Source: an uncultured delta proteobacterium (GTDB lineage Bacteria > Myxococcota_A > Polyangia > Polyangiales > Polyangiaceae). From it: a DNA stretch of 64,000 bases. Positions 1-64,000 of this stretch are shown one piece after another. The position numbers and the translations under genes are program-made. The first letter of the stretch is position 1; each line of letters opens with the position of its first letter. Under the pieces are notes generated by a model, which was given only the letters and a program-made list of their open reading frames with translations, made no database searches and was not told the DNA's origin. The stretch covers positions 32,001-96,000 of the forward strand of contig CAVOKF010000003.1 in NCBI GenBank assembly GCA_963696385.1, given 5' to 3'.

Positions 1-752
1 GGAAATGGAAATGGTCCCCCTCGGGAACTTGCCGGAATTCCGGCTTGAGCACGAAAATCCATGCTGCTGCCGCCGTATGGCTGGATGAACGTTTGGTTCT
101 GCGTGGGCCGCTCCGCTCTGTGAATGCGCCCCGCGATCACGTCGATCGCCTCGCCCCCATATCTGTTGGCGATGAAGTGACCAACCGCCACGTCGTCGGG
201 CATGGTCTTGGGATAGGTGGACAGGATGTGTTCCCGGCAGTTCGCCAGGTCCGCCACGATATCCCTTGAGATGAGAAATCCGGACCCCGACACGAACGGG
301 AATCCGCTCGCGCCGTCGACCATCACGGCGCCCTGATAGACCCCCGTGCGAGGGAGGGTCTTCGCGTACTTCTCGAGTCCGGCTACATCCACGTAGCTCG
401 ATGCACAAACCGTGTAGACGAAATCGTAGTCCCGCATGAGGTGCCGAAATGCGACCAAGCGTTTTTGCAAAACGCAGTTCGCCTGGTCGGAAAATACGTC
501 CGCGGCGCCACACAAAATAATGTCTCCGGAGACGCAGAATTCACCCTCGGCGAGCTCTGGCTTCTCCGTCGAAATGAGCGCGTCGACCTCGACGAGGCTC
601 GGACCGGCTCCGTGGGCGCCGTAAACATAGAAAATGTCGGCGTGGGAGGGGACTCTTGCCCACGTCGCGCGGATCGTTTGGATGCAGCGCTGATAGTGCG
701 TGAGCCTACATCCGAGAACCAAGATTGCGATCTTCACGTCGGGCGTGGACAT
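1..752 (-). CDS. GT31/galactosyltransferase-like glycosyltransferase (runs off left edge)
   Basis: Manual translation from ATG 752 (GGAGG RBS): MSTPDVKIAILVLGC...IRATW...YDFVYTVCASSYVD...FVSGSGFLISRD...PDDVAVG, typical GT-A/GT31 motifs. Absent from the ORF track because it has no stop in the window. Confidence 0.65.
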   Translation of the reverse strand, partial: MSTPDVKIAILVLGCRLTHYQRCIQTIRATWARVPSHADIFYVYGAHGAGPSLVEVDALISTEKPELAEGEFCVSGDIILCGAADVFSDQANCVLQKRLVAFRHLMRDYDFVYTVCASSYVDVAGLEKYAKTLPRTGVYQGAVMVDGASGFPFVSGSGFLISRDIVADLANCREHILSTYPKTMPDDVAVGHFIANRYGGEAIDVIAGRIHRAERPTQNQTFIQPYGGSSMDFRAQAGIPASSRGGPFPF

Positions 753-895
753 GGCCTCCGCTTTTTCGACTGTCCGTATACCACAGTCTTGTCGTGACAA
801 AATCCGCGTCGCGGCGGTCGGCGGCTGGGTGTGCAGCAAGTGGCCGTCCTGGCCTCCGAGACAGACCGCAAACGGCTTGCGGATCGCTCATTCCG

Positions 896-1879
896 TCATC
901 GGGTCGGGCGCGGCGGGCCGTCGACGCGGGGCGCGAGGCACTCGCGCCGCACGAGCGCCGAGGCTTGGCCGACGTCCGCGAGCCAGTCGGATCCCATGCG
1001 AACTTCGTAGGTGCACGCTCGGTCGACGAGCGCCCCGATGAGCCGCAGCTGCTCCGCGGACCGCGCGACCCCGTCGGCCGCAACGAGCGCGCACGAAGCC
1101 AGCGCCCTGCCGAAGGCCTCCGCGGGCCCCGTCGTGACGACGCGTGTGTGCGGCTCGACGGTCACGCACGGAAAGAGGACGATGTCGGGGGTCGCCATCT
1201 CCGGCGCGAGATTCCAGGGGAGCGCCTCGAGCGGGACTTCGCCCTTTCCGCTCGCATCGGGCTCGCCGCGAGTCAGGGCGGGGAATGCGGCGGCCGTCGC
1301 GTCGCCGAGATGAAACGGACGGGGAAAGGCGAGGATCGTCCCGCGCCCGGCACGCTCGGTGAGAAACAGCGCGTCATCGCCGAGGTAGCGCGCGCCCTCG
1401 TCGAGGAGCGAGAGGGTCACCGTCGACTTGCCCGCCCCCGAATCGCCGAGGACGAGCACCCGCAGGCCGTCCCCTCGTATCAGGGCGCCGCCGTGGAGGT
1501 GAAAGATCCCCTGGTGTCGGAGGGCAATCGAGAGAGCGATGAAGAGCGTCGTGCCGGCGAAGCCCCGGGGGTCGAGCCGGGCGATGTCTCCCTCGACGTC
1601 GATGCGCCGGCCGTCGTGCGCGACGAGGACGCGCGCACCCGGCGTGACGAGCAGGAGAGCGCCTCTTCTCTGCAGGGCGCGCACGTTGCCCTGGAAGAAC
1701 GACGGGCGAAACCCGCTTGCGTCGAGCACGCCTCGGTCTGGCTCGATCTGGATCGTCACGTCGGCTGCGCCGTTCGCCGTGGACGCGGCAAAGCCCCCCA
1801 GGAGCCGCGCGACGGGATCGCGCGGCAACGCGGGCGCGCGCCACTCGACGCGCAGTCCGTAGACGTCGACCGCGGGCAC
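896..1879 (-). CDS. HPr kinase-related kinase (RiPP/lasso-cluster type)
   Basis: HLHGGAL, Walker A GDSGAGKST, LGDDALF motif. Confidence 0.8.
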   Translation of the reverse strand: MPAVDVYGLRVEWRAPALPRDPVARLLGGFAASTANGAADVTIQIEPDRGVLDASGFRPSFFQGNVRALQRRGALLLVTPGARVLVAHDGRRIDVEGDIARLDPRGFAGTTLFIALSIALRHQGIFHLHGGALIRGDGLRVLVLGDSGAGKSTVTLSLLDEGARYLGDDALFLTERAGRGTILAFPRPFHLGDATAAAFPALTRGEPDASGKGEVPLEALPWNLAPEMATPDIVLFPCVTVEPHTRVVTTGPAEAFGRALASCALVAADGVARSAEQLRLIGALVDRACTYEVRMGSDWLADVGQASALVRRECLAPRVDGPPRPTR

Positions 1880-1897
1880 AGTGCGCCTCGCTCGCTC

Positions 1898-2173
1898 TCA
1901 GTCGCTCGTCACCAGTCCCTCGACAAGCATCTCCCGGAGCACCGGTTCGAGGTCGCGCCGCACGGTGTCGCGATCGACGCGGAAGCGTTGCGCGAGACGT
2001 TCGGCGAGAACCTGGCGCGTCGTGCCCGTCTGGGCGCTGAGGGCGCTCCAAGCGGCCACGCCGGTCGCGTTGATATCGTAATAGAACTTGGTGCCGAGAT
2101 GCAGGAGGACACCCGTGCCGTCCCGGAGCTCGGTCAGGATCACCTCGGGGCTGGCGCGATAGCTGGGCTCCAT
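1898..2173 (-). CDS. PqqD-family RiPP recognition element (lasso B1-like)
   Basis: 91 aa; ELRDGTGVLLHLGTKFYYDINATGVAAWSAL...LAQRFRVDRDTVRRDLEPVLREMLVEGLV. Confidence 0.88.
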   Translation of the reverse strand: MEPSYRASPEVILTELRDGTGVLLHLGTKFYYDINATGVAAWSALSAQTGTTRQVLAERLAQRFRVDRDTVRRDLEPVLREMLVEGLVTSD

Positions 2174-2246
2174 GGCGCCCGAACCTAACACGCGGGCGGG
2201 GCGTTCTCGGTCGCGAACGAACGCCCTCGAGGCAACCGAAGCGAGC

Positions 2247-2624
2247 TCACGCGAAGCGAAACGTGACAACGAGTCGCGGGTCGGGGTCTTCGCCTACCGG
2301 CGCCCCGCCAATCTCGACCCACGCGTGGCCGGCTCCCGGGTCGTCCTGACGGACCCCCATGACGAACTCTGCGGGCAGACCCGCGCTCCGGAGCGCGACC
2401 CAGCGCGCGATCGCGCGATACAAGCACGTGTCGTGAGCGCCGAGGCACCGAGCCAGGCGCTCGGAGCGCGCCAGCGCCTGACCGGCGCGCGCTCGCGTGA
2501 CCCGGCCGGCGCGCGGAGTGATCGTGCGGAAGAGTGCGGGCAGCGACAGCGCGCGCATCCCGAACGGTAAGAGGCATCGCATCGATACGAGGTGAGCGTC
2601 GAGGACGAGGCCGCGCACGTTCAC
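2247..2624 (-). CDS. Lasso B2-like leader peptidase (transglutaminase-like)
   Basis: TCLYRAIA...VMGV...GHAWVE (Cys-His-acid triad); GTG start overlaps the radical SAM stop (GTGA). Confidence 0.85.
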   Translation of the reverse strand: MNVRGLVLDAHLVSMRCLLPFGMRALSLPALFRTITPRAGRVTRARAGQALARSERLARCLGAHDTCLYRAIARWVALRSAGLPAEFVMGVRQDDPGAGHAWVEIGGAPVGEDPDPRLVVTFRFA

Positions 2625-3709
2625 CGCCGGATCGGCAATCTTGTGCGCGCCGGCGCCTGCCCCTTCGGCTCGCCCCACGCGCCGACCCACCGCTCTCGCC
2701 CTGCGCCCGGCCCCGCAGCGCCGTCGTCGGCCCAGTGGGGCTTGCCAAAGTGCTTCAGGCACCAGTTGCACGGGAGGTGGTCCCACGCGTCGAGCTCGCC
2801 CTCGGCGAGCTGCCGCACCTTCGCCACCTGCGTTCTGTGAATCAAACCGAGGAGCTTGATGTGGGCCTCGGCGATCGTCGTCGTCCGCAGGTCCGCGACG
2901 ACGTCGCTCTCGCCGCTCGGCGGGCTCTCCGATCGCGGAATGCCTGCATGCTGACAGCAGAGATTCAGGTGGCCGGTCACGTCGACGTGGAGCTGCTCGG
3001 AGCGAAACGGCTCGCAGACGTGAAAGGGGTGCTTTTGCGGCCACCCCTCGGGGAGGCTGACCGCCATCTTGAGCGTCGCGGCGAGGCGATCGACGCGATC
3101 GGCGATGGATTGCCAGCCGGACACGGGCAAGAACAGCGCATCGTCGTGGGACGTGCCGGTCGGTTGGAGCACGGCGAACGAGGCACGCTCGGCGCCAAGC
3201 TGGCTCGCCAGGAGGCCGAACGCCTCGACCTGGTGGTGGTTGACGGCGTTCACGACCATCTGGAGCACGAACGGGATCCCGTGGGCGACCGCGAGCGTCG
3301 CGGCGGTCATCACTTCGCGAAAGCTGCCCTTGCCGCGGATCCGGTCGTGCGTGGCTTCGTCGGCGCCGTCGAGGCTAAGATAGACGTGCCGCATCGACGA
3401 CCGACGCGGCGGGCTGTCGTCGAGCCGGTCCATCAGCCACCCGAAAGTCCGGCCGTTCGTGACGATGTGCCAGGTGAGGCCGCGCTCGGCGATCGCGTCG
3501 ACGGCGTCGACGAAGCGCGGGTAGAGCGTGGGTTCTCCGCCCGTCATCGCCACGTGCGTCGTCTTGTACGTGCGGGCGACCTGGTCGAGCGCACTCGTGA
3601 AGACTTCGAAGTCCAGATCGAGCGGCGCCCGGCTCGGATCCCGCAGGCAATGCTTGCAATCGAGCTGGCAGCGATCGGTCAGGTGGAAGGCGAGGTTGCA
3701 GACGGCCAC
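2621..3709 (-). CDS. Radical SAM enzyme with C-terminal SPASM/twitch-like domain
   Basis: CQLDCKHC, TGGEP, VTNG, LSLDG, HDRIRGKGSF; C-terminal CEPF...VDVTGHLNLCC...CNWC. Confidence 0.92.
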   Translation of the reverse strand: MAVCNLAFHLTDRCQLDCKHCLRDPSRAPLDLDFEVFTSALDQVARTYKTTHVAMTGGEPTLYPRFVDAVDAIAERGLTWHIVTNGRTFGWLMDRLDDSPPRRSSMRHVYLSLDGADEATHDRIRGKGSFREVMTAATLAVAHGIPFVLQMVVNAVNHHQVEAFGLLASQLGAERASFAVLQPTGTSHDDALFLPVSGWQSIADRVDRLAATLKMAVSLPEGWPQKHPFHVCEPFRSEQLHVDVTGHLNLCCQHAGIPRSESPPSGESDVVADLRTTTIAEAHIKLLGLIHRTQVAKVRQLAEGELDAWDHLPCNWCLKHFGKPHWADDGAAGPGAGRERWVGAWGEPKGQAPARTRLPIRR

Positions 3710-3855
3710 GAGGAGCTCCTGACGCGTGCGTGTCGACGGGCCGTCGACCGCCCACCGACCTTACTCCGCACCGTCTTGTCGCGCGGCGTCCTTCTTCAGC
3801 CGAGTTCGATAGCGCCGCTCGCTTTCTTCGAGCTCATTACCGATGCTTCCTCCGG

Positions 3856-4998
3856 ATGCACGCGCCCCCTCCCGCTCGACCGCCCACGCCCGCCGAGCGA
3901 TCTCTTCTCCTGGCCACCGCCGGGCTCGCTCCCGGATGGGGAGGCCCGACGGGCCCGCTCGACTGGGACTTCCTCGTTCCTTATGCCTGCAGACATCTGC
4001 TTCTTCCTGCCCTGGGAAGCGCGGCGCTCCGCTCGGATCCGGCATTCGCCCTGCTCGGGATTCCTCCGGACGCGCGCGGCGCGATGAGGGACGCGGCGAT
4101 CCACAACGAGATGCAAAATCATGTGCTTCTCGTCGATCTCGCGGAGGCCGTCTGCGCCCTGGATCAAGCCGGAATCGGAAGCATCGCGCTCAAGGGCGCG
4201 GGGTTGATCGCACGCTTTGCCGACCTCTTGCGCACGCGTCACACGGACGACATCGATCTCTGGGTCGAGCCGGGGTGCGTCTTCGAGGCCGACCGGATTC
4301 TCCGCGCCCGCGGTTATGGCGATCTCGTGCACGCGTCCGAGCCGGTTCCACGCTACGACGGATCTGCCCGCTCGGCGCCCTTGCGGCAGGAAGCCCACCA
4401 ACTGCCGGTGCTGGTGAGCGTGCGGGGCACGCCGCTCGAGATCCATCGCCGTCCGCCGGCAGCGCCAATCGCGACCGCCGCTCGCTGGGCGCAGGCCCTC
4501 GCCCGCGCCGAGCACGTCATCGTGCACGGCGTACGGGTCCGGATTCGGGATGCGGGGTCGATGCTCCTCGATCTCTGCACCCACGTCGTCGTCCATCACG
4601 GCGCGAAGCCCTGCCTATGGCCGCGTCATCTGCTCGATGTGGAGACGCTCCTCGGGGGTCACCAGCACCTCTTCGCGGAGGCCGCGGCGGCCGCTCGCAT
4701 CGCCGACCGGATCGCGCTCGGGGTCACCTCCGCCGTGCGCGGGCAGGTCCTCTCATCCGCCTCCGAGCCGCTGGCGCGCCGGCTGGTCCTCCCTCTCAAG
4801 TCCTTCGTTGGATGGGGTTGGTACAGCCTGGCCGAGCAAATCCTTGGCTACGCGGCAAGAGGGCCAGGGAGCCTGGCGCGTGCGCTCTGGCCCTCGACGT
4901 CGTTCCTCCGCGCGCGCGGCTTCGACCCCGACCGCGGGCGCCTGCGAGCCCATCTGGCGCGCGCACGCGATGTTGTCGCGAGGGCAGGTGCGCGATGA
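3856..4998 (+). CDS. Nucleotidyltransferase family protein (NTP_transf_5-like)
   Basis: IALKGAGL...RHTDDIDLWV...LEIH...HLLDV. Start uncertain: the ORF opens at 3730. Confidence 0.8.
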   Translation: MHAPPPARPPTPAERSLLLATAGLAPGWGGPTGPLDWDFLVPYACRHLLLPALGSAALRSDPAFALLGIPPDARGAMRDAAIHNEMQNHVLLVDLAEAVCALDQAGIGSIALKGAGLIARFADLLRTRHTDDIDLWVEPGCVFEADRILRARGYGDLVHASEPVPRYDGSARSAPLRQEAHQLPVLVSVRGTPLEIHRRPPAAPIATAARWAQALARAEHVIVHGVRVRIRDAGSMLLDLCTHVVVHHGAKPCLWPRHLLDVETLLGGHQHLFAEAAAAARIADRIALGVTSAVRGQVLSSASEPLARRLVLPLKSFVGWGWYSLAEQILGYAARGPGSLARALWPSTSFLRARGFDPDRGRLRAHLARARDVVARAGAR

Positions 4999-5133
4999 GT
5001 CACCGCGCCAGACGAGCGCGGCGTCCCGATTCTCGCGAGTGAACGTGTTGCGGACGACACGGGCTCGACGCACGGAAGCGGTTACGGCAAGTTAGACAGA
5101 GGGCGGCGGGGCCGAGGGTTCGCGACGGCGTGC

Positions 5134-5817
5134 ATGGAGGCGTGGGGGGGTCGATGCAATCGCTCAAGATACTTTTCGGCGCGAGGTTTCCCTCCGCCTG
5201 GTGCGCCTGCTCCAGCGGCGCGCCCGAGCGGTGAATCTCGCAAATCTCTTTCGAGCGCGCGGGCCGCACCGGGCGCGAGCCACACCCCGCCCATTGTCGA
5301 CGGCAATGTGGACGTCGTCCACGGCACCTCGATCAGCGCGTACTTCGACATGACCGATCTGGGCGGCGGGTGGACCGAGGTCCTCGACCAGGACCTCAAC
5401 GTCGCGCCCGGCTACGAGAGCAAGACGAGCTGGGCCGGGCCGCTCAACATCGGGGCGCCAAACGCCGGACAGTATTCGATCGTGAACCTGCTCGCCGCGA
5501 TCCACAGCGGGACGAACTACACTTCCTCAATCACTACCCTCTCCTCATACCTACAGTACCCTCTCCTCAAATACCTACAGTATCCTCTCCTCAATACCTT
5601 CGAGGATCCGAGGACCCTCAACAACACGCTCCCGACGCTCGTCGGAAGCGTCGTCGAGAGTCCGGCCAGGCAGACAGGCGGCTGTGCAAGATCCCCCTGG
5701 AGCGCTATCTACCTGTCGTCCCAATCGGACTACCTGATCGCCGAGGGGACCCGCAGCTGCGGGTTCTTTGCGGTCGGCACGAACGGGGAATGGAACGGGG
5801 CAGTTCCCTGCGAATAA
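5134..5817 (+). pseudogene. Fibrinogen-like (YCDxxxxGGGW) domain fragment, probably degenerate
   Basis: AYFDMTDLGGGWTEV motif; low-complexity N-terminus and an internal tandem duplication. Confidence 0.45.
5535..5599 (+). repeat. About 23-bp imperfect tandem repeat, nearly 3 copies
   Basis: TACCCTCTCCTCA(AA)TACCTACAG units give YLQYPLLKYLQYPLL. Confidence 0.85.
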
Positions 5818-5848
5818 CCAGCCGACCTCACCCCGAGAAGGACTTGTC

Positions 5849-6019
5849 ATGAACCCCAGAGACCAGGCGCCCCTCGAAGCCGAAAGCCACGAAGACTCCG
5901 AAGACGACGCCCGCGCGCCCTACGAGAGGCCGCGTCTCACGAAGAAGCGATCGGTGGCACGCGTCACCCTCTTCTCCGGACACGGGGCCATGGGCGCATC
6001 GGGCCTGACGAGCTCCTGA
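5849..6019 (+). CDS. RiPP precursor peptide, 56 aa, lasso-type leader
   Basis: RBS GAGAAGGA; MNPRDQ...YERPRLTKKRSVARVTL|FSGHGAMGASGLTSS; YxxPxL motif with Thr at -2 in canonical spacing. Confidence 0.8.
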   Translation: MNPRDQAPLEAESHEDSEDDARAPYERPRLTKKRSVARVTLFSGHGAMGASGLTSS

Positions 6020-6054
6020 ACGCCAGCGGCTCCGCCAGGAGAAGGACCCCCTCG

Positions 6055-6330
6055 AGGTGCGTCGATTCTCTCTCCGTCGGCGAGCGCCAGCCGATCGCCC
6101 TTGGCCCGCCTGCTCTGCGCGGATGCGTCGCTCTTCCTCCTCGACGATCCCGACGCCAACCTCAGATCGCGCGGGCATCGCCCTCGTGGCTGGGCTCATT
6201 CGCGAGCTCGAGGGACGCGCCATGGGCGCGTTTGCCGCACGCACGCCGGAGCTCCTCGAGGTGGCTGATCGCGTCGTCGTCCTGAGCGGCGGCCGGGTGG
6301 TCGAACCGGGCCGGATGCACTCGGCCGCGA
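6055..6330 (+). pseudogene. ABC transporter ATPase C-terminal remnant (frameshifted)
   Basis: Across frames: LSVGERQPIAL / ARLLCADASLFLLDDPDANL / DRAGIALV...ADRVVVLSGGRVVE; no Walker A or membrane domain. Confidence 0.7.
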
Positions 6331-6342
6331 GGGCGCAGAGGG

Positions 6343-7377
6343 TCAGCGGCGTGGCTGAAAGCTCGCCTGGCCGTTCACGCTGGGACCGTTCGTGAGTTGA
6401 AACGGCAGCCGGGCGCCGGGGATCCCCAGGAGCGTGAGCTCGGGGTTGTCGGCCGCGTAGCGCGTGCTCGTGACAACGAGCCGACTGCCATCCGGCGAGA
6501 ACGCCGGCTCGGAGTCTCCCTGCACGGAGAACGGCGTGATCGCGTTCGTGCCCGTCGTGAAGAACACGACCTGGGTGGACGTTCCGCCCCCCGAGCCCGC
6601 GGCCGTTTCGGTGAAGGCGATCGTCGCGCCGTCGGGCGAGACTGCCGGGCCACCAAGGATGCCGGCCCCCGTCGTCACCTGCGCAAGCCCACCTCCATCA
6701 GGTTGTACCGACCACACATCGAATCCTCCCCCGTCAGCGCGATCGCTCGAGAAGTAGACGACGCTGCCATCGGGCGCCCAGGCTGGGGAGTTGTCGCGGA
6801 AGCCGCCCGCAGTAAGCGCGGCGGCCGTTCCACCCTCAGCCGGAATCGTGTAGAGGCCGCCAGGTCCTCCCACGACCGACCACGCGCCGTCCGGTGACCA
6901 GGCGGGAGAGACCACGTCCGGGAGGCCGGTCTCGATCGAGACGATCGCCGCGCTCGCGACGTCGACGACGAAGAGCCGATACAAGCCCGCGTCGCTCCCG
7001 CCGTTCGAGGCGAACGCGAGCGTCACGCCGTCCGGCGACCAGGCCGGGAAGAGATCGGAGCCGGGCTGCCGCACGATCGGGTGAAGGTCGGTGCCGTCGT
7101 CGTGAACGAGGTAGAGATCGAAGTCGCCGGTCCGGTTCGAGGTGAAGGCGATCCACGGACCGCCGGCACCCGCGTCGGTCGACGGAGTGTCCGCGTCGTC
7201 GACCGCGGGTTGCACCGATGCGGCGCCTTCCGCAAGGCCATCCGCGTCCGGGGGTTGATCGTTCGAGGTGTCGAGCCCCGGACGGGCTGCGTCGAGCGTG
7301 CCACTCGCATCCGGGCTACCGTGGCCGCACCCCGCGACCCCGAGTAGTGCGCAAGTCAGCGATGTCCCCACCCTCAT
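6343..7377 (-). CDS. TolB-like PD40 beta-propeller lipoprotein
   Basis: Lipobox VAGC; repeated PAWSPDG / PAFSPDG motifs. Confidence 0.85.
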   Translation of the reverse strand: MRVGTSLTCALLGVAGCGHGSPDASGTLDAARPGLDTSNDQPPDADGLAEGAASVQPAVDDADTPSTDAGAGGPWIAFTSNRTGDFDLYLVHDDGTDLHPIVRQPGSDLFPAWSPDGVTLAFASNGGSDAGLYRLFVVDVASAAIVSIETGLPDVVSPAWSPDGAWSVVGGPGGLYTIPAEGGTAAALTAGGFRDNSPAWAPDGSVVYFSSDRADGGGFDVWSVQPDGGGLAQVTTGAGILGGPAVSPDGATIAFTETAAGSGGGTSTQVVFFTTGTNAITPFSVQGDSEPAFSPDGSRLVVTSTRYAADNPELTLLGIPGARLPFQLTNGPSVNGQASFQPRR

Positions 7378-7453
7378 CGAGCGCCCCCGCGAGACGTATA
7401 CCTCCCAATCGAGGAGCCCGTCAAACAAGAGCCGCGCCGAGGTGCCTCGCACA

Positions 7454-7759
7454 TCACGCGCCGTCAGTCCGTCCGAAGTTCAATCGGCTTCGCGGGGCGC
7501 GCGCGATGTCGTTGCGAGGGCCTTGCGTCGCGAGACCAGTGGCTGACGCGACGCATCGTTTCCCTGGCGCGCTGAACCGCACGATCGAGGGGTGAAAATC
7601 GCCCCATTCGCGCGGTGTGCGGGGCGGGAGGATCACGCCGAGCACGAGTTCGCCCCGAGCGTTGACCTTCGGCAGAACGCGGACGTCTGCGAAGCCCTTG
7701 GATTTCGCGAGGGCTTCGAGGGCCCCCATCAACACGCGCACGCCGAGCGATAGCTCCAT
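7454..7759 (-). CDS. Small hypothetical protein, paralog of 49420..49599
   Basis: First 54 aa identical to the ORF at 49420. Confidence 0.55.
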   Translation of the reverse strand: MELSLGVRVLMGALEALAKSKGFADVRVLPKVNARGELVLGVILPPRTPREWGDFHPSIVRFSAPGKRCVASATGLATQGPRNDIARAPRSRLNFGRTDGA

Positions 7760-7880
7760 AAGCTAAACATTTGATCAGCATCTCCCACGCGTCAAGCGAC
7801 TCCTGGGAGACCGACCGCCACGGCCATACGCCGCCGGCCGGTCCAGGCCGCCTCGCTGGAGCGCTTGATCCCGGTGACGC
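7597..7880. repeat. About 285-bp dispersed repeat, inverted copy at 49299..49582
   Basis: Direct comparison of the reverse complement shows high identity over the promoter and small ORF. Confidence 0.9.
7763..7779. promoter_or_regulatory. Myxococcus-type LexA (SOS) box
   Basis: CTAAACATTTGATCAGC, 16/17 match to CTRHAMRYBYGTTCAGS; just upstream of ATG 7759. Confidence 0.6.
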
Positions 7881-7921
7881 GGCGAGCGGAGTTTCCCCAA
7901 CGTGAAAAACGGGGCCCCCAT

Positions 7922-8101
7922 ATCCGGTGACGAAAATGACGAAACTCGGCAGGGCCATTGTTGCTGCCCTCCCGCGTCAGACCCAAGCCCTCTGAATCCG
8001 GTGACGAAAATGACGAAACTCGGCGGGCTATCGTTGTTGCCCTCCCGAGTTGTTGACCCAGCGGTCCCGACCCGTAAACGAAAAATGAAAGAACTCGGCG
8101 G
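7922..8101 (+). repeat. 74-bp-period repeat, 2 full copies and 1 degenerate, iteron-like
   Basis: ATCCGGTGACGAAAATGACGAAACTCGGC at 7922 and 7996; variant near 8071. Confidence 0.8.
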
Positions 8102-8172
8102 GTCGTGGTCACGGCCTCGCGTGGGGCTGTTCCAGAAACATCCCCGTTCGATCTGCAGCGGTCGGCATAGGC

Positions 8173-8760
8173 CTATCCGGGCAGATGCATTCTGCCCTCG
8201 ACGACGACCGTTTCGCCGCCGACTCGTACGCCCGTGATCACGCCCTCGTGCTTGTCCGACTCGACGTCGAGCAGACTGGGGCGCCCCATCTCGAATCCTT
8301 GCTCGACACGCCATCGAAATGTGCCCGATTCGCGTGGATCTCGAGCGCCGAGGTAGGCTCCGAGAGCGACGCACGCCGCGCCCGTCGCCGGATCCTCGGC
8401 GATGCCGATCCCGGGCGCAAACATCCGCGCCCGCACGTCCGAGGCAGCCCGTTCGGCATCGCGCGAAAAGACAAAGACGTTGTGCGCCCACTGGCCGCGC
8501 AGCACCGCTTCCCACACCTCGAGTCGAATGCGCGCCCTGGCTACGGCTGCCCGATCGCGCAGTGGAACGAACAAGAAGGGCACGCCGCAGGAGACGGCCT
8601 CCGGCGACCAAATGCCGTCGAGCAGGTCGTCAAGATCGAGCGAGCGAACTTCCGCGAGGCGTGCGCGCGGCGGGGCAGGGGGACCGATCTCGGGCAACTT
8701 CGCGACCGAGAGCTGCTCGAAGACCGGGACACCGCCGAGAGTCCGAATGACGACCGGCAC
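8173..8760 (-). pseudogene. PhzF-family isomerase, 5'-truncated
   Basis: VSCGVPFLFVPL, ARMFAPGIGIAEDPATGAA, EQGFEMGRPS; the N-terminal third is missing. Confidence 0.75.
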
Positions 8761-8813
8761 GACACCGACGTAGGCCGAATTGTGTCCGGGCGGGCGGGGA
8801 ACTTCAGTCTAAG

Positions 8814-9869
8814 TCAGCGATGTCGCTCAGCGCCAAACGGATCCAGCGCTGGATCTATGACGGGGGCGTCTTGCCCGTGCTTTGCCTCGTAGAGGGTGCG
8901 CGCTAGGGAGTCGAGCAAGGCGGAGCTTTCGACGTCGCGCACCCACGTTGCGCGGATCGCAGGCAGACCCCACGCCGCACCGGCAATAGCGCCAGCGATG
9001 CACGCAATCGAGTCGCTGTCGCCCGAGGAGTTGGCGCCCATGAGTACGGCGGCGCCGAAGTCGCCCTGGGCACGAAGAACGCACCACAAAGCGGTCGCGA
9101 CCGCCTCCTCGCCGACCCAAGCGCCGCCGAGCACCGAGCAGACGTCGTCGGTCTCCAAGGCTAGAGTCGGCTCGACGCGGTCGAGGGTGGCGAGCATCTG
9201 CCGGTTGCCGATCGATCGCGCGAGCGCCGGCTCGCAGCCCGCTTCGAGCAGGATTCTTTCGTCCACGCGTTCCACGTGAGCCCGCACCGAGGCCACAAGC
9301 CCGGCGAGACTTTCCGACCGAAGCGCGGTCGCCACCGCCGCGGCGGCTGCCACAGAGCTGGCAATGCCCGTGGGGTGTCTGTGGGTGAGCGCGCTCTGCG
9401 CCGCGGCCGCGCGGACCAGGGCATCTGCGTCCTCAGCGAAGTAAAGGCCGAACGGCGCGGCGCGCATCGCGGCGCCGCATCCCTTGGAGCCGGCGACTCC
9501 AGCGTTACGCCAGCTCGCGCCCGCTGCAAGCGCGTGACAGCCGGCCATGCATGCGCCTCCCGGCGCGCGATCGTTGGCCGGCGAGGCCGCCCATGCAACG
9601 AACTCACTGGCGAGGATCGTCATCAGTCGATCGGTCCCTGCGTGTCCGGCTCGGATCAGGGCGCGAGCCGCCGCGATGGACATCTGTGTGTCATCGGTGA
9701 AGGTGCCCGCCGGATGGTTTGCGGTCGCTTCGAATGTGGCGACGCCGTGGTTACCCCAGCGAGCCCGAATCGCGCGGACGCTCGGAATGAACTCCGTCGG
9801 ATGCCCCAGGGCGTCGCCCACCGCGAGCCCGATGATGCATCCTCGAAACCGATCGATCTCTGATGCCAT
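8814..9869 (-). CDS. ADP-ribosylglycohydrolase (DraG/ARH family)
   Basis: GLAVGDALG, FTDDTQM, GCGAAMR, GDSDSIACIAGAIAGA. Confidence 0.92.
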   Translation of the reverse strand: MASEIDRFRGCIIGLAVGDALGHPTEFIPSVRAIRARWGNHGVATFEATANHPAGTFTDDTQMSIAAARALIRAGHAGTDRLMTILASEFVAWAASPANDRAPGGACMAGCHALAAGASWRNAGVAGSKGCGAAMRAAPFGLYFAEDADALVRAAAAQSALTHRHPTGIASSVAAAAAVATALRSESLAGLVASVRAHVERVDERILLEAGCEPALARSIGNRQMLATLDRVEPTLALETDDVCSVLGGAWVGEEAVATALWCVLRAQGDFGAAVLMGANSSGDSDSIACIAGAIAGAAWGLPAIRATWVRDVESSALLDSLARTLYEAKHGQDAPVIDPALDPFGAERHR

Positions 9870-10003
9870 TCCAGTTTCTCCCGAATCGCAAACGCGAGTG
9901 CCGCTTAATTTGATCTGCCCCGACCATGGTTGGGGCGTGGCGACCTTTTTCCTTTCAGGCAGAGGGGCGGCCGCTCGCGAGTACGGCCTACACGGGCACC
10001 GTG

Positions 10004-10794
10004 TTACGTGTTCGCTGCTGCCTCGCGCGGACGGGCGAAGAGCTGGTCCTTCATTTGGGGCAGGCGCTTCTGGCGGAACGCCGTGGGCAGGCGCGGGTCG
10101 TCGACGATCGCCTCGGCCGGATCGACGCCCTTCATTCGATAGAGCTCCTTGGCGTGGTGATCGCGCATGCTGAAACGGAAGATGCGCTCGTTCAGCTTGA
10201 GAACCGTGCGCGGCGGCTGCTCGGCGTCGATCCGCCCGTCGAGGACATCGAGCATGTACTCGCGTGCGCAAAGGATCGACACCCGAAGCTGCTTTCGCCC
10301 CTGCTCTGTGTCATAGGCGCCGGGCAGCCCCACGGTGTTGTGCACGCGGCTCTCCATGGAGAGCACCGGGTGTATCACGTAGAAGCGAACGCCCGTCGAC
10401 GCGCCCGCGTCGTCGACAATCTCCACCGCGAGCGCGGTATCGTGGACCTCGGCGCCGTCCAAACCGAAGGGGGCGGACACGACGTCGAGTGTCCGCGAGA
10501 CTCCGTCAGCGTCGGCGAAAACCACGGTACCGCTATTCGGCGTGGCGTCATCGGACGTGGCCACGCGCGCTCTACCGTTCAGGCGCTCCGCGCAGATGCG
10601 CACGGACCTCTGGCGCCGCAGAAGTCGATGTCCTTGCTGGTGAAGGGCGCGTCGCGCGCCACCGTCGGCACGCGGTGCTCGTAGACGTGCGCCCAGAAGT
10701 TCACCGCTTGCCCGCCGACGAGGACGAGGTCGCGTCCGAGGTCCTCGACCTTCGCAAGGATGGGCCGAATGTCCTGGTACGCGAGGTCCGTCAC
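10004..10794 (-). pseudogene. Nucleotidyltransferase-fold (AbiEii/MNT-like) protein, frameshifted near 10612
   Basis: LVLVGGQAVNFW...TSKDIDF in one frame continues as RSVRICAERLNG...YVIHPVLSMESR in another. Confidence 0.65.
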
Positions 10795-10976
10795 TCGAGA
10801 GGCTTCGCCCCGCGCGAGCTGATGCGCACGTTCGGGAACACGAAGTGGCCGTTCTCGCGTTGGAGCTGTTCCCGGCTCTTCTCGCGGCAGGCGAGCGCGC
10901 GAGCGTCCTCCTCGCGAGAACGCTGCTTCTCGCGGGCACGCTCCTTCGGGTCGAAATGCTCGATCTCCTTGGCCAT
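10791..10976 (-). CDS. Small 61-aa protein coupled to the nucleotidyltransferase (putative antitoxin)
   Basis: MAKEIEHFDP...SREEDARAL...RENGHF; GTGA overlap with the downstream gene. Confidence 0.55.
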   Translation of the reverse strand: MAKEIEHFDPKERAREKQRSREEDARALACREKSREQLQRENGHFVFPNVRISSRGAKPLE

Positions 10977-11118
10977 CCGGTAAAAATACGGCTCTCCTGG
11001 CCGTCGCGCAAACGGGGGCCCGTGTCGAGCCACGCACGCAACCTGTGACGTCCCTGCGCGCGCTTCAGCTTGAACGGCAAGCGCACGAAGTTTTCGCCGC
11101 TCGACCCCAGAGATCCCC

Positions 11119-12324
11119 GTGGACAATCTGGCCGGCGCGCGGGAGTGTGCGCGCGTCGCCCACGAGTTTTTGCGCAGGGGCGGAGCCGTGCCCAAGGTGC
11201 GCCGCGAAACGGTTCGCGAGTGGTTCGGACGCATGCACGCGTCCAAGCAGGCAAAGGGCCTCGCAACAGTTAAGGATATGCGCGGTCGTGCGGCGCGATG
11301 GGTGTTCCCGGTCTTCGGCGACAAGGGCATGTGCGACGTCACGCGTGTCGACGGTGAGCGGCTCGTCGGTCAGCTGGACGCGGCCGTCGCCGGGTTCATG
11401 AAGAATGGGCCAGGGAACGGGAGGCTCGCCCCCTCGACCGCGGCGAATGTCTGGGGCGACGTCCAACACGCATTCGATGAGGCTGTCAACGCCAAGGATC
11501 CCCGCCTGCGCGTGCTTCACGCGAACCCGCTCCACGGCGTGCGCGGACCGGATGGCGGAGAGAACCGTCAGGGGCAAATCCTGTACTCCGACGAACTGCT
11601 GGCACTGCTCCGTGGCGAGCCCGCCGCCGACCGCGGCCTGGGCGTGCCACTTTATCGGCGCTTAGTCTACGCGATGGCCGTCTACACGAAGGCTCGCGCC
11701 TCCGAGCTCGAAGCGCTGACGGCGGCCGACGTGGACCTGAAGCATCAGACGATCACGATTGCCAAGCAGAGCGATCCGACCACGCAGGGTCGGAAAGGTA
11801 CGAAGCAGACGAAGACGAAGCGCATCCGCGCCATCGATATCGAGCCGAACCTCTTTCAACTGGTGGCGGACCTTGTCGCGCATCCCCAAGGGAAAGGGAC
11901 ACGGCTGCTCCACATGCCGCCTCCCGAAGACCGCGCCAAGCTTCTACGAAAAGACCTGCGCAAGGTGGGCGTCACGCGGGCCGCGCTATTCGTCGAGCAC
12001 GACCCCCTTCAGCGGGCGATCGTCTTCCACGATCTTCGCGACACGGGCCTCACGCATATGGCGGTCCGCGGTGACTCGCCGATCCTCATCCAGTGGGCCG
12101 GCGGACACACGGACTTCAAGACCACGCAGAGCTACATCGCGCGGGGCCAAACCGAGCGCCGACGCATCGGCGATCCCCTTCCGCCGCTTCCGCCAGACCT
12201 CTTGGCCGCTCGAGCGAGTTTAGGATGCGTTTCGGATTCATCCGAAACTATAGATGCTAAGTTCCCGTTCTCACTCGGGAATGTTGTGACCCCAACGGGA
12301 ATTGAACCCGTGTTACCGACGTGA
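11119..12324 (+). CDS. Tyrosine recombinase/integrase at tRNA-Glu (N-terminus possibly truncated)
   Basis: YTKARASEL, FHDLRDTG, GGHTDFKTTQSY; the 3' end reads into the tRNA-Glu 3' half. Confidence 0.88.
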   Translation: MDNLAGARECARVAHEFLRRGGAVPKVRRETVREWFGRMHASKQAKGLATVKDMRGRAARWVFPVFGDKGMCDVTRVDGERLVGQLDAAVAGFMKNGPGNGRLAPSTAANVWGDVQHAFDEAVNAKDPRLRVLHANPLHGVRGPDGGENRQGQILYSDELLALLRGEPAADRGLGVPLYRRLVYAMAVYTKARASELEALTAADVDLKHQTITIAKQSDPTTQGRKGTKQTKTKRIRAIDIEPNLFQLVADLVAHPQGKGTRLLHMPPPEDRAKLLRKDLRKVGVTRAALFVEHDPLQRAIVFHDLRDTGLTHMAVRGDSPILIQWAGGHTDFKTTQSYIARGQTERRRIGDPLPPLPPDLLAARASLGCVSDSSETIDAKFPFSLGNVVTPTGIEPVLPT

Positions 12325-12358
12325 GAGGCCGGTGTCCTAACCGCTAGACGATGGGGCC
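12287..12358 (-). tRNA. tRNA-Glu (CTC)
   Basis: GGCCCCA/TGGGGTC acceptor stem, anticodon arm CCGGC-CTCTCAC-GTCGG, GGTTCAA T-loop. Confidence 0.95.
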
Positions 12359-12428
12359 ATTTACTCGTGGATTCTCGCTCTGCGCATTGGGATGCGCTGC
12401 CCGGGGCGCTTTGATGTAGGCGACCAAG

Positions 12429-12499
12429 CTGGGGGACAAGGACTCGAACCTTGATAAGCGGAGCCAGAATCCGCTGTCCTACCGTTAGACGATCCCCCA
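12429..12499 (-). tRNA. tRNA-Gln (CTG)
   Basis: TGGGGGA/TCCCCCA acceptor stem, GCGGA-TTCTGGC-TCCGC anticodon arm, GGTTCGA. Confidence 0.95.
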
Positions 12500-12630
12500 A
12501 ATACTATCGAAGCGAAGCGCAGGATCCCTCCCGAGAGATGCAGTGTGGGCGTCGCGAGGACGGCGAACACTATCCATACCGAGCAGCTTGTCAAGGACGA
12601 GGAACTTGCGATGGACATCGCGCGCGCCCC

Positions 12631-12693
12631 TTGACCGCGCCCAGGAAAGGCTTAGCTTCCGCGCCGCTAGCGCTCGTTGAAGGAAAGTGCCAA
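12631..12693 (+). promoter_or_regulatory. Sigma70-like promoter plus CIRCE (HrcA operator) before groES-groEL
   Basis: TTGACC-16-TAGCTT; CTAGCGCTC-N9-AAGTGCCAA at 12667-12693 versus TTAGCACTC-N9-GAGTGCTAA. Confidence 0.7.
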
Positions 12694-12762
12694 TTGTCGC
12701 TGCGGGAGGTTCCTGCCACGTCCGAAAGTTGCATCTGGCGAGCGCGTCGGAGGTTTTTCGCC

Positions 12763-13043
12763 ATGAAAATCGTCCACTTACCGATCCGATTGATCATCAA
12801 GCGCGCCGAGCAGGAACAACGACAAATGGCGGCCATTATGATCCCGAACTCGGCAAAGGAGAAGCCCATTGGGGGGGCTCCTCATTGCCATCGGCATGCG
12901 CAAAAAGTGGAAAAGTGCGACCGCCGTGCGTTAGAGTGAGGGATCGTTCTATGTTTTGTAAGCACTCGGGAACCCAAGTGAAACTCTACGGCACGGAGCA
13001 CGTGATCCTCACAGAGGACGACGCCCTGGCCGTGATCGGCTAA
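12763..13043 (+). pseudogene. groES: Co-chaperonin GroES, frameshifted
   Basis: MKI...IPNSAKEKP in one frame and [24 protein letters not shown] in another. Confidence 0.85.
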
Positions 13044-13056
13044 GGGAAGAACAGCC

Positions 13057-14766
<1,710 letters not shown>

Positions 14767-14850
14767 TAGGATTGCAGGAATCCGAGTTCGGCGCGCGACT
14801 CGCCGCGTTGCGGCACCGGCATCGAGGGTGCGCCTTTCCGCGTTGCGGCA

Positions 14851-15842
14851 CTCGCCAAACTCGCAGCGGTCGAAGAGGGTATTGTTGCCGGCGGCGGAGG
14901 GCCGCCGCGGCGCTCGAGCGGTTGGCTCTCTCGGGCGACGAGGCAAGTGGCGTGAGCCTTATCAAGCGTGCGATTGAGGAGCCATTGCGGCAGATCGCGG
15001 GCAATGCGGGTGTGGAGGGCGCAGTCGTCATCGAGAGCGAGGGCGGGTCGGGTAGGCGAGAGGCGCGGGTGGTTTAGGTCGTCGCTTGGCCGTAACTGCG
15101 GTTTCCCGCTTCGTGCCCGTTTAGCGGCAGCCGTGCTCCCGTTTCCTCCCGCATTCCCGTCGCCTCGCGCGGTTTGTCTGCGCCCTTCGTACTCTCCAAG
15201 CCAGTCGCCGGTCCTCGCTCTGTGTCGAGGGACGCTGGCGGGTGGAGTACCGCTGTTCGAGCGGCAAACCCCGCTCTACCCCAGGGGCCCTCGCTCCGGT
15301 CCGGGTTATAGTGTCCCGGTCCATCAACGCTTATTCGGCCCCATCCGCCCCACTCGCCCGCACATCGCGACTTCGCCGCTCGGCGGCTTATACGCGATGC
15401 CTTTGCTGTGCGGGTGCGCCTGGGCTGCCCGCGAGTGGTTCCGAGCTTTTGCTGACCGTTCTGTGCCGTCATGTCGTCCCCTGCGACCCCGGAGAGCTCG
15501 TCGGCTGCATGAACCAGTTCTTCACCGACGACTTTGGCCTTCGCCGACTGAAAAACGGCTCGGCGCTCTCGACACTCCCGGCATCCCCTTCAGCCGGGCC
15601 GTTGATTTCGAGGCTTGTACGGTTCGCTTTCGCTACGACCTGACGACTGGCTCGCCCCCCTGTGTTGGATCCGGCCTGCAGACAGCCGACGGGGGCTTTT
15701 ACTCCCAGGCTTTCGCCGATCCGATCGCCCTTCACGGCGCTGGGTATAACTACGATGGTAACTGGTTGATTCCATCGGCAAGACTTTCACTTGCAAGAAC
15801 GGCAGCTAGCTTCGCTGCACTTTCGGCTTCAACGCTGCGACG
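14851..15842 (+). pseudogene. Duplicated, internally deleted groEL 3' fragment interrupted by an intron
   Basis: 14851-15046 and 15821-15842 copy pieces of groEL 14161-14499; the downstream intergenic sequence (14773-14850) recurs at 15843-15920. Confidence 0.88.
15047..15820 (-). mobile_element. ORF-less, internally deleted group II intron
   Basis: 5' end GTGCAGCGAAGCTAGCTGCC...GTGAAAGTC; 3' end ...CGCCTCTCGCCTACCCGAC; the flanks rejoin exactly to groEL sequence with no target duplication; no RT ORF or clear domain V. Confidence 0.8.
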
Positions 15843-16108
15843 TGCAGGAATCCGAGTTCGGCGCGCGACTCGCCGCGTTGCAGCACCGGCCTCGAGGGTG
15901 CGACTTGCCGCGTTGCGGCACACGGCAGTGGAGGATTGCAGTAATGCGCGACTCGCCGCGTTAATGCGCGACTCGCCGCGTTGCGGCACGGCGATCGAGG
16001 GTCCGGGTGGCGCTTCGCAACGGATAAAGGCTGACCTTGCGCTCTTACCGCATGTGAGGCCCCCCCCTTGCATCCGGCCGCCTCCGGTCTCAGATAGAAT
16101 CCTTCCCC

Positions 16109-18589
16109 GTGACGCAAACTCGCTCGGAGCTACCCGCCCCGCCCACCCTTGTGCCCACCGTCGAAGGGCTCGAGGACGACCCGGAAGGAACACGTATCGT
16201 TGGAGAAGAGATCAGGCTTTTCTCTACGGTGAAACGGGTGCTGGACGGATCCGGTCACACGGACATTTCTGCGGCGAAGGGGCGCGCAATGGACGACGAA
16301 CGGATGCTGGAGCTACGGGACCATGTCGCGGTGGCCAAGCCCGAAGACCTGCCCGCGCTATTCGAGCAGATGCATAACCTGGGTGCGCTACGCGCCCATC
16401 GAGGGCGCAGCGTCCAAGGCTCGGTCGACCGTTCGAGTCCTTACTTCGCGCACATCCGTCTCGAGGAACAGGTCGCGTGCGGAGCCTTTGATCGAACGCC
16501 GGCGGCGCGGGGCAAGATGAGCGCGCGCCGGCGCGACATACTCATCGGAGCGCGATCGTATCTCGATTCAAGCGAGGGCATTAGAATCGTCGACTGGCGT
16601 CACGCGCCGATAAGCCGAGTCTACTATAGATACGCCGAAGGGGATGAGTATGAAGAAGAGCTAGGCGACCGATTGATCGAAGGTCGCGTGCTCATTCGGC
16701 GCGGGGTGAGTATCGTTCACCGGGAACTCGTTCGCGTTTCAGCACCGCAGGGGACCTTTCTGAAAGGGAGCAATGGTCATTGGGGGCGAACGAGCGCCGA
16801 GCGCGCACTCCTGGAAACTGAGGCGAAGTGGGCCGCGCGTCACGGCGTCGCCGCTGAAGCGGGTCTCGGGGTCGGCTCCGACGGCCGAATGCGTTCAGAC
16901 AAACACCTGCCTGCCATTGCCGCGCTACTCGACGAGCGTCAGTACGAGCTCATAACAAGGGACGCGAAGGGGCTCGTGGCCATCCAAGGGAGCGCTGGCA
17001 GTGGTAAGACCACCGTCGGATTACACCGAGTTGCGTACCTCGCGTTTCAGGAGGCGCAGCGCTTTCGCCCCGACAAAATGTTTATTGTCGTACCCAACGA
17101 CGCGCTTGTCCATTACGTGTCACGCGTCTTGCCGTCGCTGGGGGTCGAGGGCGTTCCCGTATCGACCTTTGCCGGTTTCGCTTCACGCCTAGTGGGGCAG
17201 CTGTTCCCCCGACTCCCGACGAAATTGAGCGACGAGACACCGGCTGTCGTAGCGCGGGCGAAGTCGCATGCAGCGATGCTGCGGGCGATCGAAACGTACG
17301 TCGGCCGCACCACACGCGTGGTCGACGAGAAAATTCATTCAAGTATGACGAAGTGGCCGGATGGTCATCGCGTTGCGGCCGCGTGGGCGGCGACGGGTGC
17401 GGCCGCGGTTGCCAGCTCCCCGGAAAGCCAGTTGGCCTGCGATGTGCGGGTGTCGATCTTGGCCCAGTGGCTCGGGAACAAGCGAACAATCGCGGGCGTA
17501 AAGTCGGCTTTGGAGGTACCCGACGTTACGCGAAGCGCGGCCCAAGTCCTTCTCGGCGAATTGCGATCGGTCACACGGTCCGTGACGGGCCTGTGGGACG
17601 AAATCCTGACTTCGCGCGAAGCGCTCAACGAGACCTGGGCGTCCGAAGCAACGTTCAGCGCGTCGCAGCTCGAACAGGTGCACTCCTGGTGTGTGCGCCA
17701 GTCGCGCGTGCGGTCAGAAGGAGAACGCGACGGGGAAGAGCCCACCCTCGACGCCGAGGATTACTCGCTCCTACTCCGTTGTTGGCAGGCGCTTCGCGGT
17801 CCGCTAGTCGACCCGGAGGCGAAGCCAATTCGATTTGCCCACGTCTTCATTGACGAGGTCCAAGACGCAAGTCCAATCGAACTGCGGGTTCTTCTCGAGC
17901 TGACTGGTAGCGAACGTTGCATTACCCTCGCAGGTGACGTGGCGCAACGCCTGCTCGACGAAGCGGACGATCGTGGCGAATTCGATTGGAATGGGCTGCT
18001 CGATGACCTGGGCGTTTCACATAGACGTATTGAGCCCCTGCGCGTCAGCTATCGCTCGACCTCGCAGATAACGGCCTTTGCGCGCACGGTCCTCGGGCCA
18101 TTGGCGCACGATGACGCGCCCCAGACGACGCGTAATGGGCCGCCCGTCGAACTCTTCGAGTTCGGATCGATCGGCGAAACCGTGGCCTGGTTGGCGGAAG
18201 TGCTTAAGCAGCTTGCGCGCGACGAGCCCGATGCGAACGTCGCTTTGATTACACGCTTCGCGCAGCAGGCAGATGTGTACTTCGACGGCTTGCTCCGCGC
18301 CGAAGTGCCGACCGTGCGGCGCGTCGCCAAGCAGGATTTTTCTTGGGAGCCTGGAGTTGATGTGACCGACGTGCGCCAGACCAAGGGTCTCGAGTTCGAC
18401 GAGGTGGTTCTCCTGGAGGTTACGGCCGCTAGCTATCCCGTGTCGCCGCAAGCGCGCCACGCGCTTTACATCGCGGCGACACGCGCGTCGCACCAACTTT
18501 GGTGTGTCGCGAGCGATGCGCCCTCGCAGCTTGTATTGCAGGGCCTGGATGGACCGGCGCCGGCGCCGAGTTCACATAATGTTCCTTAG
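16109..18589 (+). CDS. HelD/UvrD-like superfamily 1 helicase
   Basis: SPYFAHI, IVDWRHAP, GSAGSGKTT, IDEVQD, GDVAQ, SYRST, KGLEFD, YIAATRA. Confidence 0.9.
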   Translation: MTQTRSELPAPPTLVPTVEGLEDDPEGTRIVGEEIRLFSTVKRVLDGSGHTDISAAKGRAMDDERMLELRDHVAVAKPEDLPALFEQMHNLGALRAHRGRSVQGSVDRSSPYFAHIRLEEQVACGAFDRTPAARGKMSARRRDILIGARSYLDSSEGIRIVDWRHAPISRVYYRYAEGDEYEEELGDRLIEGRVLIRRGVSIVHRELVRVSAPQGTFLKGSNGHWGRTSAERALLETEAKWAARHGVAAEAGLGVGSDGRMRSDKHLPAIAALLDERQYELITRDAKGLVAIQGSAGSGKTTVGLHRVAYLAFQEAQRFRPDKMFIVVPNDALVHYVSRVLPSLGVEGVPVSTFAGFASRLVGQLFPRLPTKLSDETPAVVARAKSHAAMLRAIETYVGRTTRVVDEKIHSSMTKWPDGHRVAAAWAATGAAAVASSPESQLACDVRVSILAQWLGNKRTIAGVKSALEVPDVTRSAAQVLLGELRSVTRSVTGLWDEILTSREALNETWASEATFSASQLEQVHSWCVRQSRVRSEGERDGEEPTLDAEDYSLLLRCWQALRGPLVDPEAKPIRFAHVFIDEVQDASPIELRVLLELTGSERCITLAGDVAQRLLDEADDRGEFDWNGLLDDLGVSHRRIEPLRVSYRSTSQITAFARTVLGPLAHDDAPQTTRNGPPVELFEFGSIGETVAWLAEVLKQLARDEPDANVALITRFAQQADVYFDGLLRAEVPTVRRVAKQDFSWEPGVDVTDVRQTKGLEFDEVVLLEVTAASYPVSPQARHALYIAATRASHQLWCVASDAPSQLVLQGLDGPAPAPSSHNVP

Positions 18590-18626
18590 GGGCCTTTAAT
18601 CTGTGGCCTCGAAGCTACGGCCGGTA

Positions 18627-19907
18627 TCAGTCGACGACGGCCGGTCCGTCGACCTTTAAGGCTAGGAGCGTTCCAGAGTCGCTGAGCAAGTATGCGCGGC
18701 CCCCGAATGAAGTCGGCGCCTGAGAGAATCCAGCTCCGAGATCGAAGCCATCGATGGCATGTCCATCACGCGGCGAAAGAAGAAATACTCCGTATCGCGT
18801 GGTGCCGACCAAAATGGCGCCCGCAATCGGTGTCGGCGCCGTGACGCCGCCTTCAGGGACCGGGATGCGCCAAACCGGCCGACCGGTGGCCGGCTCCAAA
18901 GCCCACATTCCTGTCGCAGCGCTGGACGCGAGCACGAGCTCAAGCACGGAAACGGGCGGACCACCGACGACGAAGTCCGGGCTGCCCGAGTTGGCCCTGT
19001 GCGCAGCCTCTCTCCAAACCGTAAGATCCGTAACACCGGTGACCTTGTCGTTCCGCCAGACGGGTACGCCTCGCTCTTCATCGATAGCGAATAGGCCTCC
19101 TGCATAGCTGGCAACGAAGACAACGCGTCCTTGCGCACCGAGATCGTAGGGTACTGGAGTCGTATCGACATCCAGGTAGCGTAAGGCCTCCGCACCTGCG
19201 GACTGCTCGGCCTCGGCGGACAGGTCGATTGAAGGCCATCGCTCGCTGCCGTCTCGCGCATCGTACGCGCCTACTTGTCCGTCGGAAAACGCGAAGAACA
19301 CCGCGCCATGGTCGACCGCCGGTCCAGCGTATCCACTAATCTCCATGCCGAGTGCCGGCGTTCTGTGCACGTGCCAGCTGGTTTTGCCCGACCGGCGATC
19401 GATCGCGAAGAGGTTGTCGGCCGCGTTCGCGAAATAAAGCTCTTCGCCAACGAGCACTGGTCGGCGCGCGACTTCCGCCCCGCTATCGTACCTCCACACC
19501 AGCGTCCCGTCACTAGCGTGCACTGCGTACAGCGCACCATCGTCCGAGCCGAAGTACACCATGTCTAGGTCGGCGTCGTAGAGCGGTTCACTCTGGACAG
19601 CTCCTACAGTTTCGAAACGCCAGATCGAACTCCCGTTGCTCGCGCGCAGCGCATATAGGCCCCCGTCCCTCGTCCCCACGAAGACCCGCCCGCGGGGGGC
19701 GTCGATCTCCGGGCGCCCGCGCTCGTACGCCTCGCCCACAACGCGCGATGGCGCCGTCAATGGCCTTACGAACAGAACATGCAACGCGCCACTCGCGCGA
19801 TGAAACCATAGTGGCTCCTCGGGATTGGTGCGATCGTTTCCGGTTTCCAGTGCGCCACATGCGGCGGTCCAGGAAGCCATCGCGACGACGAGAGCATACC
19901 GCGTCAT
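18627..19907 (-). CDS. PQQ-repeat beta-propeller lipoprotein (BamB-like)
   Basis: Lipobox TAAC; repeated LYAL...G...W motifs; follows a YfgM-like gene. Confidence 0.8.
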   Translation of the reverse strand: MTRYALVVAMASWTAACGALETGNDRTNPEEPLWFHRASGALHVLFVRPLTAPSRVVGEAYERGRPEIDAPRGRVFVGTRDGGLYALRASNGSSIWRFETVGAVQSEPLYDADLDMVYFGSDDGALYAVHASDGTLVWRYDSGAEVARRPVLVGEELYFANAADNLFAIDRRSGKTSWHVHRTPALGMEISGYAGPAVDHGAVFFAFSDGQVGAYDARDGSERWPSIDLSAEAEQSAGAEALRYLDVDTTPVPYDLGAQGRVVFVASYAGGLFAIDEERGVPVWRNDKVTGVTDLTVWREAAHRANSGSPDFVVGGPPVSVLELVLASSAATGMWALEPATGRPVWRIPVPEGGVTAPTPIAGAILVGTTRYGVFLLSPRDGHAIDGFDLGAGFSQAPTSFGGRAYLLSDSGTLLALKVDGPAVVD

Positions 19908-21052
19908 GGTGAGCCCGGTCTCCCCTTGTGCTGCATTTGTCGAATGATCTCTTGGATCTTCTGGTCGTTCATATCGACATTGCCTCCCGGTCCTGCGCCG
20001 TTCGTTCCGTTAATTCTCGGGACCATCGATGGCAGTGCGGTCGGGTCGACTTCCCGGAGCTGGTCCTCAACCACGAACTGCAAATACGCAAAGGGATGTC
20101 CCGCTTCGGGTTCGCTTATCCGGCTTTCGATCTGCTTTAGGACCTCGAGAGCCTTCGTCCTGTCGCCTTTGTTGGAAAGTAGGCGGGCTTGGTGGTACAT
20201 GCCGAGTTCCTTGTAACCGTTCGCGTCGACCGCCTCGAGCGCCTTGAACTCGACGAGCGCCTCGTCCAACTCCTTGTTGCTTGGCGCCTCGGTTTGCGCC
20301 AGGAGCTCATCGGCGAAGCCCATGCCTTCGAGCGCGCGCCCGCGTACCTCGGAGTCCGCCTGGGCCAGGCGGGACGTGCTGACGGCACCATAAGCAGCCA
20401 GAGCTCCTTTCGCGTCACCACCGTCGAGAAGAAGAGAGCCCTCCCCGAGCTGTGCGAGCGTCGCAGCGCCCGTCCGAGCGTACAGCTGCTCGACGCGTCG
20501 GTACTTCGCGAGCGCAGCTTCCCTTCGGTCCGCCGTGGACTTGAAGGTGGGGTAGAGTCTGTTTGTCGCTGAGTCGTCGTCAGACTCGTAGTCTTTGGCC
20601 CCGGCGATGTTGCCAAGATCGTCGGCTATTGCCTGTGCGAGGAGAACGGAAGCGTCAGCGTTGCGCTTGTCTTGCCACATGACCCAGCCGATAGCGCACG
20701 CGGCGCTAAGAACTGACAGAGCCACAAGTCCTGCGAAGCTGGATTGATGTTCTCGGATCCACTTTGTCGTCTGCGCTGCACGCTCGAGAAGCCGATCGGC
20801 TTCTGGAATGGTGTCAACCGACGTCGAGGGCCGCTTGACGCTCCCCTCCCCAATCCTGGTGAGCCGCCTTGACGCTGCCGCCTCGAGGCCCGTCTTTTTC
20901 CGCTCTCGCCTGCGTTGAAGGAGCTTAAGCTCTTCCTCGCACGCAATCCGCTCCGCATCGGTCTCTGAGCCAATCTTGTCGATTCGGGCAGCGATCGCAT
21001 CTGGGCGGAACTTGTCGTCGTCGGTGAACTTGGGATCGTCGTCGTCGGGCAC
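19904..21052 (-). CDS. Membrane-anchored TPR protein (YfgM-like)
   Basis: Single TM helix followed by TPR-like helices; coupled to the BamB-like gene. Confidence 0.65.
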   Translation of the reverse strand: MPDDDDPKFTDDDKFRPDAIAARIDKIGSETDAERIACEEELKLLQRRRERKKTGLEAAASRRLTRIGEGSVKRPSTSVDTIPEADRLLERAAQTTKWIREHQSSFAGLVALSVLSAACAIGWVMWQDKRNADASVLLAQAIADDLGNIAGAKDYESDDDSATNRLYPTFKSTADRREAALAKYRRVEQLYARTGAATLAQLGEGSLLLDGGDAKGALAAYGAVSTSRLAQADSEVRGRALEGMGFADELLAQTEAPSNKELDEALVEFKALEAVDANGYKELGMYHQARLLSNKGDRTKALEVLKQIESRISEPEAGHPFAYLQFVVEDQLREVDPTALPSMVPRINGTNGAGPGGNVDMNDQKIQEIIRQMQHKGRPGSP

Positions 21053-21106
21053 GTTGAGGGCTCCTCGGGCGGTCGCGGCGGAGACAATTTGCGCGACGGG
21101 GCTTCG

Positions 21107-23965
21107 TCAATCAAGTCGGCCGATCGGAGCGATCCAAACAGCAAGGACACCACCGCCTGTAACGTGCAGCTCAAGACGGACACGTCGCGTCCGGGGCGTT
21201 TGGCCCCCAGGAAGATCAAAAAGTTGCACCTCGCCTTCGGTGATGACTGGCAAAGCCGGTCGGCCGTCCGCTGAAACCGTGGATATTGCTCCGGCTGCTG
21301 ACAGGAGCACGATGACGCGAGCGGGCCGTTTTTGAACTCCCATCTCGAGGACGACGTTCATGACGGGCGATTCGGAGGCCCATTCGTGGGCGCCGAGGGC
21401 CAGGAGGGCTTGCGCTTCGTGCGTCCGCGTAGTCACGTACGGCTCGTCCGCCAGTAGCTGTAATAGCGGCGAGCGGGCGCGTTCGTCCCCCAAGGCGCCA
21501 AGCGTGTCCGCGACAAAGGCGCGTGCGCGGACGTCCTCAAGCGCTCGAATTAGCGCGGGAACCGAAGACCGACATCGGGCGATCCGTGTGGCGGCCAGTA
21601 ATTCCCGGGCGTGCGCGAGATCGAGGGTGAGTCGTACTTGACCATTGTCTGGCACCGCTGTGGGAACCACCTCGCCCCACCAAGCGGCAAGTTCGTCGCA
21701 GGCTCTTGGGTCGCCTCGCTCAGCAAGAGCGATGGCGGCTGGACGGCGCCAGTTCGGCTCGGAGTCCCGCAGGAGACCTTCGGCGAGAGGTATAGCGGGC
21801 GAAGCTAGCCGCGTGAGGGCCAGAGAAGCCCAGCGTTCTACAACATCGTCATCGTGGCGACGCAACGTCATTTTCAGCTTGTCAGCAGTCTCCGGCACAT
21901 GAAGTGCGAAGCAGACCTCGGCCGCTTTTTGCCGGATCGCCGGATCGGCGTCATCCAGTAGCGCGGCGACGTCGATCGCAGCGTCCGTTTCGCCTTGAAG
22001 GCCACGCCGCAGAGCCTCCGGCCATACCGACTCCCTGGTCGTTTCGTACCGACCGTGCTCGGCCTCGGTGGCTCGAAGCAACGCGTGAAGCTCGCGTCCG
22101 CGCTCTCCGGTAGCCCCGAGATCCCGACGTTCAAACGGGTCATCGGCTGGCCTGTAGAGCGCGCATGCAGCGGCGCGACGCTGACATATGAAACGATCGG
22201 CGCCCTCCGCGACCAAGTTGTAGTCGTCGGTTTCGGCAAATGCAAAACCTGCGTTGAGCGCATATGCTTCGCCCGTCAGAACGGGCCCCAGGTCACGGCC
22301 CCTGACCCGGGCAGGACGCGGGATGCCGATCGCCGAGAGGACCGTCGGCAACAGGTCGATGGTTTGCACGACCGTTGAAACTCGAGAATCGGCGCGTACT
22401 CCGGGCCCCACGATTACGAGTGGCACGCGCACCTGCTCCTCGTAAACGGTCGTTCCGTGGTAGCGGCCGCCGTGCTCGCCGAACTCCTCTCCGTGGTCCG
22501 CGGTCACGATGATCACGGCCCCCGGTCGACGTCTGCGTACAAGTCGCACGATGCGACCGATCCCGTCGTCGGCGGTTGCCACTTCGCTGTCGTAGGCATC
22601 GATGTCCGCCAATCGCCCGCCGGAGAAAGGATGATCGCCGTGTGCAACGTAGGGCTCGTGAGGCTCGAAGAAATGAACCCACAGAAACATCGGCCTTCCC
22701 AGCGCGGCCGTCTCGAGATATGCGGCCACCTGCCGTTCGCGCCGTGGTGGATCCGCGAATTCGACCTTGGCATACTCGAAGCCAAGGTGGTCTTCCTCGA
22801 GTTGACCGAATTTTTCTTCGTCGATGAAAAAGACCGCCGGCGGATAGAATGCGGCTGTCCGCCAACCGTAACGGCGGACGTACTGCGCCAAGGTCTCTGA
22901 ACTCGCCCCCAGGCCCAGTGCGAGAAGCGGGCGCAAGTACTTGCCCGTCATCATCGAAGTAATCGAGTACGAAGTATGAGGCGTTGGACAATAGGCGCTG
23001 ACGAAGAGTGTCCCCTCACGCGCCAGGGCGTCGATGTTCGGGGTGGTCGCGCGAGCATATCCATATGCCGAGACATGATCGGCCCTGAGCGCGTCGACCG
23101 TTAACAGTACGACGTCGCGATCCGACCAACTGAGTGATCGGGCAACCTCCGCGGGTGCCAGCCGGACCTCTTCCCCGCGTGAATCGTTCGACTGGGGGGG
23201 GTGCAGTCGCATCGCAACGACCACGGTCGGACCTAGCAACGGGGCGTGCTCCACGAGTAGAATCCGCAAATTCGTCGCTCCCTCCAGCGCTGACAGTGAG
23301 CGGGGCACTCTTGCGACGGACTCGATGACGAGGACGGCGACTAGCGCCGCGCCGATTCGCGACAGGACCCGATGCGGCCTCGTCTCGCAGCGAATGGCAA
23401 ATGCCAATAATGCGGCTCCCATGAGCATCGCCACAAACAACGCTATATGAAATGCGGGATAGAGTCGTGGAAGAACGTAGGCGTCGGCGAGCCACGATAC
23501 GGTAGCCAATAGTAGTGCTTGAAGGGCGAGCAACATGGGGCGACGTCGCAGCAGCCTGAGGCGGCGCACGCCAAAAACACTCGCGCAGGCCGAGACGATC
23601 GAAATGGTAACGACAAACGCGCTCCGCAGTTCGGGGTTCGCGAAGTGTCTTCCGCCGGAGACCCCCCATGCAAGCGCCGCTCCGGCCAAGATACCGCACG
23701 TCGCCAGCACCCATGAGGCCATGCGTGAGCGACTCGTAGCCGTTCGCCACGCCGCGGCTACAACGAGGGCTGCTGGCGTCAAGCCGGCCGTGGCGAGTGG
23801 GACCGCGGCGCGCCTCGCAAGCGCAATTTCCCAGATTCCCGAAAACTGATCGCGCTCCACGAATCCGAGTACGACCGTTTCGGCGACGAGCGCTCCAGTC
23901 CAAACTGCGAGTACGGCCGCTGCATCAACCAACCATGAAAGAATTCGCAGCGAACGGATGTTCAT
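21107..23965 (-). CDS. Membrane sulfatase-like hydrolase with HEAT repeats
   Basis: N-terminal TM helices; LTVDALRADH, HFFEPHEPY, TADHGEEFGEHG; HEAT-like C-terminus. Confidence 0.8.
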   Translation of the reverse strand: MNIRSLRILSWLVDAAAVLAVWTGALVAETVVLGFVERDQFSGIWEIALARRAAVPLATAGLTPAALVVAAAWRTATSRSRMASWVLATCGILAGAALAWGVSGGRHFANPELRSAFVVTISIVSACASVFGVRRLRLLRRRPMLLALQALLLATVSWLADAYVLPRLYPAFHIALFVAMLMGAALLAFAIRCETRPHRVLSRIGAALVAVLVIESVARVPRSLSALEGATNLRILLVEHAPLLGPTVVVAMRLHPPQSNDSRGEEVRLAPAEVARSLSWSDRDVVLLTVDALRADHVSAYGYARATTPNIDALAREGTLFVSAYCPTPHTSYSITSMMTGKYLRPLLALGLGASSETLAQYVRRYGWRTAAFYPPAVFFIDEEKFGQLEEDHLGFEYAKVEFADPPRRERQVAAYLETAALGRPMFLWVHFFEPHEPYVAHGDHPFSGGRLADIDAYDSEVATADDGIGRIVRLVRRRRPGAVIIVTADHGEEFGEHGGRYHGTTVYEEQVRVPLVIVGPGVRADSRVSTVVQTIDLLPTVLSAIGIPRPARVRGRDLGPVLTGEAYALNAGFAFAETDDYNLVAEGADRFICQRRAAACALYRPADDPFERRDLGATGERGRELHALLRATEAEHGRYETTRESVWPEALRRGLQGETDAAIDVAALLDDADPAIRQKAAEVCFALHVPETADKLKMTLRRHDDDVVERWASLALTRLASPAIPLAEGLLRDSEPNWRRPAAIALAERGDPRACDELAAWWGEVVPTAVPDNGQVRLTLDLAHARELLAATRIARCRSSVPALIRALEDVRARAFVADTLGALGDERARSPLLQLLADEPYVTTRTHEAQALLALGAHEWASESPVMNVVLEMGVQKRPARVIVLLSAAGAISTVSADGRPALPVITEGEVQLFDLPGGQTPRTRRVRLELHVTGGGVLAVWIAPIGRLD

Positions 23966-23991
23966 CCCAGGGGCTCACGATTGCGACGCGC

Positions 23992-24465
23992 TCAGCCGAA
24001 CACGATATCCAAGACTTCGTAGGTGCGCTCTCCACCTGGCATCTGCATCTTCACCTCGTCGCCCACTTGCTTACCGATGAGTGAACGGGCGAGTGGGCTC
24101 GTGATGCTAATGCTGCCTTTGGACAGATTGGCCTCGTCGGCCCCCAGAATACGGTACGTAACCTCCTCGCCCGTGTCAGCGTTGGCGAGCTTCACGGCGG
24201 CGCCGAAGGCCACACGGTCGCCCGCCAATTTGCGCGGGTCGATGACCTCTGCCAGCGCGAGCTTGTTCTCGATTTCCTTGATCCGGCCCTCGACGAAGGA
24301 TTGACGATCGCGTGCGGCATGATACTCTGCGTTCTCGCTGAGGTCGCCGTGCTCGCGGGCCGTTGCGATTGCTTGAATGATGGCGGGGCGCTCGATGCTC
24401 TTCAGGTGGTTAAGCTCGTCGCGGAGCCGCAACGCACCTTCAGGTGTAATTGGGTTTTTCTGCAT
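23992..24465 (-). CDS. greA: Transcription elongation factor GreA
   Basis: [31 protein letters not shown]. Confidence 0.97.
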
Positions 24466-24521
24466 GGCGAACGCGGTTTTACCGTGGTGCTGATAAGGTG
24501 TCACCAGGTTCCGCCGGTTTC

Positions 24522-24951
24522 GTGTGGGAGGGGCCCGGCGGGGCGACCCCGCCGCCCTATCCCGATTTTCCGTCCTGCGCAACCAGCGGTGCGGCTCCGC
24601 ATCCGGCGGTTCGGCAAGGTGGGGCAAATATTAGGCAAGATTCCGCGCGCCCGAGGTTGCCGAAGTGGCTCGCAGGCAGGGCGATGTTGATGGTCAGGCT
24701 GAGTTTCTCCGCCAGCTTCTGGTGTTCGTGGCAACTGTCGCGGCCTTCTGCTCGGAAAGTCCGAGAGCAGGAGTTCGCGATAGACGGTGGCTTCTCGCTT
24801 CCGGTGTTTCGGTCGCAGAGCTTCAAGCGCATCACTGCGCCTTTCGACTCGTTGATGCGAAGCCGCAGCTTTGACAAGAGATACCGCAGCATCCGCATCA
24901 CGCGTTCGCCCGCGCGCCGCGACCGTATGACACGTTGACGTCGTCGGCGTA
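24522..24951 (-). mobile_element. Scrambled class C group II intron remnant
   Basis: Minus strand: YADDVNV/IRSRRAGERVM...KLRLRINESK, INIALPASHFGNLG, domain V start GAACCGCCGGATGCGG. Domain VI (GTGTGGGAGGGG...CTATCCCGAT) lies inverted on the plus strand. Confidence 0.75.
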
Positions 24952-25276
24952 TGTGGCTGGGAGAACGAGCCACCCAAAACGGGGCTTGGGGCGCCGAGCA
25001 TGCGTATCACCGGACGATGATTACAGGTCAAGGCTCATCCGTGGATGGAAGCGCTGCGCTGATGCATGAGGCTAAGCGCAAATATCGCAATTCAAAATAT
25101 GCTCGCCTTCGGAATTTCGGATGGCGATGCCGACCCTGCGAACAGGAGAAATTTTCGGACGCGGTCCAATGAATACAAGGAAGAATACAAGGAACTCCGC
25201 CACGCCCATCGGTCCGACGAGGAGGACATTGCGGAAGCGCGACCACGCAGGGCGGATGCGACGTTTGCCGAGGTCC
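24951..25276 (+). pseudogene. Degenerate partial copy of the bamD 5' region
   Basis: Aligns by eye to about 25712-26034 with many substitutions and indels. Confidence 0.85.
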
Positions 25277-25637
25277 ATTCACGCCCGCTACTCGCCACAC
25301 ATCGGCGTTGTAGGCCAATTTGCGGCTGGATGCTTTCCTCCGGGACCAAGTACTACGGCTACTCCGGATGCCGATTACCATGGCTCGGCGATCAGTGCAA
25401 CCGCCCGGCTTGAGATCAGCATGGCGCTCTCCGGTGATGGCGCAGTCCACGTCGACCTTGCGCCGGCCCCCTCCCCGGGAGTTACAGAGAAGCTTCATTT
25501 GCTCGGGCGTGCGCTTTTGAGGCGCGCGCGCGCCGACCGGGCGTCGCCTCCGCGACGACTGGTACGGTGGCGAGCCGAACCCTAAGCGCGTTACAGGCGC
25601 TAGCGTCGCTTGAAGCGCTTGACTAGGCTCTGCTCCA

Positions 25638-26495
25638 ATGAGCTGGGGACGCGCGACTCCTCTTGTCTTCGCGGTGATCGCGCTCACCGCGCCGCCCATC
25701 TGCATCGCTCTATGTGGCTGCGAGAACGAGCCACCCAAGACGGCGCTTGGGTACGCCGAGGGCGCCAAGCATGCGTATGACCAGGCAATGATACAATTCA
25801 AGGCTCATCAGTGGATGGAAGCGCAGACACTGATGCATGAGGTTAAGCGCAAGTATAGCTACTCGAAATATGCGCGCCTTGCGGAACTTCGGATAGCAGA
25901 TGCCGACTTCGAACAGGAGAAATTTTCGGACGCGATCCGTGAGTACAAAGAATTCATCCACGCCCATCGATCCGACGAAGAGGACATTTCGTATGCGCGA
26001 TCACGCATCGCGGATGCGACGTTTGCTGAGATCCCAGAGTCGTTCCTGATGCCTGCATCGGAAGAGCGCGACCAAGCGAGTGTCGTGGATGCTTACAAGG
26101 AGCTATTGGCATTTCTAGCAGATTACCCACACGCCGGGGAGGTCGCGCACGTCCGTGAACTACTGGGAAAAGTCACGGCGCGCCTGATTCGCCACGAACT
26201 ATACGTCGCAAGGTTTTACTTGGGCAAAGACAATTACGGAGCGGCGGTCGCTCGCATTCGGTACGCCCTCACAAGGTATCCAGACCCGGCAGCGAGCCCC
26301 GACGCCAATGCTCCCGTGGAGGACCATGAGCTCCAAGCCGAGGGGCTCCTTCTGTTGGGCGAGACCTTTCTGAAGATGCGCAGATGGGACGACGCCCGCC
26401 ATTCGTTTGAAGTCATCATAAGCACCCATGGCCGCACCCCGGCCGCCGTCCAGGCGAGAAACTATCTCGCGTCGATGCGCGATCGCGGAGGATGA
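25638..26495 (+). CDS. bamD: Outer membrane protein assembly factor BamD
   Basis: Lipobox LCGC; YSKYARLAEL, ERDQ, HELYVARFYL, TPR pattern. Confidence 0.88.
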   Translation: MSWGRATPLVFAVIALTAPPICIALCGCENEPPKTALGYAEGAKHAYDQAMIQFKAHQWMEAQTLMHEVKRKYSYSKYARLAELRIADADFEQEKFSDAIREYKEFIHAHRSDEEDISYARSRIADATFAEIPESFLMPASEERDQASVVDAYKELLAFLADYPHAGEVAHVRELLGKVTARLIRHELYVARFYLGKDNYGAAVARIRYALTRYPDPAASPDANAPVEDHELQAEGLLLLGETFLKMRRWDDARHSFEVIISTHGRTPAAVQARNYLASMRDRGG

Positions 26496-28033
26496 TCGGC
26501 TTCGCTGTACACCACGACATGGCGGACTCTTCTTCCCGTACCAGTCCATCGACGGCGCCTCCCGGTGCCCCGGCGCCGCGTACAGTTCTCGTCGTCGATG
26601 ACGAGAAAAACATCCGGCGCGCGCTGCAGCTGGTGCTTGAAGGAGAAGGCTATCATGTGCTGGGTGCGGAGACGGCTGGGCAAGCGTTGGCTGTGCTCGT
26701 GAGCCCGGAGACTCCTGTCGATCTAGTTGTGCTTGACGTGCAGCTTCCAGACAAGAGCGGGCTCGAGGCTCTCGCGAAGCTGCGCTGCGATGAGGCGACG
26801 CGGGATCTGCCCATCATCGTCATTAGCGGACACGCAACGGTCGACGACGCCGTTCAGGCGATCAAGTTGGGCGCAAGTGATTTTTTCGAGAAGCCACTTG
26901 CTCGCGAACGCGTGCTCGTCAGCGTGCGGAATGTGCTTGACGCAGCCAAGACGCGACGCGAGCTTGAGCGCGTCACCGAGCAACAACTGCAACGTTATGA
27001 AATGATTGGCAGAAGTTTTCCAATCCAACGCTTGTTCCGGGACATGGAAAAGGTGGCGCCAACGAAAGCTTCCGTCCTCATCACGGGCGAGAGCGGTACG
27101 GGCAAGGAGCTCATCGCCCGCGCCCTTCACCGTCTGAGCCCTCGCGCAGATGGTCCGTTCGTGAAGGTCAATTGTGCGGCGATTCCACGCGAGCTCATCG
27201 AAAGCGAGCTTTTCGGCCACGAGAGGGGGGCTTTTACGGGCGCGCTCTTACGCCGTCGCGGACTGTTCGAGCAGGCGCATGGCGGAACCCTTTTCTTGGA
27301 CGAAATCGGCGATATGGACGTCGTTGCGCAGGCTAAGGTCTTGCGCGCAGTTCAATCCGGTGAGGTGTCGCGCGTCGGTAGTGAGCACGTAATCCACGTC
27401 GATGTTCGAGTGCTCGCCGCAACGAACAAGGACCTCGCACGCGCCGTCGAAAACGGTACGTTCAGAGATGACCTATTCTTTCGGTTGGCCGTATTTCCTA
27501 TTCGCAGCCCTGCGCTACGTGAGCGGGTTGAGGATATCCCGCTTCTGGCCAACGCCTTTATGGGCCAGTTCGCACACGAAAATGGCACTCGTCCCAAGCC
27601 TATCGACGATGCCGTGATGCAGGCTCTCGCCGCGCGAAAATGGCCCGGAAACGTGCGCGAGCTGAAGAACGTCGTGGAACGTAGCGCAATCCTAAGCGGA
27701 GACCGTGTTACTATAGCGGATCTGCCTGAAGATCCACACGCCAGTCCGTTCGAGGAGGAGCCGGAGTCAGCAGCGGCTGCCGAAGCGGCCACTGCGGAGC
27801 CGATCGACGAGGACAGTCCGTCGGAATCGGCGCGATCGCTTTCCCCTTCCCTCCCGGGGCTCAAGCACCTGACTTTGCGGGAGTTCCGGGAAAAGTCCGA
27901 ACGGCGATATATCGTCGACACGCTCAAGATGACGGGGTGGAACATCACTCGTACCGCCATTTTGCTCGGAGTTGAGCGAACAAATTTGCACAAAAAAATT
28001 CGTGCCTATGAAATAAAGCGTGGAGAGCGATGA
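26492..28033 (+). CDS. Sigma-54-dependent response regulator (NtrC/NtrX family)
   Basis: Receiver domain; GESGTGKE, ESELFGHERGAFTGA, WPGNVREL; Fis-type HTH. Confidence 0.95.
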   Translation: MIGFAVHHDMADSSSRTSPSTAPPGAPAPRTVLVVDDEKNIRRALQLVLEGEGYHVLGAETAGQALAVLVSPETPVDLVVLDVQLPDKSGLEALAKLRCDEATRDLPIIVISGHATVDDAVQAIKLGASDFFEKPLARERVLVSVRNVLDAAKTRRELERVTEQQLQRYEMIGRSFPIQRLFRDMEKVAPTKASVLITGESGTGKELIARALHRLSPRADGPFVKVNCAAIPRELIESELFGHERGAFTGALLRRRGLFEQAHGGTLFLDEIGDMDVVAQAKVLRAVQSGEVSRVGSEHVIHVDVRVLAATNKDLARAVENGTFRDDLFFRLAVFPIRSPALRERVEDIPLLANAFMGQFAHENGTRPKPIDDAVMQALAARKWPGNVRELKNVVERSAILSGDRVTIADLPEDPHASPFEEEPESAAAAEAATAEPIDEDSPSESARSLSPSLPGLKHLTLREFREKSERRYIVDTLKMTGWNITRTAILLGVERTNLHKKIRAYEIKRGER

Positions 28034-28046
28034 CGGTGCGGGGTGG

Positions 28047-28499
28047 CTAGAGTCGCCCGGTGGAGCCGTATCCGCCGGTCGAGCGGACAGTCACGTCGAG
28101 CTCGCCGACAACAACCAGCTCGGCATGCGCGACCGGCGCGATCACGAGTTGCGCGATGCGCTCAAAGGGAGCGATAGTCGCAGGCTGTTCGCTAAGGTTG
28201 ACGAGAACGACGTGCACTTCACCGCGGAAATCGCTGTCAATCGTCCCTGGAGCGTTTAGCACGGTCACCCCCGTACGCGCTGCGAGGCCTGACCGAGGGC
28301 GAACCTGCCCCTCAAACCGCGCTGGAATCGCGAAAACGAGCCCAGTCGGAACTCGAACGCGACCGAGGGAGGCGAGCGTCCAAGGCTCGTCGATCGCGGC
28401 ATGCAGATCCATGCCTGCCGCCCCTTCGGTCTGGTAGCGCGGAAGTGGCACGTGGACGAGGCCCATGCGGGCCACGCGGATGCGAAGGTCGGGGACCAC
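28047..28499 (-). CDS. dut: dUTPase
   Basis: [36 protein letters not shown]. Confidence 0.97.
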
Positions 28500-28577
28500 G
28501 TCACGAGTCTACTCGGTAGGCTCCATATACTGCCACGTCTTGACGTCGGCGGGGTGCCTGGTACTCGACTTGTGGAA

Positions 28578-30131
28578 ATGCACGCCGGCCGCGAGCTCGT
28601 ACTCATCCTGGATTTCGGCGCACAGTACGCTCAGCTGATCGCGCGGCGCGTGCGCGAGCAACGTGTTTATTGCGAGATCCATCCGTGTACAGCCCCGTTC
28701 GAACAGATCTGCGCTTGGGCGCCCCGGGCGATCGTTCTGTCGGGTGGCCCGGCCAGCGTCTATGCCGATGCCGCACCGGCAGTCGATGAGCGCATTTTCG
28801 CGCTAGGTGTACCCGTGCTGGGCATTTGCTACGGACTTCAGCTCATGGCGCAGATGCTCGGTGGGCGCGTCGAGCAGGCTGGCTCGCGTGAGTACGGGCA
28901 TGCTCGGGTACTCGTCGAGCGGCAGGAGGCAATCTTTCATCGCTTTGCAAGGGGAGAGGCGCTGGACGTGTGGATGTCTCATGGCGATCGCATCACGGCG
29001 CTTCCGCCTGGCTTTCAAACCCTCGGAGTGTCCGCCAATACTCCATTCTGTGCGGTCGGTGATGCGGCGCGCCGATTCTACGGCGTTCAATTTCATCCTG
29101 AGGTCGTTCACACTCCACGGGGCGCTGATCTGCTCGCCGCGTTCTTGTTCGACGTAGCGGGCCTCCGTCCCGCGTGGACGCCGGGAGCCTTTACCGATCT
29201 CGCGGTCGCCGAAGTGCGTTCGAAGGTCGGACCGACTGACTCGGTATTGTGCGGCCTGTCGGGTGGAGTGGACTCTTCGGTGGCGGCCGTCTTATGCCAC
29301 CGCGCACTCGGCGACCGCCTCACCTGCATTTTCGTAGACAATGGTTTGTTGCGACTGGGGGAGGCGGAACAAGTTGTCTCAACGTTCCAAAAAAGCCTGC
29401 AGTTGAACATCGTGGCTGTTGACGCGCGTGATAAGTTCTTGTCAGCGCTTCACGGAGTGACCGATCCGGAAAAAAAACGCAAGGCAATCGGTCGAATTTT
29501 CATCGACGTATTCGAAGAAAAGGCTCGCGGAGTTCGTGATGCAAAGTGGCTCGTCCAAGGAACGCTTTATCCCGATGTGATCGAGAGTGTCAGTTTAAAG
29601 GGGCCGAGCGCCATCATCAAAAGCCACCACAATGTGGGTGGCTTGCCGGACACGATGAATCTCAAGCTCATCGAGCCGTTGCGCGAGCTGTTCAAGGATG
29701 AGGTTCGCGCTGCGGGCGAAGAGTTGGGCATGGCAAGACATCTGCTTTGGCGTCATCCGTTTCCTGGCCCGGGGCTCGCGGTTCGTTGCGTCGGCGAGGT
29801 CACCGCGGCACGACTCCAGGTCCTGCGTGCGGCTGACGCGGTCGTCGTGGATGAAATCAGGTCGGCGGGGCTCTACGACTCAATCTGGCAAGCATTCGCG
29901 GTGTTGCTGCCGGTAAGGAGCGTGGGCGTCATGGGTGACGAACGGACGTACGAAGAGACTTGTGCGATCCGCGCAGTTCACTCAATCGATGGAATGACGG
30001 CAGATTGGGCTAAGCTTCCGTATGATGTATTGGAGCGCATCTCTTGCCGAATTATCAATGAAATACGTGGAATTAACCGAGTGGTTTTCGACGTTACGAG
30101 CAAGCCCCCCGGAACCATCGAATGGGAGTGA
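28578..30131 (+). CDS. guaA: GMP synthase (glutamine-hydrolysing)
   Basis: [34 protein letters not shown]. Confidence 0.98.
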
Positions 30132-30134
30132 GCT

Positions 30135-30509
30135 GTGTTCAGCCCCCCAGGTGATTATTTATCATTATTCGGCGCAAGCGAAGAGCACTTCCGTCTCCTC
30201 CGCTTGCGATTGTTCGGGTCGTGGGTCCTGTCCGCTTTCATGCTTGGCTGCTTTCCCGCACAATCGCCGGCGCAGAGAACGGTCAGCTTGAGGATCCAAG
30301 GCTTCACGCCGGAGGCGACTGTAGAGATCGATGAAGAGGTGCTCGGAACGCTCGCTTTCGTCGCCGCGCACGGTGTGGCGCTCCCGCTTGGTGTCCACCA
30401 TTTGACCGTTCAAGCGCCGGGCTACTTTCCGTGGGACCGAACGGTCGAGGCAAAACTGGGCTCGGCGCTGATTCAATTGCACGTGGTACTAACGCCTGTA
30501 CCCAAGTGA
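30135..30509 (+). CDS. PEGA-domain lipoprotein
   Basis: MLGC lipobox-like; PEATVEID...LPLGVHHLTVQAPGYFPW. Confidence 0.7.
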   Translation: MFSPPGDYLSLFGASEEHFRLLRLRLFGSWVLSAFMLGCFPAQSPAQRTVSLRIQGFTPEATVEIDEEVLGTLAFVAAHGVALPLGVHHLTVQAPGYFPWDRTVEAKLGSALIQLHVVLTPVPK

Positions 30510-31181
30510 GGTGGCGATTCGAGCGGGAACCGCTATGTCGGAGGCGGATTGATTCAATCGAATTGGCTTTGAACCGCGTAGGGTATCCGGCCCCCGTGTG
30601 CTTTCGGCAAGCACGCGTGAGTTTGCGGTCGTCGGCCCGCAGCCTCGCCCACGGAGGCGAGGTGCGACATCAGCGGACGAGGACACGGCAGGACGACTCT
30701 GGATGCGGTTCGCGAGCGAATCTCGCGCTGGCTGTCCAGCGGAGCGGACCTGGCATTCCGCTGCCCGAAGAGCTCTGGACGGCGCTTGTCAGGCGTTCGT
30801 CGAAGTCAACGTGAGCGGCTGTGCACGACGGCGAAGACGGTCGTCCGCCTCGAAGGGACAACACCCGCAGCCGCGCGATGCTGGTCCGGTTGCCAACCAG
30901 ATCCCGGCGAGGATAGCGAGGACGCGAGCACGGTGCATGTGTCATTGTGGGACGGCTTGACATGGCACGAGTTTTGCGCGACATTTGGTTCATATTATGT
31001 CGAACCGCGCAATCTGGAACGTAAAGAAGCGTCACGAGTGGCTCGCAACGCCTCTCAAGGCGAAACGCGTCAAACGTGCGCAGCGGCTACGCTGCGGACT
31101 TCAGGACGCAATTAATCGCAAATCCGGCACCGTCAACAACGCCGAGAGCTGATCGTTCTGACCGGGACGCGCGCGGCCTGG

Positions 31182-31943
31182 TCACGGCGTGAGGCGGTAG
31201 CGCACAACGGCTGTCAACACCAGTGCCAGGGGCGGAGTTGTGGCCATTAGCGCCGGAATTAGTTGGGCTGCCGCTGCCTGGAACAAGAAGATCGTTGCGC
31301 CCGCCGAAATGCCAATAGCCGCTAGGGCGTTGCGCGCAATCGGCACCCGGGACATTGACCCCCTGCCCAAGGGGGCGAGCAGCGCATAAGCCCACCACAG
31401 GGCCGTGCCCACCCCGGCAATTGCGGTCGCGAGTCCAGCTGCAGCACGAGCCGCGGGGATCCGTGGGATTGAGGGAACTTGGGATCCAGCCTCCGGCGTT
31501 CGTATTGGTTCGCCGTGCTTGCCGACGCGGAGATGCTGCAGAGGATCGACGAACGCGTCGCCGTCCCAACGCCACTCGGCCGCGTGCCGCGCGGTTGGAT
31601 AGAAGCCCTGAACGCTAATTGCAGAGACTGTCCATATGGCGAGCGCCGCAATGAGCGCAGTGGTCGCGCCGCCGGCCACCGCATACGCGGCAATCTCCCC
31701 GCGCGTTCGACCCAGCGCCGCCAGTGCAACCGCCTCCCCGTGGGCCCGAATCTGAGCCAATGCGCCCCATACCCCCACGGCCGCACATAGGGGTGCAAGT
31801 GGGATCGCGCGCCCGGCGCGCTCGCCCCATGAAATCCCCCCCTCGTCCGTCGCCACCGTGAGGAGCCAAGTGAGGCCAAGCGCTAGCGTCGCGACGCCCG
31901 CCGAGCGGGCGAAGATGGCGATGTCCCAGACGGTTGCTCGCAT
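31182..31943 (-). CDS. Hypothetical integral membrane protein
   Basis: Multiple hydrophobic segments; weak LptF/G-like pattern (ALAALG). Confidence 0.55.
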   Translation of the reverse strand: MRATVWDIAIFARSAGVATLALGLTWLLTVATDEGGISWGERAGRAIPLAPLCAAVGVWGALAQIRAHGEAVALAALGRTRGEIAAYAVAGGATTALIAALAIWTVSAISVQGFYPTARHAAEWRWDGDAFVDPLQHLRVGKHGEPIRTPEAGSQVPSIPRIPAARAAAGLATAIAGVGTALWWAYALLAPLGRGSMSRVPIARNALAAIGISAGATIFLFQAAAAQLIPALMATTPPLALVLTAVVRYRLTP

Positions 31944-32473
31944 CGGCGTGCCACGCTACGTCCTGCGTTCGGGCAAAGCGAGACCGCGAGAACGAGAAAG
32001 AGTGCGATCGGGGATGCGGGGAGAAACGCGGCGCGTATTATGATGTGAATGGCGTCGCGCATGGGCCTTGCGGCCCCGAATGGTTCGACGGCGGATTACC
32101 GCCGAGGCGCGACTTCAAGCCGGTGACTTACGCACCTCAGCAAGGAAACACTCGCTTGGCGGCGCTTGGTCCACATGACCTCCTGAATTGCGCTAGCCCG
32201 AGTGCCGGCCCAAGCCGGAGGAGGAGAACGTCATGCAAAGTACGAATGGCTCTAGTCCGAAGGGAGCGCGCCTCTAATTATCGGGTTCGTCTGCCGCTTG
32301 CGCCCGCATGGGCTTCCACGGGAGCCAATCGGTCCGCAAGAAGCGCGCACACGAAGGCAGCAGGACCGAGCTGCTCTTGCCGCCCCGGCCACCAAGCCGG
32401 CGGCGCGTCGGCTATGCGACACTGCGAGGTACCTCAGTCCGTGCAGGAGCGCCCTTTAGCGATGGGGCCAGAT

Positions 32474-32514
32474 ATGGCCCGGGTGGACAGACATCGCCAC
32501 CCGGGCCATTTTTT
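32474..32514 (+). terminator. Rho-independent terminator
   Basis: 13-bp stem ATGGCCCGGGTGG/CCACCCGGGCCAT followed by a T run. Confidence 0.75.
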
Positions 32515-32570
32515 CAATCGTTGACACGCCGGCAGGATAAGAGCTAGAGGCGGTCCTCCTTTCTCGCCGC

Positions 32571-32643
32571 GCGGGACTAGCTCAGTTGGTAGAGCGTCGG
32601 CTTCCCAAGCCGAAGGTCGCGGGTTCGAGACCCGTGTCCCGCT
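32571..32643 (+). tRNA. tRNA-Gly (CCC)
   Basis: GCGGGAC/GTCCCGC acceptor stem, TCGGC-TTCCCAA-GCCGA, GGTTCGA; TTGACA 50 bp upstream. Confidence 0.96.
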
Positions 32644-33901
32644 CTGAATGATTCCGTGAGGTTGCGAGTAACTCTGCAGGTACTTGACGAGCATCATCGG
32701 TCACCGCTGGTGACAGAAGACGGGCCGCCAACCCCGGATCGATATCCGGCAACGCGGCGGCGGGTACCGGCCTCGCGGCGTCGAGCTCGCGCACGTACCC
32801 CATGTGGACCTTCGGGTCGGCGTGGCTCGCGAGCGTCATTGCCGTCTGCATGTTGACCCCTGCCCCGGCCAGCGCCCGATTGTATGCGCGCCTCAGGCTG
32901 TGGAAGTTCATCCGACGAGACACCGGGGTGTCCCAGTAAAGCGGATCCGCCGGGTTCGGCTTGCCCTTCAACGGAGGGAGCCGCACCACCCCGGCTCGGA
33001 AGAAGTCGCGGCGCAGACGGTTCGCGAACGAGGTGCCGCGGGACTTCTTGTCCTTCCCTGCCCTCGGCCCTCGACGCACCGGGAACACCGGTCCGGCCGT
33101 CGGACCCCCTGCCCTCGCCCACCATGCTCGAAGGAACGGCCGGAGCACTTCGGGCACTTCGAGGTGCTGTATCTCGCGAGTCTTGGACCGCGCGATCGTG
33201 CACCGGGCGAACTCAACCGTATCTATCATCGTCCAGTCCCAACGGATGAGCTCTGACGTCCGCATGCCGCCTTCGGTGCGGGCGACGAACGCGAGCAGCT
33301 TCAATTCGAGGTCGCAGTCCGGCGCGGCCAGGAACTTGCCGACCTCGGCATCCGTCGGACTTACGAACGGGCGCCGATCTCTCTTGAGGCCTTCGGGCAG
33401 TTCGACGTCTTCGGCGGGGTTTGCAGCGATGAGCTTTTCGATCTTGGCGCGCTTGAAGTCGCGGCGCATCACCGCGCGGATCTTGTGTACCGTCTCGTGT
33501 CCTAGCCCGTCGTCGCGTGCCTGCTCGAGAGCCCGACGAACATCGTCATCCGTGATGCGCGTAAGCTGTACGTCACCGATGACGCGGTAGATGTACCGAA
33601 CGCGATTGTTCTGTTCGTCCCGCGCCATCACCACGCCCGCCGCATTGCGCCGCTCGTGTCGGTCCGTCGTGTACGATCGGTATGTCTCCGCGACCTCGGT
33701 CTTGGCTTGCGCGTCGGCAACGTACTCCCCCGCTTCGATCATCGCGACGAGTCGGGCAAGCTTGCGCTTCGCCGTTTGCCGATCCTTCGTGTTCAGCGCC
33801 ATCCATCGGCGTTCGTCGGTGCCGTCTGGTCGTTTGACCCATACGCGGGCGTAGAAACCGCTCGGCTTCGCGATGATCGTGCCTGTTCTTTTGATAGCCA
33901 T
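32582..33901 (-). CDS. int: Tyrosine integrase
   Basis: GGMRTSEL, NFHSLRRAY, ASHADPKVHMGY; reads through att into the tRNA. Confidence 0.92.
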   Translation of the reverse strand: MAIKRTGTIIAKPSGFYARVWVKRPDGTDERRWMALNTKDRQTAKRKLARLVAMIEAGEYVADAQAKTEVAETYRSYTTDRHERRNAAGVVMARDEQNNRVRYIYRVIGDVQLTRITDDDVRRALEQARDDGLGHETVHKIRAVMRRDFKRAKIEKLIAANPAEDVELPEGLKRDRRPFVSPTDAEVGKFLAAPDCDLELKLLAFVARTEGGMRTSELIRWDWTMIDTVEFARCTIARSKTREIQHLEVPEVLRPFLRAWWARAGGPTAGPVFPVRRGPRAGKDKKSRGTSFANRLRRDFFRAGVVRLPPLKGKPNPADPLYWDTPVSRRMNFHSLRRAYNRALAGAGVNMQTAMTLASHADPKVHMGYVRELDAARPVPAAALPDIDPGLAARLLSPAVTDDARQVPAELLATSRNHSERDTGLEPATFGLGSRRSTN

Positions 33902-33975
33902 CGTTCGCCTGCCTCTTCAGAACCGGGTGGCGCCCGGTTGACGCCCCTTGCGGGGCGTTTCGGCTATTCATGCGC

Positions 33976-34119
33976 TCACGGCTTGGTCTTGAGTCTGGCG
34001 ATCTCGTCTTCGAGCTTTGCGATCTGCTTTTTTAGCGTGTCGATTTCGCGATCCTTTGCAGAGAGCAGCGCGGCGTAATCATCGCGCTGGCGTTTTATCT
34101 GTTCCGGTGTCTCAGCCAT
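33976..34119 (-). CDS. 47-aa coiled-coil protein
   Basis: GGAGG RBS; MAETPEQIKRQRDDYAALLSAKDREIDTLKKQIAKLEDEIARLKTKP. Confidence 0.55.
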   Translation of the reverse strand: MAETPEQIKRQRDDYAALLSAKDREIDTLKKQIAKLEDEIARLKTKP

Positions 34120-34187
34120 CTTGGCCTCCCTCGTCCCGCATCACGTGCGGACGTGATCCTGATCGGATCACGTTTCGGCCTGGGACG

Positions 34188-34526
34188 CTATCGTCGCCGA
34201 AACACCCCGCTTTCCCGTGGAATGACCTCGCCCGTCGAATCGACAACCGCGTCGGACTGGCACGAGTGTCGCGGGCACGGCGACGGTTTCGCCCACGGGA
34301 GAGCGAGAGATGCGGCGACGTCGTGAGTCAAAACGACCCCGAATGCCGCGACGGCGTGTCCGCAAAATCGGCAGTGGTATTCGCTTGGCGCGAACGCGTT
34401 GCGCTCGACAGCTTGCGCCTTGACGAGTCGGCGCACACGTTGGTCGACAAGATGGCGCCAGAGTTCCGGCGAGCCCTTGAAGGGGGGACGTGGAAAGTAT
34501 CGGCGAAGGATTCGGGCGGCGCTCAT
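34188..34526 (-). CDS. Hypothetical protein (CxxC)
   Basis: ATGA-coupled to the upstream ORF; YHCRFCG. Confidence 0.5.
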   Translation of the reverse strand: MSAARILRRYFPRPPFKGSPELWRHLVDQRVRRLVKAQAVERNAFAPSEYHCRFCGHAVAAFGVVLTHDVAASLALPWAKPSPCPRHSCQSDAVVDSTGEVIPRESGVFRRR

Positions 34527-34804
34527 CGGCGGCCCCGTAGCTCGTGCTCGGCGAGGATGTCCTCGTCACGCACTTCGATGGGCTCGCGGTCGAGCACGTC
34601 GACTCGAACCGCAGCGGTGAACGAGGTGAAGCTCTTCTTTTTCGCGTGATAGAAGCGGGCCAAGTGCAAGAGCGCGCAGAAGGCCTGATCGACCGTGCGC
34701 GCATCGGCCGGCGTCATGTCGTCGTCGGCATCGATCAGGGCATCGAGGGCCGCATGCAGGTTTTCGCGGATTCTGTTTTTTAGGGGAGTGGCTAAACTGG
34801 GCAC
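34523..34804 (-). CDS. Hypothetical protein
   Basis: RBS AAGGG; coupled stop/start with the next ORF. Confidence 0.55.
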   Translation of the reverse strand: MPSLATPLKNRIRENLHAALDALIDADDDMTPADARTVDQAFCALLHLARFYHAKKKSFTSFTAAVRVDVLDREPIEVRDEDILAEHELRGRR

Positions 34805-35135
34805 GTTCGTTTCCCTTTCGGTTGCGGACCACGCTCCCGGCGGTTACAGCCGCGCGGGAGCATTCGTTGCGGGCTCGGTGCCCGCCCCGCGCCCGGCCCC
34901 CCAGCGGGAGCGGCACGAGGCGAGCGGCGAGGTCAACGCGTGAGGTCCTGGGCCAACTCCCTGATTCTCTCAACCTCTCCGAGAGCCATCACAATCGTGT
35001 CGGGGTCGGGGCTGCAGGCCAGCCGCTCGGACGCGAGCTCGGCCAGCCGGGCGATACGCGTCGCGACGACGAGCGTTCGCGAGGTTACCGGCTCGCGCCG
35101 GACAGTGGGGGCCTCGTCCGGCCAGGGGGCGGCGC

Positions 35136-35351
35136 TCACTTGCGGCCCTTCTTCGCGTCGGAAGCGAGCACGTCGAGCCCGCGGCGGATGGCCATGCGGA
35201 GCACGTCTGCCCGCGTGACCGACAGGCCAGGCTCGGACTTGGCTAGCGCAATTTGCTCGGCTTCCTCAAGCCACTCGGCGGAAAGGGCGATCGTTACTTG
35301 CCCGTCTTTGTTCGGATCCTTCGGTCTCGGCATCGTCGGCGAGTTCGCCAT
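35136..35351 (-). CDS. Ribbon-helix-helix (CopG-like) regulator
   Basis: QVTIALSAEWLEEAEQ...TRADVLRMAIRRGL. Confidence 0.7.
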   Translation of the reverse strand: MANSPTMPRPKDPNKDGQVTIALSAEWLEEAEQIALAKSEPGLSVTRADVLRMAIRRGLDVLASDAKKGRK

Positions 35352-35431
35352 GTTGTTCACCTCTCAGCCACCGTAGCAAGTTGCTAACGCCGTGGCAAGG
35401 TGTATAACTCTTGGGAAAGGTGGTGGACCGT

Positions 35432-35992
35432 ATGAAAATGATAACGATGCTGGTTTCAGCGCTGGCGCTTGCTGCGTGCGGAGGGGCGCCGGAAGCGCCC
35501 GAAAGCATGGCCGCCCCGTCCTCTTCGTCCAGCAGCGCGTCGAGCGCCGAGGTCGCGGACGGCGCCGGGAGCCCGGACGACGCCGGGAGCCCGGCTGCGA
35601 GCTCGAGTTCGTCGTCGGCGATGTCGGCCCCGACCAGCAGCGACGATGACGCTGGCGAGACCGTCGAGGCCGCGGCCGTCGTGATCGACGCTGGCGCCCC
35701 GCCGTCGTATACCCCGGACGCGGCATGCCATGATCTGGCCTGCGAAGGGAACGTGGGGCCGCCATCCGATGCCTCGCCCTATGTGACGACGTGCCTAAAT
35801 CAGGCGGACGGGTGCGACGGGTGCGTGAATCTCTCGACGACAGGATGTACCAGTTCAGGCGGCACGATCGCGGGCACTGACGTTCCCGTATATTCCTGCC
35901 CGATCGGTACGGTGTGCTATCCGGGTACACTAAATCGTGGCGGCGCTGGTAACACGGTGTCGTGCACGTTCACTAACATCTGCCCAATGTGA
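35432..35992 (+). CDS. Cys-rich lipoprotein (cargo)
   Basis: LALAAC lipobox, Ser/Ala linker, Cys-rich C-terminus; hairpin at 36000-36033 after the stop. Confidence 0.7.
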   Translation: MKMITMLVSALALAACGGAPEAPESMAAPSSSSSSASSAEVADGAGSPDDAGSPAASSSSSSAMSAPTSSDDDAGETVEAAAVVIDAGAPPSYTPDAACHDLACEGNVGPPSDASPYVTTCLNQADGCDGCVNLSTTGCTSSGGTIAGTDVPVYSCPIGTVCYPGTLNRGGAGNTVSCTFTNICPM

Positions 35993-36377
35993 AATGGGCG
36001 AAACCCCGGGAAGCTTTCGCCGCTCGGGGTTTCTGGCTCGGCTGTCGCCCAGCTGGACCTTGGAGCTGTTTGGGGCCGCTTACGGTTCGCCCGGGCCGTT
36101 TATAACGTCCGCCCTTCGACGTGAATAGGTATACTGCCTATCGCCACTCCGTCAAGTGGGCGATATACGATTTTGCGCAGTGGCCTGTTTACGCGCTGCG
36201 CAGACTACGAAGTAGCTCTAGCAATTTGGCTTCCGCCGAAAGCGCCCGATCGCGCCATGTGCCAGCCGGACCCGCCCAGTAGCTCGCCACGCGCTCGGGG
36301 ACTGGGCAAGCCTCGGGCTGCGCACCTTGCGCCATCTCAAAACGAGTCAATCCGACGGGGCGATGCGCAGCCATTGG

Positions 36378-36899
36378 CTAATTCAGCTGATTCATGAAAA
36401 TGCACTGCCACGCTAGCTGATCGCTGCCGGTGGTCGCGACTAGGAGGGTGACGGTCTGGCCCGAGATACTGAAACCGGAGTACCCGTTCACCGTCTCCGT
36501 ATTGCTGTCGAACGCCTGCGAGTAGGCGTTCGTTACCGTGCCGCCGACGTCGACGAACCCCATCACCTGGCGGAACGAGCCCGCGCCGTCCGAGGGGTTC
36601 GTGATGTCACGGAAGGTGCACAACTGCTGCACGTGCCACAGGTGGCCCGACGTCAGAGTCACCGCCATCGTCGTCGAGGTGAATCCCGGCGGCACGACGC
36701 TCAATCCCTGCCACCCGGTGGTCCACGTCACGCCCATTTGCCCCGCGCTCTCCGAGCCGAGCCAATAGCCGGGGGAGAGCAGGAAACTGCCCGCCTGGGC
36801 AAACGATGGGCTGGCCGACGGCTGCGTCTGCGCGAGGGCGACGCCAGCGACGAGCGCGAGCGCGACGAGAATGAGTGACGGGGAAAACCTGTGTTGCAT
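36378..36899 (-). CDS. Secreted hypothetical protein
   Basis: Signal peptide ...VAGVALA-Q. Confidence 0.6.
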   Translation of the reverse strand: MQHRFSPSLILVALALVAGVALAQTQPSASPSFAQAGSFLLSPGYWLGSESAGQMGVTWTTGWQGLSVVPPGFTSTTMAVTLTSGHLWHVQQLCTFRDITNPSDGAGSFRQVMGFVDVGGTVTNAYSQAFDSNTETVNGYSGFSISGQTVTLLVATTGSDQLAWQCIFMNQLN

Positions 36900-36909
36900 T
36901 GAGTACTCC

Positions 36910-38124
36910 TCAGCTCAGTTGAGAAAGCTGGCCCGAGATCAGCGAGAAGCGCACGGTGCCGACGGTGTCGTTGAAGCAGATCGCGGCCTGGACGGGGGAC
37001 ATCGCGAGGTTCGGCGAGTTAGCGCCGTTAGGTGTAATGTACACTTGACTTGGATACCATGATTGGCCGTCGGGGCTCCAAACTATGACGCCGGTGTCAG
37101 GTGTGCTTGCCGCGACGAGACCAAGCCAAAGCGAGCCGCATCCGCAAAGGTATTTGATTGCGGCCTGGCCGCTCGAAGTGGAAAAGGCATATACATACGT
37201 GTTGCCCGTCTCGGACACGTAGTAATTCCGAACGTTGCCGCCTCCCGACGGCTGCGTAACCAGCAAAAATTGCCCTCCGGGGTTTGTCGTAGTCGTTCCC
37301 CAGGCGAGCGCGATCGGAATGTCCGTGCCGATCGTGCTGGAGATAGACAGCGTCGTGGTCGTTCCGCCAGTGGCCATGGTCACGCTGCATACGCCACTCG
37401 CGCCGATGTAAACCGCGGCGCATGTCGTCGCGTTCGCCGCGACTACGGCATTCGTGAGCGATAGACCGGTCACTTCAGCGGTATGGCTAGAGTTCGTCAG
37501 GTAGAAGATCTCAGACCCAGCCGCCGAGCCGGACACGAGCACGGCCATGGCGAAGGATTGGCCGCTCGGGCACGCGACCGGGAATGAAGTGGCGGCATTG
37601 AAGGCGCCCATGCCCGTTTGCACCGCGGCAGGCGTAATCGTCTCGACGTAGCCGAGCCCGCCACTGATACGAGTCATGTAGCTGCAGCCGGAGTTATCGC
37701 AGGCGATGCCAGCAACCGTGCCAGTGGGAGTGAACCCCGTCCCGAAATTCACGGTCGTTGTCGAATCCGTGCCCGTGAGCGTCGAAAAGAAATTGAACGC
37801 GCTCGAATTGTATGTGTTCGCGCAAACCCATAAATTGAGCGTGGCATTCCATGCCATGGCGTTCAACGTGTAGGCGCCGGATTCGGCCACGAACTGAGGT
37901 TGCCAATTCTGCGCGATCGTCGAGTCACCGCCGGCGATCTGGACCGCGGCGACATTGCTGAATGCCAAATTCAATTCGAAGTTGAGCGCGGGGGCGGCTG
38001 CGCCAGTGCCGGGCGTGAAATAGGATGCGGACGGCGCGATCTTCGTGGGGCCGCCCGACCATGGTGAGGATCCAGCGGGGTAGTCAAGGGCAGTCGACCA
38101 GGTACCAATAAGCGGCTGTCCCAT
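36910..38124 (-). CDS. Beta-rich virion/tail-fibre-like protein
   Basis: G/S/T/A-rich 404 aa; N-terminal PWSGGPTK...P...LNF; Asp-box-like WSPDGQSW. Confidence 0.45.
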   Translation of the reverse strand: MGQPLIGTWSTALDYPAGSSPWSGGPTKIAPSASYFTPGTGAAAPALNFELNLAFSNVAAVQIAGGDSTIAQNWQPQFVAESGAYTLNAMAWNATLNLWVCANTYNSSAFNFFSTLTGTDSTTTVNFGTGFTPTGTVAGIACDNSGCSYMTRISGGLGYVETITPAAVQTGMGAFNAATSFPVACPSGQSFAMAVLVSGSAAGSEIFYLTNSSHTAEVTGLSLTNAVVAANATTCAAVYIGASGVCSVTMATGGTTTTLSISSTIGTDIPIALAWGTTTTNPGGQFLLVTQPSGGGNVRNYYVSETGNTYVYAFSTSSGQAAIKYLCGCGSLWLGLVAASTPDTGVIVWSPDGQSWYPSQVYITPNGANSPNLAMSPVQAAICFNDTVGTVRFSLISGQLSQLS

Positions 38125-38297
38125 TTACTTACTCCAAACGCTTTCGTTCCAATTCGACTGATTCCAGATCGCGGGTGGCGCCGGTGCCGGAGCGATATCC
38201 ACCGAGGCCGAGACCTCGCCGGTTAGCTCGAATTTAGCCGTGGCTTCCGCGGTCGGGACGGGCACGGTCGCGTCAATCGAACAGACAAATTCCTGGC

Positions 38298-38657
38298 TCA
38301 TTTGCTTTTCTCCACAGGTGTCCCGGCGAGCGTGTTGGCGCCGGTTCGGATTCTCATTCCGCCGAAAGTGATTTCGGCATTCTGTCCTAGGTCTGCAACC
38401 TCATTCCAAAATAGCCATGCGTAAATATTTCGCCTGTCGCCTGGTCGCAGCGCCTTGAGCGATCGGAGGACGTCGGCGGCGTCCTTGCGGAACGTGAGTG
38501 CGTCGCGCCGGGTCTCCGCGTTCGCTCGAAATTCCTCGTCGGTCGGAGTCGGCGCCGTCGGCTCCGGAACAACGGGTGTGCCGGTCAAAGCGTCGCTACG
38601 GTTGAATACGGCTCCCGATGTCATTGGCTCATTCACCTCGCGTCCGACCCATTGCAC
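38298..38657 (-). CDS. Hypothetical protein
   Basis: Co-oriented ORF in the terminase operon. Confidence 0.5.
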   Translation of the reverse strand: MQWVGREVNEPMTSGAVFNRSDALTGTPVVPEPTAPTPTDEEFRANAETRRDALTFRKDAADVLRSLKALRPGDRRNIYAWLFWNEVADLGQNAEITFGGMRIRTGANTLAGTPVEKSK

Positions 38658-39375
38658 GCACCTTCGGTTTGCCGACGGGCGTGCGCCAGGCGTCCTTTGC
38701 TCGCGCGATCATGGCGTCGCGCGCGTCGGTCGTCGCCGAGTCGCCCTCTCCGAACGTGTCAGGCGTGGACATACCCCCGCCGAAAGAGCCCGACGCCTCG
38801 CCCTGGTTCCCCCCGCCGAACGCGCTCCGTCCGTGCTCGGTCTGCGCTCGCTGGACGCGCGGAGCATTCTGCCGGGCTGATTCTCCGTACGGTCCGTCGT
38901 TGGGCGGGGTGCTCTCGTTTTTGCCCCTTGACCCCCCGGGAAACGAGCCGTCGTGCCCCCGTGCCGGACGATATCCGTACTGGGCAAGTTCGAGGCCCCG
39001 TTCGAATTTCGCTTGCAGAGCGGCGAAACCCGCTGCGCGCTGTTCGTCGGCCGAACTGAGCGTTTCCTCTTGTGTAGAGGTGTTCGTCTGGACGCCGCTC
39101 TCCGTCAGCATCGCGTCGGCGCGCGACTCGGCGCCGCCGGCGTAGATGAGATCCATCGGATCCAAGAATCGCGGCGCGGCGTCCGAGCGAAGCTGGCCCT
39201 TCTTGACGGCCACTCCGTAGACGCCCTCGATGTATGCAGCCGACGCGTTCGCTGGGATCTCGTAGCCGATCCGCGCGAGTTCTTTGCGACGAACGTCGGC
39301 GACGCCCCTCTCGTATTCGGGGTTGGGTGCCGGGTCTCTCGAGTTCGATTCATATCGCATTCCCATGGCGTTCAC
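38629..39375 (-). CDS. Hypothetical protein, possibly scaffold-like
   Basis: ASAAYIEG and C-terminal DSATTDARDAMIARAKDAW recall DUF2213-type tails. Confidence 0.4.
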   Translation of the reverse strand: MNAMGMRYESNSRDPAPNPEYERGVADVRRKELARIGYEIPANASAAYIEGVYGVAVKKGQLRSDAAPRFLDPMDLIYAGGAESRADAMLTESGVQTNTSTQEETLSSADEQRAAGFAALQAKFERGLELAQYGYRPARGHDGSFPGGSRGKNESTPPNDGPYGESARQNAPRVQRAQTEHGRSAFGGGNQGEASGSFGGGMSTPDTFGEGDSATTDARDAMIARAKDAWRTPVGKPKVRAMGRTRGE

Positions 39376-40793
39376 TTACCTTTCTTCGAAATTAGTGCCC
39401 CAAGTTCCACGATTCCCGCCGCTGCCGCCTCTGCGGCCCACGAGCTCAACTCGTCTTTCGACGTATTTCCGCTGTACGGCCGATCCACAGGCCTGGTCAC
39501 TCGGAGGTCGATCTTGTCGATCTGCTGCATATTCGGATCCTGCAAGATCCGGATCGGCGGATGCGTTGTCCCGATTGCGCCCGCCTGCACAGGAATCTGC
39601 CGATGTGCCGACATGCGCTCTTGATCCAAGAGCTCGGACCAGATGAGAGCGACTGCAGCCGGGGGCGAGATCAGATATCCACGGACGCAAACCTCGACGA
39701 TATGTCTCGGCATCCACCCGAGCGCCGTCCTTACTTGGTACAGGTATGTCGCCCACTCCCGGACGAACTCGCGCGCCGCATCCGTGTGTTGCTTGCTGAA
39801 CGCCTCGACGGGGCCAGTCTTCCGACCGGGTACATGTCGCTGGAGAATGCGGCACACAAGACCGTATGATTCGGTGTCGGGCAATCCGACGGACGCCAGC
39901 ATTTGCGCGTTGGCCGTGATGACGTGCTGAGGCGCCAAGATCTCGCCAACCGCGAAGACAACGCGCGGCAAAGGCAAACCCGGTATGGCCCGAAACACGA
40001 TCGTGCCGCCGATCATCGTCGCGGTAGCGAGCTCGCGCGGAATGGTCACGCCCGGTTCGTCGAGGATGCGGATGCCGACGAAATCGAGATCGCGAAGCGT
40101 GCGGCTTTCGATTCGGTTTGCCTCGGTGAAAGCGCGCTGGGCCGCCTGCGCCTCCGCTTCGATGCGCTCGTTTTCGGCCTTCTGCGAGGCCTCTAGCTCG
40201 CGAGCACGAGAGCCCGGAGCGACGAGCCGCTTGCCTGCCACGACCGGCCGCCCGATCACCTGAGCGCAGTGCGAGAAAGAGGCACCGAGGGATCGCATGG
40301 CCGACACCGCGAAGAGGTCGAACACGCGATCGGCGAACGTGTACTTGATCAAACCGCTGACCTCGGGCCGATGGCGGAGAATTTCGCGCGCCGCCGCGTC
40401 GGCTTCGTTGAGATGCTCCTCGAACACTTCGGTCCCGTCGTCGTCGATGCCGATCGATTCGATGGCGAGCCCGTACAGCTCCAGGCAGAGCAAAGCCGTG
40501 GGGCGAGCGGCGCCGTTGATCGGCTCAAGTCGCGCGATCTCGGTGTCACCCTGACGGATGACGATCGGAGCGTCGAGGGGGGCGCACCAAGGCACGAGCG
40601 AGCCGTTTTCGAGCAACGGGTTGACATCGCGCACCCGGACGTCGTCGACGATGACGAACCGAGCGCACGGCGGGGGCGCCGGCGGGCGATGGCGCTCCGC
40701 GGCTTCGCGAACGATTCGGAGGGCGTAATCGCCGCCGTGCTGGACAATCCCGTTTTGAACGCGATCGGGGACGTGGGGAATGCTGGTCGTCAT
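39372..40793 (-). CDS. Hypothetical protein (473 aa) downstream of terL
   Basis: Long co-oriented ORF; no recognised motif. Confidence 0.6.
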   Translation of the reverse strand: MTTSIPHVPDRVQNGIVQHGGDYALRIVREAAERHRPPAPPPCARFVIVDDVRVRDVNPLLENGSLVPWCAPLDAPIVIRQGDTEIARLEPINGAARPTALLCLELYGLAIESIGIDDDGTEVFEEHLNEADAAAREILRHRPEVSGLIKYTFADRVFDLFAVSAMRSLGASFSHCAQVIGRPVVAGKRLVAPGSRARELEASQKAENERIEAEAQAAQRAFTEANRIESRTLRDLDFVGIRILDEPGVTIPRELATATMIGGTIVFRAIPGLPLPRVVFAVGEILAPQHVITANAQMLASVGLPDTESYGLVCRILQRHVPGRKTGPVEAFSKQHTDAAREFVREWATYLYQVRTALGWMPRHIVEVCVRGYLISPPAAVALIWSELLDQERMSAHRQIPVQAGAIGTTHPPIRILQDPNMQQIDKIDLRVTRPVDRPYSGNTSKDELSSWAAEAAAAGIVELGALISKKGK

Positions 40794-40821
40794 TTTCGTT
40801 GGCCTCTTGTAGTGTGTATCG

Positions 40822-41175
40822 TCAGGAATTTTTTGCACGGAATTGCGGCACCATTGCCCGAAATGAATCCGAACTGTTCGCGCTGAACTCGATGCCGCCG
40901 ACCTTGCCATACCTGGCCGTCATCGGATTGCGACTCACTGTCGCGATCTCGACGCGCCCGGCGGGGTCGCGCGTGACCGAAAGGCACGGTTCTTCGCTGT
41001 CGTCCATCCCTTGCCGCAGGTCGCGTACGAAGTCCCGCGTCTGCCGCATCGTAGCCTGCAACGCGTCGCCGATGACTTCGTCAATCAACTGATCGTATCG
41101 GTCCTCGCAGAGTGCCCGGCGCTGCGGTATGTACGGATTTCGCCCTCCCTTTAGCCTCATCGCGCCACCCCCCAA
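40822..41175 (-). CDS. Hypothetical protein
   Basis: Overlaps the terL stop. Confidence 0.45.
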   Translation of the reverse strand: MGGGAMRLKGGRNPYIPQRRALCEDRYDQLIDEVIGDALQATMRQTRDFVRDLRQGMDDSEEPCLSVTRDPAGRVEIATVSRNPMTARYGKVGGIEFSANSSDSFRAMVPQFRAKNS

Positions 41176-42809
41176 GTGTTCCCGTAGGTCGTCTCAAAGA
41201 ACCAGCGAGCCCGATGCGGGAATCCCTGATCCTTGCACGCTGGATCAATCACGATGTTTCCGATCATGTCGCCCACCTTCCATCGCGCAATGCCGTTGAC
41301 ATAGTCGGCGTCCACGTACGTGATCGTGCCGCCGCTCTCCGTGAGTGTGTACGTGTCTTTCTTGAGGCCGACTTTTCGGCGCCAGCCAATGAGCTCCGCG
41401 AGCACATTCGTGTAGTGTTCGGTGGCCTGCTGATAAACGCCCTGATCGAATACGCGTCCGCCACGAGCATCCACCGCGGACATCGCTCGGACCCAACTTG
41501 CTTCGCCGTTCGAAGCCCGCGAGGCGCAGAGCGCGATGCTCTGTGCGTGGTCGGAGTGTCGCCCCCCCTGGCGTTCGAGCTCGATACTGAATCCGCCCTG
41601 CTTCGATACCAACTTGCGAACTCCGAGTAGATCGGAGCGGAGGATCGGCACGTCCGGAATCTCGATCGTGCCGTCCGTGAACCGGCGCTTGAGGGAATCG
41701 AACATCTGCACTTTCCCCGGTTGCGTCATCGCTTCCTGCACGAGCTCGATGCCGTGCCGATCCGCATGGGACTTCAGAGCATCGAAGGACCACTGATCCT
41801 GTACGAGTTCGTCGATGCCGTACGACTTGAGGATTACCGCGATTTCGCCCATCGTGGCGTCGCTGTCCAAGGCACCACCCTTCGGTGCGCGCCAGCCCTG
41901 CACACGCACGATCTGGACACTGCCGGACTCGAGTTCGCGACCGATCGCTAGACTCCACTCGTTGCTGCGCGTCGCCGGATCTTGTGCGGCAAAATATCGA
42001 CCACCTGGGACGTGCGGAATCGAGGCTTGGCCTCTGTGCGTCGCGGCCAGCAAGAGCGATTCCGAGAACATCGAAAGCATGTCCCCGGCGAACGGGATTG
42101 CGCCGTATTCACGCAGAAACGTGTCCTCGTCGGGCTCAAGCTCGCGGCATTCTTGCTCGGTGAGACTCGGGCGCGCGATCCATGTCGCGGCTTGCGTGAC
42201 AACTTGGAAATCGGTGTCGCCCGCGTCGATTGCCTTGGCGTGCGCATCGTTGCGGCCCATCGGACTCGACGAAAGGAAGATCTTCGCATTCGGTTGGCCG
42301 GCCATCGTTGGGCGAAGGCTCGCGAGCACCTCCGTCGCCGGGTTTGAGCCGGTGTCGACGTCCTTCCATTTGGCAACCTCGTCGCAAATCGCGCATATGC
42401 AGGTGAAGCCCGAGACGCCGGAGATCGAGGCGGCGAACGTTTTGAAGGCGACGGGGCGCGACTCGAGCTCGATGCCGCCGTCGCACGGCTTGTACTTCAC
42501 GCCGAGCGCCGCAAGGATCGCCTTCACCGTGCGGAGGCGTTCGGCGGACTGGTCGCGCGATACCGATATGATCGCGACAACGCCGATGTCACCCGCGGGA
42601 ATCTTGTGATCTCCGTACAAGCCTTCGAGGACGCCAACCCGGCAAAGACTCGACGACTTGCCGCCACGGCGACCTACGCGCCCCGCCCATTGCCGTTTCC
42701 CCGATGCGTAGAACGATGCGAGGGTATTCTTCCACCAATCGCTCATCGGGTGGAAGTCCGCGCTCGCGAGGCGCCGTTCGAGGGGGGTGAGATGGTCGAG
42801 GACGCTCAT
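41157..42809 (-). CDS. terL: Phage terminase large subunit
   Basis: GRRGGKS Walker A, ICDEVA Walker B, SSSP motif, REYGA, AAQDPA nuclease, SDHAQS. Confidence 0.85.
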   Translation of the reverse strand: MSVLDHLTPLERRLASADFHPMSDWWKNTLASFYASGKRQWAGRVGRRGGKSSSLCRVGVLEGLYGDHKIPAGDIGVVAIISVSRDQSAERLRTVKAILAALGVKYKPCDGGIELESRPVAFKTFAASISGVSGFTCICAICDEVAKWKDVDTGSNPATEVLASLRPTMAGQPNAKIFLSSSPMGRNDAHAKAIDAGDTDFQVVTQAATWIARPSLTEQECRELEPDEDTFLREYGAIPFAGDMLSMFSESLLLAATHRGQASIPHVPGGRYFAAQDPATRSNEWSLAIGRELESGSVQIVRVQGWRAPKGGALDSDATMGEIAVILKSYGIDELVQDQWSFDALKSHADRHGIELVQEAMTQPGKVQMFDSLKRRFTDGTIEIPDVPILRSDLLGVRKLVSKQGGFSIELERQGGRHSDHAQSIALCASRASNGEASWVRAMSAVDARGGRVFDQGVYQQATEHYTNVLAELIGWRRKVGLKKDTYTLTESGGTITYVDADYVNGIARWKVGDMIGNIVIDPACKDQGFPHRARWFFETTYGNTWGVAR

Positions 42810-43378
42810 GTTTCGACCTTGTCGCCGGGCAAGCGCCATGCAGCGAGCGGATCCACCGGACCCTTCGGGCGCGCTTGCGCCTCGCGCGCGCAAAGCTCGT
42901 GCGCGGCCAGTAAGTGCTGGCGCGATGTCTCGCCCAGTCGGGCGCTCCGCATGGCGAGCTCGGGGTCACCCGTCGAAGCAGCGAGGTCGGAGAAGTACCG
43001 CGACCAGGCCAGCGCGAGCGCAGCCGACGCAACGACCGACGATGGGCCGGGGCCGCACACACCCCCGCCCACGGTGCGGGCGAGCTCGGCACACTGCGTT
43101 CGTCGGAAACTCGACGCTGCCGCCTTGTACTGACGGAATGCAGCGTCGTCGGGCAGGGTCGTCAAGCCGAGACGCGACGAAAGACGGCTCTTGCCGGCCA
43201 GCGCTTTTCCGCCAGCGCGCGCCAACGAGTTGCCGCGGGCAAACCTCCCCGCCTTGCCGCGGTCCGTCGGGCTAGCCTGACGGGCTTCCGCGGGCACACC
43301 GTCCGGCAGCTCATCGGGCGGCAAAACCTCGATCCGGGGCGTGCCTGCGCCCGCGCCGTGGCCACTCCTTATTGCCAT
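42806..43378 (-). CDS. Putative terminase small subunit
   Basis: GRFARGN motif; ATGA overlap with terL. Confidence 0.55.
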   Translation of the reverse strand: MAIRSGHGAGAGTPRIEVLPPDELPDGVPAEARQASPTDRGKAGRFARGNSLARAGGKALAGKSRLSSRLGLTTLPDDAAFRQYKAAASSFRRTQCAELARTVGGGVCGPGPSSVVASAALALAWSRYFSDLAASTGDPELAMRSARLGETSRQHLLAAHELCAREAQARPKGPVDPLAAWRLPGDKVET

Positions 43379-43402
43379 GGAGTCCCCACGGATGTGCTAG
43401 GA

Positions 43403-43612
43403 ATGGCCGCGATGGGGGCGCCTAAAGGCTTGGCAGAGATGTCGGGCGACTTTCTGCGGGAGGCTGGTGTGCTCGTCGCGGCCTTGGGCGTGCTAGAAAA
43501 GACAATCGCGGCCGGCTTACCGTCGTGGAAGTGGACCGTGGCCGTTCTTGGTTTGGGGTTGTTTTTTGCCGGTTTCGGCGCCATCATTGAGCGAACCAGG
43601 AGCAGGAGCTGA
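43403..43612 (+). CDS. Small two-TM membrane protein
   Basis: FLREAGVLVAALGVL...WTVAVLGLGLFFAGFGAII; opposite strand to the operon. Confidence 0.45.
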   Translation: MAAMGAPKGLAEMSGDFLREAGVLVAALGVLEKTIAAGLPSWKWTVAVLGLGLFFAGFGAIIERTRSRS

Positions 43613-43981
43613 ACATGGGCGAGTACACCTACATCGTTGGCCTTGCCATCATGGGTCTGGTCGTGTTCACGGTCGGGATGATTGCTGCCATGATCGAGCG
43701 CGGTCATGGGTCCACCTCGAGCGCGGCCACCGACGCGAACGCGTCGCGAACGTCGACAAGCCACGCCAATCCGATCCTGTCCGCGTCGAAATAAGTCCCC
43801 TCGTAAAAGCCATCGGGTCGCAGGGTCGCTTTCCAGCGCGCCCCGATGCCGAGCCGGTTGCCGGCCGCGAAGTGCCCACCGGGGGTACGCCCTTGCCGCG
43901 GGTTCGCGTCGGTTTCGCTGGACGTAGAATCGCTCGCGCGCACCAGCGTCGGCCGCGTCTTGCCGTGAGAGCGTTCGATGG

Positions 43982-44365
43982 TCATGTGGCGCCCTCGGCG
44001 GCAAACAGGGCGCGCAAGTCGGTCGGCCACTGCGGCGTACAGTCCTCAGGCCGGAACGGCGCCGCGTAATCGGGCAACCTCAGGATCCGCGGGGTGACCT
44101 CGGCGACTAGCGCCTGCCACTGAGGGCCGTGATCCGCCCATGGATCTACCGCGTGGCTCAGCTCGTGGACGAGAACGTCGCAGAATCGAATGCGGTCGAA
44201 GCGCAGCGTGCGCGGGGCGAGCCAAAGCGTGTCGCCGTCGCAGCACCCCTCGAGGGTTGGATCCACGTCATCGGGCAGACCGATCACAACCTGCGGAACG
44301 CGGTCGAGCTCAGGAAAGAAGCGAGCGGCGAGGCGCTCGACGAGGGACTGGAGATTAGTGATCAT
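43982..44365 (-). CDS. SprT-like zinc metalloprotease
   Basis: VLVHELSH...DHGPQW. Confidence 0.7.
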   Translation of the reverse strand: MITNLQSLVERLAARFFPELDRVPQVVIGLPDDVDPTLEGCCDGDTLWLAPRTLRFDRIRFCDVLVHELSHAVDPWADHGPQWQALVAEVTPRILRLPDYAAPFRPEDCTPQWPTDLRALFAAEGAT

Positions 44366-44978
44366 GGCCACCCCCGCGCGGTGCTTGGCCCTGGTGACGC
44401 TCGGCGGGGCGCCATTGCAGGCCGTGGTCCTGCTCGAGTCGCTCGGATTCCTCGAGAACGAGCCTCACGATCGCCTCGCGCCGCGCAGCCTCGGGCAGTA
44501 CGTGGAACGCGGCCCGCAGTCGCGGCCAGTACTCTCCACCGGCCCAGCGAGGGCCTCGGCTGTCGACGCCGGGAAACGTCGCCATCACGGCCTGGGCGGC
44601 GGCAAGGATCGCGGTCTCAACTTGATCGCCGCGAACCAGCGGGCGTGAATCGAAGCTCTCAGGATCGCGCTGCTTGCGCGGCTTCGGCGGCGCGGCTTCG
44701 CGGACCGCATCCCGCTCGGCCTGGCGCCGCGCCGCAATAGCAGCCACGAGCTCGGGGTCGGCACGGACGGCGTCGCTCAAGGTGCATCGTGCGACCCCTA
44801 GCGCGCTGGCCGCGGCCTCCAGCGAAGGTGACTCAAGCACAACCGCTTTGCGCTCGGGCGTAAGAAGGAAGGTCCGAGGGTCGACGCGCAAGGCAGAGCC
44901 AGCGGCCTTCGCTGCGGCGAGCCGTGCGGCGAGGGCAGGATCGGCAGCGGCGGCGCGGGCCACGGCCGCACGGCTCAC
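44355..44978 (-). CDS. HTH-containing hypothetical protein
   Basis: SLEAAASALGVARCTL. Confidence 0.5.
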   Translation of the reverse strand: MSRAAVARAAAADPALAARLAAAKAAGSALRVDPRTFLLTPERKAVVLESPSLEAAASALGVARCTLSDAVRADPELVAAIAARRQAERDAVREAAPPKPRKQRDPESFDSRPLVRGDQVETAILAAAQAVMATFPGVDSRGPRWAGGEYWPRLRAAFHVLPEAARREAIVRLVLEESERLEQDHGLQWRPAERHQGQAPRGGGHDH

Positions 44979-45696
44979 GCCGGACGCGTCGATGGCGCGC
45001 GTCGGCGGAACACCGCTCGCGATAGCCGATAAGAATCGCCTCGATGGTGTCGGCCGCGATCATCGGACCCCCTCCGGCTCGAGTGCAGCGACAATCGCTG
45101 CTCTCCAGGCCTCTCGGATGTGCGCGGTCAACTGATCCCATCGCGGCATCGGACGGCCGTCGTAGGTGAGACCACCCGTAAACGCGGCGTAGCCCCGATA
45201 GGCGCGCTCGGCGGCGCTGGCGAACTGGTCGGGGGTCACTGGTCATCCTCCAATCGAAAGCCCCGTGGCGGGGCGGTTGCGGTCGCTGCAAGTCCGACGG
45301 CGGAGTGATTCATGGGCACGGAAGGGCCGGACCGGGACGTCCCCGGCCACCACGCCTCCGCCGTCGGACGAGCGTCGGCGGCACCATGCCGTCGCTCGCG
45401 CCCGCCAGGGGCTCCCGCTGAGTGAGATACAAGGCAGGCTCGAGTCTGTTGGCCAGCGCCAGAATCCTCAATGATTACGCTGGCAGAGACACTAAACGAG
45501 CGCAGTGACTCGTCGCTGGTGACTACTCGTCTCATGATCGCCAGCGATTCACGGCCTTCGCGCGCGTTGAGCGTCGGCTGCATGTGCCGACGATTACGAG
45601 AAACATCGAAGGATCCGCGGCAGATCGCAGGGTCCACGACGTTTCCGGGTTGCCCAATAGGCAGGCCTGGGCAGGGCTCCAAGTGATTTCCCAATT

Positions 45697-45792
45697 CCCG
45701 ATGCTCCTTAAGGAGCGCATCGGGTAATCGGGTAATCCTTCACCCGATGGCATCGGGAAAGAATCGGGTAAACATCGGGTAATCGGGTAATC
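45697..45792. repeat. Iteron-like ATCGGGTA array (candidate origin)
   Basis: Six direct copies (45719, 45727, 45752 variant, 45763, 45774, 45782), two inverted CCCGAT and the palindrome GCTCCTTAAGGAGC. Confidence 0.7.
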
Positions 45793-45794
45793 GC

Positions 45795-46994
45795 TCACGG
45801 TGCCTCCGGCGGGGCCGCGTGGCTGAGGTAGAGGCGTCGTCCGTTGCCACGGCCGGGCACCTTTCGTTGAACGACCTCGCCGTTGTCGCAGAGCGTGTTG
45901 ACGGAAGCGCGCACGAGCAGGGCGTCGAGTCCGACGATGGCGCGAACGGCGTCCGTGCCGGCGATGCCGGGGTGCGAGCGAATGCACTCGCGAACCGCTT
46001 CGACCGCTTTGGCCAAGCGGGCATCGCCAGTCGGCTTCGCGGCGGTCAGCTCTGCGCGGTCGATGTGGCAGACGACGAGACCCCATTTCGGGTCGCCGTC
46101 GGCCTGTACGTCATCGATACGCAAGCCAAAGTCTGCGACGGCTTGACCGAGCGCCCGGTCCTTTTCGTGCGTCACGAGGGAGAGCGCTTCGCCTTTCTTC
46201 TTTGATTGGACGAACATGCTCTGAAACTCGTCGAGGATGCCGGACGAGCCGCGGGCCATTTCCTTGCGCGTCCGCTGCGAGCCTTCGTTCGGCGTCTTGC
46301 CCGCGTGGTGAATAAGCTCGACGGCGGCGCCGCTCGAATCGGAAGCGCTCGAAAGGGCGCCGATGTACCCGCGCACCTGCGACGAGTTCTCGTCGAGTCC
46401 ACCGAGCATCGGGCGGAGGGAATCGCAGGTAACGAGGCGCACGCCGGCGAACGCTCTACGGAATTGGTCGGCCGCCTGGTCGGACGTAAGCCGAAGGTCC
46501 GGCAGAATGGCGACGCGGATGAATCCATCAGATATGAGTTCGCGGAGATCATCGTCGATGATGCCGAGTCCGCGGGCGAGGCGATGAATCGTTTTCTTCG
46601 TCTGGCGCCGACCCATCTCATAATCAAGATGAAGCCATGGCCCTCGATGAACGTTCCATGTCCCCCATAGGGGCTTGCCCGTGGCGACGGCGAGGCCCAT
46701 CGAGCAAATCGATATGGTCTTGCCGGACCAGGCTTGACCAATCCAACCGTTGACGGGGCCGGCCCCGATTCCGAGCGCCGGAATGGTCAGGCTCTCGACG
46801 TTCTCCGCCGCGAAGAATTCGTCAGCGTTCAGACAACGCACGGGGATTGACGGCTGCGATACGCGTTCCAACTGCTCGCGCGTCGCGTGCGGATAGTGGC
46901 CATTCGCCTCGTCGACGATCGCCCGACGTTCCGCGGCTTGTTCCGCCTCGTCATCGGCAAAGAAGCCGTCGACATCTTCGGGCGGCAACGGCAT
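45795..46994 (-). CDS. RepA-like AAA_25 replicative helicase
   Basis: GQAWSGKT, LDYEMG, VTCDSL, IHHAGK, ARGSSG; C-terminal winged-helix-like region. Confidence 0.85.
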   Translation of the reverse strand: MPLPPEDVDGFFADDEAEQAAERRAIVDEANGHYPHATREQLERVSQPSIPVRCLNADEFFAAENVESLTIPALGIGAGPVNGWIGQAWSGKTISICSMGLAVATGKPLWGTWNVHRGPWLHLDYEMGRRQTKKTIHRLARGLGIIDDDLRELISDGFIRVAILPDLRLTSDQAADQFRRAFAGVRLVTCDSLRPMLGGLDENSSQVRGYIGALSSASDSSGAAVELIHHAGKTPNEGSQRTRKEMARGSSGILDEFQSMFVQSKKKGEALSLVTHEKDRALGQAVADFGLRIDDVQADGDPKWGLVVCHIDRAELTAAKPTGDARLAKAVEAVRECIRSHPGIAGTDAVRAIVGLDALLVRASVNTLCDNGEVVQRKVPGRGNGRRLYLSHAAPPEAP

Positions 46995-47037
46995 CACGAT
47001 GCGCTCCTCAGCGAGGCCAGCGGTGTAGTGGGAGCGC

Positions 47038-47935
47038 TCATGCGTCACCTCCGCGACCCAACGTGGGGCAATCGACCCACGCGACTTGCGCCCAACCATC
47101 GATTAGGATGAGCACTGGATAGTTGCGACCGTCGTCTCGCGGGTCGCTGTCGATCTCCGTGAGAATCTCGTCCAGCCCGTCCAGGTGTAGCCCTGCCGAA
47201 TGCAGACAAGGCTGGATGATATGTCGATATGTGAGTTTCGGTGGCCGACCCTCGACCGCGAGAACAATACAAGTTTTCGCGGTGCAATCGTGCGGCGCTC
47301 GCATGATCGAGCCACTGGCCGTCCTCATTAGGCGATCCGCGCGGCGCTCAAGTTGTCGCTTGACGTGCCTAGACGGCGTCATCGGCGCACCGACCTGTAG
47401 ATTTTGGTTCCGTCCGGACACTCGCAAACGAACTCTGTATCGTCGCTCGGGTCATCGGGTAATTCGCCAATGATCGCCAAGTCGTTGTCGTCGAACGGCG
47501 GACCCTTCGCGAGCAGGGCATCGCGGCAGAGCACAAGAGCGCGAGCCATTCGAAGTTCCTCGATGGGGCGCAATACGTGCGCCGGCATCGGCCGCCCCTC
47601 GATTGCGGCGCGCTCGGCGGCGTCGAATTGCTCGACGTGCGCCGTCATTTGCTACCTCGCGCCGCCAAGAACTCGGGCAGTTCACTCGCCTTGATCTCGA
47701 CGTGCTTCGACTTCGGGGGTACCAGCATTTGCTGGACTGGCGCATGACCAGCGGCCCACTCGGCTTCGCGAGAGAGCAAGGCGAGCTCGCATAGCTTCAG
47801 CTCGGCAGTGGCCCTTTCGAACAGGCTTCGCGCCCGCGCCAGGTGGACACCGGCAGCGGGTTCGGTCGCCGTCGTGCTCGCGCCAAGATGCGCGCGGACC
47901 GCGGCGAACAAGTCGATGTCGACAGGCGCGGTCAT
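47038..47935 (-). other. Three small coupled hypothetical genes (47038-47427, 47379-47648, 47645-47935)
   Basis: Overlapping start/stop codons between xis and the helicase. Confidence 0.5.
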
Positions 47936-48303
47936 CGCCGTACCAACCCCGCCGCAGCGGCGATATCGTCAACACAGATCTCGACTTCACTCCGTGGCGC
48001 CCGCGTCGGCCTTTTGCCTCGCCGTGCGAGCCACGCCTTGCAGGCTTCGAAGTCGTAGCGTCTTGCGTCGCCAACATGGGCGGCGACAGGAAGACCCTCG
48101 CGCGTCAGTCGATCGACAGTGGACGCACTCACCCCGAGCACGAGCGCGACTTCTTTTTTTGACAGCAGCCGGTCTGCCGGAATGGACTCTGTGGTGGGCG
48201 CCATCGCCGATCGGATGGCGGCGACCACGTCGGGGCGGCGCAACGCATCCACAAGTGCGTCGCCGAGCAGACGAGCCCCGAGTGTGACTAGTTCGTCGCT
48301 CAC
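47932..48303 (-). CDS. Excisionase/AlpA-like HTH protein
   Basis: LLSKKEVALVLGVSASTVDRL...RRYDFEACKAWL. Confidence 0.8.
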   Translation of the reverse strand: MSDELVTLGARLLGDALVDALRRPDVVAAIRSAMAPTTESIPADRLLSKKEVALVLGVSASTVDRLTREGLPVAAHVGDARRYDFEACKAWLARRGKRPTRAPRSEVEICVDDIAAAAGLVRR

Positions 48304-48506
48304 GGCGCCACCTGACGGACGAAGGTCCGCGACCGGATCAGCGCCAGTGTCCCGCGGCGAATCGGTAACCCGCCGACTGCTTTGCCGATCGCCTCTCGAC
48401 CAACGCCACACCACCGCGCAACCTCGCTGACCGACGACGCGAGGATCACGCGTCGGAGCTCATCTCGCTCATGCTCGGAGAGCGCATCGGTCGCCGGGTG
48501 ACGCAT
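48300..48506 (-). CDS. Small Cro-like HTH protein
   Basis: SVSEVARWCGVGREAIGKA; GTGA overlap with xis. Confidence 0.55.
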   Translation of the reverse strand: MRHPATDALSEHERDELRRVILASSVSEVARWCGVGREAIGKAVGGLPIRRGTLALIRSRTFVRQVAP

Positions 48507-48855
48507 GCGGCAAACGTAGGCGCCCCGAATTTGCAACGGGACGCTGGCCCGCTATAGGGCCTCATGTTTTGACCTCTCCGGTTACAATTCGTAACTGGAT
48601 TAGATCGTCGCTAACATGCGGGAATCATTGCGTATGGCTCCGCACCCGATGGGGTACATCATGGGTACATCATGAGAGCCAAGTGGCATTTACAACCTCG
48701 GCCGCATCAAGGCCTCGGCATATCGGCGTCAGTCACCAGCCGGTGCCCCGTCACCACTCGTCACACTGAACTACTCGCAGATTCGCGCGCCGCACGTGGG
48801 CCACGCTGACGTCGCTTTGCTTGACGTTGCGGCACCTTGCAAACTTACGAAGGGC

Positions 48856-49215
48856 CTTCCCAAGCCGAAGGTCGCGGGTTCGAGACCCGTGTCCCGCTCC
48901 CTAGAAATCATTGAGGATTTGCCCTCCGGCTTACTGCGGCCCGCAGTAAGACCAGCAGTAAAATCCGCAGTAAGACCATCGGTTTTTGGGGTGCGATCCG
49001 TCCCGGGGACGGCTCGCATCGGCAGCTCGAACCCGTTGGCTGCGGACAGATCCAAGCGGATGCTCTCGACCGCCGCGTGCAGCGTGGCCAGCGTCTGCGC
49101 CGTGTAATGCTGCTGGGTCACGCCCGATCCGGCGTGCCCCATCAGGCGCTTAATCGTGGCCTCGGCGACGCCCGCCTCCGCGAGCCATGTCGCGAAGTGT
49201 AGAACGACGCGAAGA
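48856..49215 (-). pseudogene. C-terminal remnant of a second tRNA-Gly-targeting integrase
   Basis: FATWLAEAGV...LMGHAGSGVTQQHY, then ERDTGLEPATFGLG through att. Confidence 0.78.
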
Positions 49216-49383
49216 AGCGCGGAGAGTGCGTCGTGAAACGTTCGCGTTGAGGCTGAGCGGATGAGCATGGGGGGAGGCGTCTACGACGGCGCGAGGTCGC
49301 GTCACCAAGATCAAGTGCTCCAGCGAGGCGGCCTGGACCGGCCGGCGACGCATGGCGGTGGCGGCCGGTCTCCCCGGAGTCGC

Positions 49384-49416
49384 TTGACGCATGAGCGATG
49401 CTGATCAAATGTTCAG
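49384..49416 (+). promoter_or_regulatory. TTGACG -35 element plus Myxococcus-type LexA box
   Basis: Reverse complement of 49400-49416 is CTGAACATTTGATCAGC, a 16/17 match. Confidence 0.62.
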
Positions 49417-49419
49417 TCC

Positions 49420-49599
49420 ATGGAGCTATCGCTCGGCGTGCGCGTGCTGATGGGGGCCCTCGAAGCCCTCGCGAAATCCAAGGGCTTCGCGGACGTCCGC
49501 GTTCTGCCGAAGGTCAACGCTCGGGGCGAACTCGTGCTCGGCGTCATCCTCCCGCCCCGAACACCGCGCGAGTGGGGCGATTCGAAGGAGCGACCGTGA
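49420..49599 (+). CDS. 59-aa hypothetical protein, coupled to a 62-aa ORF (49596-49784)
   Basis: MELSLGVRVLMG...; duplicated at 7759; GTGA overlap with the next ORF. Confidence 0.55.
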   Translation: MELSLGVRVLMGALEALAKSKGFADVRVLPKVNARGELVLGVILPPRTPREWGDSKERP

Positions 49600-49969
49600 C
49601 GACGTTGGACGGCCAGACGTGGGCCCTGCACGACGCCATATTTCAGCTCGCCCGGGAACTCGGTCTTGCCTCGTTTCGGGTCGAGTGCAAACTCGGACCC
49701 GGGGGCGAGACCGTCGTTTCGCTCGTCGTCGGCGGCAAGGGCGACGAGCGGTGCGGATCGCGCACTCGAGTCCCTGGGCCCTAAGAATCGCGTGCTGCTG
49801 CTTGACGTCACCCGCACCGGTCCTCACGGCCGAGGTAGACTCGGGGCCCCGAGCCTCGGCGGCCTCGAAGTCATGCGGTGGCACATACTGGCCGAGTCAT
49901 TCCCCGCGTTTTCCCGGCGAATTTCTGATATTTTTGATGGTTCGGTTTTTGCTTTATTGCCGGTTCACG

Positions 49970-51502
49970 ATGCCGTTCGCCTGCTTACCGTTTCGCCGAA
50001 TGCGGCGAAACTCGCCGTGCGTCGTGGACGCACTGCACCATGGCCGTTTTGTCGGGGTCGTGATCGCGGTGTTCGGCTTCGCTGGATGCCAGGGCCGGGT
50101 CACGAACGGACCCGCAGACGGGACGAGCGCGGACGCCTGCTTCATTTCCGCGTCCAATTACGACCAGTCGTGCACCGTCGATACAGACTGTGCGATCGTC
50201 TCGTCCGGAAACTACTGCGCTACCCATAGGTGCCTCTGCGGCGGATCGGCCATTAACGTTGGGGCTCTCGCGCAGTTCAACGCGGACGTTGCGAAGGAAC
50301 CGGTCTCTTTGCCGTGCTCCTGTCCGGGGTCGTTGTCTGCGCCGTGTTGTCGGAATGGCACGTGCCAGGACGGATGCGGCGCGTCCACGAGCGCTGTCGG
50401 CAGCTCGTCCACGAATGGATCGTCTGCGATAGGGCCAGGTTGCCTTGGATCACCCGGCGAAAGCTGCTCTCCGTACGCCGAGGGGACCGTGTGCCCGGGG
50501 CCTCCGACGGTCTGCGTCCCCTGCGGTGCCGGGGTGTACACGCCCTCCGAGTCGTTCTGCCGGTGCACGTCGAGCACCTGGGATTGCGCTCCTCCCGCCG
50601 CGGGGCAGGTGCAATGTCCGAGCCCCGTTTCGAACGCCGACTTCTACGTCGATCCCTCGTGCTCGGTGCCGTACGGCGCCGATGCGGGGCCAGATGCGGG
50701 TTACGAGGGCGCGCCCGATGATGGGAGCGTTGAAACGGGAGCCGGCGACGGCGGCTCCTACACCGGCGCGATCTTGGCCTTGGTGGGCGTCCCGGGACCG
50801 TCCCCTTTCGTTGCGGCATACGACGTCCAGGCTGGGTTCTCAGCCTTCGCCGAAAACATCGAGTTTCTCTACCCCACAACGACGCCCAACACCGGCTGCT
50901 CGTGCACCCATGGAATCGGGATCGGGGATCCAGGGCCGGAGGAACTGTCCGCAGGCACGATCACCGTCACGGTCGCCGACGGGGGTCCCGTCCTCGCGGC
51001 GCTGATGCCGACCGGCACCACGTTCGTCTACGGAGAAGCTTCGGCGAGCGCATGGGGCCCGGGTGAAGTGCTCGCGGTTTCGGCACAAGGGTACCCTGGT
51101 CAGGTGAAAGCGTTCTCGACGACCCTTCAGACAGCGGCGCCCTTTTCCGGAGTCATGCCCGCCATCGGTGCAGCGCCGGTGACCATTTTGCTCAGCGCCG
51201 ACTTCAGCGTCTCGTGGACACCCCAGGCAAAAGCTAACGAGTTCGTCAGCCTCTCAATCAACCAAACGAGTACGTTGGCGGCGGCGCAGTGCACGTGCAA
51301 CGGGCCCGAGTCGGTGGGCACGATCACCGTGCCCGCCAGCTCCCTCGCCGACTACTTCGCGCCGTCTTCTTCAGGTTCATCGAGCACGGCCTCGGCCACA
51401 GTCTACTTGACACGGACGGTCATCTCGACCGTCCTCACCGAGACGGCTACGGTCTACCTCATCGGTCGGGCCTCGCTATACGGTGGTGCGGAATTCCAGT
51501 GA
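49970..51502 (+). CDS. Cys-rich myxobacterial-type lipoprotein
   Basis: FAGC lipobox; ASNYDQSCTVDTDC; DAG linkers; start uncertain. Confidence 0.65.
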   Translation: MPFACLPFRRMRRNSPCVVDALHHGRFVGVVIAVFGFAGCQGRVTNGPADGTSADACFISASNYDQSCTVDTDCAIVSSGNYCATHRCLCGGSAINVGALAQFNADVAKEPVSLPCSCPGSLSAPCCRNGTCQDGCGASTSAVGSSSTNGSSAIGPGCLGSPGESCSPYAEGTVCPGPPTVCVPCGAGVYTPSESFCRCTSSTWDCAPPAAGQVQCPSPVSNADFYVDPSCSVPYGADAGPDAGYEGAPDDGSVETGAGDGGSYTGAILALVGVPGPSPFVAAYDVQAGFSAFAENIEFLYPTTTPNTGCSCTHGIGIGDPGPEELSAGTITVTVADGGPVLAALMPTGTTFVYGEASASAWGPGEVLAVSAQGYPGQVKAFSTTLQTAAPFSGVMPAIGAAPVTILLSADFSVSWTPQAKANEFVSLSINQTSTLAAAQCTCNGPESVGTITVPASSLADYFAPSSSGSSSTASATVYLTRTVISTVLTETATVYLIGRASLYGGAEFQ

Positions 51503-51690
51503 CTCACGACTATAGTGAACCTCGGTTTCCTAATCCGAAGGCCACTCATCTCGCGTCCGCTTGATCTCGAACCGTATGCGGTGCCCCAGCCAACGGCTGG
51601 GCCCTTGACGGCGTCCGCGTATGCCCCGGGGACGGCCACCGTGTCGCCGCGGGGTATGCTCGAATTCGTGCCCAATTTCGATGGATCCGC

Positions 51691-52584
51691 GTGGCCGGTT
51701 ACACACGAGGACTCCGAGGCACCCGCAACGTGAAACCCCGTGGCGATGCGTACACTGCAACGAGCGTCGGACACGAACCGCACGTTCGTGTCGAGCAAGC
51801 CGCCGACGAGCTGTACGCGTTGCCGCTCAACGCGTTCGTCGATCGGCGGCAGGCGCTCGCGAAGGCGCTCCGCGACCGGGGCGATCCCGCAGGGGCGAAG
51901 CGGATCGGAGCGATGGCGAAGCCCTCCGTCTCGGCATGGGCCGTCAATCAACTTTGGTGGTCGCACCGCGAACCGTTCGAGGAGCTCCTCAGGAGCGCCC
52001 AATCCCTGCTCGAGAGTGCGGACGCCCGCCCGGCGTTCGAGGCCCAGATGCGGGCCCTGCGAGAGAGCGCGCGCGACGTCCTCGTGAGGGCCGGACACGG
52101 CGGCAATGCGACGCTCTTGCGGCGGGTCGCGACGACGCTGCACGCGATCGCCGCGGCCGGCTCGTTCGCACCCGACGCCAGCGGGCGGTTGGTCGCCGAT
52201 CGAGACCCGCCAGGCTTCGAAGCCATGGAGGGAGTCGCGTGGGCGACGAAGGAGCGGGAGCCCGCCGATCCTCCGAAGGACGAGCGACCGCAACGCACTG
52301 CGCTGTCGCCGACGGCGAAGGAACAAGCGCGGCGAGCGGCCGATGAGAAGGAAAGGGCGATCCTCGCGGCGAAGCGCGAAGTCGACGGACTGCGCAAGCA
52401 GCTCTCGCAGGCCGAGAGCGTGATCGCACTCGCGGACCACGATCTCGAGGCGCTAGCTGCCACGCAAGCGAAGATCGACGCAGAACGCGGGAGGCTCCAG
52501 AGCACGAAGGCGCAAGTCGAACACCAAGCCGGCAAGGCTCGAGCGAGGATCGAGGAGCTCGAGCGCTCGCTTCGCCGACGATAG
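51691..52584 (+). CDS. Conserved hypothetical protein with coiled-coil C-terminus
   Basis: ADELYALPLNAFV...KPSVSAWAVNQL. Confidence 0.65.
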   Translation: MAGYTRGLRGTRNVKPRGDAYTATSVGHEPHVRVEQAADELYALPLNAFVDRRQALAKALRDRGDPAGAKRIGAMAKPSVSAWAVNQLWWSHREPFEELLRSAQSLLESADARPAFEAQMRALRESARDVLVRAGHGGNATLLRRVATTLHAIAAAGSFAPDASGRLVADRDPPGFEAMEGVAWATKEREPADPPKDERPQRTALSPTAKEQARRAADEKERAILAAKREVDGLRKQLSQAESVIALADHDLEALAATQAKIDAERGRLQSTKAQVEHQAGKARARIEELERSLRRR

Positions 52585-52678
52585 GCGGAGCGGCACCGAT
52601 GAGCCGACGCCGGCCCCAAATGACTAGACCGCCTCGGTCCGGCTCCACACCGGGCGCTTTTTGCCGATGGTGCGAACC

Positions 52679-54000
52679 CTACCTTGTCCGCCGAGCATCG
52701 AACTCGATCACGTTCGAGGGAACTCTTGCGCGCCGCCGATCTTCAATCCGCGAGCTCAGCGTCCGCGCCACGTCGACTAGCCCCAGCCTCATGGCGTCGA
52801 GAATGCCGCGTTCGAGCTCGGCGTCGGTGACGCTTTCGGATTCGGAAGTTTGAACGGTCGCGAGTTGGTTTGAACAGAGATGGCTCGACGCGTTTCGGAC
52901 GTCGGCAGTCTCTCGGCAACCGCAATCGCCGAGCGCTTCGCACGTGTTCGATGCGGTTGCTTGTGAGCATTCAATTCCCGTTGGGGTCACAACATTGCTC
53001 AATAAAATCGGTGTGTTGCAAACTTGTCGGACTCCGGACTGTGCCACAGACCGTGAAACCGCTCCTTCGAGGAGCAAGCTCGGAGGCAGCGGTGGGTGCG
53101 CGATCCCGAAGCTCGTGCGCAGCACCATCGCTTGGTCGACGTACCGCTGCGTGACCTCGTAAGAGGTGTGACCGGCCGCGGCGAGCAGCCATTGAAGGGG
53201 CTTGCCAGCAACGGCCCAGTGCGTGAGGCACCTGTGACGGAGTCCGTGAAATGTGAAATGCTGGCGCGCGCCGTCGTCGGCGTAGAGCTCCTCGTGCGTG
53301 CATCCGGCTGTGCGCAGGTCTTTGCGGACAAGCTCCGCGCAGTCTTCGGGAGGCGGCACGTGCAACAACGGCTTGCCCGGCTCGGCGCGGTCCGATAGCG
53401 CGACCAACAACGGGCGTAGCGTGGGCTCGATCGGCACCGGACGGCGCCCCGCACGGGTCTTGGTTCGCGCGATCGCCCTTCCTGCCCGGTTCTGCCGCCG
53501 GACGTGGATGACATCGTGTTCCAGATCCACCCCTTCTTGCGTCAGGGCGCGCAGTTCGCCGGCGCGCAGTCCGGCGTATGCTGCGACCGCGTAGAGGATG
53601 CGTCGGCGGTGCGGAACCGCCTTGCAGCCAAGCAATGCGAGGATCTCGGACGGATAGAGGGCGGTTTGCTCGCGCACGTCGTCGGAATTGGGCGGCTGAA
53701 CCCGCGCGTCGGGTCGTCGGCTCGCACGCGCAGCGTGTCGTGCTTGCTCGTCGATGCCTCGCGAAACCCCGCGGTCAGCTCGCCCCAGATGTTGCGCGCC
53801 GCCTTCGCCGATAGGCCTGGCCTGCGACCGCGCTCCTGTTTGGTCCCCGTATCGTAAAAGCTCTGCCGGATCCGGATTTGTTGGTCGAGTGCCGTAACGA
53901 CCGGACGGAGTGCATCCGGTGCGAGAGTGGCAATGGGCTGACGGCCGATAAATGGCTCAATCCACCTCTCGAATCGCCGACGACGATCGCGAGCCGACAC
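52679..54000 (-). pseudogene. Tyrosine integrase, paralog of 11119..12324, frameshifted near 53690, containing the tRNA-Glu att core
   Basis: YAGLRAGEL, LLHVPPPEDCAELVRKDL, FHGLRH, AGHTSYEVTQRY, NVVTPTGIE. Confidence 0.85.
52970..52996 (+). repeat. 27-bp att core identical to the tRNA-Glu 3' end (inverted relative to 12280-12306)
   Basis: TTCAATTCCCGTTGGGGTCACAACATT. Confidence 0.9.
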
Positions 54001-54284
54001 CTGGGGGGCACCGCGGTTTTTGCGGCCGACATCGCCCTTCGCAATCGAGCGACGCGCCGGATGAATACGACCTCCACCTTGGGCTCCACCAATTCCACGT
54101 ACCGCCCGACGATGTTCGTAAGTCTGTAAACGCTCTTTTGGCGAAACGCGGATTAGAGCTTATCCCTTACCGGATCAACGCTCAAATCGGTTCGCCGCGG
54201 AGCGCGATCGTGGTCGCGAGCGGTCTCCGCTTCAGCCAAACCGCGGAACCGGACATGGGATGCTAGGTTTTCGTCCGGGGTACC

Positions 54285-54560
54285 AGCTTTCTTGCGAACG
54301 TCCCTGGCGGATCGAGTCGTCAAGTTTCCGGACGACGTTCCGGTCGGCCCTGCCGAAATCGTCGTTCTGACGCCGGCGCCCGAGAAAGCCCCCGCAGACC
54401 GCGTCGCCCTTGTGCGCGAGCTTCAATGAACGTCGCCTCGCCAGACGACCGACAGCGGCGACCTTCTACGGGCAGACCGAGAGGCCCGGTGAAGCTGGTC
54501 GTGAACACCTCCGTCGCGGCGGAGGTGCTCTCGCCGGTATGGGGCGCAGGCAACACCCGC
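54285..54560 (+). pseudogene. Possible antitoxin/PIN toxin (VapBC-like) remnant
   Basis: VKFPDDVPVGPAEIVVL followed by VKLVVNTSVAAEVL; both truncated. Confidence 0.3.
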
Positions 54561-54563
54561 TCC

Positions 54564-55247
54564 CTAGGCGAGCACGCGAGCGAGCACGAAGCCGTCGTGG
54601 CCCTTGCTCCCCACGGTTTGGAGCGCCGTCGCGGCCAGGCGTGGCTCGCGCGCGATCGCTTCGAAGAGGCGGCGAGTGCCCCGGATGCTCGGGTCGTCGC
54701 TCGCAGCGTCGAGGATGCCCCCGGCACGAACGACGTTGTCGACGACGATGACGCTACCCGGCCGCGTGAGCCGCAGTGCCCAATTCAGGTATTCGCTGTT
54801 GCTGGGTTTGTCGGCGTCGATGAAGACGAGGTCGAACGGCCCGCGTCGTTCTTCCGCGAGCTTGGGGAGCGTGTCTAGCGCCCGACCGACGAGCACCTCG
54901 ACGAGGCTCGCAAGGCCTGCGCGCGACACATTCGCACGCGCGACCTCTGCGTGCTTGGCGTTCACCTCGAGCGTGACGAGTCGACCCCCCACCGGCAGGG
55001 CGCGCGCCAGCCAAATGGTACTGTAGCCGCCGAGAGTGCCGACCTCGAGAATCGTGCGAGCACCCTGCACCTGAGCGATCAACTGCAGCAGCTTGCCCTG
55101 GTTCGGCGCGACATCGATCGCGGGGAGCCCGGCCGCAGCGTTCGCTCGCAGCGCCTCCTCGAGCGCCGGATCGGGCGGCAGGAGGGCGCCGGTCAAGTAG
55201 CGGTCGACCGCGATCCATTCGTCTCGTGGTTCCATGGATCGCTTCAT
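54564..55247 (-). CDS. O-methyltransferase (caffeoyl-CoA/COMT family)
   Basis: ILEVGTLGGYST, FDLVFIDADK, IVVDNV. Confidence 0.92.
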   Translation of the reverse strand: MKRSMEPRDEWIAVDRYLTGALLPPDPALEEALRANAAAGLPAIDVAPNQGKLLQLIAQVQGARTILEVGTLGGYSTIWLARALPVGGRLVTLEVNAKHAEVARANVSRAGLASLVEVLVGRALDTLPKLAEERRGPFDLVFIDADKPSNSEYLNWALRLTRPGSVIVVDNVVRAGGILDAASDDPSIRGTRRLFEAIAREPRLAATALQTVGSKGHDGFVLARVLA

Positions 55248-55419
55248 ACCTCACGCGCGTGGTCGGGCCCGCATGCGTTGGCTCTTTTGTCACTGTTTGT
55301 GCTTTCTCTGGCCGACTCTGGGCCTCGACCGAGTACGGCGCCGCGCTTCGCCACCCTCCCGAGATAGATTGGGGCCCCGTGGGTCGTCGTCGGATCGTGA
55401 CTCGTTTCCTCGGATATTC

Positions 55420-56200
55420 GTGCGTAGATACGTAATGTCCCCACTCCACACTTGATCGGGCCCGTCCGCCTCGTGGGTATCGAGAGGACGGGGCACGGGT
55501 GCCTTGGCTTTTTCCTCGGTGAACGAGCTGTCCTTCGGCTTTGAGAAGCCGATAAAACGTCGACTCGGACGCGAAGTATCATCCCGCGTCAGCGAGCTTC
55601 GGAACGATTTGCTTGGGCGACAGGTCACGGTGCTCGGGCCGGTAGCCAAAACAAGTACGTCGGCTCGGTCTTGGTCAGTAAGCGCGTTGGGCGGACGCGT
55701 GTTCGGCCCATGGCGCCCATCGTCGCTATCGGGGTCCGCGCGCCATCGCTCCTATGTCCGAGTCGAGAGGTTCGCGATGGCGCAGCTGCGTTCGAGGCAG
55801 GCGCCGGCCGCCACGGCTTCGTTCACGGCGGGCACGACTACAACTCGGTCGGCTCGCTTGTGCCATCGTCCTCGTCCCCCAAGACACTGCCGATTTTTAA
55901 GCATGAGCAGCGCCGCAGCCTCCGCAAGCGCTCGGTCCTTGCGTCGGAGTTCCCGCTCCAGCTCCTTCACGCGCCGGCCATGGCCACCGGTGCTCACGCC
56001 GGATGCGCCGCGGCCCGCGAGCCCGGCGAGCATCGCCGCGCGCCACTCGTCCAGCTGCGCGCGATGAAGACCATGCGTCCGCAGCCATGCCCCGAGCTCT
56101 TCCTCCGACAGCTGGCTGGCCTGCGGCACGGCTGTCAAACGCCTCTCGGCTGTATCCGTCTTCGCCACCTGCGGCTCCTTCGTTACCGTGACCTTGGCGC
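55420..56200 (-). mobile_element. IS3-family transposase remnant
   Basis: EEELGAWLR...KELERELRRKDRALAEAAALL; PDQVWSGDITYL; broken and truncated. Confidence 0.8.
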
Positions 56201-56225
56201 GAATCGGCCCCGCCTGCCGTAACCA

Positions 56226-56771
56226 CGATCGCGCGCCCGGAGCCGCATGCATGACCGGCTGTCACGCACTTGCAGCGGGCGCGAACTGGCGTGAAGCAGC
56301 AATATCCTTTCGTCCACCCGCTCCACGTGAGCCCGGACCGACGCCACAAGCCCGGCGAGACTCACCGACCGGAGCGCGGTCGCCATGGCCGCGGCGGCCG
56401 CTACTGAGCTGGCAACGCCTATGGGGTGCCTGTGGGTGAGCCCGCTCTGCGCCGCGGCCGCGCGGACCAGGGCATCTACGACCTCAGCGAAGTAAAGGCC
56501 AAACGGCGCGGCGCGCATCGCGGCGCCGCATCCCTTGGAGCCGGCGACTCCCCTCGAAGCGGGATGCGAGGCGGCGCTTGTGCGATCGATCGCAACCGGC
56601 AGATGCTCGCCATCCTCGACCGCGTCGAGCAGACCCTGGACTTGGCAACCGACGGCGTCTGCTCGGTGCTCGGCGGCGCTTGGGTCGGCGAGGAAGCGGT
56701 CGCGACCGCTTGTGGTGCGTTCTTCGTTCCGAGGGTGACTTCCGGGCCGCCGTGCTCTTGGGTGCCAACTC
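56226..56771. pseudogene. Fragment of an ADP-ribosylglycohydrolase paralog with an internal inversion
   Basis: Matches about 9025-9575; the flanks read on + and the middle (about 56295-56551) on -. Confidence 0.85.
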
Positions 56772-56906
56772 GCTCGCGTTCATGAGCGCCCGCTTGCCGA
56801 GGATCGGGCTTTGGTCCGGAGGTGGGCTTGCGCGACGGCCGGGCATTATCCGGGATGCCCGCACACACTGAACACTTGACCTGTGCCGGTAGGCCCGGGT
56901 AGTTTC

Positions 56907-57329
56907 ATGCACGAAAAAGAGGGGCGAGATGCCAAGGGACCGTTTGAAGTAACCCTTGCTCGGCAGAAGGCGGACAACCCCCAAGCCGTGGCGTCTGGTC
57001 ACGGACGCTTGTCGATCGACAAGCACTTCCAGGGGGAGCTCGAGGCAACAAGCCAGGGCGAGATGCTGAGCTTTATGACCAGCACCAAAGGTTCTGCCGG
57101 CTACGTCGCAATCGAGAAGGTGGCAGGAACACTCGGCGGGCGCAAAGGTACCTTCGTTCTTCAGCACAGCGGCACGATGAACCGCGGGGGACAGCAGCTC
57201 AGCGTTACCGTCGTGGCTGACTCGGGTACCGACGAACTGACGGGGCTCTCCGGCACCATGAAGATCATCATCGCACCGGACGGAAAGCACTCGTACGAGA
57301 TGGAGTACACGTTCGCCGGGACGGATTGA
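56907..57329 (+). CDS. DUF3224-family protein
   Basis: GSAGYVAIE...GRKGTFVLQH...SGTDELTGLSG. Confidence 0.8.
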   Translation: MHEKEGRDAKGPFEVTLARQKADNPQAVASGHGRLSIDKHFQGELEATSQGEMLSFMTSTKGSAGYVAIEKVAGTLGGRKGTFVLQHSGTMNRGGQQLSVTVVADSGTDELTGLSGTMKIIIAPDGKHSYEMEYTFAGTD

Positions 57330-57553
57330 CCTGTGACTTGCGCGAACCGCGAGACGGCGGAGGCTCCGCGGTCGCCGCCCTGCTCGCGGCGCCCGTCCTC
57401 CCTTCTCTTCCGCGATCGGCTTGCTTCGTGCTGCCGATGGCGACGACGGGGCTGACGGCGCAGCCTGGCAAGCAGCGCGCGGTGTGGGGCCACCCGAAGG
57501 GTGGGGACGAAAAACTTCCAGCTTTGGCTACTTCCTGAAATGATGCTGTTTGC

Positions 57554-57997
57554 GTGCGTCGCTCTGCTCTTCTTGCGTTAGCCATGGTTACGGCTTGTGG
57601 ACCCAAGCAGCCTGCAATGCGCGAGGCCATAGCCGAGTCAGCGACCGCTTCCCCCGCGCGAGCGGTTCAGGTCGTGAACGCGACGATCCTCGCCAACGAC
57701 TGCCAGAGGCTCGGTCGGGCGAATGCGGAGATGGCCGAGCATGCGATGTTGGATCTCGTGGAAGGCTGCTCTTCAATCCCAAACGGCTCCGCTAGGTTTG
57801 AGGCAACGCTGCAGACCGGCGGCCGCATCGAAATCGCAGCCGCGCCAGGTCAGCCCGGCGTCGTGCCGATATGTGTCCTCAAGCACGCACTTGTGCACAA
57901 GGTGCCGCTGTTAAAGCCCTGTCGTCTCGACGTCAGAATGGAGGAGACGCGCTTGCCGATTGGGCCCGATGCCGGACTGGCAGGCGGAACGCATTGA
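57554..57997 (+). CDS. Hypothetical lipoprotein
   Basis: VTAC lipobox. Confidence 0.6.
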   Translation: MRRSALLALAMVTACGPKQPAMREAIAESATASPARAVQVVNATILANDCQRLGRANAEMAEHAMLDLVEGCSSIPNGSARFEATLQTGGRIEIAAAPGQPGVVPICVLKHALVHKVPLLKPCRLDVRMEETRLPIGPDAGLAGGTH

Positions 57998-58113
57998 TGC
58001 GTCCCAGCCGACGTACTCTTGCGTATCCGAGGCAGAAACCGAAGAGCTGCGGATCGAGTCGCGGGGACAGGGACGCGGCATCGGGACGCAAGTTGATGTA
58101 GGCATCTCTGCGG

Positions 58114-59196
58114 ATGGCGCCGCCGCAACCGGAGCTTACCGCAACCCTCGAAGCGGCTCTTGTACGAGAGCTGCTCGCGGCGTGGCATCAGCTGAACAGC
58201 GCGCATTTTCGAAGCGCGCTTTCGCCTCCGACGCTGGAGATCGTCCTGAACCATTCCACGTTGGGACGTTGGCTTCCGCGCACTCGGACCTTGGAAATTT
58301 CGCGCTCTCTCGTGATCGAGCGACCCTGGGGCGCGGTGATCGAGGTGCTCAAACACGAGATGGCGCACCAATACGTGCACGAAATTCTCAGCGAAACTTC
58401 CGAGGCGCCGCACGGACGTGCATTCCGGGAGACGTGCGCGCGCCTCGGCGTTGATGTACGGGCTTCGGGGGTTCCGGAGGGGCGACCGGGCTCGTCCGAA
58501 GACCGAGTCGTCGATCGCATCGCTCGTTTGCTCGCGCTCGCCGAAAGCCCAAACCGCAACGAAGCAGAGGCCGCTATGTCGGCGGCACATCGGCTGATGC
58601 TCAAGCACAACCTCGACGTCGTCCACGCGCCTGGCGCCCGAAACTACGGGTTCATCCAACTTGGCCAGGCCACTGGACGCGTGGCGGAGCACGAGCGCCT
58701 CGTCGCGATGATCCTCGGCAAACATTTTTTCGTCGAGGTTATCTGGGTGCCCGTCTATCGCCCGCTCGTCGGAAAGCGTGGCAGCATTCTGGAAGTTTGC
58801 GGAGCGGCCTGGAACCTCGCAACCGCTGAATATGTTCACGGTTTTTTGCATCAGACAGCGCTGCGTCTCTGGCGCGATCATAAGCGCCTGCACGGGATCG
58901 GATCCGACCGTGAACAACGTGCCTTTCTAGCTGGTGTCATGATCGGGTTCGCAGACAAGCTGTCGCGCCAAACTGCGCGCAGCCGCGCGGAAGGACTCGT
59001 CTGGATCCGCGACGGCGACCTTGACGGCTACTTTCGAAGGCGTCACCCGTACGTCCGGCATGTGCGACACGCCGGCCAGCCTCGTACCGACGCGTGGGCG
59101 AAGGGTCGCGAGGCCGGACACCGCATTGTGCTGCATCGACCGATGGAAGCGACCTCGGTTTCCCGCGGACGCCTCCTGCCGCCGAGCAAGCGATGA
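58114..59196 (+). CDS. SprT-like/DUF2786 domain protein
   Basis: LKHEMAHQ, PHGRAF, RLLALAESPNRNEAEAA. Confidence 0.8.
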   Translation: MAPPQPELTATLEAALVRELLAAWHQLNSAHFRSALSPPTLEIVLNHSTLGRWLPRTRTLEISRSLVIERPWGAVIEVLKHEMAHQYVHEILSETSEAPHGRAFRETCARLGVDVRASGVPEGRPGSSEDRVVDRIARLLALAESPNRNEAEAAMSAAHRLMLKHNLDVVHAPGARNYGFIQLGQATGRVAEHERLVAMILGKHFFVEVIWVPVYRPLVGKRGSILEVCGAAWNLATAEYVHGFLHQTALRLWRDHKRLHGIGSDREQRAFLAGVMIGFADKLSRQTARSRAEGLVWIRDGDLDGYFRRRHPYVRHVRHAGQPRTDAWAKGREAGHRIVLHRPMEATSVSRGRLLPPSKR

Positions 59197-59260
59197 CGGC
59201 TCCACGCGCCGACTTGTATGCTCGTCGCCGGCCGATGTACCGTTCGGTTCGAAGATCGAA

Positions 59261-60568
59261 GTGAGCGTCACGAAGCCGACGAACGCCGACGTAACAGCGA
59301 GGTACCGGCAATACCTGTTTCCGAGTGCCGCGACCTACTACGCCGAGCCGGTCGCGATCGAGAGCGGCCGCGGAATGTTGGTGCGGGACTTCGACGGCAA
59401 TGCGTACCTCGATTTTTTTGGCGGCATTCTCACAGTCGGCCTGGGGCATAGCGACGAGCGAGTGAACGGTGCGGCGCGCGCACAGATGGATCGCTTCGGG
59501 CACGTTTCGACCCTCTACCCCAACCTCCCGCTGGTCGAGCTTGCGGAGAAGCTCGTCAAGCTGGCGCCTGGGCAGCTCGAGAAGGCCTTTTTCTGCACCA
59601 GTGGCACCGAGGCGAACGAAACTGCGGCTGCGCTCGCCCAGGCGCACACGGGGGCATTGGATCTGATTGCGCTACGCCACGGATACTCCGGCCGATCTTT
59701 GCTGGCTCAGGCGCTCGGCGGGAGCTCGAAGTACCGAGCCGTTCCCACGCAAGTCGCTGCGGTTCGCCATGCCCACGCACCGTACTGCTACCGATGTCCG
59801 TTTGGGCGGACGTATCCGAGTTGTGAACTCAAATGCGCACAGGACATCGAAGATCTCATTCAGACCACTACAGCGGGGCCCATCGCGGGGATCATCGTCG
59901 AGCCCATCTTGGGCGTCGGCGGCTTCATCACCCCTCCCAAGGGATGGATGAAGCTGGCGAGCGATATCGTGCGACGGTACGGCGGACTTTTCATCTGCGA
60001 CGAGGTGCAGACGGGCTTCGGGCGAACCGGTGCCATGTGGGGCGTCGAGCATGAAGAACTCCAACCGGACGTGATGACTGCGGCAAAGGGAATCGCGAAC
60101 GGGTACCCGATTAGTGCGATCGTCACGACGACAGCGATTGCTGCTGCATGGAGGTCGGGGAACGTGTCGACGTTTGGCGGTAATGCGATCTCCTGTGCCG
60201 CAGCCAATGCGACCATCGATGCGATCGTGGACGACAAGCTCGTCGACAATGCAGCGAAGATGGGGGCTGTATTGCGTGTGGGGCTCGAACATCTCAAGAC
60301 GAAGTACGCTGTCATCGGTGATGTGCGTGGACGCGGATTGATGCAGGGCGTCGAGATCGTTCGGGACCAGAGGGCGGGCGATCGATCGCCCGACGCCGAT
60401 GCGACCCTTCGCCTTCTAGAGGAGACCAAGGCGCGCGGACTGCTCATCGGCCGCGGCGGCCTCTCGGGCAACGTTCTGCGCGTGGCTCCCGCGCTCATCG
60501 TTACCCGTCGACAGATCGATGACGCGCTGGAGGTCCTGGACCTCGCATTCGCCGCGATCGAACGATGA
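59261..60568 (+). CDS. Class III PLP-dependent aminotransferase
   Basis: YLDFFGG, SGTEANE, ICDEVQTGFGRTG, AKGIANG. Confidence 0.93.
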   Translation: MSVTKPTNADVTARYRQYLFPSAATYYAEPVAIESGRGMLVRDFDGNAYLDFFGGILTVGLGHSDERVNGAARAQMDRFGHVSTLYPNLPLVELAEKLVKLAPGQLEKAFFCTSGTEANETAAALAQAHTGALDLIALRHGYSGRSLLAQALGGSSKYRAVPTQVAAVRHAHAPYCYRCPFGRTYPSCELKCAQDIEDLIQTTTAGPIAGIIVEPILGVGGFITPPKGWMKLASDIVRRYGGLFICDEVQTGFGRTGAMWGVEHEELQPDVMTAAKGIANGYPISAIVTTTAIAAAWRSGNVSTFGGNAISCAAANATIDAIVDDKLVDNAAKMGAVLRVGLEHLKTKYAVIGDVRGRGLMQGVEIVRDQRAGDRSPDADATLRLLEETKARGLLIGRGGLSGNVLRVAPALIVTRRQIDDALEVLDLAFAAIER

Positions 60569-60573
60569 GCGGT

Positions 60574-60832
60574 GGATCACACGTCGAGTTTGAACTGACG
60601 CGTCTTGCGCTCGAGGCGCTCGAAGCGACGTCGGGATCACACGTCGAGTTTGAACTGACGCGTCTTGCGCTCGAGGCGCTCGAAGCGACGTCGGGGGTTA
60701 CCGGTCGACAGATCGATGACGCGTTGTAGATCCTGGAGCTCGCATTCGCCGCGATCGAACGATGAGCGGTGGATCACACGTCGAGTTTGAACTGACGCGT
60801 CTTGCGCTCGAGGCGCTCGAAGCGACGTCGGG
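60574..60832 (+). repeat. Local duplication: a 60-bp unit three times plus a copy of the aminotransferase 3' end
   Basis: GGATCACACGTCGAG...GCGACGTCGG at 60574, 60634 and 60771. Confidence 0.9.
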
Positions 60833-62060
60833 TCTTGTCGGGGGACTCGCCAGTTCCTCGCTGCACGTACTGCAGCGCACGATGCGGCGATCGCAACCAG
60901 TGCTCGTACAGCTTTGCCAGCTCGAGGCGCACCGATGGGTCGTCGATTTTCGCAGCGTGTGCCTCAAAGTCGGCTAGGGCGCGGGCCCGGTCACCCCGCG
61001 CCTTCGCGATATGAGCCCGCGTTCGCAACGTTTCTGCTGTCGCCTGACGTTCGACCGCGGCTTGCGCAAACTCACCGGCGCGCACCAACGCACCCGCCCG
61101 ATGAATGGTCCGAGCGACGCCCGCCAGATCATCGGCCGCGAGGCCACTTTCGAGCGGAGCGCCGTACAGGCCAAGGAGAGCTGCCATCGCAACGACGTCC
61201 CAAGCGTTGTGTTCGACGACGCCCAGGAGCGCACGGGGGTCGCCCGTACGAAGAAAGTGAAGGTAGAGCGCGCTCACGTCGCCTGAGGCAACGTCGTCCA
61301 CACGTTCGAACCCCAGGAGGGCGCGCTCGAGCGCGACCAAGCGGCACCCCTGCGGTATGCGCTTGCCGTGTATGCGACGCGCGACATGAAGCAAGTCGAG
61401 GTGCGGAGGCTCGGAGGGTGGCTGCATTCGAGCCATGACGAACCGGGTCCGCAACAACGGCATGTCGAAACTCTTGCCGTTGAATGTGACCAACGTCGAG
61501 GCCGCCGCGACGCGGGCATGTACACGCCTGAGCATGGGTGCTTCTTGGCCGAGCGATCGCAAGAGAAGCTGCTCGAGCACGAGCGTTGCGGCGCCTTCCC
61601 ACCACGCGAGCCCGACGAGAAATGCAACCGTTCCAGTCCCGCCCGCGAGCCCGGTCGTTTCGGTATCGAGGAAAAGCGCTTGACGCATATCGCATCGCGC
61701 AAATGCCGGGTCCAGCGCCAGCAAAGCGATCAAATCGGAATTGGCCTCGACCCCGCACGCGATCGGCACGCGACCGGTGCGGTGCGCCGCCGAGAGTCGC
61801 CGCGTCCGCACGTGCAACGGACCGTCGGGGGTTTCGACCAGCGAGAACGGGAGATCCGCCGTCCCGACGGGTGGCGGCCCAGTGCGGCGGGCCGTGCGTT
61901 CGATCGTGGATTGAATGCGATCGCGCAGTTCGTCGAGAACAACTTTGCGGGCAGCTTCAGCCCCTGAGCCCACGGCAAAACCCGCCGTGCTCGGCGAGGC
62001 GGGGGAGGCATTCGATGAGCTTGCCGAGCCGAGCCTCGAAAGTCGGGTGCGAACGGACAA
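60774..62060 (-). CDS. YprB/MrfB-like RNase H-fold exonuclease with TPR
   Basis: FLDTETTGL, TFNGKSFD, HLDLLH, HNAWDV. Confidence 0.88.
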   Translation of the reverse strand: MSVRTRLSRLGSASSSNASPASPSTAGFAVGSGAEAARKVVLDELRDRIQSTIERTARRTGPPPVGTADLPFSLVETPDGPLHVRTRRLSAAHRTGRVPIACGVEANSDLIALLALDPAFARCDMRQALFLDTETTGLAGGTGTVAFLVGLAWWEGAATLVLEQLLLRSLGQEAPMLRRVHARVAAASTLVTFNGKSFDMPLLRTRFVMARMQPPSEPPHLDLLHVARRIHGKRIPQGCRLVALERALLGFERVDDVASGDVSALYLHFLRTGDPRALLGVVEHNAWDVVAMAALLGLYGAPLESGLAADDLAGVARTIHRAGALVRAGEFAQAAVERQATAETLRTRAHIAKARGDRARALADFEAHAAKIDDPSVRLELAKLYEHWLRSPHRALQYVQRGTGESPDKTRRRFERLERKTRQFKLDV

Positions 62061-62067
62061 GGATTAA

Positions 62068-62084
62068 CTATACATTGGATCAGT
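62068..62084. promoter_or_regulatory. Putative LexA box upstream of the exonuclease
   Basis: CTATACATTGGATCAGT, 14/17 match. Confidence 0.45.
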
Positions 62085-62328
62085 ATCCGACGCCAGAAAC
62101 CCAAACCCCGAAGCCATCCGCTGCGGCATCACGCGACCGAGGGGGACGATTAAAGTTTAAACCGAAGCGATTGCGACAGTGGCGTCAAACCAGCCGACGC
62201 CACAATTCAACGAAAGTAACGCACTGCGGCGTCGCACCATTCGACGGGCGACGATTAAACCGAAGTCATCCGCTACGGCGTCACACCAGCCGACGGGCGA
62301 CGATTAAGCGGCGGTGATCTGCTGCGCG

Positions 62329-64000
62329 TCACACCAGCCGACGGGCGACGATTAAGCTCACATCATCTTCCTGCACTTTGGTCCAGCTTCGCACCGCGCT
62401 GATGAGGTGGTCTCTGATAGCTTGCACGGGCTGATCGGCGACGCGTTCGACGATTGCGCACACGCGGTCCGGACCGAACTGCACCCCACGCTGGTCCTTT
62501 CCTTCGGTAACTCCGTCCGTGTAGAGAATCATGACGTCGCCGACTTCGAGCGAGATCGTCGTCTCGACCAACATGCTGTCGACGTTCGGAAAGGCACCGA
62601 CCCACGGACCGCGCGTTTCGAACCTCTCGCACTCTCCTCGTGACGCCCGGTGCACAATGATATCCTCGTGTGCTCCGGCATACACAACGGCGCCGCCGCC
62701 GTCGCATCGAAGAAGCGATAACGTCGCGTGCTCGTCCTGGCCCATGCGCCGGTGAACGTTGTCGTAAAGCACGGCATTCAGCACGCTAAAGACTTGGCAC
62801 GGCGAGGCACCCGGGTCGCGGCGTGCGAGTGCGGCCACGATACTTTGAATCATGAGCATCACGAGCCCCGGTTGCAACCCGTGCCCGGCGACGTCGCCGA
62901 TTCCGATCCAGCAGCCGGCAGCGAACGGGATGACATCGTAATAGTCGCCCCCGACCTCTGTTGCCGGGATCATGATCGCCGCGATGTCGAGATGTGGAAC
63001 CGCAAATTTCTTTGGGACGATCGTCGTCTGGATGCGGGCCGCGATCTCCATTTCCTTCTCGAGGCGCTCGCGCTCCGCTCGCTGGCGGCGGGTCGCTTCC
63101 TCGACCACCTGATTGACCAGCCGAGCTCCCTTCAGCGCGCTGCTGATCAGCTCGCGAAGGCCTTCGTAGACAGCGCCCTCGTGCGGGCCGACCTCGAAGA
63201 GGGCGAGACCGAGCTGCTCTCCGTGGAAGACGAGCGGCTCGGCCACGATGGTCCGCGGCCGCTGGTCGACCCATCCGCGCGGAGCCAGCTGTCGCGGGTC
63301 AAACGTCGGCTCGTCCGCGCTGCAATCGATTCGGTGGCCATCGTCGTAAAGAAAGAGCGGCCTGGCACGCCTCGTCAGTCCCGCCTGCTCGTAGACCGAG
63401 AAGGCACACGCGGGTATCTGCAGGCGGGGTAGCTGCCTCGCAACCGCCTCCACGAGAGCGCTTTCCCCGAACGCCGTCATAAGCGCTTCGCTCGTCTCGT
63501 GAAGCGTGCGAATCCAACGCTCGCGCCGAATGCGGTGCTGGGCCTGGAGCCGCTCGCGGAGGTCGCCGACCACGGCGCGCCCGCGATGAAGAACTTCGTC
63601 AGTTCTAAGCCGGCCACGGAAATCGTCGGTCGCGGCGATGGAGACGCTGCTGAGCAAGGACAAGACGGCGTGCCAAGGGCGAACGCTCCCACCGGCGCCG
63701 ACGACCCGGCGGAGCGTCGCCTCGAGTGAGGTCACGAAGTGGTCCGTAGCGCCGTCGCGCACGTCGGCCACGAACGCGTCGAATAGGGCCTCCATCCAGT
63801 CGGGCGCTATGCGCGCGTGCTCAGGTGCCACGACGTTGGCCATCCGCGCAAGGGTCTGCTCGCGCCCTGCGAGCAGGTGATCGGCGATCGAGGCGACATC
63901 AGCAAGCGCGCCGGGCGTTTCGGTCCGTATGGCTCCCTCGGCGTTGCAGCCACATGATTCGCGCAAGACGAGCATCGTGTCGAGGACGACGTGTTCGGGC
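62329..64000 (-). CDS. SpoIIE/PP2C phosphatase with N-terminal sensor region (5' end outside window)
   Basis: EVGGDYYD, GDVAGHG, YTDGVTE, QEDDVSL. Confidence 0.9.
   Translation of the reverse strand, partial: PEHVVLDTMLVLRESCGCNAEGAIRTETPGALADVASIADHLLAGREQTLARMANVVAPEHARIAPDWMEALFDAFVADVRDGATDHFVTSLEATLRRVVGAGGSVRPWHAVLSLLSSVSIAATDDFRGRLRTDEVLHRGRAVVGDLRERLQAQHRIRRERWIRTLHETSEALMTAFGESALVEAVARQLPRLQIPACAFSVYEQAGLTRRARPLFLYDDGHRIDCSADEPTFDPRQLAPRGWVDQRPRTIVAEPLVFHGEQLGLALFEVGPHEGAVYEGLRELISSALKGARLVNQVVEEATRRQRAERERLEKEMEIAARIQTTIVPKKFAVPHLDIAAIMIPATEVGGDYYDVIPFAAGCWIGIGDVAGHGLQPGLVMLMIQSIVAALARRDPGASPCQVFSVLNAVLYDNVHRRMGQDEHATLSLLRCDGGGAVVYAGAHEDIIVHRASRGECERFETRGPWVGAFPNVDSMLVETTISLEVGDVMILYTDGVTEGKDQRGVQFGPDRVCAIVERVADQPVQAIRDHLISAVRSWTKVQEDDVSLIVARRLV

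Follow-up and report, generated by a model that had tools for sequence, protein, structure and literature searches.

At the left end of the window (the whole 64,000-nucleotide stretch of DNA that was analysed) lies a compact set of genes centred on a radical SAM enzyme (rSAM), together with the gene for a small precursor peptide (Table 1). Each gene named in the original prediction was found where it had been placed, by open reading frames, Pfam and NCBIfam, and the proposed translational coupling of the rSAM and peptidase genes is borne out by the overlap of the rSAM stop with the GTG start of the peptidase as GTGA (2624-2621). In the window, 2.1 kb separate the precursor gene from the rSAM gene and the two lie on opposite strands, whereas in most relatives the precursor gene sits beside the rSAM gene. 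Homologues of the PD40/TolB-like lipoprotein adjoin the rSAM or precursor gene in other loci of the family (L029, L031, L036, L058, L066, L079, L082 and L083).

Table 1. Features of the locus and their positions in the window
Feature	Position	Strand	Size and basis
Radical SAM enzyme (rSAM)	2621-3709	-	362 aa; PF04055 78.2 bits
Lasso-type B2 cysteine leader peptidase	2247-2624	-	125 aa; PF13471 62.9 bits
Discrete PqqD-family RiPP recognition element (RRE), B1-like	1898-2269	-	PF05402 47.7 bits
HPrK-like peptide kinase	896-1879	-	327 aa; PF07475 25.7 bits, cut-off 33.3
N-terminal GT-A-like domain (Fringe/GT31-like, sub-threshold) of a ~598-aa protein	1-752	-	Pfam
NTP_transf_5 nucleotidyltransferase, divergent from rSAM gene	3730-4998	+	PF14907 83.8 bits
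Precursor peptide	5849 (ATG) to 6019 (TGA)	+	56 aa; ORF and family conservation
PD40/TolB-like beta-propeller lipoprotein, accessory	6343-7452	-	PF07676 122.3 bits; lipobox-like LLGVAGC
Possible remains of a decayed ABC exporter, weak	5359-6172	+	Pieces 5359-5739 (N-terminal) and 6101-6172 (Walker-B-like)

Enzymes of the cassette

Both halves of the split lasso B1/B2 pair that had been claimed are real. The B2 peptidase scores 51.8-55.1 bits against the lasso B2 model NF033537 (cut-off 33), which is matched, as the only model, by 16/16 B2 family members; its catalytic pair, Cys67 and His100, is invariant in the family, and it is the sole PF13471 match in its own genome. The PqqD protein, whose true start is possibly Met33, matches only lasso PqqD models in NCBIfam, below their cut-offs (39.8 vs 70), and among solved structures it is closest to TbiB1, a lasso B1 protein (5v1u; E 2.5e-7). 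The kinase is sub-threshold against TIGR04352 (27.7 bits), as it is against PF07475, and matches the PDB HPrK 1jb1 with an E-value of 3.9e-4. Its P-loop GDSGAGKS and DD pair are intact, the spacing of G145/G148/G150/K151/S152/D168/D169 equals that of the BsfK motif as given in PMC10368454, and a P-loop was found in 25 of 29 kinase HSPs. In the nucleotidyltransferase, the start of which is uncertain (Met43 is a possible alternative), the hKG...DxDh motif is conserved; in a Pfam scan of 18 related loci, 13 had a member of the NTP_transf_5 family. The GT-like gene is the last of the minus-strand run, 57 nt 3' of the kinase gene, runs on beyond the window's left edge by 1044 bases (to -1044), and is fused to an NAD-dependent epimerase/dehydratase (145.6 bits). 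Its earlier GT31 label falls short of threshold (Fringe PF02434, 18.4 bits vs 21; Galactosyl_T PF01762, 14.6 vs 23), and the gene occurs only in the same-genus relatives L008 and L034, being absent from the other family loci.

The rSAM begins directly with its CxxxCxxC motif (residues 14-21) and therefore has no RRE of its own. The SPASM motif consists of seven Cys that bind two auxiliary clusters. The label SPASM, which the rSAM had been given, could not be upheld, as no match to the Pfam SPASM model (PF13186) was obtained at E<=0.01 and the invariant C-terminal Cys number five (232, 251, 252, 314 and 317); these five could fit one auxiliary cluster. The nearest solved rSAM sequence is PqqE (PDB; E 5.4e-17), and the best NCBIfam relatives are the peptide maturases ScmF, MftC, PqqE and sactipeptide maturases, at scores far under the cut-offs (PqqE 70 vs 381; MftC 75 vs 265). 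Searching with the rSAM model, Foldseek returned BlsE as the best match (E 6.6e-13, TMq 0.60) with DesII and viperins close behind, and scored SuiB, SkfB, CteB and PqqE as well as BlsE; top E-values are all about 1e-12, and the fold is equally like that of twitch and of SPASM enzymes. (Note that the substrates of BlsE, DesII and viperins are sugar nucleotides, not peptides.)

The precursor family and the absence of a cyclase

The precursor ATG is preceded, 6 nt 5' of it, by GAGAAGGA. The leader ends in ...PYERPRLTKKRSVARVTL, and the predicted core of 15 residues is FSGHGAMGASGLTSS. Consistent with the lasso-type leader (YxxPxL) that had been proposed, Y-17, P-14, L-12 and T-2 are present, and the spacing Y-xx-P-x-[LIVMC]-x9-T-[LM] (Y-17/P-14/[LIVMC]-12/T-2) is kept in 55/55 distinct family precursors; the reference spacing of lasso leaders, as described in PMC10368454, has YxxPxL at -17 to -12. 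Family cores are of 11-20 residues, rich in Gly, Ser, Thr and Met, and mostly without Asp/Glu and Cys. Position 1 of the core is variable (F, L, V, G, S, T, A, Q, Y or I), and position 2 is Ser or Thr in 50 of the 55 distinct precursors, with neither found there in 5/55. The window core has no acidic residue, as was originally noted, and positions 7-9 are acidic in 6/55 family cores. Across the 55 cores there is no conserved aromatic residue, Lys, Asp or Glu, and no pair of cross-linkable residues common to them; Cys occurs in 7/55 and is lacking from 48/55, and one subgroup has two Cys (e.g. xSGEECVFDPPGTC).

Of the features of a lasso cluster, PqqD, B2 and the leader motif are thus present, and the cyclase and an Asp/Glu at core position 7-9 are absent. 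No lasso cyclase was found left of base 1 or elsewhere on the window's own contig, and Asn-synthase-like genes are absent from C3:1-110000 and from 87 of 89 related loci; the exceptions, L074 and L076, have AsnB-type Asn synthases in loci without the rest of the cassette. The predicted lack of a cyclase therefore does not reflect a gene lying just outside the window, and it extends to the homologous loci. (In the genome to which the window belongs, PF00733 matches occur on contig C8 only, and one of them is strong; the genome is 96.4% complete, so that a cyclase might still be encoded in the part that is missing. We rejected this match as a lasso cyclase: it is AsnB-type, with 423 bits against TIGR01536 (cut-off 267) and 165 bits against the lasso cyclase model NF033535 (cut-off 525).)

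Because the cassette and the precursor are conserved in other genomes and in metagenomes, the gene cluster is more than a chance assembly; it is real and conserved in soil myxobacteria. Loci with the cassette and no cyclase come from several families of the class and from dozens of metagenome contigs, and the gene order in relatives is precursor-rSAM-B2-PqqD-kinase. B2, PqqD and the kinase occur in 15 of 18 family loci with at least 3 kb on both sides and are missing from the other three. Of the 63 loci with at least 250 nt upstream of the rSAM gene, 49 have a precursor gene immediately before it in the same orientation. When compared to L008 (96-98.5% identical), all six cassette genes are intact, without frameshift, and have dN/dS values of 0.19-0.69, from only 7-48 substitutions per gene; the precursor, conserved in relatives, has a dN/dS of 0.23. 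Four RNA libraries yielded contigs that match portions of the cluster, and one contig spans the whole precursor ORF. (DNA carry-over is possible for these contigs, one of which spans both divergent gene starts.)

The Pfam scan of 18 related loci found ABC_tran genes in 11 of them. In the window, tblastn with the exporters of related loci gave weak matches (E 0.002, 0.07, 0.14 and 0.31), positions 6009-6395 contain no Pfam domain, and no close exporter homologue lies near the cassette; the genome's best one, on contig C8, is about 30% identical. From this genome's copy of the cassette the ABC exporter has apparently been lost.

A proposed pathway and its alternatives

We consider it fairly probable that the locus is a functional, cyclase-less offshoot of phosphorylated lasso-peptide pathways, with a PqqE-like rSAM in the place of the cyclase. 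Since lasso leader-processing parts are combined with an rSAM that replaces the ring-closing enzyme, the product is probably a small peptide with modifications, of a type so far uncharacterised. Gene content, cassette conservation, leader motif, catalytic residues and the absence of a cyclase are observed, and from these we infer every chemical step that follows. The discrete PqqD would bind the 56-aa precursor via Tyr-17 together with Pro-14 and Leu-12, as homology to TbiB1 and the exact motif spacing suggest, and the RRE-less rSAM, which would need a PqqD-type adaptor, would modify the leader-bound core. Given that the cores have no cross-linkable pair in common, the most likely rSAM chemistry would be partner-independent hydrogen abstraction, leading either to C-alpha epimerisation or to oxidation at the conserved N-terminal hydrophobic-Ser/Thr-Gly motif of the core; a ring-forming cross-link would be less likely. 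By analogy with BsfK and LppK, the HPrK-like kinase may phosphorylate the Ser/Thr at core position 2, and the NTP_transf_5 enzyme, to judge from PsmN, may build on the phosphate, here also with the glycosyltransferase-epimerase. The B2 cysteine protease would then cleave after Thr-Leu, freeing a neutral peptide, some 15 residues long, that the ABC transporter would export in relatives. The analogy to BsfK, LppK and PsmK/PsmN (PMC10368454, PMC13381572, PMC9266682) makes the phospho- and sugar/nucleotide decoration envisaged in the original prediction plausible. One counterpoint to the pathway is that the predicted kinase site is position 2, whereas in the Bsf and LPP precedents the target of BsfK and LppK is core Ser3 (PMC10368454, PMC13381572), and BsfK itself is reported never to use Thr2 of its substrate as a phosphorylation site (PMC10368454). 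Others are that the best Foldseek match of the rSAM is a sugar-nucleotide enzyme, and that in this genome the precursor is displaced and the exporter seemingly decayed.

It is unlikely, in our estimation, that the product is instead a linear peptide like the linear polyphosphorylated peptides (LPP), phosphorylated or glycosylated only, with B2 replacing the SpI peptidase and the rSAM leaving the peptide untouched. The rSAM would then, and we give this the same low probability, make or alter a sugar or nucleotide for the nucleotidyltransferase and glycosyltransferases or for a neighbouring polysaccharide. BlsE, DesII and viperins among the top Foldseek matches would agree with such a role, as would the polysaccharide genes that surround the cassette in relatives (Wzz/GNVR kinases, GT2/GT4, epimerases, UDP-glucose dehydrogenases, a sulfotransferase and Wzy_C), the glycosyltransferases and epimerase that neighbour it in its own genome, and the occurrence of LPP clusters in capsule loci as well (PMC13381572). 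However, SuiB, SkfB, CteB and PqqE match the rSAM model as well as BlsE does, the nearest rSAM sequences are those of peptide maturases, a discrete PqqD accompanies the RRE-less rSAM, and the precursor gene typically stands directly upstream of the rSAM gene.

Equally improbable is the version in which the rSAM makes a ring or cross-link within the core, so that another scaffold replaces the lasso macrolactam. The rSAM/SPASM-twitch RiPP maturases characterised so far form cross-links in most cases, the rSAM occupies the cyclase's place in the conserved gene order, and the two-Cys subgroup would suit such chemistry; yet most cores have no Cys, their aromatic residues, Lys, Asp and Glu are unconserved, position 1 varies, and FSGHGAMGASGLTSS has no obvious pair. 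The description 'rSAM-crosslinked' thus finds no basis in the cores. That this is a decaying lasso cluster, its cyclase lost and with no product, is very improbable: the apparently decayed exporter and displaced precursor would fit, but the same cyclase-less cassette is found across families and metagenome contigs, the lasso Asp/Glu is as a rule never in the cores, the six genes are intact with dN/dS <1, and lasso clusters, to our knowledge, carry no rSAM gene from the outset.

Comparison with known systems

The reading that we prefer, an rSAM-bearing offshoot of phosphorylated lasso pathways, has its closest known counterparts in the phosphorylated lasso clusters (Bsf, paeninodin, pseudomycoidin) and in LPP, none of which has an rSAM. 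In PqqE/PqqD and MftC/MftB, the rSAM maturase relies on a peptide chaperone of the PqqD family that is a protein of its own (PqqE structure, 6c8v). As in these systems, the window's rSAM belongs to the SPASM/twitch group, lacks an RRE and is paired with a discrete PqqD; unlike them, it has only five conserved C-terminal Cys, its substrate lacks a Glu/Tyr pair and a C-terminal Val-Tyr, and a protease, a kinase and a nucleotidyltransferase accompany it. Loci with a lasso-model RRE beside an rSAM gene, the cyclase absent and the leader peptidase reported absent too, were described in 2020 (PMC7470986); the window family differs from these, as described there, in its conserved B2 peptidase.

With the phosphorylated lasso clusters, bsf of Bradymonas sediminis (Duan et al. 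2023, PMC10368454) and the paeninodin and pseudomycoidin types (PMC9266682, PMC6993621), the window cluster shares the YxxPxL motif at -17 to -12 and residue -2 read by B1/B2, a discrete B1 (PqqD), the B2 cysteine peptidase, an NTP_transf_5-type nucleotidyltransferase, an HPrK-like kinase with the same G-x2-G-x-GKS-x15-DD motif, a kinase target adjoining the cleavage site and, in its relatives, an ABC exporter. It differs from them in lacking the Asn-synthetase-like cyclase, the Asp/Glu at core 7-9 and Gly1, in the rSAM, universal in the family and next to the precursor, and in the conserved Ser/Thr at position 2, not 3.

LPP, from Bacillota and restricted to them according to their authors (Popov et al., Nat Commun 2026, PMC13381572), are likewise cyclase-less and share a discrete lasso-like RRE for a YxxP leader, an HprK-like kinase, an NTP transferase, and a patchy distribution and setting in polysaccharide loci (PMC13381572). 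LPP clusters also have an MsbA-like ABC exporter; the window has possible weak remnants of an ABC exporter, and its relatives have ABC_tran genes. The Ser/Thr that most cores have at position 2 is compatible with LPP-like (poly)phosphorylation, which affects a core Ser close to the site of cleavage. In contrast to LPP, the window cluster has a lasso B2 instead of the SpI peptidase (TIGR02228 gives 0 matches in its genome at E<=0.01) and an rSAM, 'radical' occurring 0 times in PMC13381572; an example LPP core has 45 aa, and LPP precursors have 35-200 aa, whereas the cores of the window family have only 11-20 residues. Because LPP have since been described, the original view that the combination belongs to no characterised class no longer applies to cyclase-less relatives overall and stands for the rSAM-bearing, B2-using form.

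Gene content of the cluster and the search for a cyclase

We derived the gene content of bases 1–7500 from ORF calls together with family scans (Pfam, NCBIfam). The gene run that the original prediction had described was confirmed by the ORFs, by the family scans, by a GTGA overlap that joins the stop of the radical SAM gene to the GTG of the B2 frame, and by a GAGAAGGA box located 6 nt upstream of the ATG of the small ORF. The closest named relative of the window is the same-genus locus L008, with a nucleotide identity of 96–98.5% over the cassette genes. Some of the labels had been put more firmly than the family scans allow. In particular, the gene called rSAM/SPASM is a radical SAM gene, but no SPASM domain was reported for it (only five C-terminal Cys residues are invariant among 27 homologues), and the label GT31 goes back to sub-threshold matches to Fringe and Galactosyl_T. 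The leftmost gene is really a fusion of ~598 aa with an NAD-dependent sugar epimerase/dehydratase, and reaches 1044 bases to the left of the window.

Table. Positions of the cluster genes, of neighbouring features and of features at related loci (L numbers; L004 is the 16 kb to the left of the window)
Feature	Position	Strand	Remark
Leftmost gene	start at 752, exits window	minus	minus-strand run
HPrK-like kinase	1879-896	minus	minus-strand run
PqqD	2269-1898	minus	minus-strand run
B2 peptidase	2624-2247	minus	minus-strand run
Radical SAM	3709-2621	minus	minus-strand run
NTP_transf_5 nucleotidyltransferase	3730-4998	plus	
Open frame, probably a gene remnant	5134-5817	plus	GC3 0.77
Precursor	5849-6019	plus	56-codon ORF
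Suspected ABC remnant	6009-6395		
PD40 beta-propeller lipoprotein	7452-6343	minus	TolB-like
PhzF-like ORF	8176-8808	minus	matches profile positions 95-279 of 281 only
Phage-type integrase	11074-12321	plus	just beyond the cluster
Second block	L004:5548-14966 (= window -10452 to -1034)		two PF11397 'GlcNAc' glycosyltransferases; PF13640 2OG-Fe(II) oxygenase; 673-aa weak O-FucT-like protein; two further PqqD-domain proteins of ~400 aa, one with the domain N-terminal, one C-terminal
Open frame of 169 codons	L004:7390-7896 (= window -8610 to -8104)	plus	GC3 0.78, no ATG
Lone radical SAM loci	L074:1841-5182; L076:1491-4831		nearly identical metagenome loci
Hsp70/DnaK-like gene	L010:1969-3942; L042:2-1273; L043:1-1161		
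Sulfotransferase	L021:11145-12176	minus	PF13469, 101.5 bits
Locus with two radical SAM genes	L031 (G102:C2:137001-156000)		also two HPrK-like genes

The original prediction had named a lasso cyclase just outside the window as a finding that would speak against it; no asparagine synthase was found in the 16 kb to the left, the contents of which are listed in the Table. Moreover, tblastn with three AsnB-type proteins gave no match in positions 1–110000 of the window's contig. The matches to PF00733 in the genome (96.4% complete) are confined to another contig, C8, where the strong match passes the AsnB model (423 bits vs a cut-off of 267) and falls far below the lasso-cyclase model (165 vs 525). 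The sole match to PF13471 (B2) in this genome is the one in the window cluster. Among the Pfam-scanned related loci, Asn_synthase occurs in L074 and L076 only; it is there of the AsnB type (it begins MCG and passes TIGR01536), and the remaining cassette is absent. In ten cassette-bearing genomes the nearest PF00733 match lies 11 kb off, in G403, and is again of the AsnB type, among sugar genes. Note that in L074 and L076 a lone radical SAM gene of the family (50% identical) stands beside a divergent AsnB-type amidotransferase and an ABC transporter, and that no precursor, B2, PqqD or kinase gene was found at either locus.

All 16 family members of B2 that were tested match the lasso B2 model and no other, with an invariant Cys and His, and the nearest solved relative of the PqqD protein is the lasso B1 protein TbiB1. 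The spacing of G145, G148, G150, K151, S152, D168 and D169 of the kinase equals that of the conserved BsfK motif (PMC10368454); of 29 homologous kinase HSPs, 25 contain a GxxGxGK[ST] loop. The nucleotidyltransferase retains its KG...DxD motif. The CxxxCxxC motif of the radical SAM protein occupies residues 14–21, and because the protein begins with this motif it is without its own RRE. By sequence, the closest solved relative is PqqE, and the AlphaFold model of the protein (pLDDT 87) matches BlsE, SuiB, DesII, SkfB, CteB and PqqE at near-equal E-values. Judged by this model, the protein belongs to the SPASM/twitch group; the matches do not reveal its reaction.

Two known systems were considered and rejected as a home for these proteins. 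Haft's SynChlorMet cassette reportedly pairs a radical SAM protein with PqqD and an HPrK-like protein, and ScmF is the best NCBIfam match of the radical SAM protein, yet with 83.9 bits vs a cut-off of 400; a literature search for 'SynChlorMet' found nothing. Archaeal relatives (24–33% identical) do not qualify as SynChlorMet cassettes either, since no Scm family at L013 scored close to its cut-off and no family could be assigned to the neighbours. The HPr-rel-A system comprises TIGR04352 and TIGR04353; the kinase scores 27.7 bits for TIGR04352 vs a cut-off of 200, and the PqqD protein has no TIGR04353 match.

Spread of the cassette and its precursor peptides

A search of a collection of 5.8 billion proteins gave 475 relatives of the radical SAM protein at E ≤ 1e-10. 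The best 120 of the 475 are all at least 51% identical, and the named sources among these 120 are Polyangium aurulentum, P. jinanense, Minicystis, Byssovorax and 'Deltaproteobacteria' MAGs. The spread is patchy: with the window's own genome counted, the gene is present in 3 of 41 relatives' genomes, and in 8 of 401 genomes (8 of 162 genera) of the class. From genomes and one metagenome scan we assembled 76 family loci (radical SAM protein at least 41% identical; four near-duplicates left out). B2, PqqD and kinase genes occur in 15 of the 18 loci that have at least 3 kb on each side, the exceptions being L029, L074 and L076, and the commonest gene order is precursor-rSAM-B2-PqqD-kinase. Pfam scans of 18 related loci (101 + 73 ORFs, GC3-filtered and of at least 250 aa only) identified NTP_transf_5 in 13 and an ABC transporter in 11, with polysaccharide genes making up many of the neighbours. 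L009, which lay outside these scans, has a nucleotidyltransferase match by tblastn, a method that underestimates the presence of this gene.

Some loci have further genes. At eight other loci (L029, L031, L036, L058, L066, L079, L082 and L083), homologues of the PD40/TolB-like lipoprotein lie right beside the radical SAM or precursor gene, and in L082 between the two. An Hsp70/DnaK-like gene, absent at the window cluster, stands directly upstream of the ABC-nucleotidyltransferase-precursor-rSAM run in L010, L042 and L043. In L031, with its two radical SAM and two HPrK-like genes, a candidate peptide ending in ...RFTLSGAGGWDIPP is without the YxxPxL motif. In the G038 cassette (L021) a sulfotransferase gene lies between the radical SAM and kinase genes, which suggests sulfation as an extra tailoring step in that relative.

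A profile seeded with the first precursors gave 59 matches, 55 of them distinct. In 49 of the 63 loci with at least 250 nt upstream of the radical SAM gene, a match ends no more than 500 nt upstream of it on the same strand. All 55 distinct precursors contain Tyr/Phe-xx-Pro-x-[LIVMC]-x9-Thr-[Leu/Met]; the Thr at the leader end is invariant and the next residue is Leu in 54 of 55. The leader consensus is PYE(A/P)PR(L/I/V)xKKRSVARATL. From the spacing of the motif we predict a cut after Thr-Leu, and a cut after that Leu places the motif at −17, −14, −12 and −2, the same spacing as described for lasso leaders (PMC10368454). The predicted cores, of which that of the window precursor is FSGHGAMGASGLTSS, have 11–20 residues (15 in 21 of 55) and are composed of 23% Gly, 15% Ser, 11% Thr and 10% Met. 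Lys or Arg occurs in 2 of the 55 and Cys in 7; Asp or Glu is found anywhere in 13 and at positions 7–9 in 6. Most cores begin with Phe, Leu or Val; 50 of 55 have Ser or Thr at position 2, and 50 of 55 have Gly, Ala or Pro at position 3.

State of the window copy and its surroundings

The six cassette genes of the window are intact, with no frameshift relative to L008. The dN/dS values against L008, which have few substitutions behind them, are 0.19 for the radical SAM gene and 0.23 for the precursor, and reach 0.69 in the kinase. In the window the precursor gene is displaced to the strand opposite the radical SAM gene, and tblastn gave weak traces of an ABC exporter on both sides of it (E 0.002 to 0.31). 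Pfam found nothing in the suspected ABC remnant, and no close exporter gene was found near the window cassette. The open frame preceding the precursor contains a direct repeat (YLQYPLLK/YLQYPLLN), and one stretch of it shares 36% identity with the L028 ABC exporter's N-terminal part (E 0.002); the frame is probably what is left of a gene. In four peat RNA libraries, contigs that are 95–99% alike extend over parts of the glycosyltransferase, PqqD/B2, radical SAM, nucleotidyltransferase and PD40 genes, and one of them (5735–6034) spans the whole precursor ORF. Another bridges the two divergent gene starts, and DNA carry-over in these libraries is therefore possible. Stretches of the window without such cover, for example 1001–1750, are no evidence of silence. 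Further along the window, the PhzF-like ORF may be truncated. An integrase is also present at L028, 3 kb from its cassette.

The block to the left of the window resembles a separate peptide- or protein-glycosylation system. PF11397 comprises the Skp1 hydroxyproline GlcNAc-transferases, and prolyl hydroxylases belong to PF13640. The two PqqD proteins of this block resemble protein-atlas clusters with PF23452 HPAT, the hydroxyproline O-arabinosyltransferase family, in 55% of their members; contrary to this hint, Pfam found no HPAT in the two fusion proteins. The 169-codon frame lies immediately upstream of the 441-aa PqqD-fusion gene. It encodes a hydrophobic stretch and, behind it, PTASPTFK-like repeats of Pro/Thr/Ser (a sub-threshold match to the Pfam PT repeat, at 18.3 bits), and is a possible substrate of RRE-guided prolyl hydroxylation and O-glycosylation.

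Proposed working and comparison with known systems

From the gene content and the residues that we observed, we infer the chemical steps as follows. By analogy with the Bsf and LPP (linear polyphosphorylated peptide) systems, the kinase would phosphorylate Ser/Thr2 of the core. Since no pair of residues fit for a cross-link is conserved in the cores, our tentative preference for the radical SAM enzyme is a partner-independent hydrogen abstraction, either epimerisation or oxidation. More tentatively, the radical SAM enzyme might install the modification that defines a new RiPP class, in which the ancestral phosphorylated-lasso toolkit (B1, B2, kinase, nucleotidyltransferase and exporter) would have been kept and the ATP-dependent cyclase exchanged for radical chemistry, although taken as a whole we judge this reading rather improbable. 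The boldest form of the new-class reading, with which the data are compatible, is that the conserved hydrophobic-Ser/Thr-Gly start of the core is oxidised by the enzyme, or becomes the site of a radical that the enzyme generates, and that ring closure by the amine which B2 frees then gives a small N-terminal heterocycle. Such a heterocycle would account for the conservation of both leader cleavage and the Ser/Thr at position 2, and the phospho-sugar-decorated product could play a part in myxobacterial exopolysaccharide or biofilm biology.

If the radical SAM enzyme acts on the peptide, the family would constitute an uncharacterised family of ribosomal natural products with more than 100 sequence clusters, cultured Polyangium species included. 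It would also exemplify RiPP evolution in which the class-defining enzyme is swapped while leader recognition, leader cleavage and tailoring are retained. With a 15-residue core and six genes, the system is tractable for experiments, and could address how radical SAM enzymes act on Gly/Ser/Thr/Met-rich peptides without Cys or aromatic partners, as well as why phosphorylated peptide pathways occupy polysaccharide loci, a question left open in the LPP paper (PMC13381572).

The LPPs of Bacillota are likewise cyclase-less and lie in capsule loci (Popov et al. 2026, PMC13381572). Their parts are a lasso-like RRE, an HprK-like kinase by which core Ser3 is polyphosphorylated, an NTP transferase, an exporter and a signal peptidase of the archaeal type. 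The LPP systems have no radical SAM enzyme ('radical' has 0 occurrences in the paper), whereas the window family has one; conversely, no archaeal-type signal peptidase was found in the window's own genome. In our literature search, from which subscription journals were mostly absent, no description was found of a cyclase-less B1/B2 cluster with a radical SAM gene, and RRE-Finder (PMC7470986) mentions only ~300 lasso-type RREs adjoining radical SAM genes, as false positives. In pseudomycoidin, PsmK and PsmN phosphorylate and then glycosylate a Ser (PMC9266682). The bsf lasso cluster of Bradymonas comprises A, B1, B2, C, D, K and N, and the target of BsfK is Ser3 (PMC10368454). Thus, when compared to the LPP, bsf and pseudomycoidin systems, the window family is the bsf set without its cyclase and with a radical SAM enzyme.

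Follow-up and report, generated by a model that had tools for sequence, protein, structure and literature searches.

A 16.3-kb tRNA-Gly element of a Sorangium-like bacterium with its own large terminase and no recognisable head genes: a candidate phage satellite

The stretch of DNA analysed here (64 kb, called the window) contains an integrated element that carries a large terminase gene next to a putative small one and that is devoid of recognisable head genes. We rate at about an even chance the reading that it represents, in intact form, a lineage of small (about 12-16 kb) integrative elements that occur chiefly in Polyangiaceae at tRNA and tmRNA sites and that are satellite-like and helper-dependent, bringing their own TerS and TerL and borrowing capsids. 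The family of similar-sized elements to which it belongs looks like an undescribed kind of phage parasite. A new satellite type had been proposed in the initial annotation, and the element's own TerL, its same-sized family and the absence of a portal or HK97 match for the one late protein folded speak for this part of the proposal; given the positional naming of TerS and the structural genes present in some relatives, we regard it as partly supported.

The element is bounded by an exact 44-bp direct repeat (copies at 32601-32644 and 48856-48899; 0 mismatches, 44/44 identical). This is the sole such pair in the 64-kb window, even allowing 3 mismatches, and any match at all arose in 0/100 shuffled sequences. 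Because it is bounded by this sole exact pair, the element measures 16,299 bp, which agrees with the 16.3 kb, the intact att repeats and the tRNA-Gly target first described.

32571..32644, plus strand: tRNA-Gly (anticodon CCC), the integration target, whose 3' 44 nt are attL (ARAGORN; Rfam tRNA 69.1 bits)
32601..32644, no strand: attL core, left copy of the 44-bp repeat (repeat search, 0/100 shuffles)
48856..48899, no strand: attR core, right copy of the 44-bp repeat (repeat search)

The genes of the element form a single minus-strand chain with overlapping or abutting ends (GC3 0.65-0.86), as in the earlier description of genes almost all tightly coupled on one strand. To the right of attR, the window holds the debris of an older element, namely what is left of an int gene and another integrase-like ORF. 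The host is a Sorangium-like soil bacterium.

The terminase genes lie in the middle of the chain:

42806..43378, minus strand: 190-aa TerS-position protein, overlapping the terL start (position, conservation)
41157..42809, minus strand: large terminase subunit (terL), 550 aa from Met29 (PHROG, alignment, PDB profile)

The terL gene encodes a genuine large terminase, as its first name implied. It matches phrog_2 (5.1e-11) and phrog_9 (2.3e-7) and carries Walker A (GRRGGKS), Walker B (CDE) and the nuclease aspartates; the catalytic motifs are invariant columns in a 40-sequence alignment. The family profile matches solved TerL nuclease domains in the PDB (5tge, 8.5e-4), and relatives match Terminase_6N or Terminase_6C in Pfam. 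The 190-aa protein, initially called terS-like, is a putative TerS by its position and by a weak score for its predicted complex with TerL (0.39 vs 0.00 for the best control); it has no match in four libraries (Pfam, PHROGs, PADLOC and NCBIfam) or among PDB sequences. It is found directly upstream of terL in 26 of the 43 genome loci described below (tblastn, E<=1e-6).

Between terL and int lies a late module in which head genes might be expected to stand:

40822..41175, minus strand: 117-aa ORF between terL and the 473-aa gene (translation, GC3)
39372..40793, minus strand: 473-aa protein of a rare family (relatives, structure prediction)
38629..39375, minus strand: 248-aa protein rich in G/S/Q, largely disordered in appearance, C-terminus basic (composition)
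38125..38657, minus strand: 58-aa and 119-aa ORFs (translation, GC3)
36910..38124, minus strand: 404-aa 'fibre-like' protein (composition, language-model leads)
36378..36899, minus strand: 173-aa protein with an N-terminal signal-peptide-like segment and 6% charged residues (translation, composition)

No ORF of the element matches a portal, capsid, protease or tail protein in the four libraries, and no HNH or head-tail adaptor/connector protein was found in it by profile search (Pfam, PHROGs). The ORFs in 36378-41175, the 58-aa ORF aside, match no family in the four libraries, and the 248-aa and 404-aa proteins have no phage match. Whether a portal or HK97 fold is hidden among these ORFs, a point raised in the initial annotation, was checked by structure prediction for one of the seven unknown late ORFs, that of the 473-aa protein, and otherwise by profile search, which a very divergent capsid or portal might escape. 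This gene is a 512-aa ORF that probably starts at Met40, because its relatives begin there, which gives 473 aa at 39372-40793; the family has 47 relatives among 1.84 billion representatives. The predicted structure is confident (pLDDT 89.6, pTM 0.64) and has no match at E<=0.001 in the PDB (best 0.33) or BFVD (best 0.025). The fold as predicted is thus unlike that of a portal or of an HK97 capsid protein, and unlike any other solved one. The 404-aa protein (5% charged residues, 54% S/T/G/A/N) has just 4 relatives, at 82-100% identity, and language-model leads, which are leads only, point to viral beta-propeller or receptor-binding proteins (scores 0.76-0.87). One 16,232-bp metagenome contig holds relatives of both the 473-aa and the 404-aa proteins.

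The remainder of the element comprises the replication and regulatory genes and those close to int:

48300..48536, minus strand: 78-aa ORF, first of the minus-strand chain (translation)
47932..48414, minus strand: HTH_17/excisionase-type DNA-binding protein, 160 aa (profiles)
47038..47935, minus strand: three small ORFs of 129 aa (start uncertain), 89 aa and 96 aa (no family match)
45795..47099, minus strand: AAA_25 (RecA/DnaB-like) replicative helicase-type ATPase, 434 aa (Pfam, PHROG)
45720..45790, no strand: five TCGGGTAA iterons, 8 bp each, just 3' of the helicase gene (motif count)
44355..45239, minus strand: 207-aa and 59-aa ORFs, the 59-aa ORF matching phrog_20502 (2.2e-6)
43982..44371, minus strand: SprT-like putative zinc metalloprotease (Pfam SprT-like below cut-off)
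43704..44030, minus strand: 108-aa ORF, with homologs just before terL in L026, L027 and L029
35411..35992, plus strand: 193-aa ORF, candidate cargo (translation; GC3 0.75)
34188..35360, minus strand: four small ORFs of 112, 93, 68 and 74 aa (GC3 0.69-0.84)
33976..34119, minus strand: 47-aa coiled-coil-looking small ORF, which stops 10 nt before the ribozyme (read from sequence)
33903..33965, minus strand: type II hammerhead ribozyme, directly 5' of the int start codon (Rfam RF02276)
32582..33901, minus strand: tyrosine integrase, 439 aa, whose 3' end overlaps the tRNA 3' end (Pfam, PHROG)

Profiles support the names first given to int (Pfam Phage_integrase 7.9e-8 and Phage_int_M 8.1e-6; phrog_1 3.2e-27), to Xis (phrog_66 9.3e-11 and TIGR01764 6.6e-5, with Pfam HTH_17 at 1.5e-5 and 25.6 bits, slightly below the 27-bit cut-off) and to the AAA_25 helicase (Pfam 8.4e-20, and also PHROG primase/helicase families). 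The SprT-like name is weak, with a Pfam E of 0.0065 and 16.7 bits vs the 25.6-bit cut-off, and has a HELSH motif in the translation in its favour; the 78-aa first ORF, once named Cro-like, has no match in the four libraries to support that name. The iteron TCGGGTAA occurs in 6 copies in the 64 kb, all within the element, where 0.78 are expected, and 6 copies were reached in 0/100 shuffles; the cluster at 45720..45790 is a candidate replication origin. The hammerhead ribozyme scores 52.2 bits vs a gathering threshold of 37 for RF02276 and has the CUGAAGA, GAAA and GUC cores. The 112-, 93-, 68- and 74-aa ORFs have no family match in the four libraries, and neither does the 193-aa ORF, the sole plausible plus-strand ORF of the element, whose N-terminus (…LALAACGG) looks by eye like a signal peptide with a lipobox.

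A terL profile led to 43 genome loci, mostly in Polyangiaceae or other Myxococcota; Sorangium cellulosum So ce56 and Sorangium sp. So ce1099 are among the genomes. Fifteen of these loci, spanning 11,659-16,267 bp, lie between direct repeats that take in the end of a tRNA or tmRNA; the repeats are 33-57 bp long in 12/15 and 21-22 bp in 3/15. The search for same-size relatives suggested in the initial annotation thus returned att-bounded loci of 11.7-16.3 kb and not 40-kb prophages, as seen with 10 kb of flank per side, a distance that the att sites of a 40-kb prophage would exceed. About 19 loci have full flanks, with ends not delimited in 7, and ORFs in the loci were called crudely, from GC3, with genes possibly split or missed. 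In at least 19 loci terL is followed on its own strand, 3-10 kb downstream, by an integrase gene, and the terL-int interval is the variable module across them. L002, whose TerL is 52% identical to that of the window element, shares with it the order terS, terL, 473-aa family, ORF like the 404-aa N-terminus, 74-aa ORF and int. The 473-aa gene directly follows terL in both (HMM E 2.5e-124; pairwise 25% identity, E 1e-9), the N-terminal 160 aa of the 404-aa protein resemble the L002 ORF at 13543-13908 (29% identity, E 2e-7), and shortly before int L002 has a homolog of the 74-aa ORF at 38% identity (19290-19484, E 2e-10). Among 150 ORFs from 11 att-bounded relatives, Pfam found no portal and no capsid; it found the satellite-typical D5_N primase-helicase, Prim-Pol with VapE, AAA_25 and HTH_17, and as cargo Fic/DOC, Schlafen-AlbA_2, DUF4145 and SocA/Panacea.

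Some relatives carry structural genes. L010 is the only locus with a canonical portal/protease/capsid set; L018 has a ClpP-type head protease and L019 capsid and protease fragments, tape-measure-like proteins occur in L002, L005, L031 and L034, a Dit-like protein in L002 and baseplate proteins in L020 and L034. Such partial modules make a phage origin evident, and phage decay and satellite toolkits fit them equally well.

One alternative is a lineage of defective, reduced prophages, in which a small temperate ancestor lost its head and tail genes and its remnants spread only vertically or by occasional integrase action, with a terminase that has no current packaging role. This would account for the L019 fragments, the lone head protease of L018 and the isolated tail-tip genes of several loci, for the canonical head module beside the same TerL family in L010, and for the older debris right of attR, from which it is clear that decay does happen at this tRNA site. 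We nevertheless find it unlikely, given the narrow size range and intact att repeats of the 15 elements and the state of the terminase in the family. The TerL ORF covers 380 or more of the profile's 488 positions in 33/43 loci, its catalytic motifs do not vary, and it is under purifying selection (dN/dS 0.24-0.48 in 7/7 pairs, with dS near saturation in some and GC3-biased). Small elements are found in both major, deep clades of the TerL tree, and random decay is not expected to keep terS, terL, replication and int genes yet always drop portal and capsid.

Rather improbable, in our judgement, is an autonomous temperate virus of very small size, with capsid, portal and adsorption proteins (the 473-, 248-, 404- and 173-aa proteins being candidates) that are of too new a type or too divergent to be recognised. 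To our knowledge, no virus that has a TerL-type terminase lacks a portal or an HK97-fold capsid protein (Duplodnaviria), and the sole folded candidate here matches neither. The late genes add up to about 4.8 kb, not enough to encode a head as well as a tail, and the late module, unlike a virion module, is not conserved among the 15 otherwise related elements. Divergence alone is a weak excuse, since PHROGs recognised the portal (phrog_113), protease (phrog_53) and major head protein (phrog_247) of L010, a Polyangiaceae temperate Caudoviricetes prophage (Byssovorax sp. MAG). Its TerS-position and TerL proteins belong to the same families (39-41% identity) in the same order and are followed by these three genes and Neck1, all of which the window element lacks. 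In favour of a virus, the late genes are co-oriented, tightly packed and placed as phage head and tail genes are; the confidently predicted fold of the 473-aa protein is without a known match, and its gene follows terL in two elements; and the leads for the 404-aa protein are viral and receptor-binding-like. There is also the precedent of virus Rctr16k (KX853514; 'phage genome 5', Gambelli et al. 2016), which its authors (PMC5099504) describe as a 17-kb circle from virus-particle DNA at 219x depth and for which they give no head protein annotation. Our PHROG scan of its 23 ORFs found no portal or capsid either, and as a distant analogue it equally favours the satellite-like reading. At 16.7 kb it resembles the window element in its high GC (67.8%), integrase and replication module and, at very distant sequence, in its TerS-position protein (34% identity, E 2e-6) and TerL (24-25% identity), whereas its head maturation protease (phrog_328, 1.3e-29) and tape-measure-like 580-aa protein have no counterpart in the window.

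We give little credence to an integrative plasmid-like island, in which a TerL-like ATPase-nuclease and its partner resolve concatemers or block the packaging of invader phages and the late genes are surface, secreted or defence cargo: distant TerL homologs (25-27% identity) do sit on small non-mobilizable plasmids beside VapE, recombinase and ParA, where neither capsid nor portal is annotated, the relatives' cargo is toxin- or defence-flavoured and the window element has predicted secreted and lipoprotein-like products, but no late protein has a PADLOC match, both TerL packaging domains and the TerS-position partner are kept across the family, and the relatives' head protease and tail-tip genes tie it to virion assembly.

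The satellite-like reading that we prefer invites comparison with the PICIs. SaPIs have an iteron-bearing replication origin next to the replication gene, and the window element is like PICIs and SaPIs in its site-specific integration, its iterons adjoining the replication gene, its putative terS-type specificity factor and, as a proposed mechanism, its dependence on helper capsids; it differs in having a full TerL and no homolog of known capsid-remodelling genes (PHROGs). Capsid-forming PICIs (cfPICIs) were reportedly described by Alqurainy and colleagues in 2023. Like these, the element is an integrase-bounded island of similar size (the median quoted for cfPICIs is 14 kb) with an AlpA/MerR-type regulator, a replication module and both terS and terL, and with tail tube and holin not detected. 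According to de Sousa et al. (2023, PMC10085698), PICIs are without terL and use that of the helper, terL is the marker separating cfPICI from PICI, and cfPICI core components include several of capsid, portal, protease, HNH and head-tail adaptor/connector; satellites are placed there mostly in Proteobacteria and Firmicutes. The window element has terL and none of these components by profile, which bears out the earlier view that it fits neither class. It further differs from cfPICIs in its myxobacterial host, in having int at the end of the operon and not at its start, in a late module that is hypervariable in its family and in a gene after terL whose predicted fold is not that of a portal.

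As a satellite, the element might have the following cycle. The integrase and the HTH_17 excisionase-like protein, both encoded, would recombine the 44-bp core, which lies at the tRNA-Gly(CCC) 3' end, the integrated element restoring that end, and the circle formed on excision may be replicated by the AAA_25 helicase from the adjoining iteron cluster. The TerS-position protein and TerL would then recognise the DNA of the element itself, cut it and drive it into procapsids. These would have to be supplied by a helper phage, co-resident or infecting, because neither a portal nor a major capsid protein, protease or tail tube is recognisable in the element. More speculatively, the variable terL-int module, here the novel-fold 473-aa, disordered 248-aa, beta-rich receptor-binding-like 404-aa and secreted 173-aa proteins, probably serves in adaptation to the helper or to the cell surface. 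The hammerhead ribozyme, from its place before int, may serve to cleave int from transcripts that read through from the long operon.

The initial annotation placed the element between intact 44-bp att repeats, and this is borne out. The 3'-terminal 44 nt of a tRNA-Gly(CCC) gene, identified with ARAGORN and Rfam, recur as an exact copy, and this repeat pair sets the size of the element at 16,299 bp. No third copy occurs in the 64-kb window with up to three mismatches permitted (shuffled sequences with a match, 0 of 100). The tight one-strand coupling that had been claimed is also seen: minus-strand genes run nearly without gaps from 48536 to the int stop codon, which lies within the tRNA gene, with GC3 values of 0.65–0.86, and the sole plausible plus-strand gene in the element is a lipoprotein-like ORF. 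The G+C content of the element (0.60–0.70) shows no clear difference from that of the flanks, and the left flank carries host genes for dUTPase and GreA. The main features are:

32571–32644, tRNA-Gly(CCC) gene, the integration target
32601–32644, attL
33903–33965, minus strand, type II hammerhead ribozyme
35411–35992, plus strand, lipoprotein-like ORF
36378–41175, minus strand, late ORFs of 117, 473, 248, 119, 58, 404 and 173 aa
41157–42809, minus strand, terL, 550 aa from Met29
42806–43378, minus strand, 190-aa protein in the TerS position
45720–45790, cluster of five iterons
47455–47462, sixth iteron copy
48856–48899, attR

Just outside attR, the C-terminal remnant of an integrase gene runs into the att copy, as the intact int runs into attL. 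Beyond it lie ORFs of 627 and 297 aa and then an integrase-like ORF (52682–53677; Pfam 4.6e-15). This region (48771–53677) looks like the debris of at least one older element at the same tRNA-Gly gene, whose limits are not definable because the window holds no further att copy.

Terminase large subunits combine an N-terminal Walker A/B ATPase with a C-terminal RNase H-like nuclease that has conserved aspartates. The element's own TerL has no Pfam match; in PHROGs its ATPase half (residues 71–309 of the ORF as listed, 578 aa) aligns with phrog_2 (5.1e-11) and phrog_9, and its relatives match Terminase_6N or Terminase_6C in Pfam. An alignment of 40 sequences keeps the GRRGGKS and CDE motifs and the nuclease aspartates, with G46-R-R-x-G-K-S52, D143-E144, D277 and D338 invariant and D420 nearly so (numbered from Met29), and the family profile finds solved TerL nuclease domains in the PDB at positions 328–462 (5tge, 8.5e-4; 5m1f, 6.8e-3). 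The motifs of both domains, phrog_2 and the PDB matches uphold the initial terL call, and judged by its sequence this is a real large terminase.

The neighboring terS-like gene takes its putative name from position and conservation: neither the 190-aa protein nor 24 members of its family match anything in Pfam, PHROGs, NCBIfam, PADLOC or PDB sequences. Its ORF overlaps the start of terL, and in 26 of 43 related loci, a prophage-like locus of a Byssovorax sp. MAG (L010) among them, a homolog immediately precedes terL. A predicted complex of TerL with the 190-aa protein scored 0.39, against 0.00 for the best of three controls, with a partner pLDDT of at least 59 and at least 43% of contacts shared between runs. 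Of 157 solved complexes, 116 reach the pass mark for this score, as do 2 of 215 mismatched pairs, and scores of 0.60 or less came from just 18 of the 157 solved complexes plus both passing mismatches, so that the prediction lends the pairing weak support.

The late ORFs have no match in four profile libraries, and when 25 proteins of the element were compared with the PADLOC defence profiles, an HTH domain was the sole match. The 473-aa protein, in the portal position, was listed as a 512-aa ORF, and we took its start at Met40, as in its relatives. A word-indexed search found 3 relatives, against 47 from an exhaustive comparison with 1.84 billion representatives; AlphaFold gave a pLDDT of 44.7 from 4 sequences and of 89.6 (pTM 0.64) from 46. 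Searches of Pfam, PHROGs and PDB sequences with 46 family members returned nothing convincing (best 0.005–0.016, single members), the ESM Atlas gave no usable match, and none of 461 pattern matches from a related-loci scan with the alignment of this family was confirmed. Foldseek found no neighbor of the model at E ≤ 0.001 in the PDB (best 0.33; portal-containing entries at E 1.4–2.6) or in BFVD (best 0.025). A fold comparison of the late ORFs had been proposed initially, and its outcome covers the 473-aa protein alone: the search rules it out as a portal or as an HK97 capsid protein with a delta domain, and by this model, therefore, the product of the gene in the portal position is not a standard portal and not an HK97 capsid protein. 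With a confident predicted fold, no structural neighbor and a tie to terL, the family is a concrete target for structural biology. Prim_Pol or primase-helicase proteins are among the weak BFVD rows (1, 6, 7, 14 and others), and this likeness is a lead only; a primase-polymerase was set aside (E 0.025–1, TM 0.13–0.18, no conserved acidic or histidine column in the 46-sequence alignment).

The 404-aa protein has an unusual composition (charged residues 5%, S/T/G/A/N 54%) and just four relatives, 82–100% identical. Language-model searches gave weak leads to viral beta-propeller or receptor-binding proteins, and a regular-expression search for an Asp-box found none. The 473-, 404- and 248-aa proteins have no tblastn match in 50,697 phage records, and a 16,232-bp metagenome contig carries relatives of both the 473- and 404-aa proteins. 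P0002, a relative of the 473-aa protein with 59% identity, is recorded on an 829,895-bp contig, a length equal to that of the contig recorded for the window's TerL and 404-aa proteins; it is not in the window, which makes a second, diverged element in this genome probable.

Several other initial gene calls stand: int (Pfam 7.9e-8; phrog_1, 3.2e-27), Xis as an HTH_17 excisionase-type protein (phrog_66, 9.3e-11; TIGR01764, 6.6e-5) and the AAA_25 helicase-type ATPase (Pfam 8.4e-20), in which no primase domain was detected. The SprT-like protein has a HELSH motif in its translation, but its profile E-value of 0.0065 is short of the cut-off, and the gene called Cro-like is backed by no profile library. 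We infer that the element can excise. Directly 3' of the AAA_25 gene, TCGGGTAA occurs five times in 71 bp in a tandem-like array, with a sixth copy 1.7 kb off; the window has no copy outside the element (six observed, 0.78 expected). By its sequence the cluster is a candidate origin, from which iteron-based replication would start. A promoter and terminator scan did no better than on shuffled sequences.

The element belongs to a family. At E ≤ 0.001 a word search with TerL gave 465 proteins, of which the top 120 are 43–68% identical, have no Pfam domain and in many cases lie on 10–17-kb contigs. A scan with the TerL alignment, sampling one genome per species, gave 43 genome loci, mostly in Polyangiaceae or Myxococcota MAGs and including the cultured Sorangium cellulosum So ce56 and Sorangium sp. 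So ce1099. By tblastn with 25 window proteins, the recurring genes are TerL, the 190-aa protein and int, at times with AAA_25, a 108-aa ORF and HTH_17; in an all-against-all comparison of 13 elements TerL is present in 13 and the TerS-position protein in 10, with little else common. The search for elements of the same size, also suggested initially, was productive: 15 are bounded by direct repeats containing the end of a tRNA or tmRNA gene, and they span 11,659–16,267 bp (see table). Of about 19 loci with full flanks, 7 were not delimited with the 10 kb of flank per side, a distance too short to show the att sites of a large prophage.

Table. Related elements bounded by direct repeats (locus handle; length; repeat, or repeat class; target where it is the same as in the window element).
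L035; 11,659 bp; 21 bp
L012; 11,686 bp; 33–57 bp class
L006; 11,876 bp; 33–57 bp class
L015; 13,064 bp; 33–57 bp class
L030; 13,632 bp; 33–57 bp class
L029; 13,800 bp; 33–57 bp class; tRNA-Gly(CCC)
L026; 14,283 bp; 33–57 bp class
L024; 14,343 bp; 22 bp
L005; 14,450 bp; 33–57 bp class
L013; 14,970 bp; 33–57 bp class
L018; 15,126 bp; 33–57 bp class; tRNA-Gly(CCC)
L020; 15,615 bp; 33–57 bp class
L027; 15,858 bp; 33–57 bp class
L032; 16,122 bp; 21 bp
L019; 16,267 bp; 33–57 bp class

The content between terL and int was surveyed with PHROGs on 257 ORFs from 28 loci (crude, GC3-based ORF calls) and with Pfam on 150 ORFs from 11 att-bounded elements. Portal, protease, major head protein and Neck1 occur together in a single one of the 28 loci, the Byssovorax locus L010, and no att-bounded element has a portal or full-length capsid match. 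L018 encodes a ClpP-type head maturation protease two genes after terL (12252–13574; 1.5e-70) with no recognizable capsid or portal, and L019 has short fragments of capsid and protease. Tape-measure-like proteins are found in L002, L005, L031 and L034 (weak ones in L013 and L030) and baseplate proteins in L020 and L034; many elements, including L024, L029, L032, L033 and L038, have no recognized virion gene in this interval. By Pfam, the replication modules of the relatives differ (D5_N, Prim-Pol with VapE, AAA_25, IstB-like), and their cargo includes Fic/DOC, Schlafen-AlbA_2, DUF4145, SocA/Panacea and YfbU.

The closest relative, L002 (TerL 52% identical), has the order terS, terL, a 473-aa family member (HMM E 2.5e-124; pairwise 25% identity, E 1e-9), an ORF like the N-terminus of the 404-aa protein, a 74-aa ORF and int. 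After terL, in its segment 11578–17618, the 473-aa-family and 404-aa-N-terminus-like ORFs are followed by genes for a Dit-like protein (PF21821, 2.8e-20) and then a tape-measure-like one, and there is no capsid, portal or tail tube match. In an IQ-TREE tree of 33 TerL proteins, which leaves out 10 loci whose TerL match is short or broken by a contig end, small elements fall in both major clades (98/99 support each) and L010 is a lone long branch. TerL dN/dS is 0.24–0.48 in 7 of 7 pairs.

A full terminase without a head is the distinguishing mark of the element. One of the nearest known classes is the cfPICI, defined by 11 core components and set apart from the PICI by terL and head-tail adaptor/connector genes (de Sousa et al. 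2023, PMC10085698). The element has the integrase and AlpA/MerR-type regulator (HTH_17/excisionase-type) of that class and a terL recognized by motifs and profiles, and like that class it shows no tail or holin profile match (the 404-aa protein gives weak receptor-binding-like leads). Where the class has a primase-replicase, it has an AAA_25 helicase-type ATPase with no primase domain detected, and its putative terS is named from position, conservation and the weak complex score. In contrast, head and connector components are unmatched in its 25–26 ORFs (Pfam, PHROGs, NCBIfam), and the one late ORF compared by fold is neither HK97 nor portal. SaPI-type PICIs carry terS or helper-redirecting factors without terL, whereas here TerL is complete. 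As first proposed, then, the element fits neither PICI nor cfPICI, since it has the regulators and terL and lacks head and connector matches. Of the TerL, portal, HK97-fold capsid and tail genes of a complete Caudoviricetes prophage it shows TerL alone, its portal-position candidate failing by fold and the remaining late ORFs having been compared by profiles. A P4-like element is dismissed, as psu, sid, delta, the alpha primase and other P4 core genes are unmatched in any ORF (PHROGs, Pfam). The myxobacterial viruses of a 2026 preprint (10.64898/2026.09.14.751636) form six groups, all described with capsid, portal and tail genes and, for the three groups with sizes given, 33.2–62.0 kb long. 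Such elements are undescribed in the open-access literature that we searched on phage satellites, terminases and myxobacterial or Sorangium prophages.

Analogues occur outside the myxobacteria. Virus Rctr16k (KX853514; locus L001) is the only TerL match among the 50,697 phage records (23.7% identity, E 3e-5), and a homolog of the 190-aa protein precedes its terL. It is described as a 17-kb circular contig from concentrated virus-particle DNA, with a depth of 219x, a G+C content of 67.8% and 25 ORFs (Gambelli et al. 2016, PMC5099504). In a PHROG scan of 23 ORFs the genes recognized were those for an integrase, a DnaC-like loader, an O-like initiator, a tape-measure-like protein and a head maturation protease, the last of them (14483–15388) two genes after terL; neither a portal nor a capsid gene was among them. 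Distant TerL homologs are on 4 of 72,556 plasmids. On one, the non-mobilizable 25.8-kb Komagataeibacter nataicola plasmid pKNA06 (NZ_CP019881; locus L045, region 4715–11671), the homolog (27% identity, annotated as hypothetical) has genes for VapE, a recombinase and a DUF2213 protein as neighbors; the annotation names no capsid or portal, and TerL matches at two places in the record.

Phage satellites are defined functionally, as elements mobilized only with a helper phage and using parts of its virion. The element is satellite-like in its layout of integrase, AlpA-like HTH protein, replication module with iterons, packaging module and variable region, in its small, narrow size range and in lacking a capsid and a portal. 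As a satellite it would depend on a helper and use its own motor to package its own DNA into helper procapsids. The most far-reaching reading, which we hold tentatively and would put somewhat below an even chance, is of a widespread, old Polyangiaceae lineage of capsid-less satellites that has plasmid-borne analogues and others in further phyla, and whose TerS and TerL load 12–16-kb genomes into stolen helper procapsids and whose hypervariable late module, including a family of unseen fold at the portal position, is helper-specific. To our knowledge, a satellite either takes its packaging motor from the helper, as PICI, P4 and PLE do, or makes heads of its own, as cfPICIs do. If the reading is right, this would be a third satellite packaging strategy, between PICIs with terS only and cfPICIs with a whole head, and the terminase-portal interface would be crossable between unrelated genomes, which bears on the evolution of packaging specificity and head-motor compatibility. 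It would also be the first satellite family for the myxobacteria, soil bacteria with large genomes that produce antibiotics and have few known phages. Because related elements are present in cultured Sorangium strains (So ce56 and So ce1099), the idea can be put to the test.

The hammerhead ribozyme (RF02276, 52.2 bits against a gathering score of 37, core motifs intact) is placed 2 nt upstream of the int start codon, with a 47-aa ORF ending 10 nt ahead of it, where it might sever int from read-through transcripts. Many bacterial hammerheads are reported close to prophage integrases (Perreault et al. 2011, PMC3088659); as a family trait it was rejected, none of 21 relatives having one at the gathering score. 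Elsewhere in the window, adjacent tRNA-Glu(CTC) and tRNA-Gln(CTG) genes (12286–12499, minus strand) have no element seen beside them, and a group II intron domain D1–D4 match lies at 15628–15796 on the minus strand (Rfam RF02003, 60.9 bits against a gathering score of 49).
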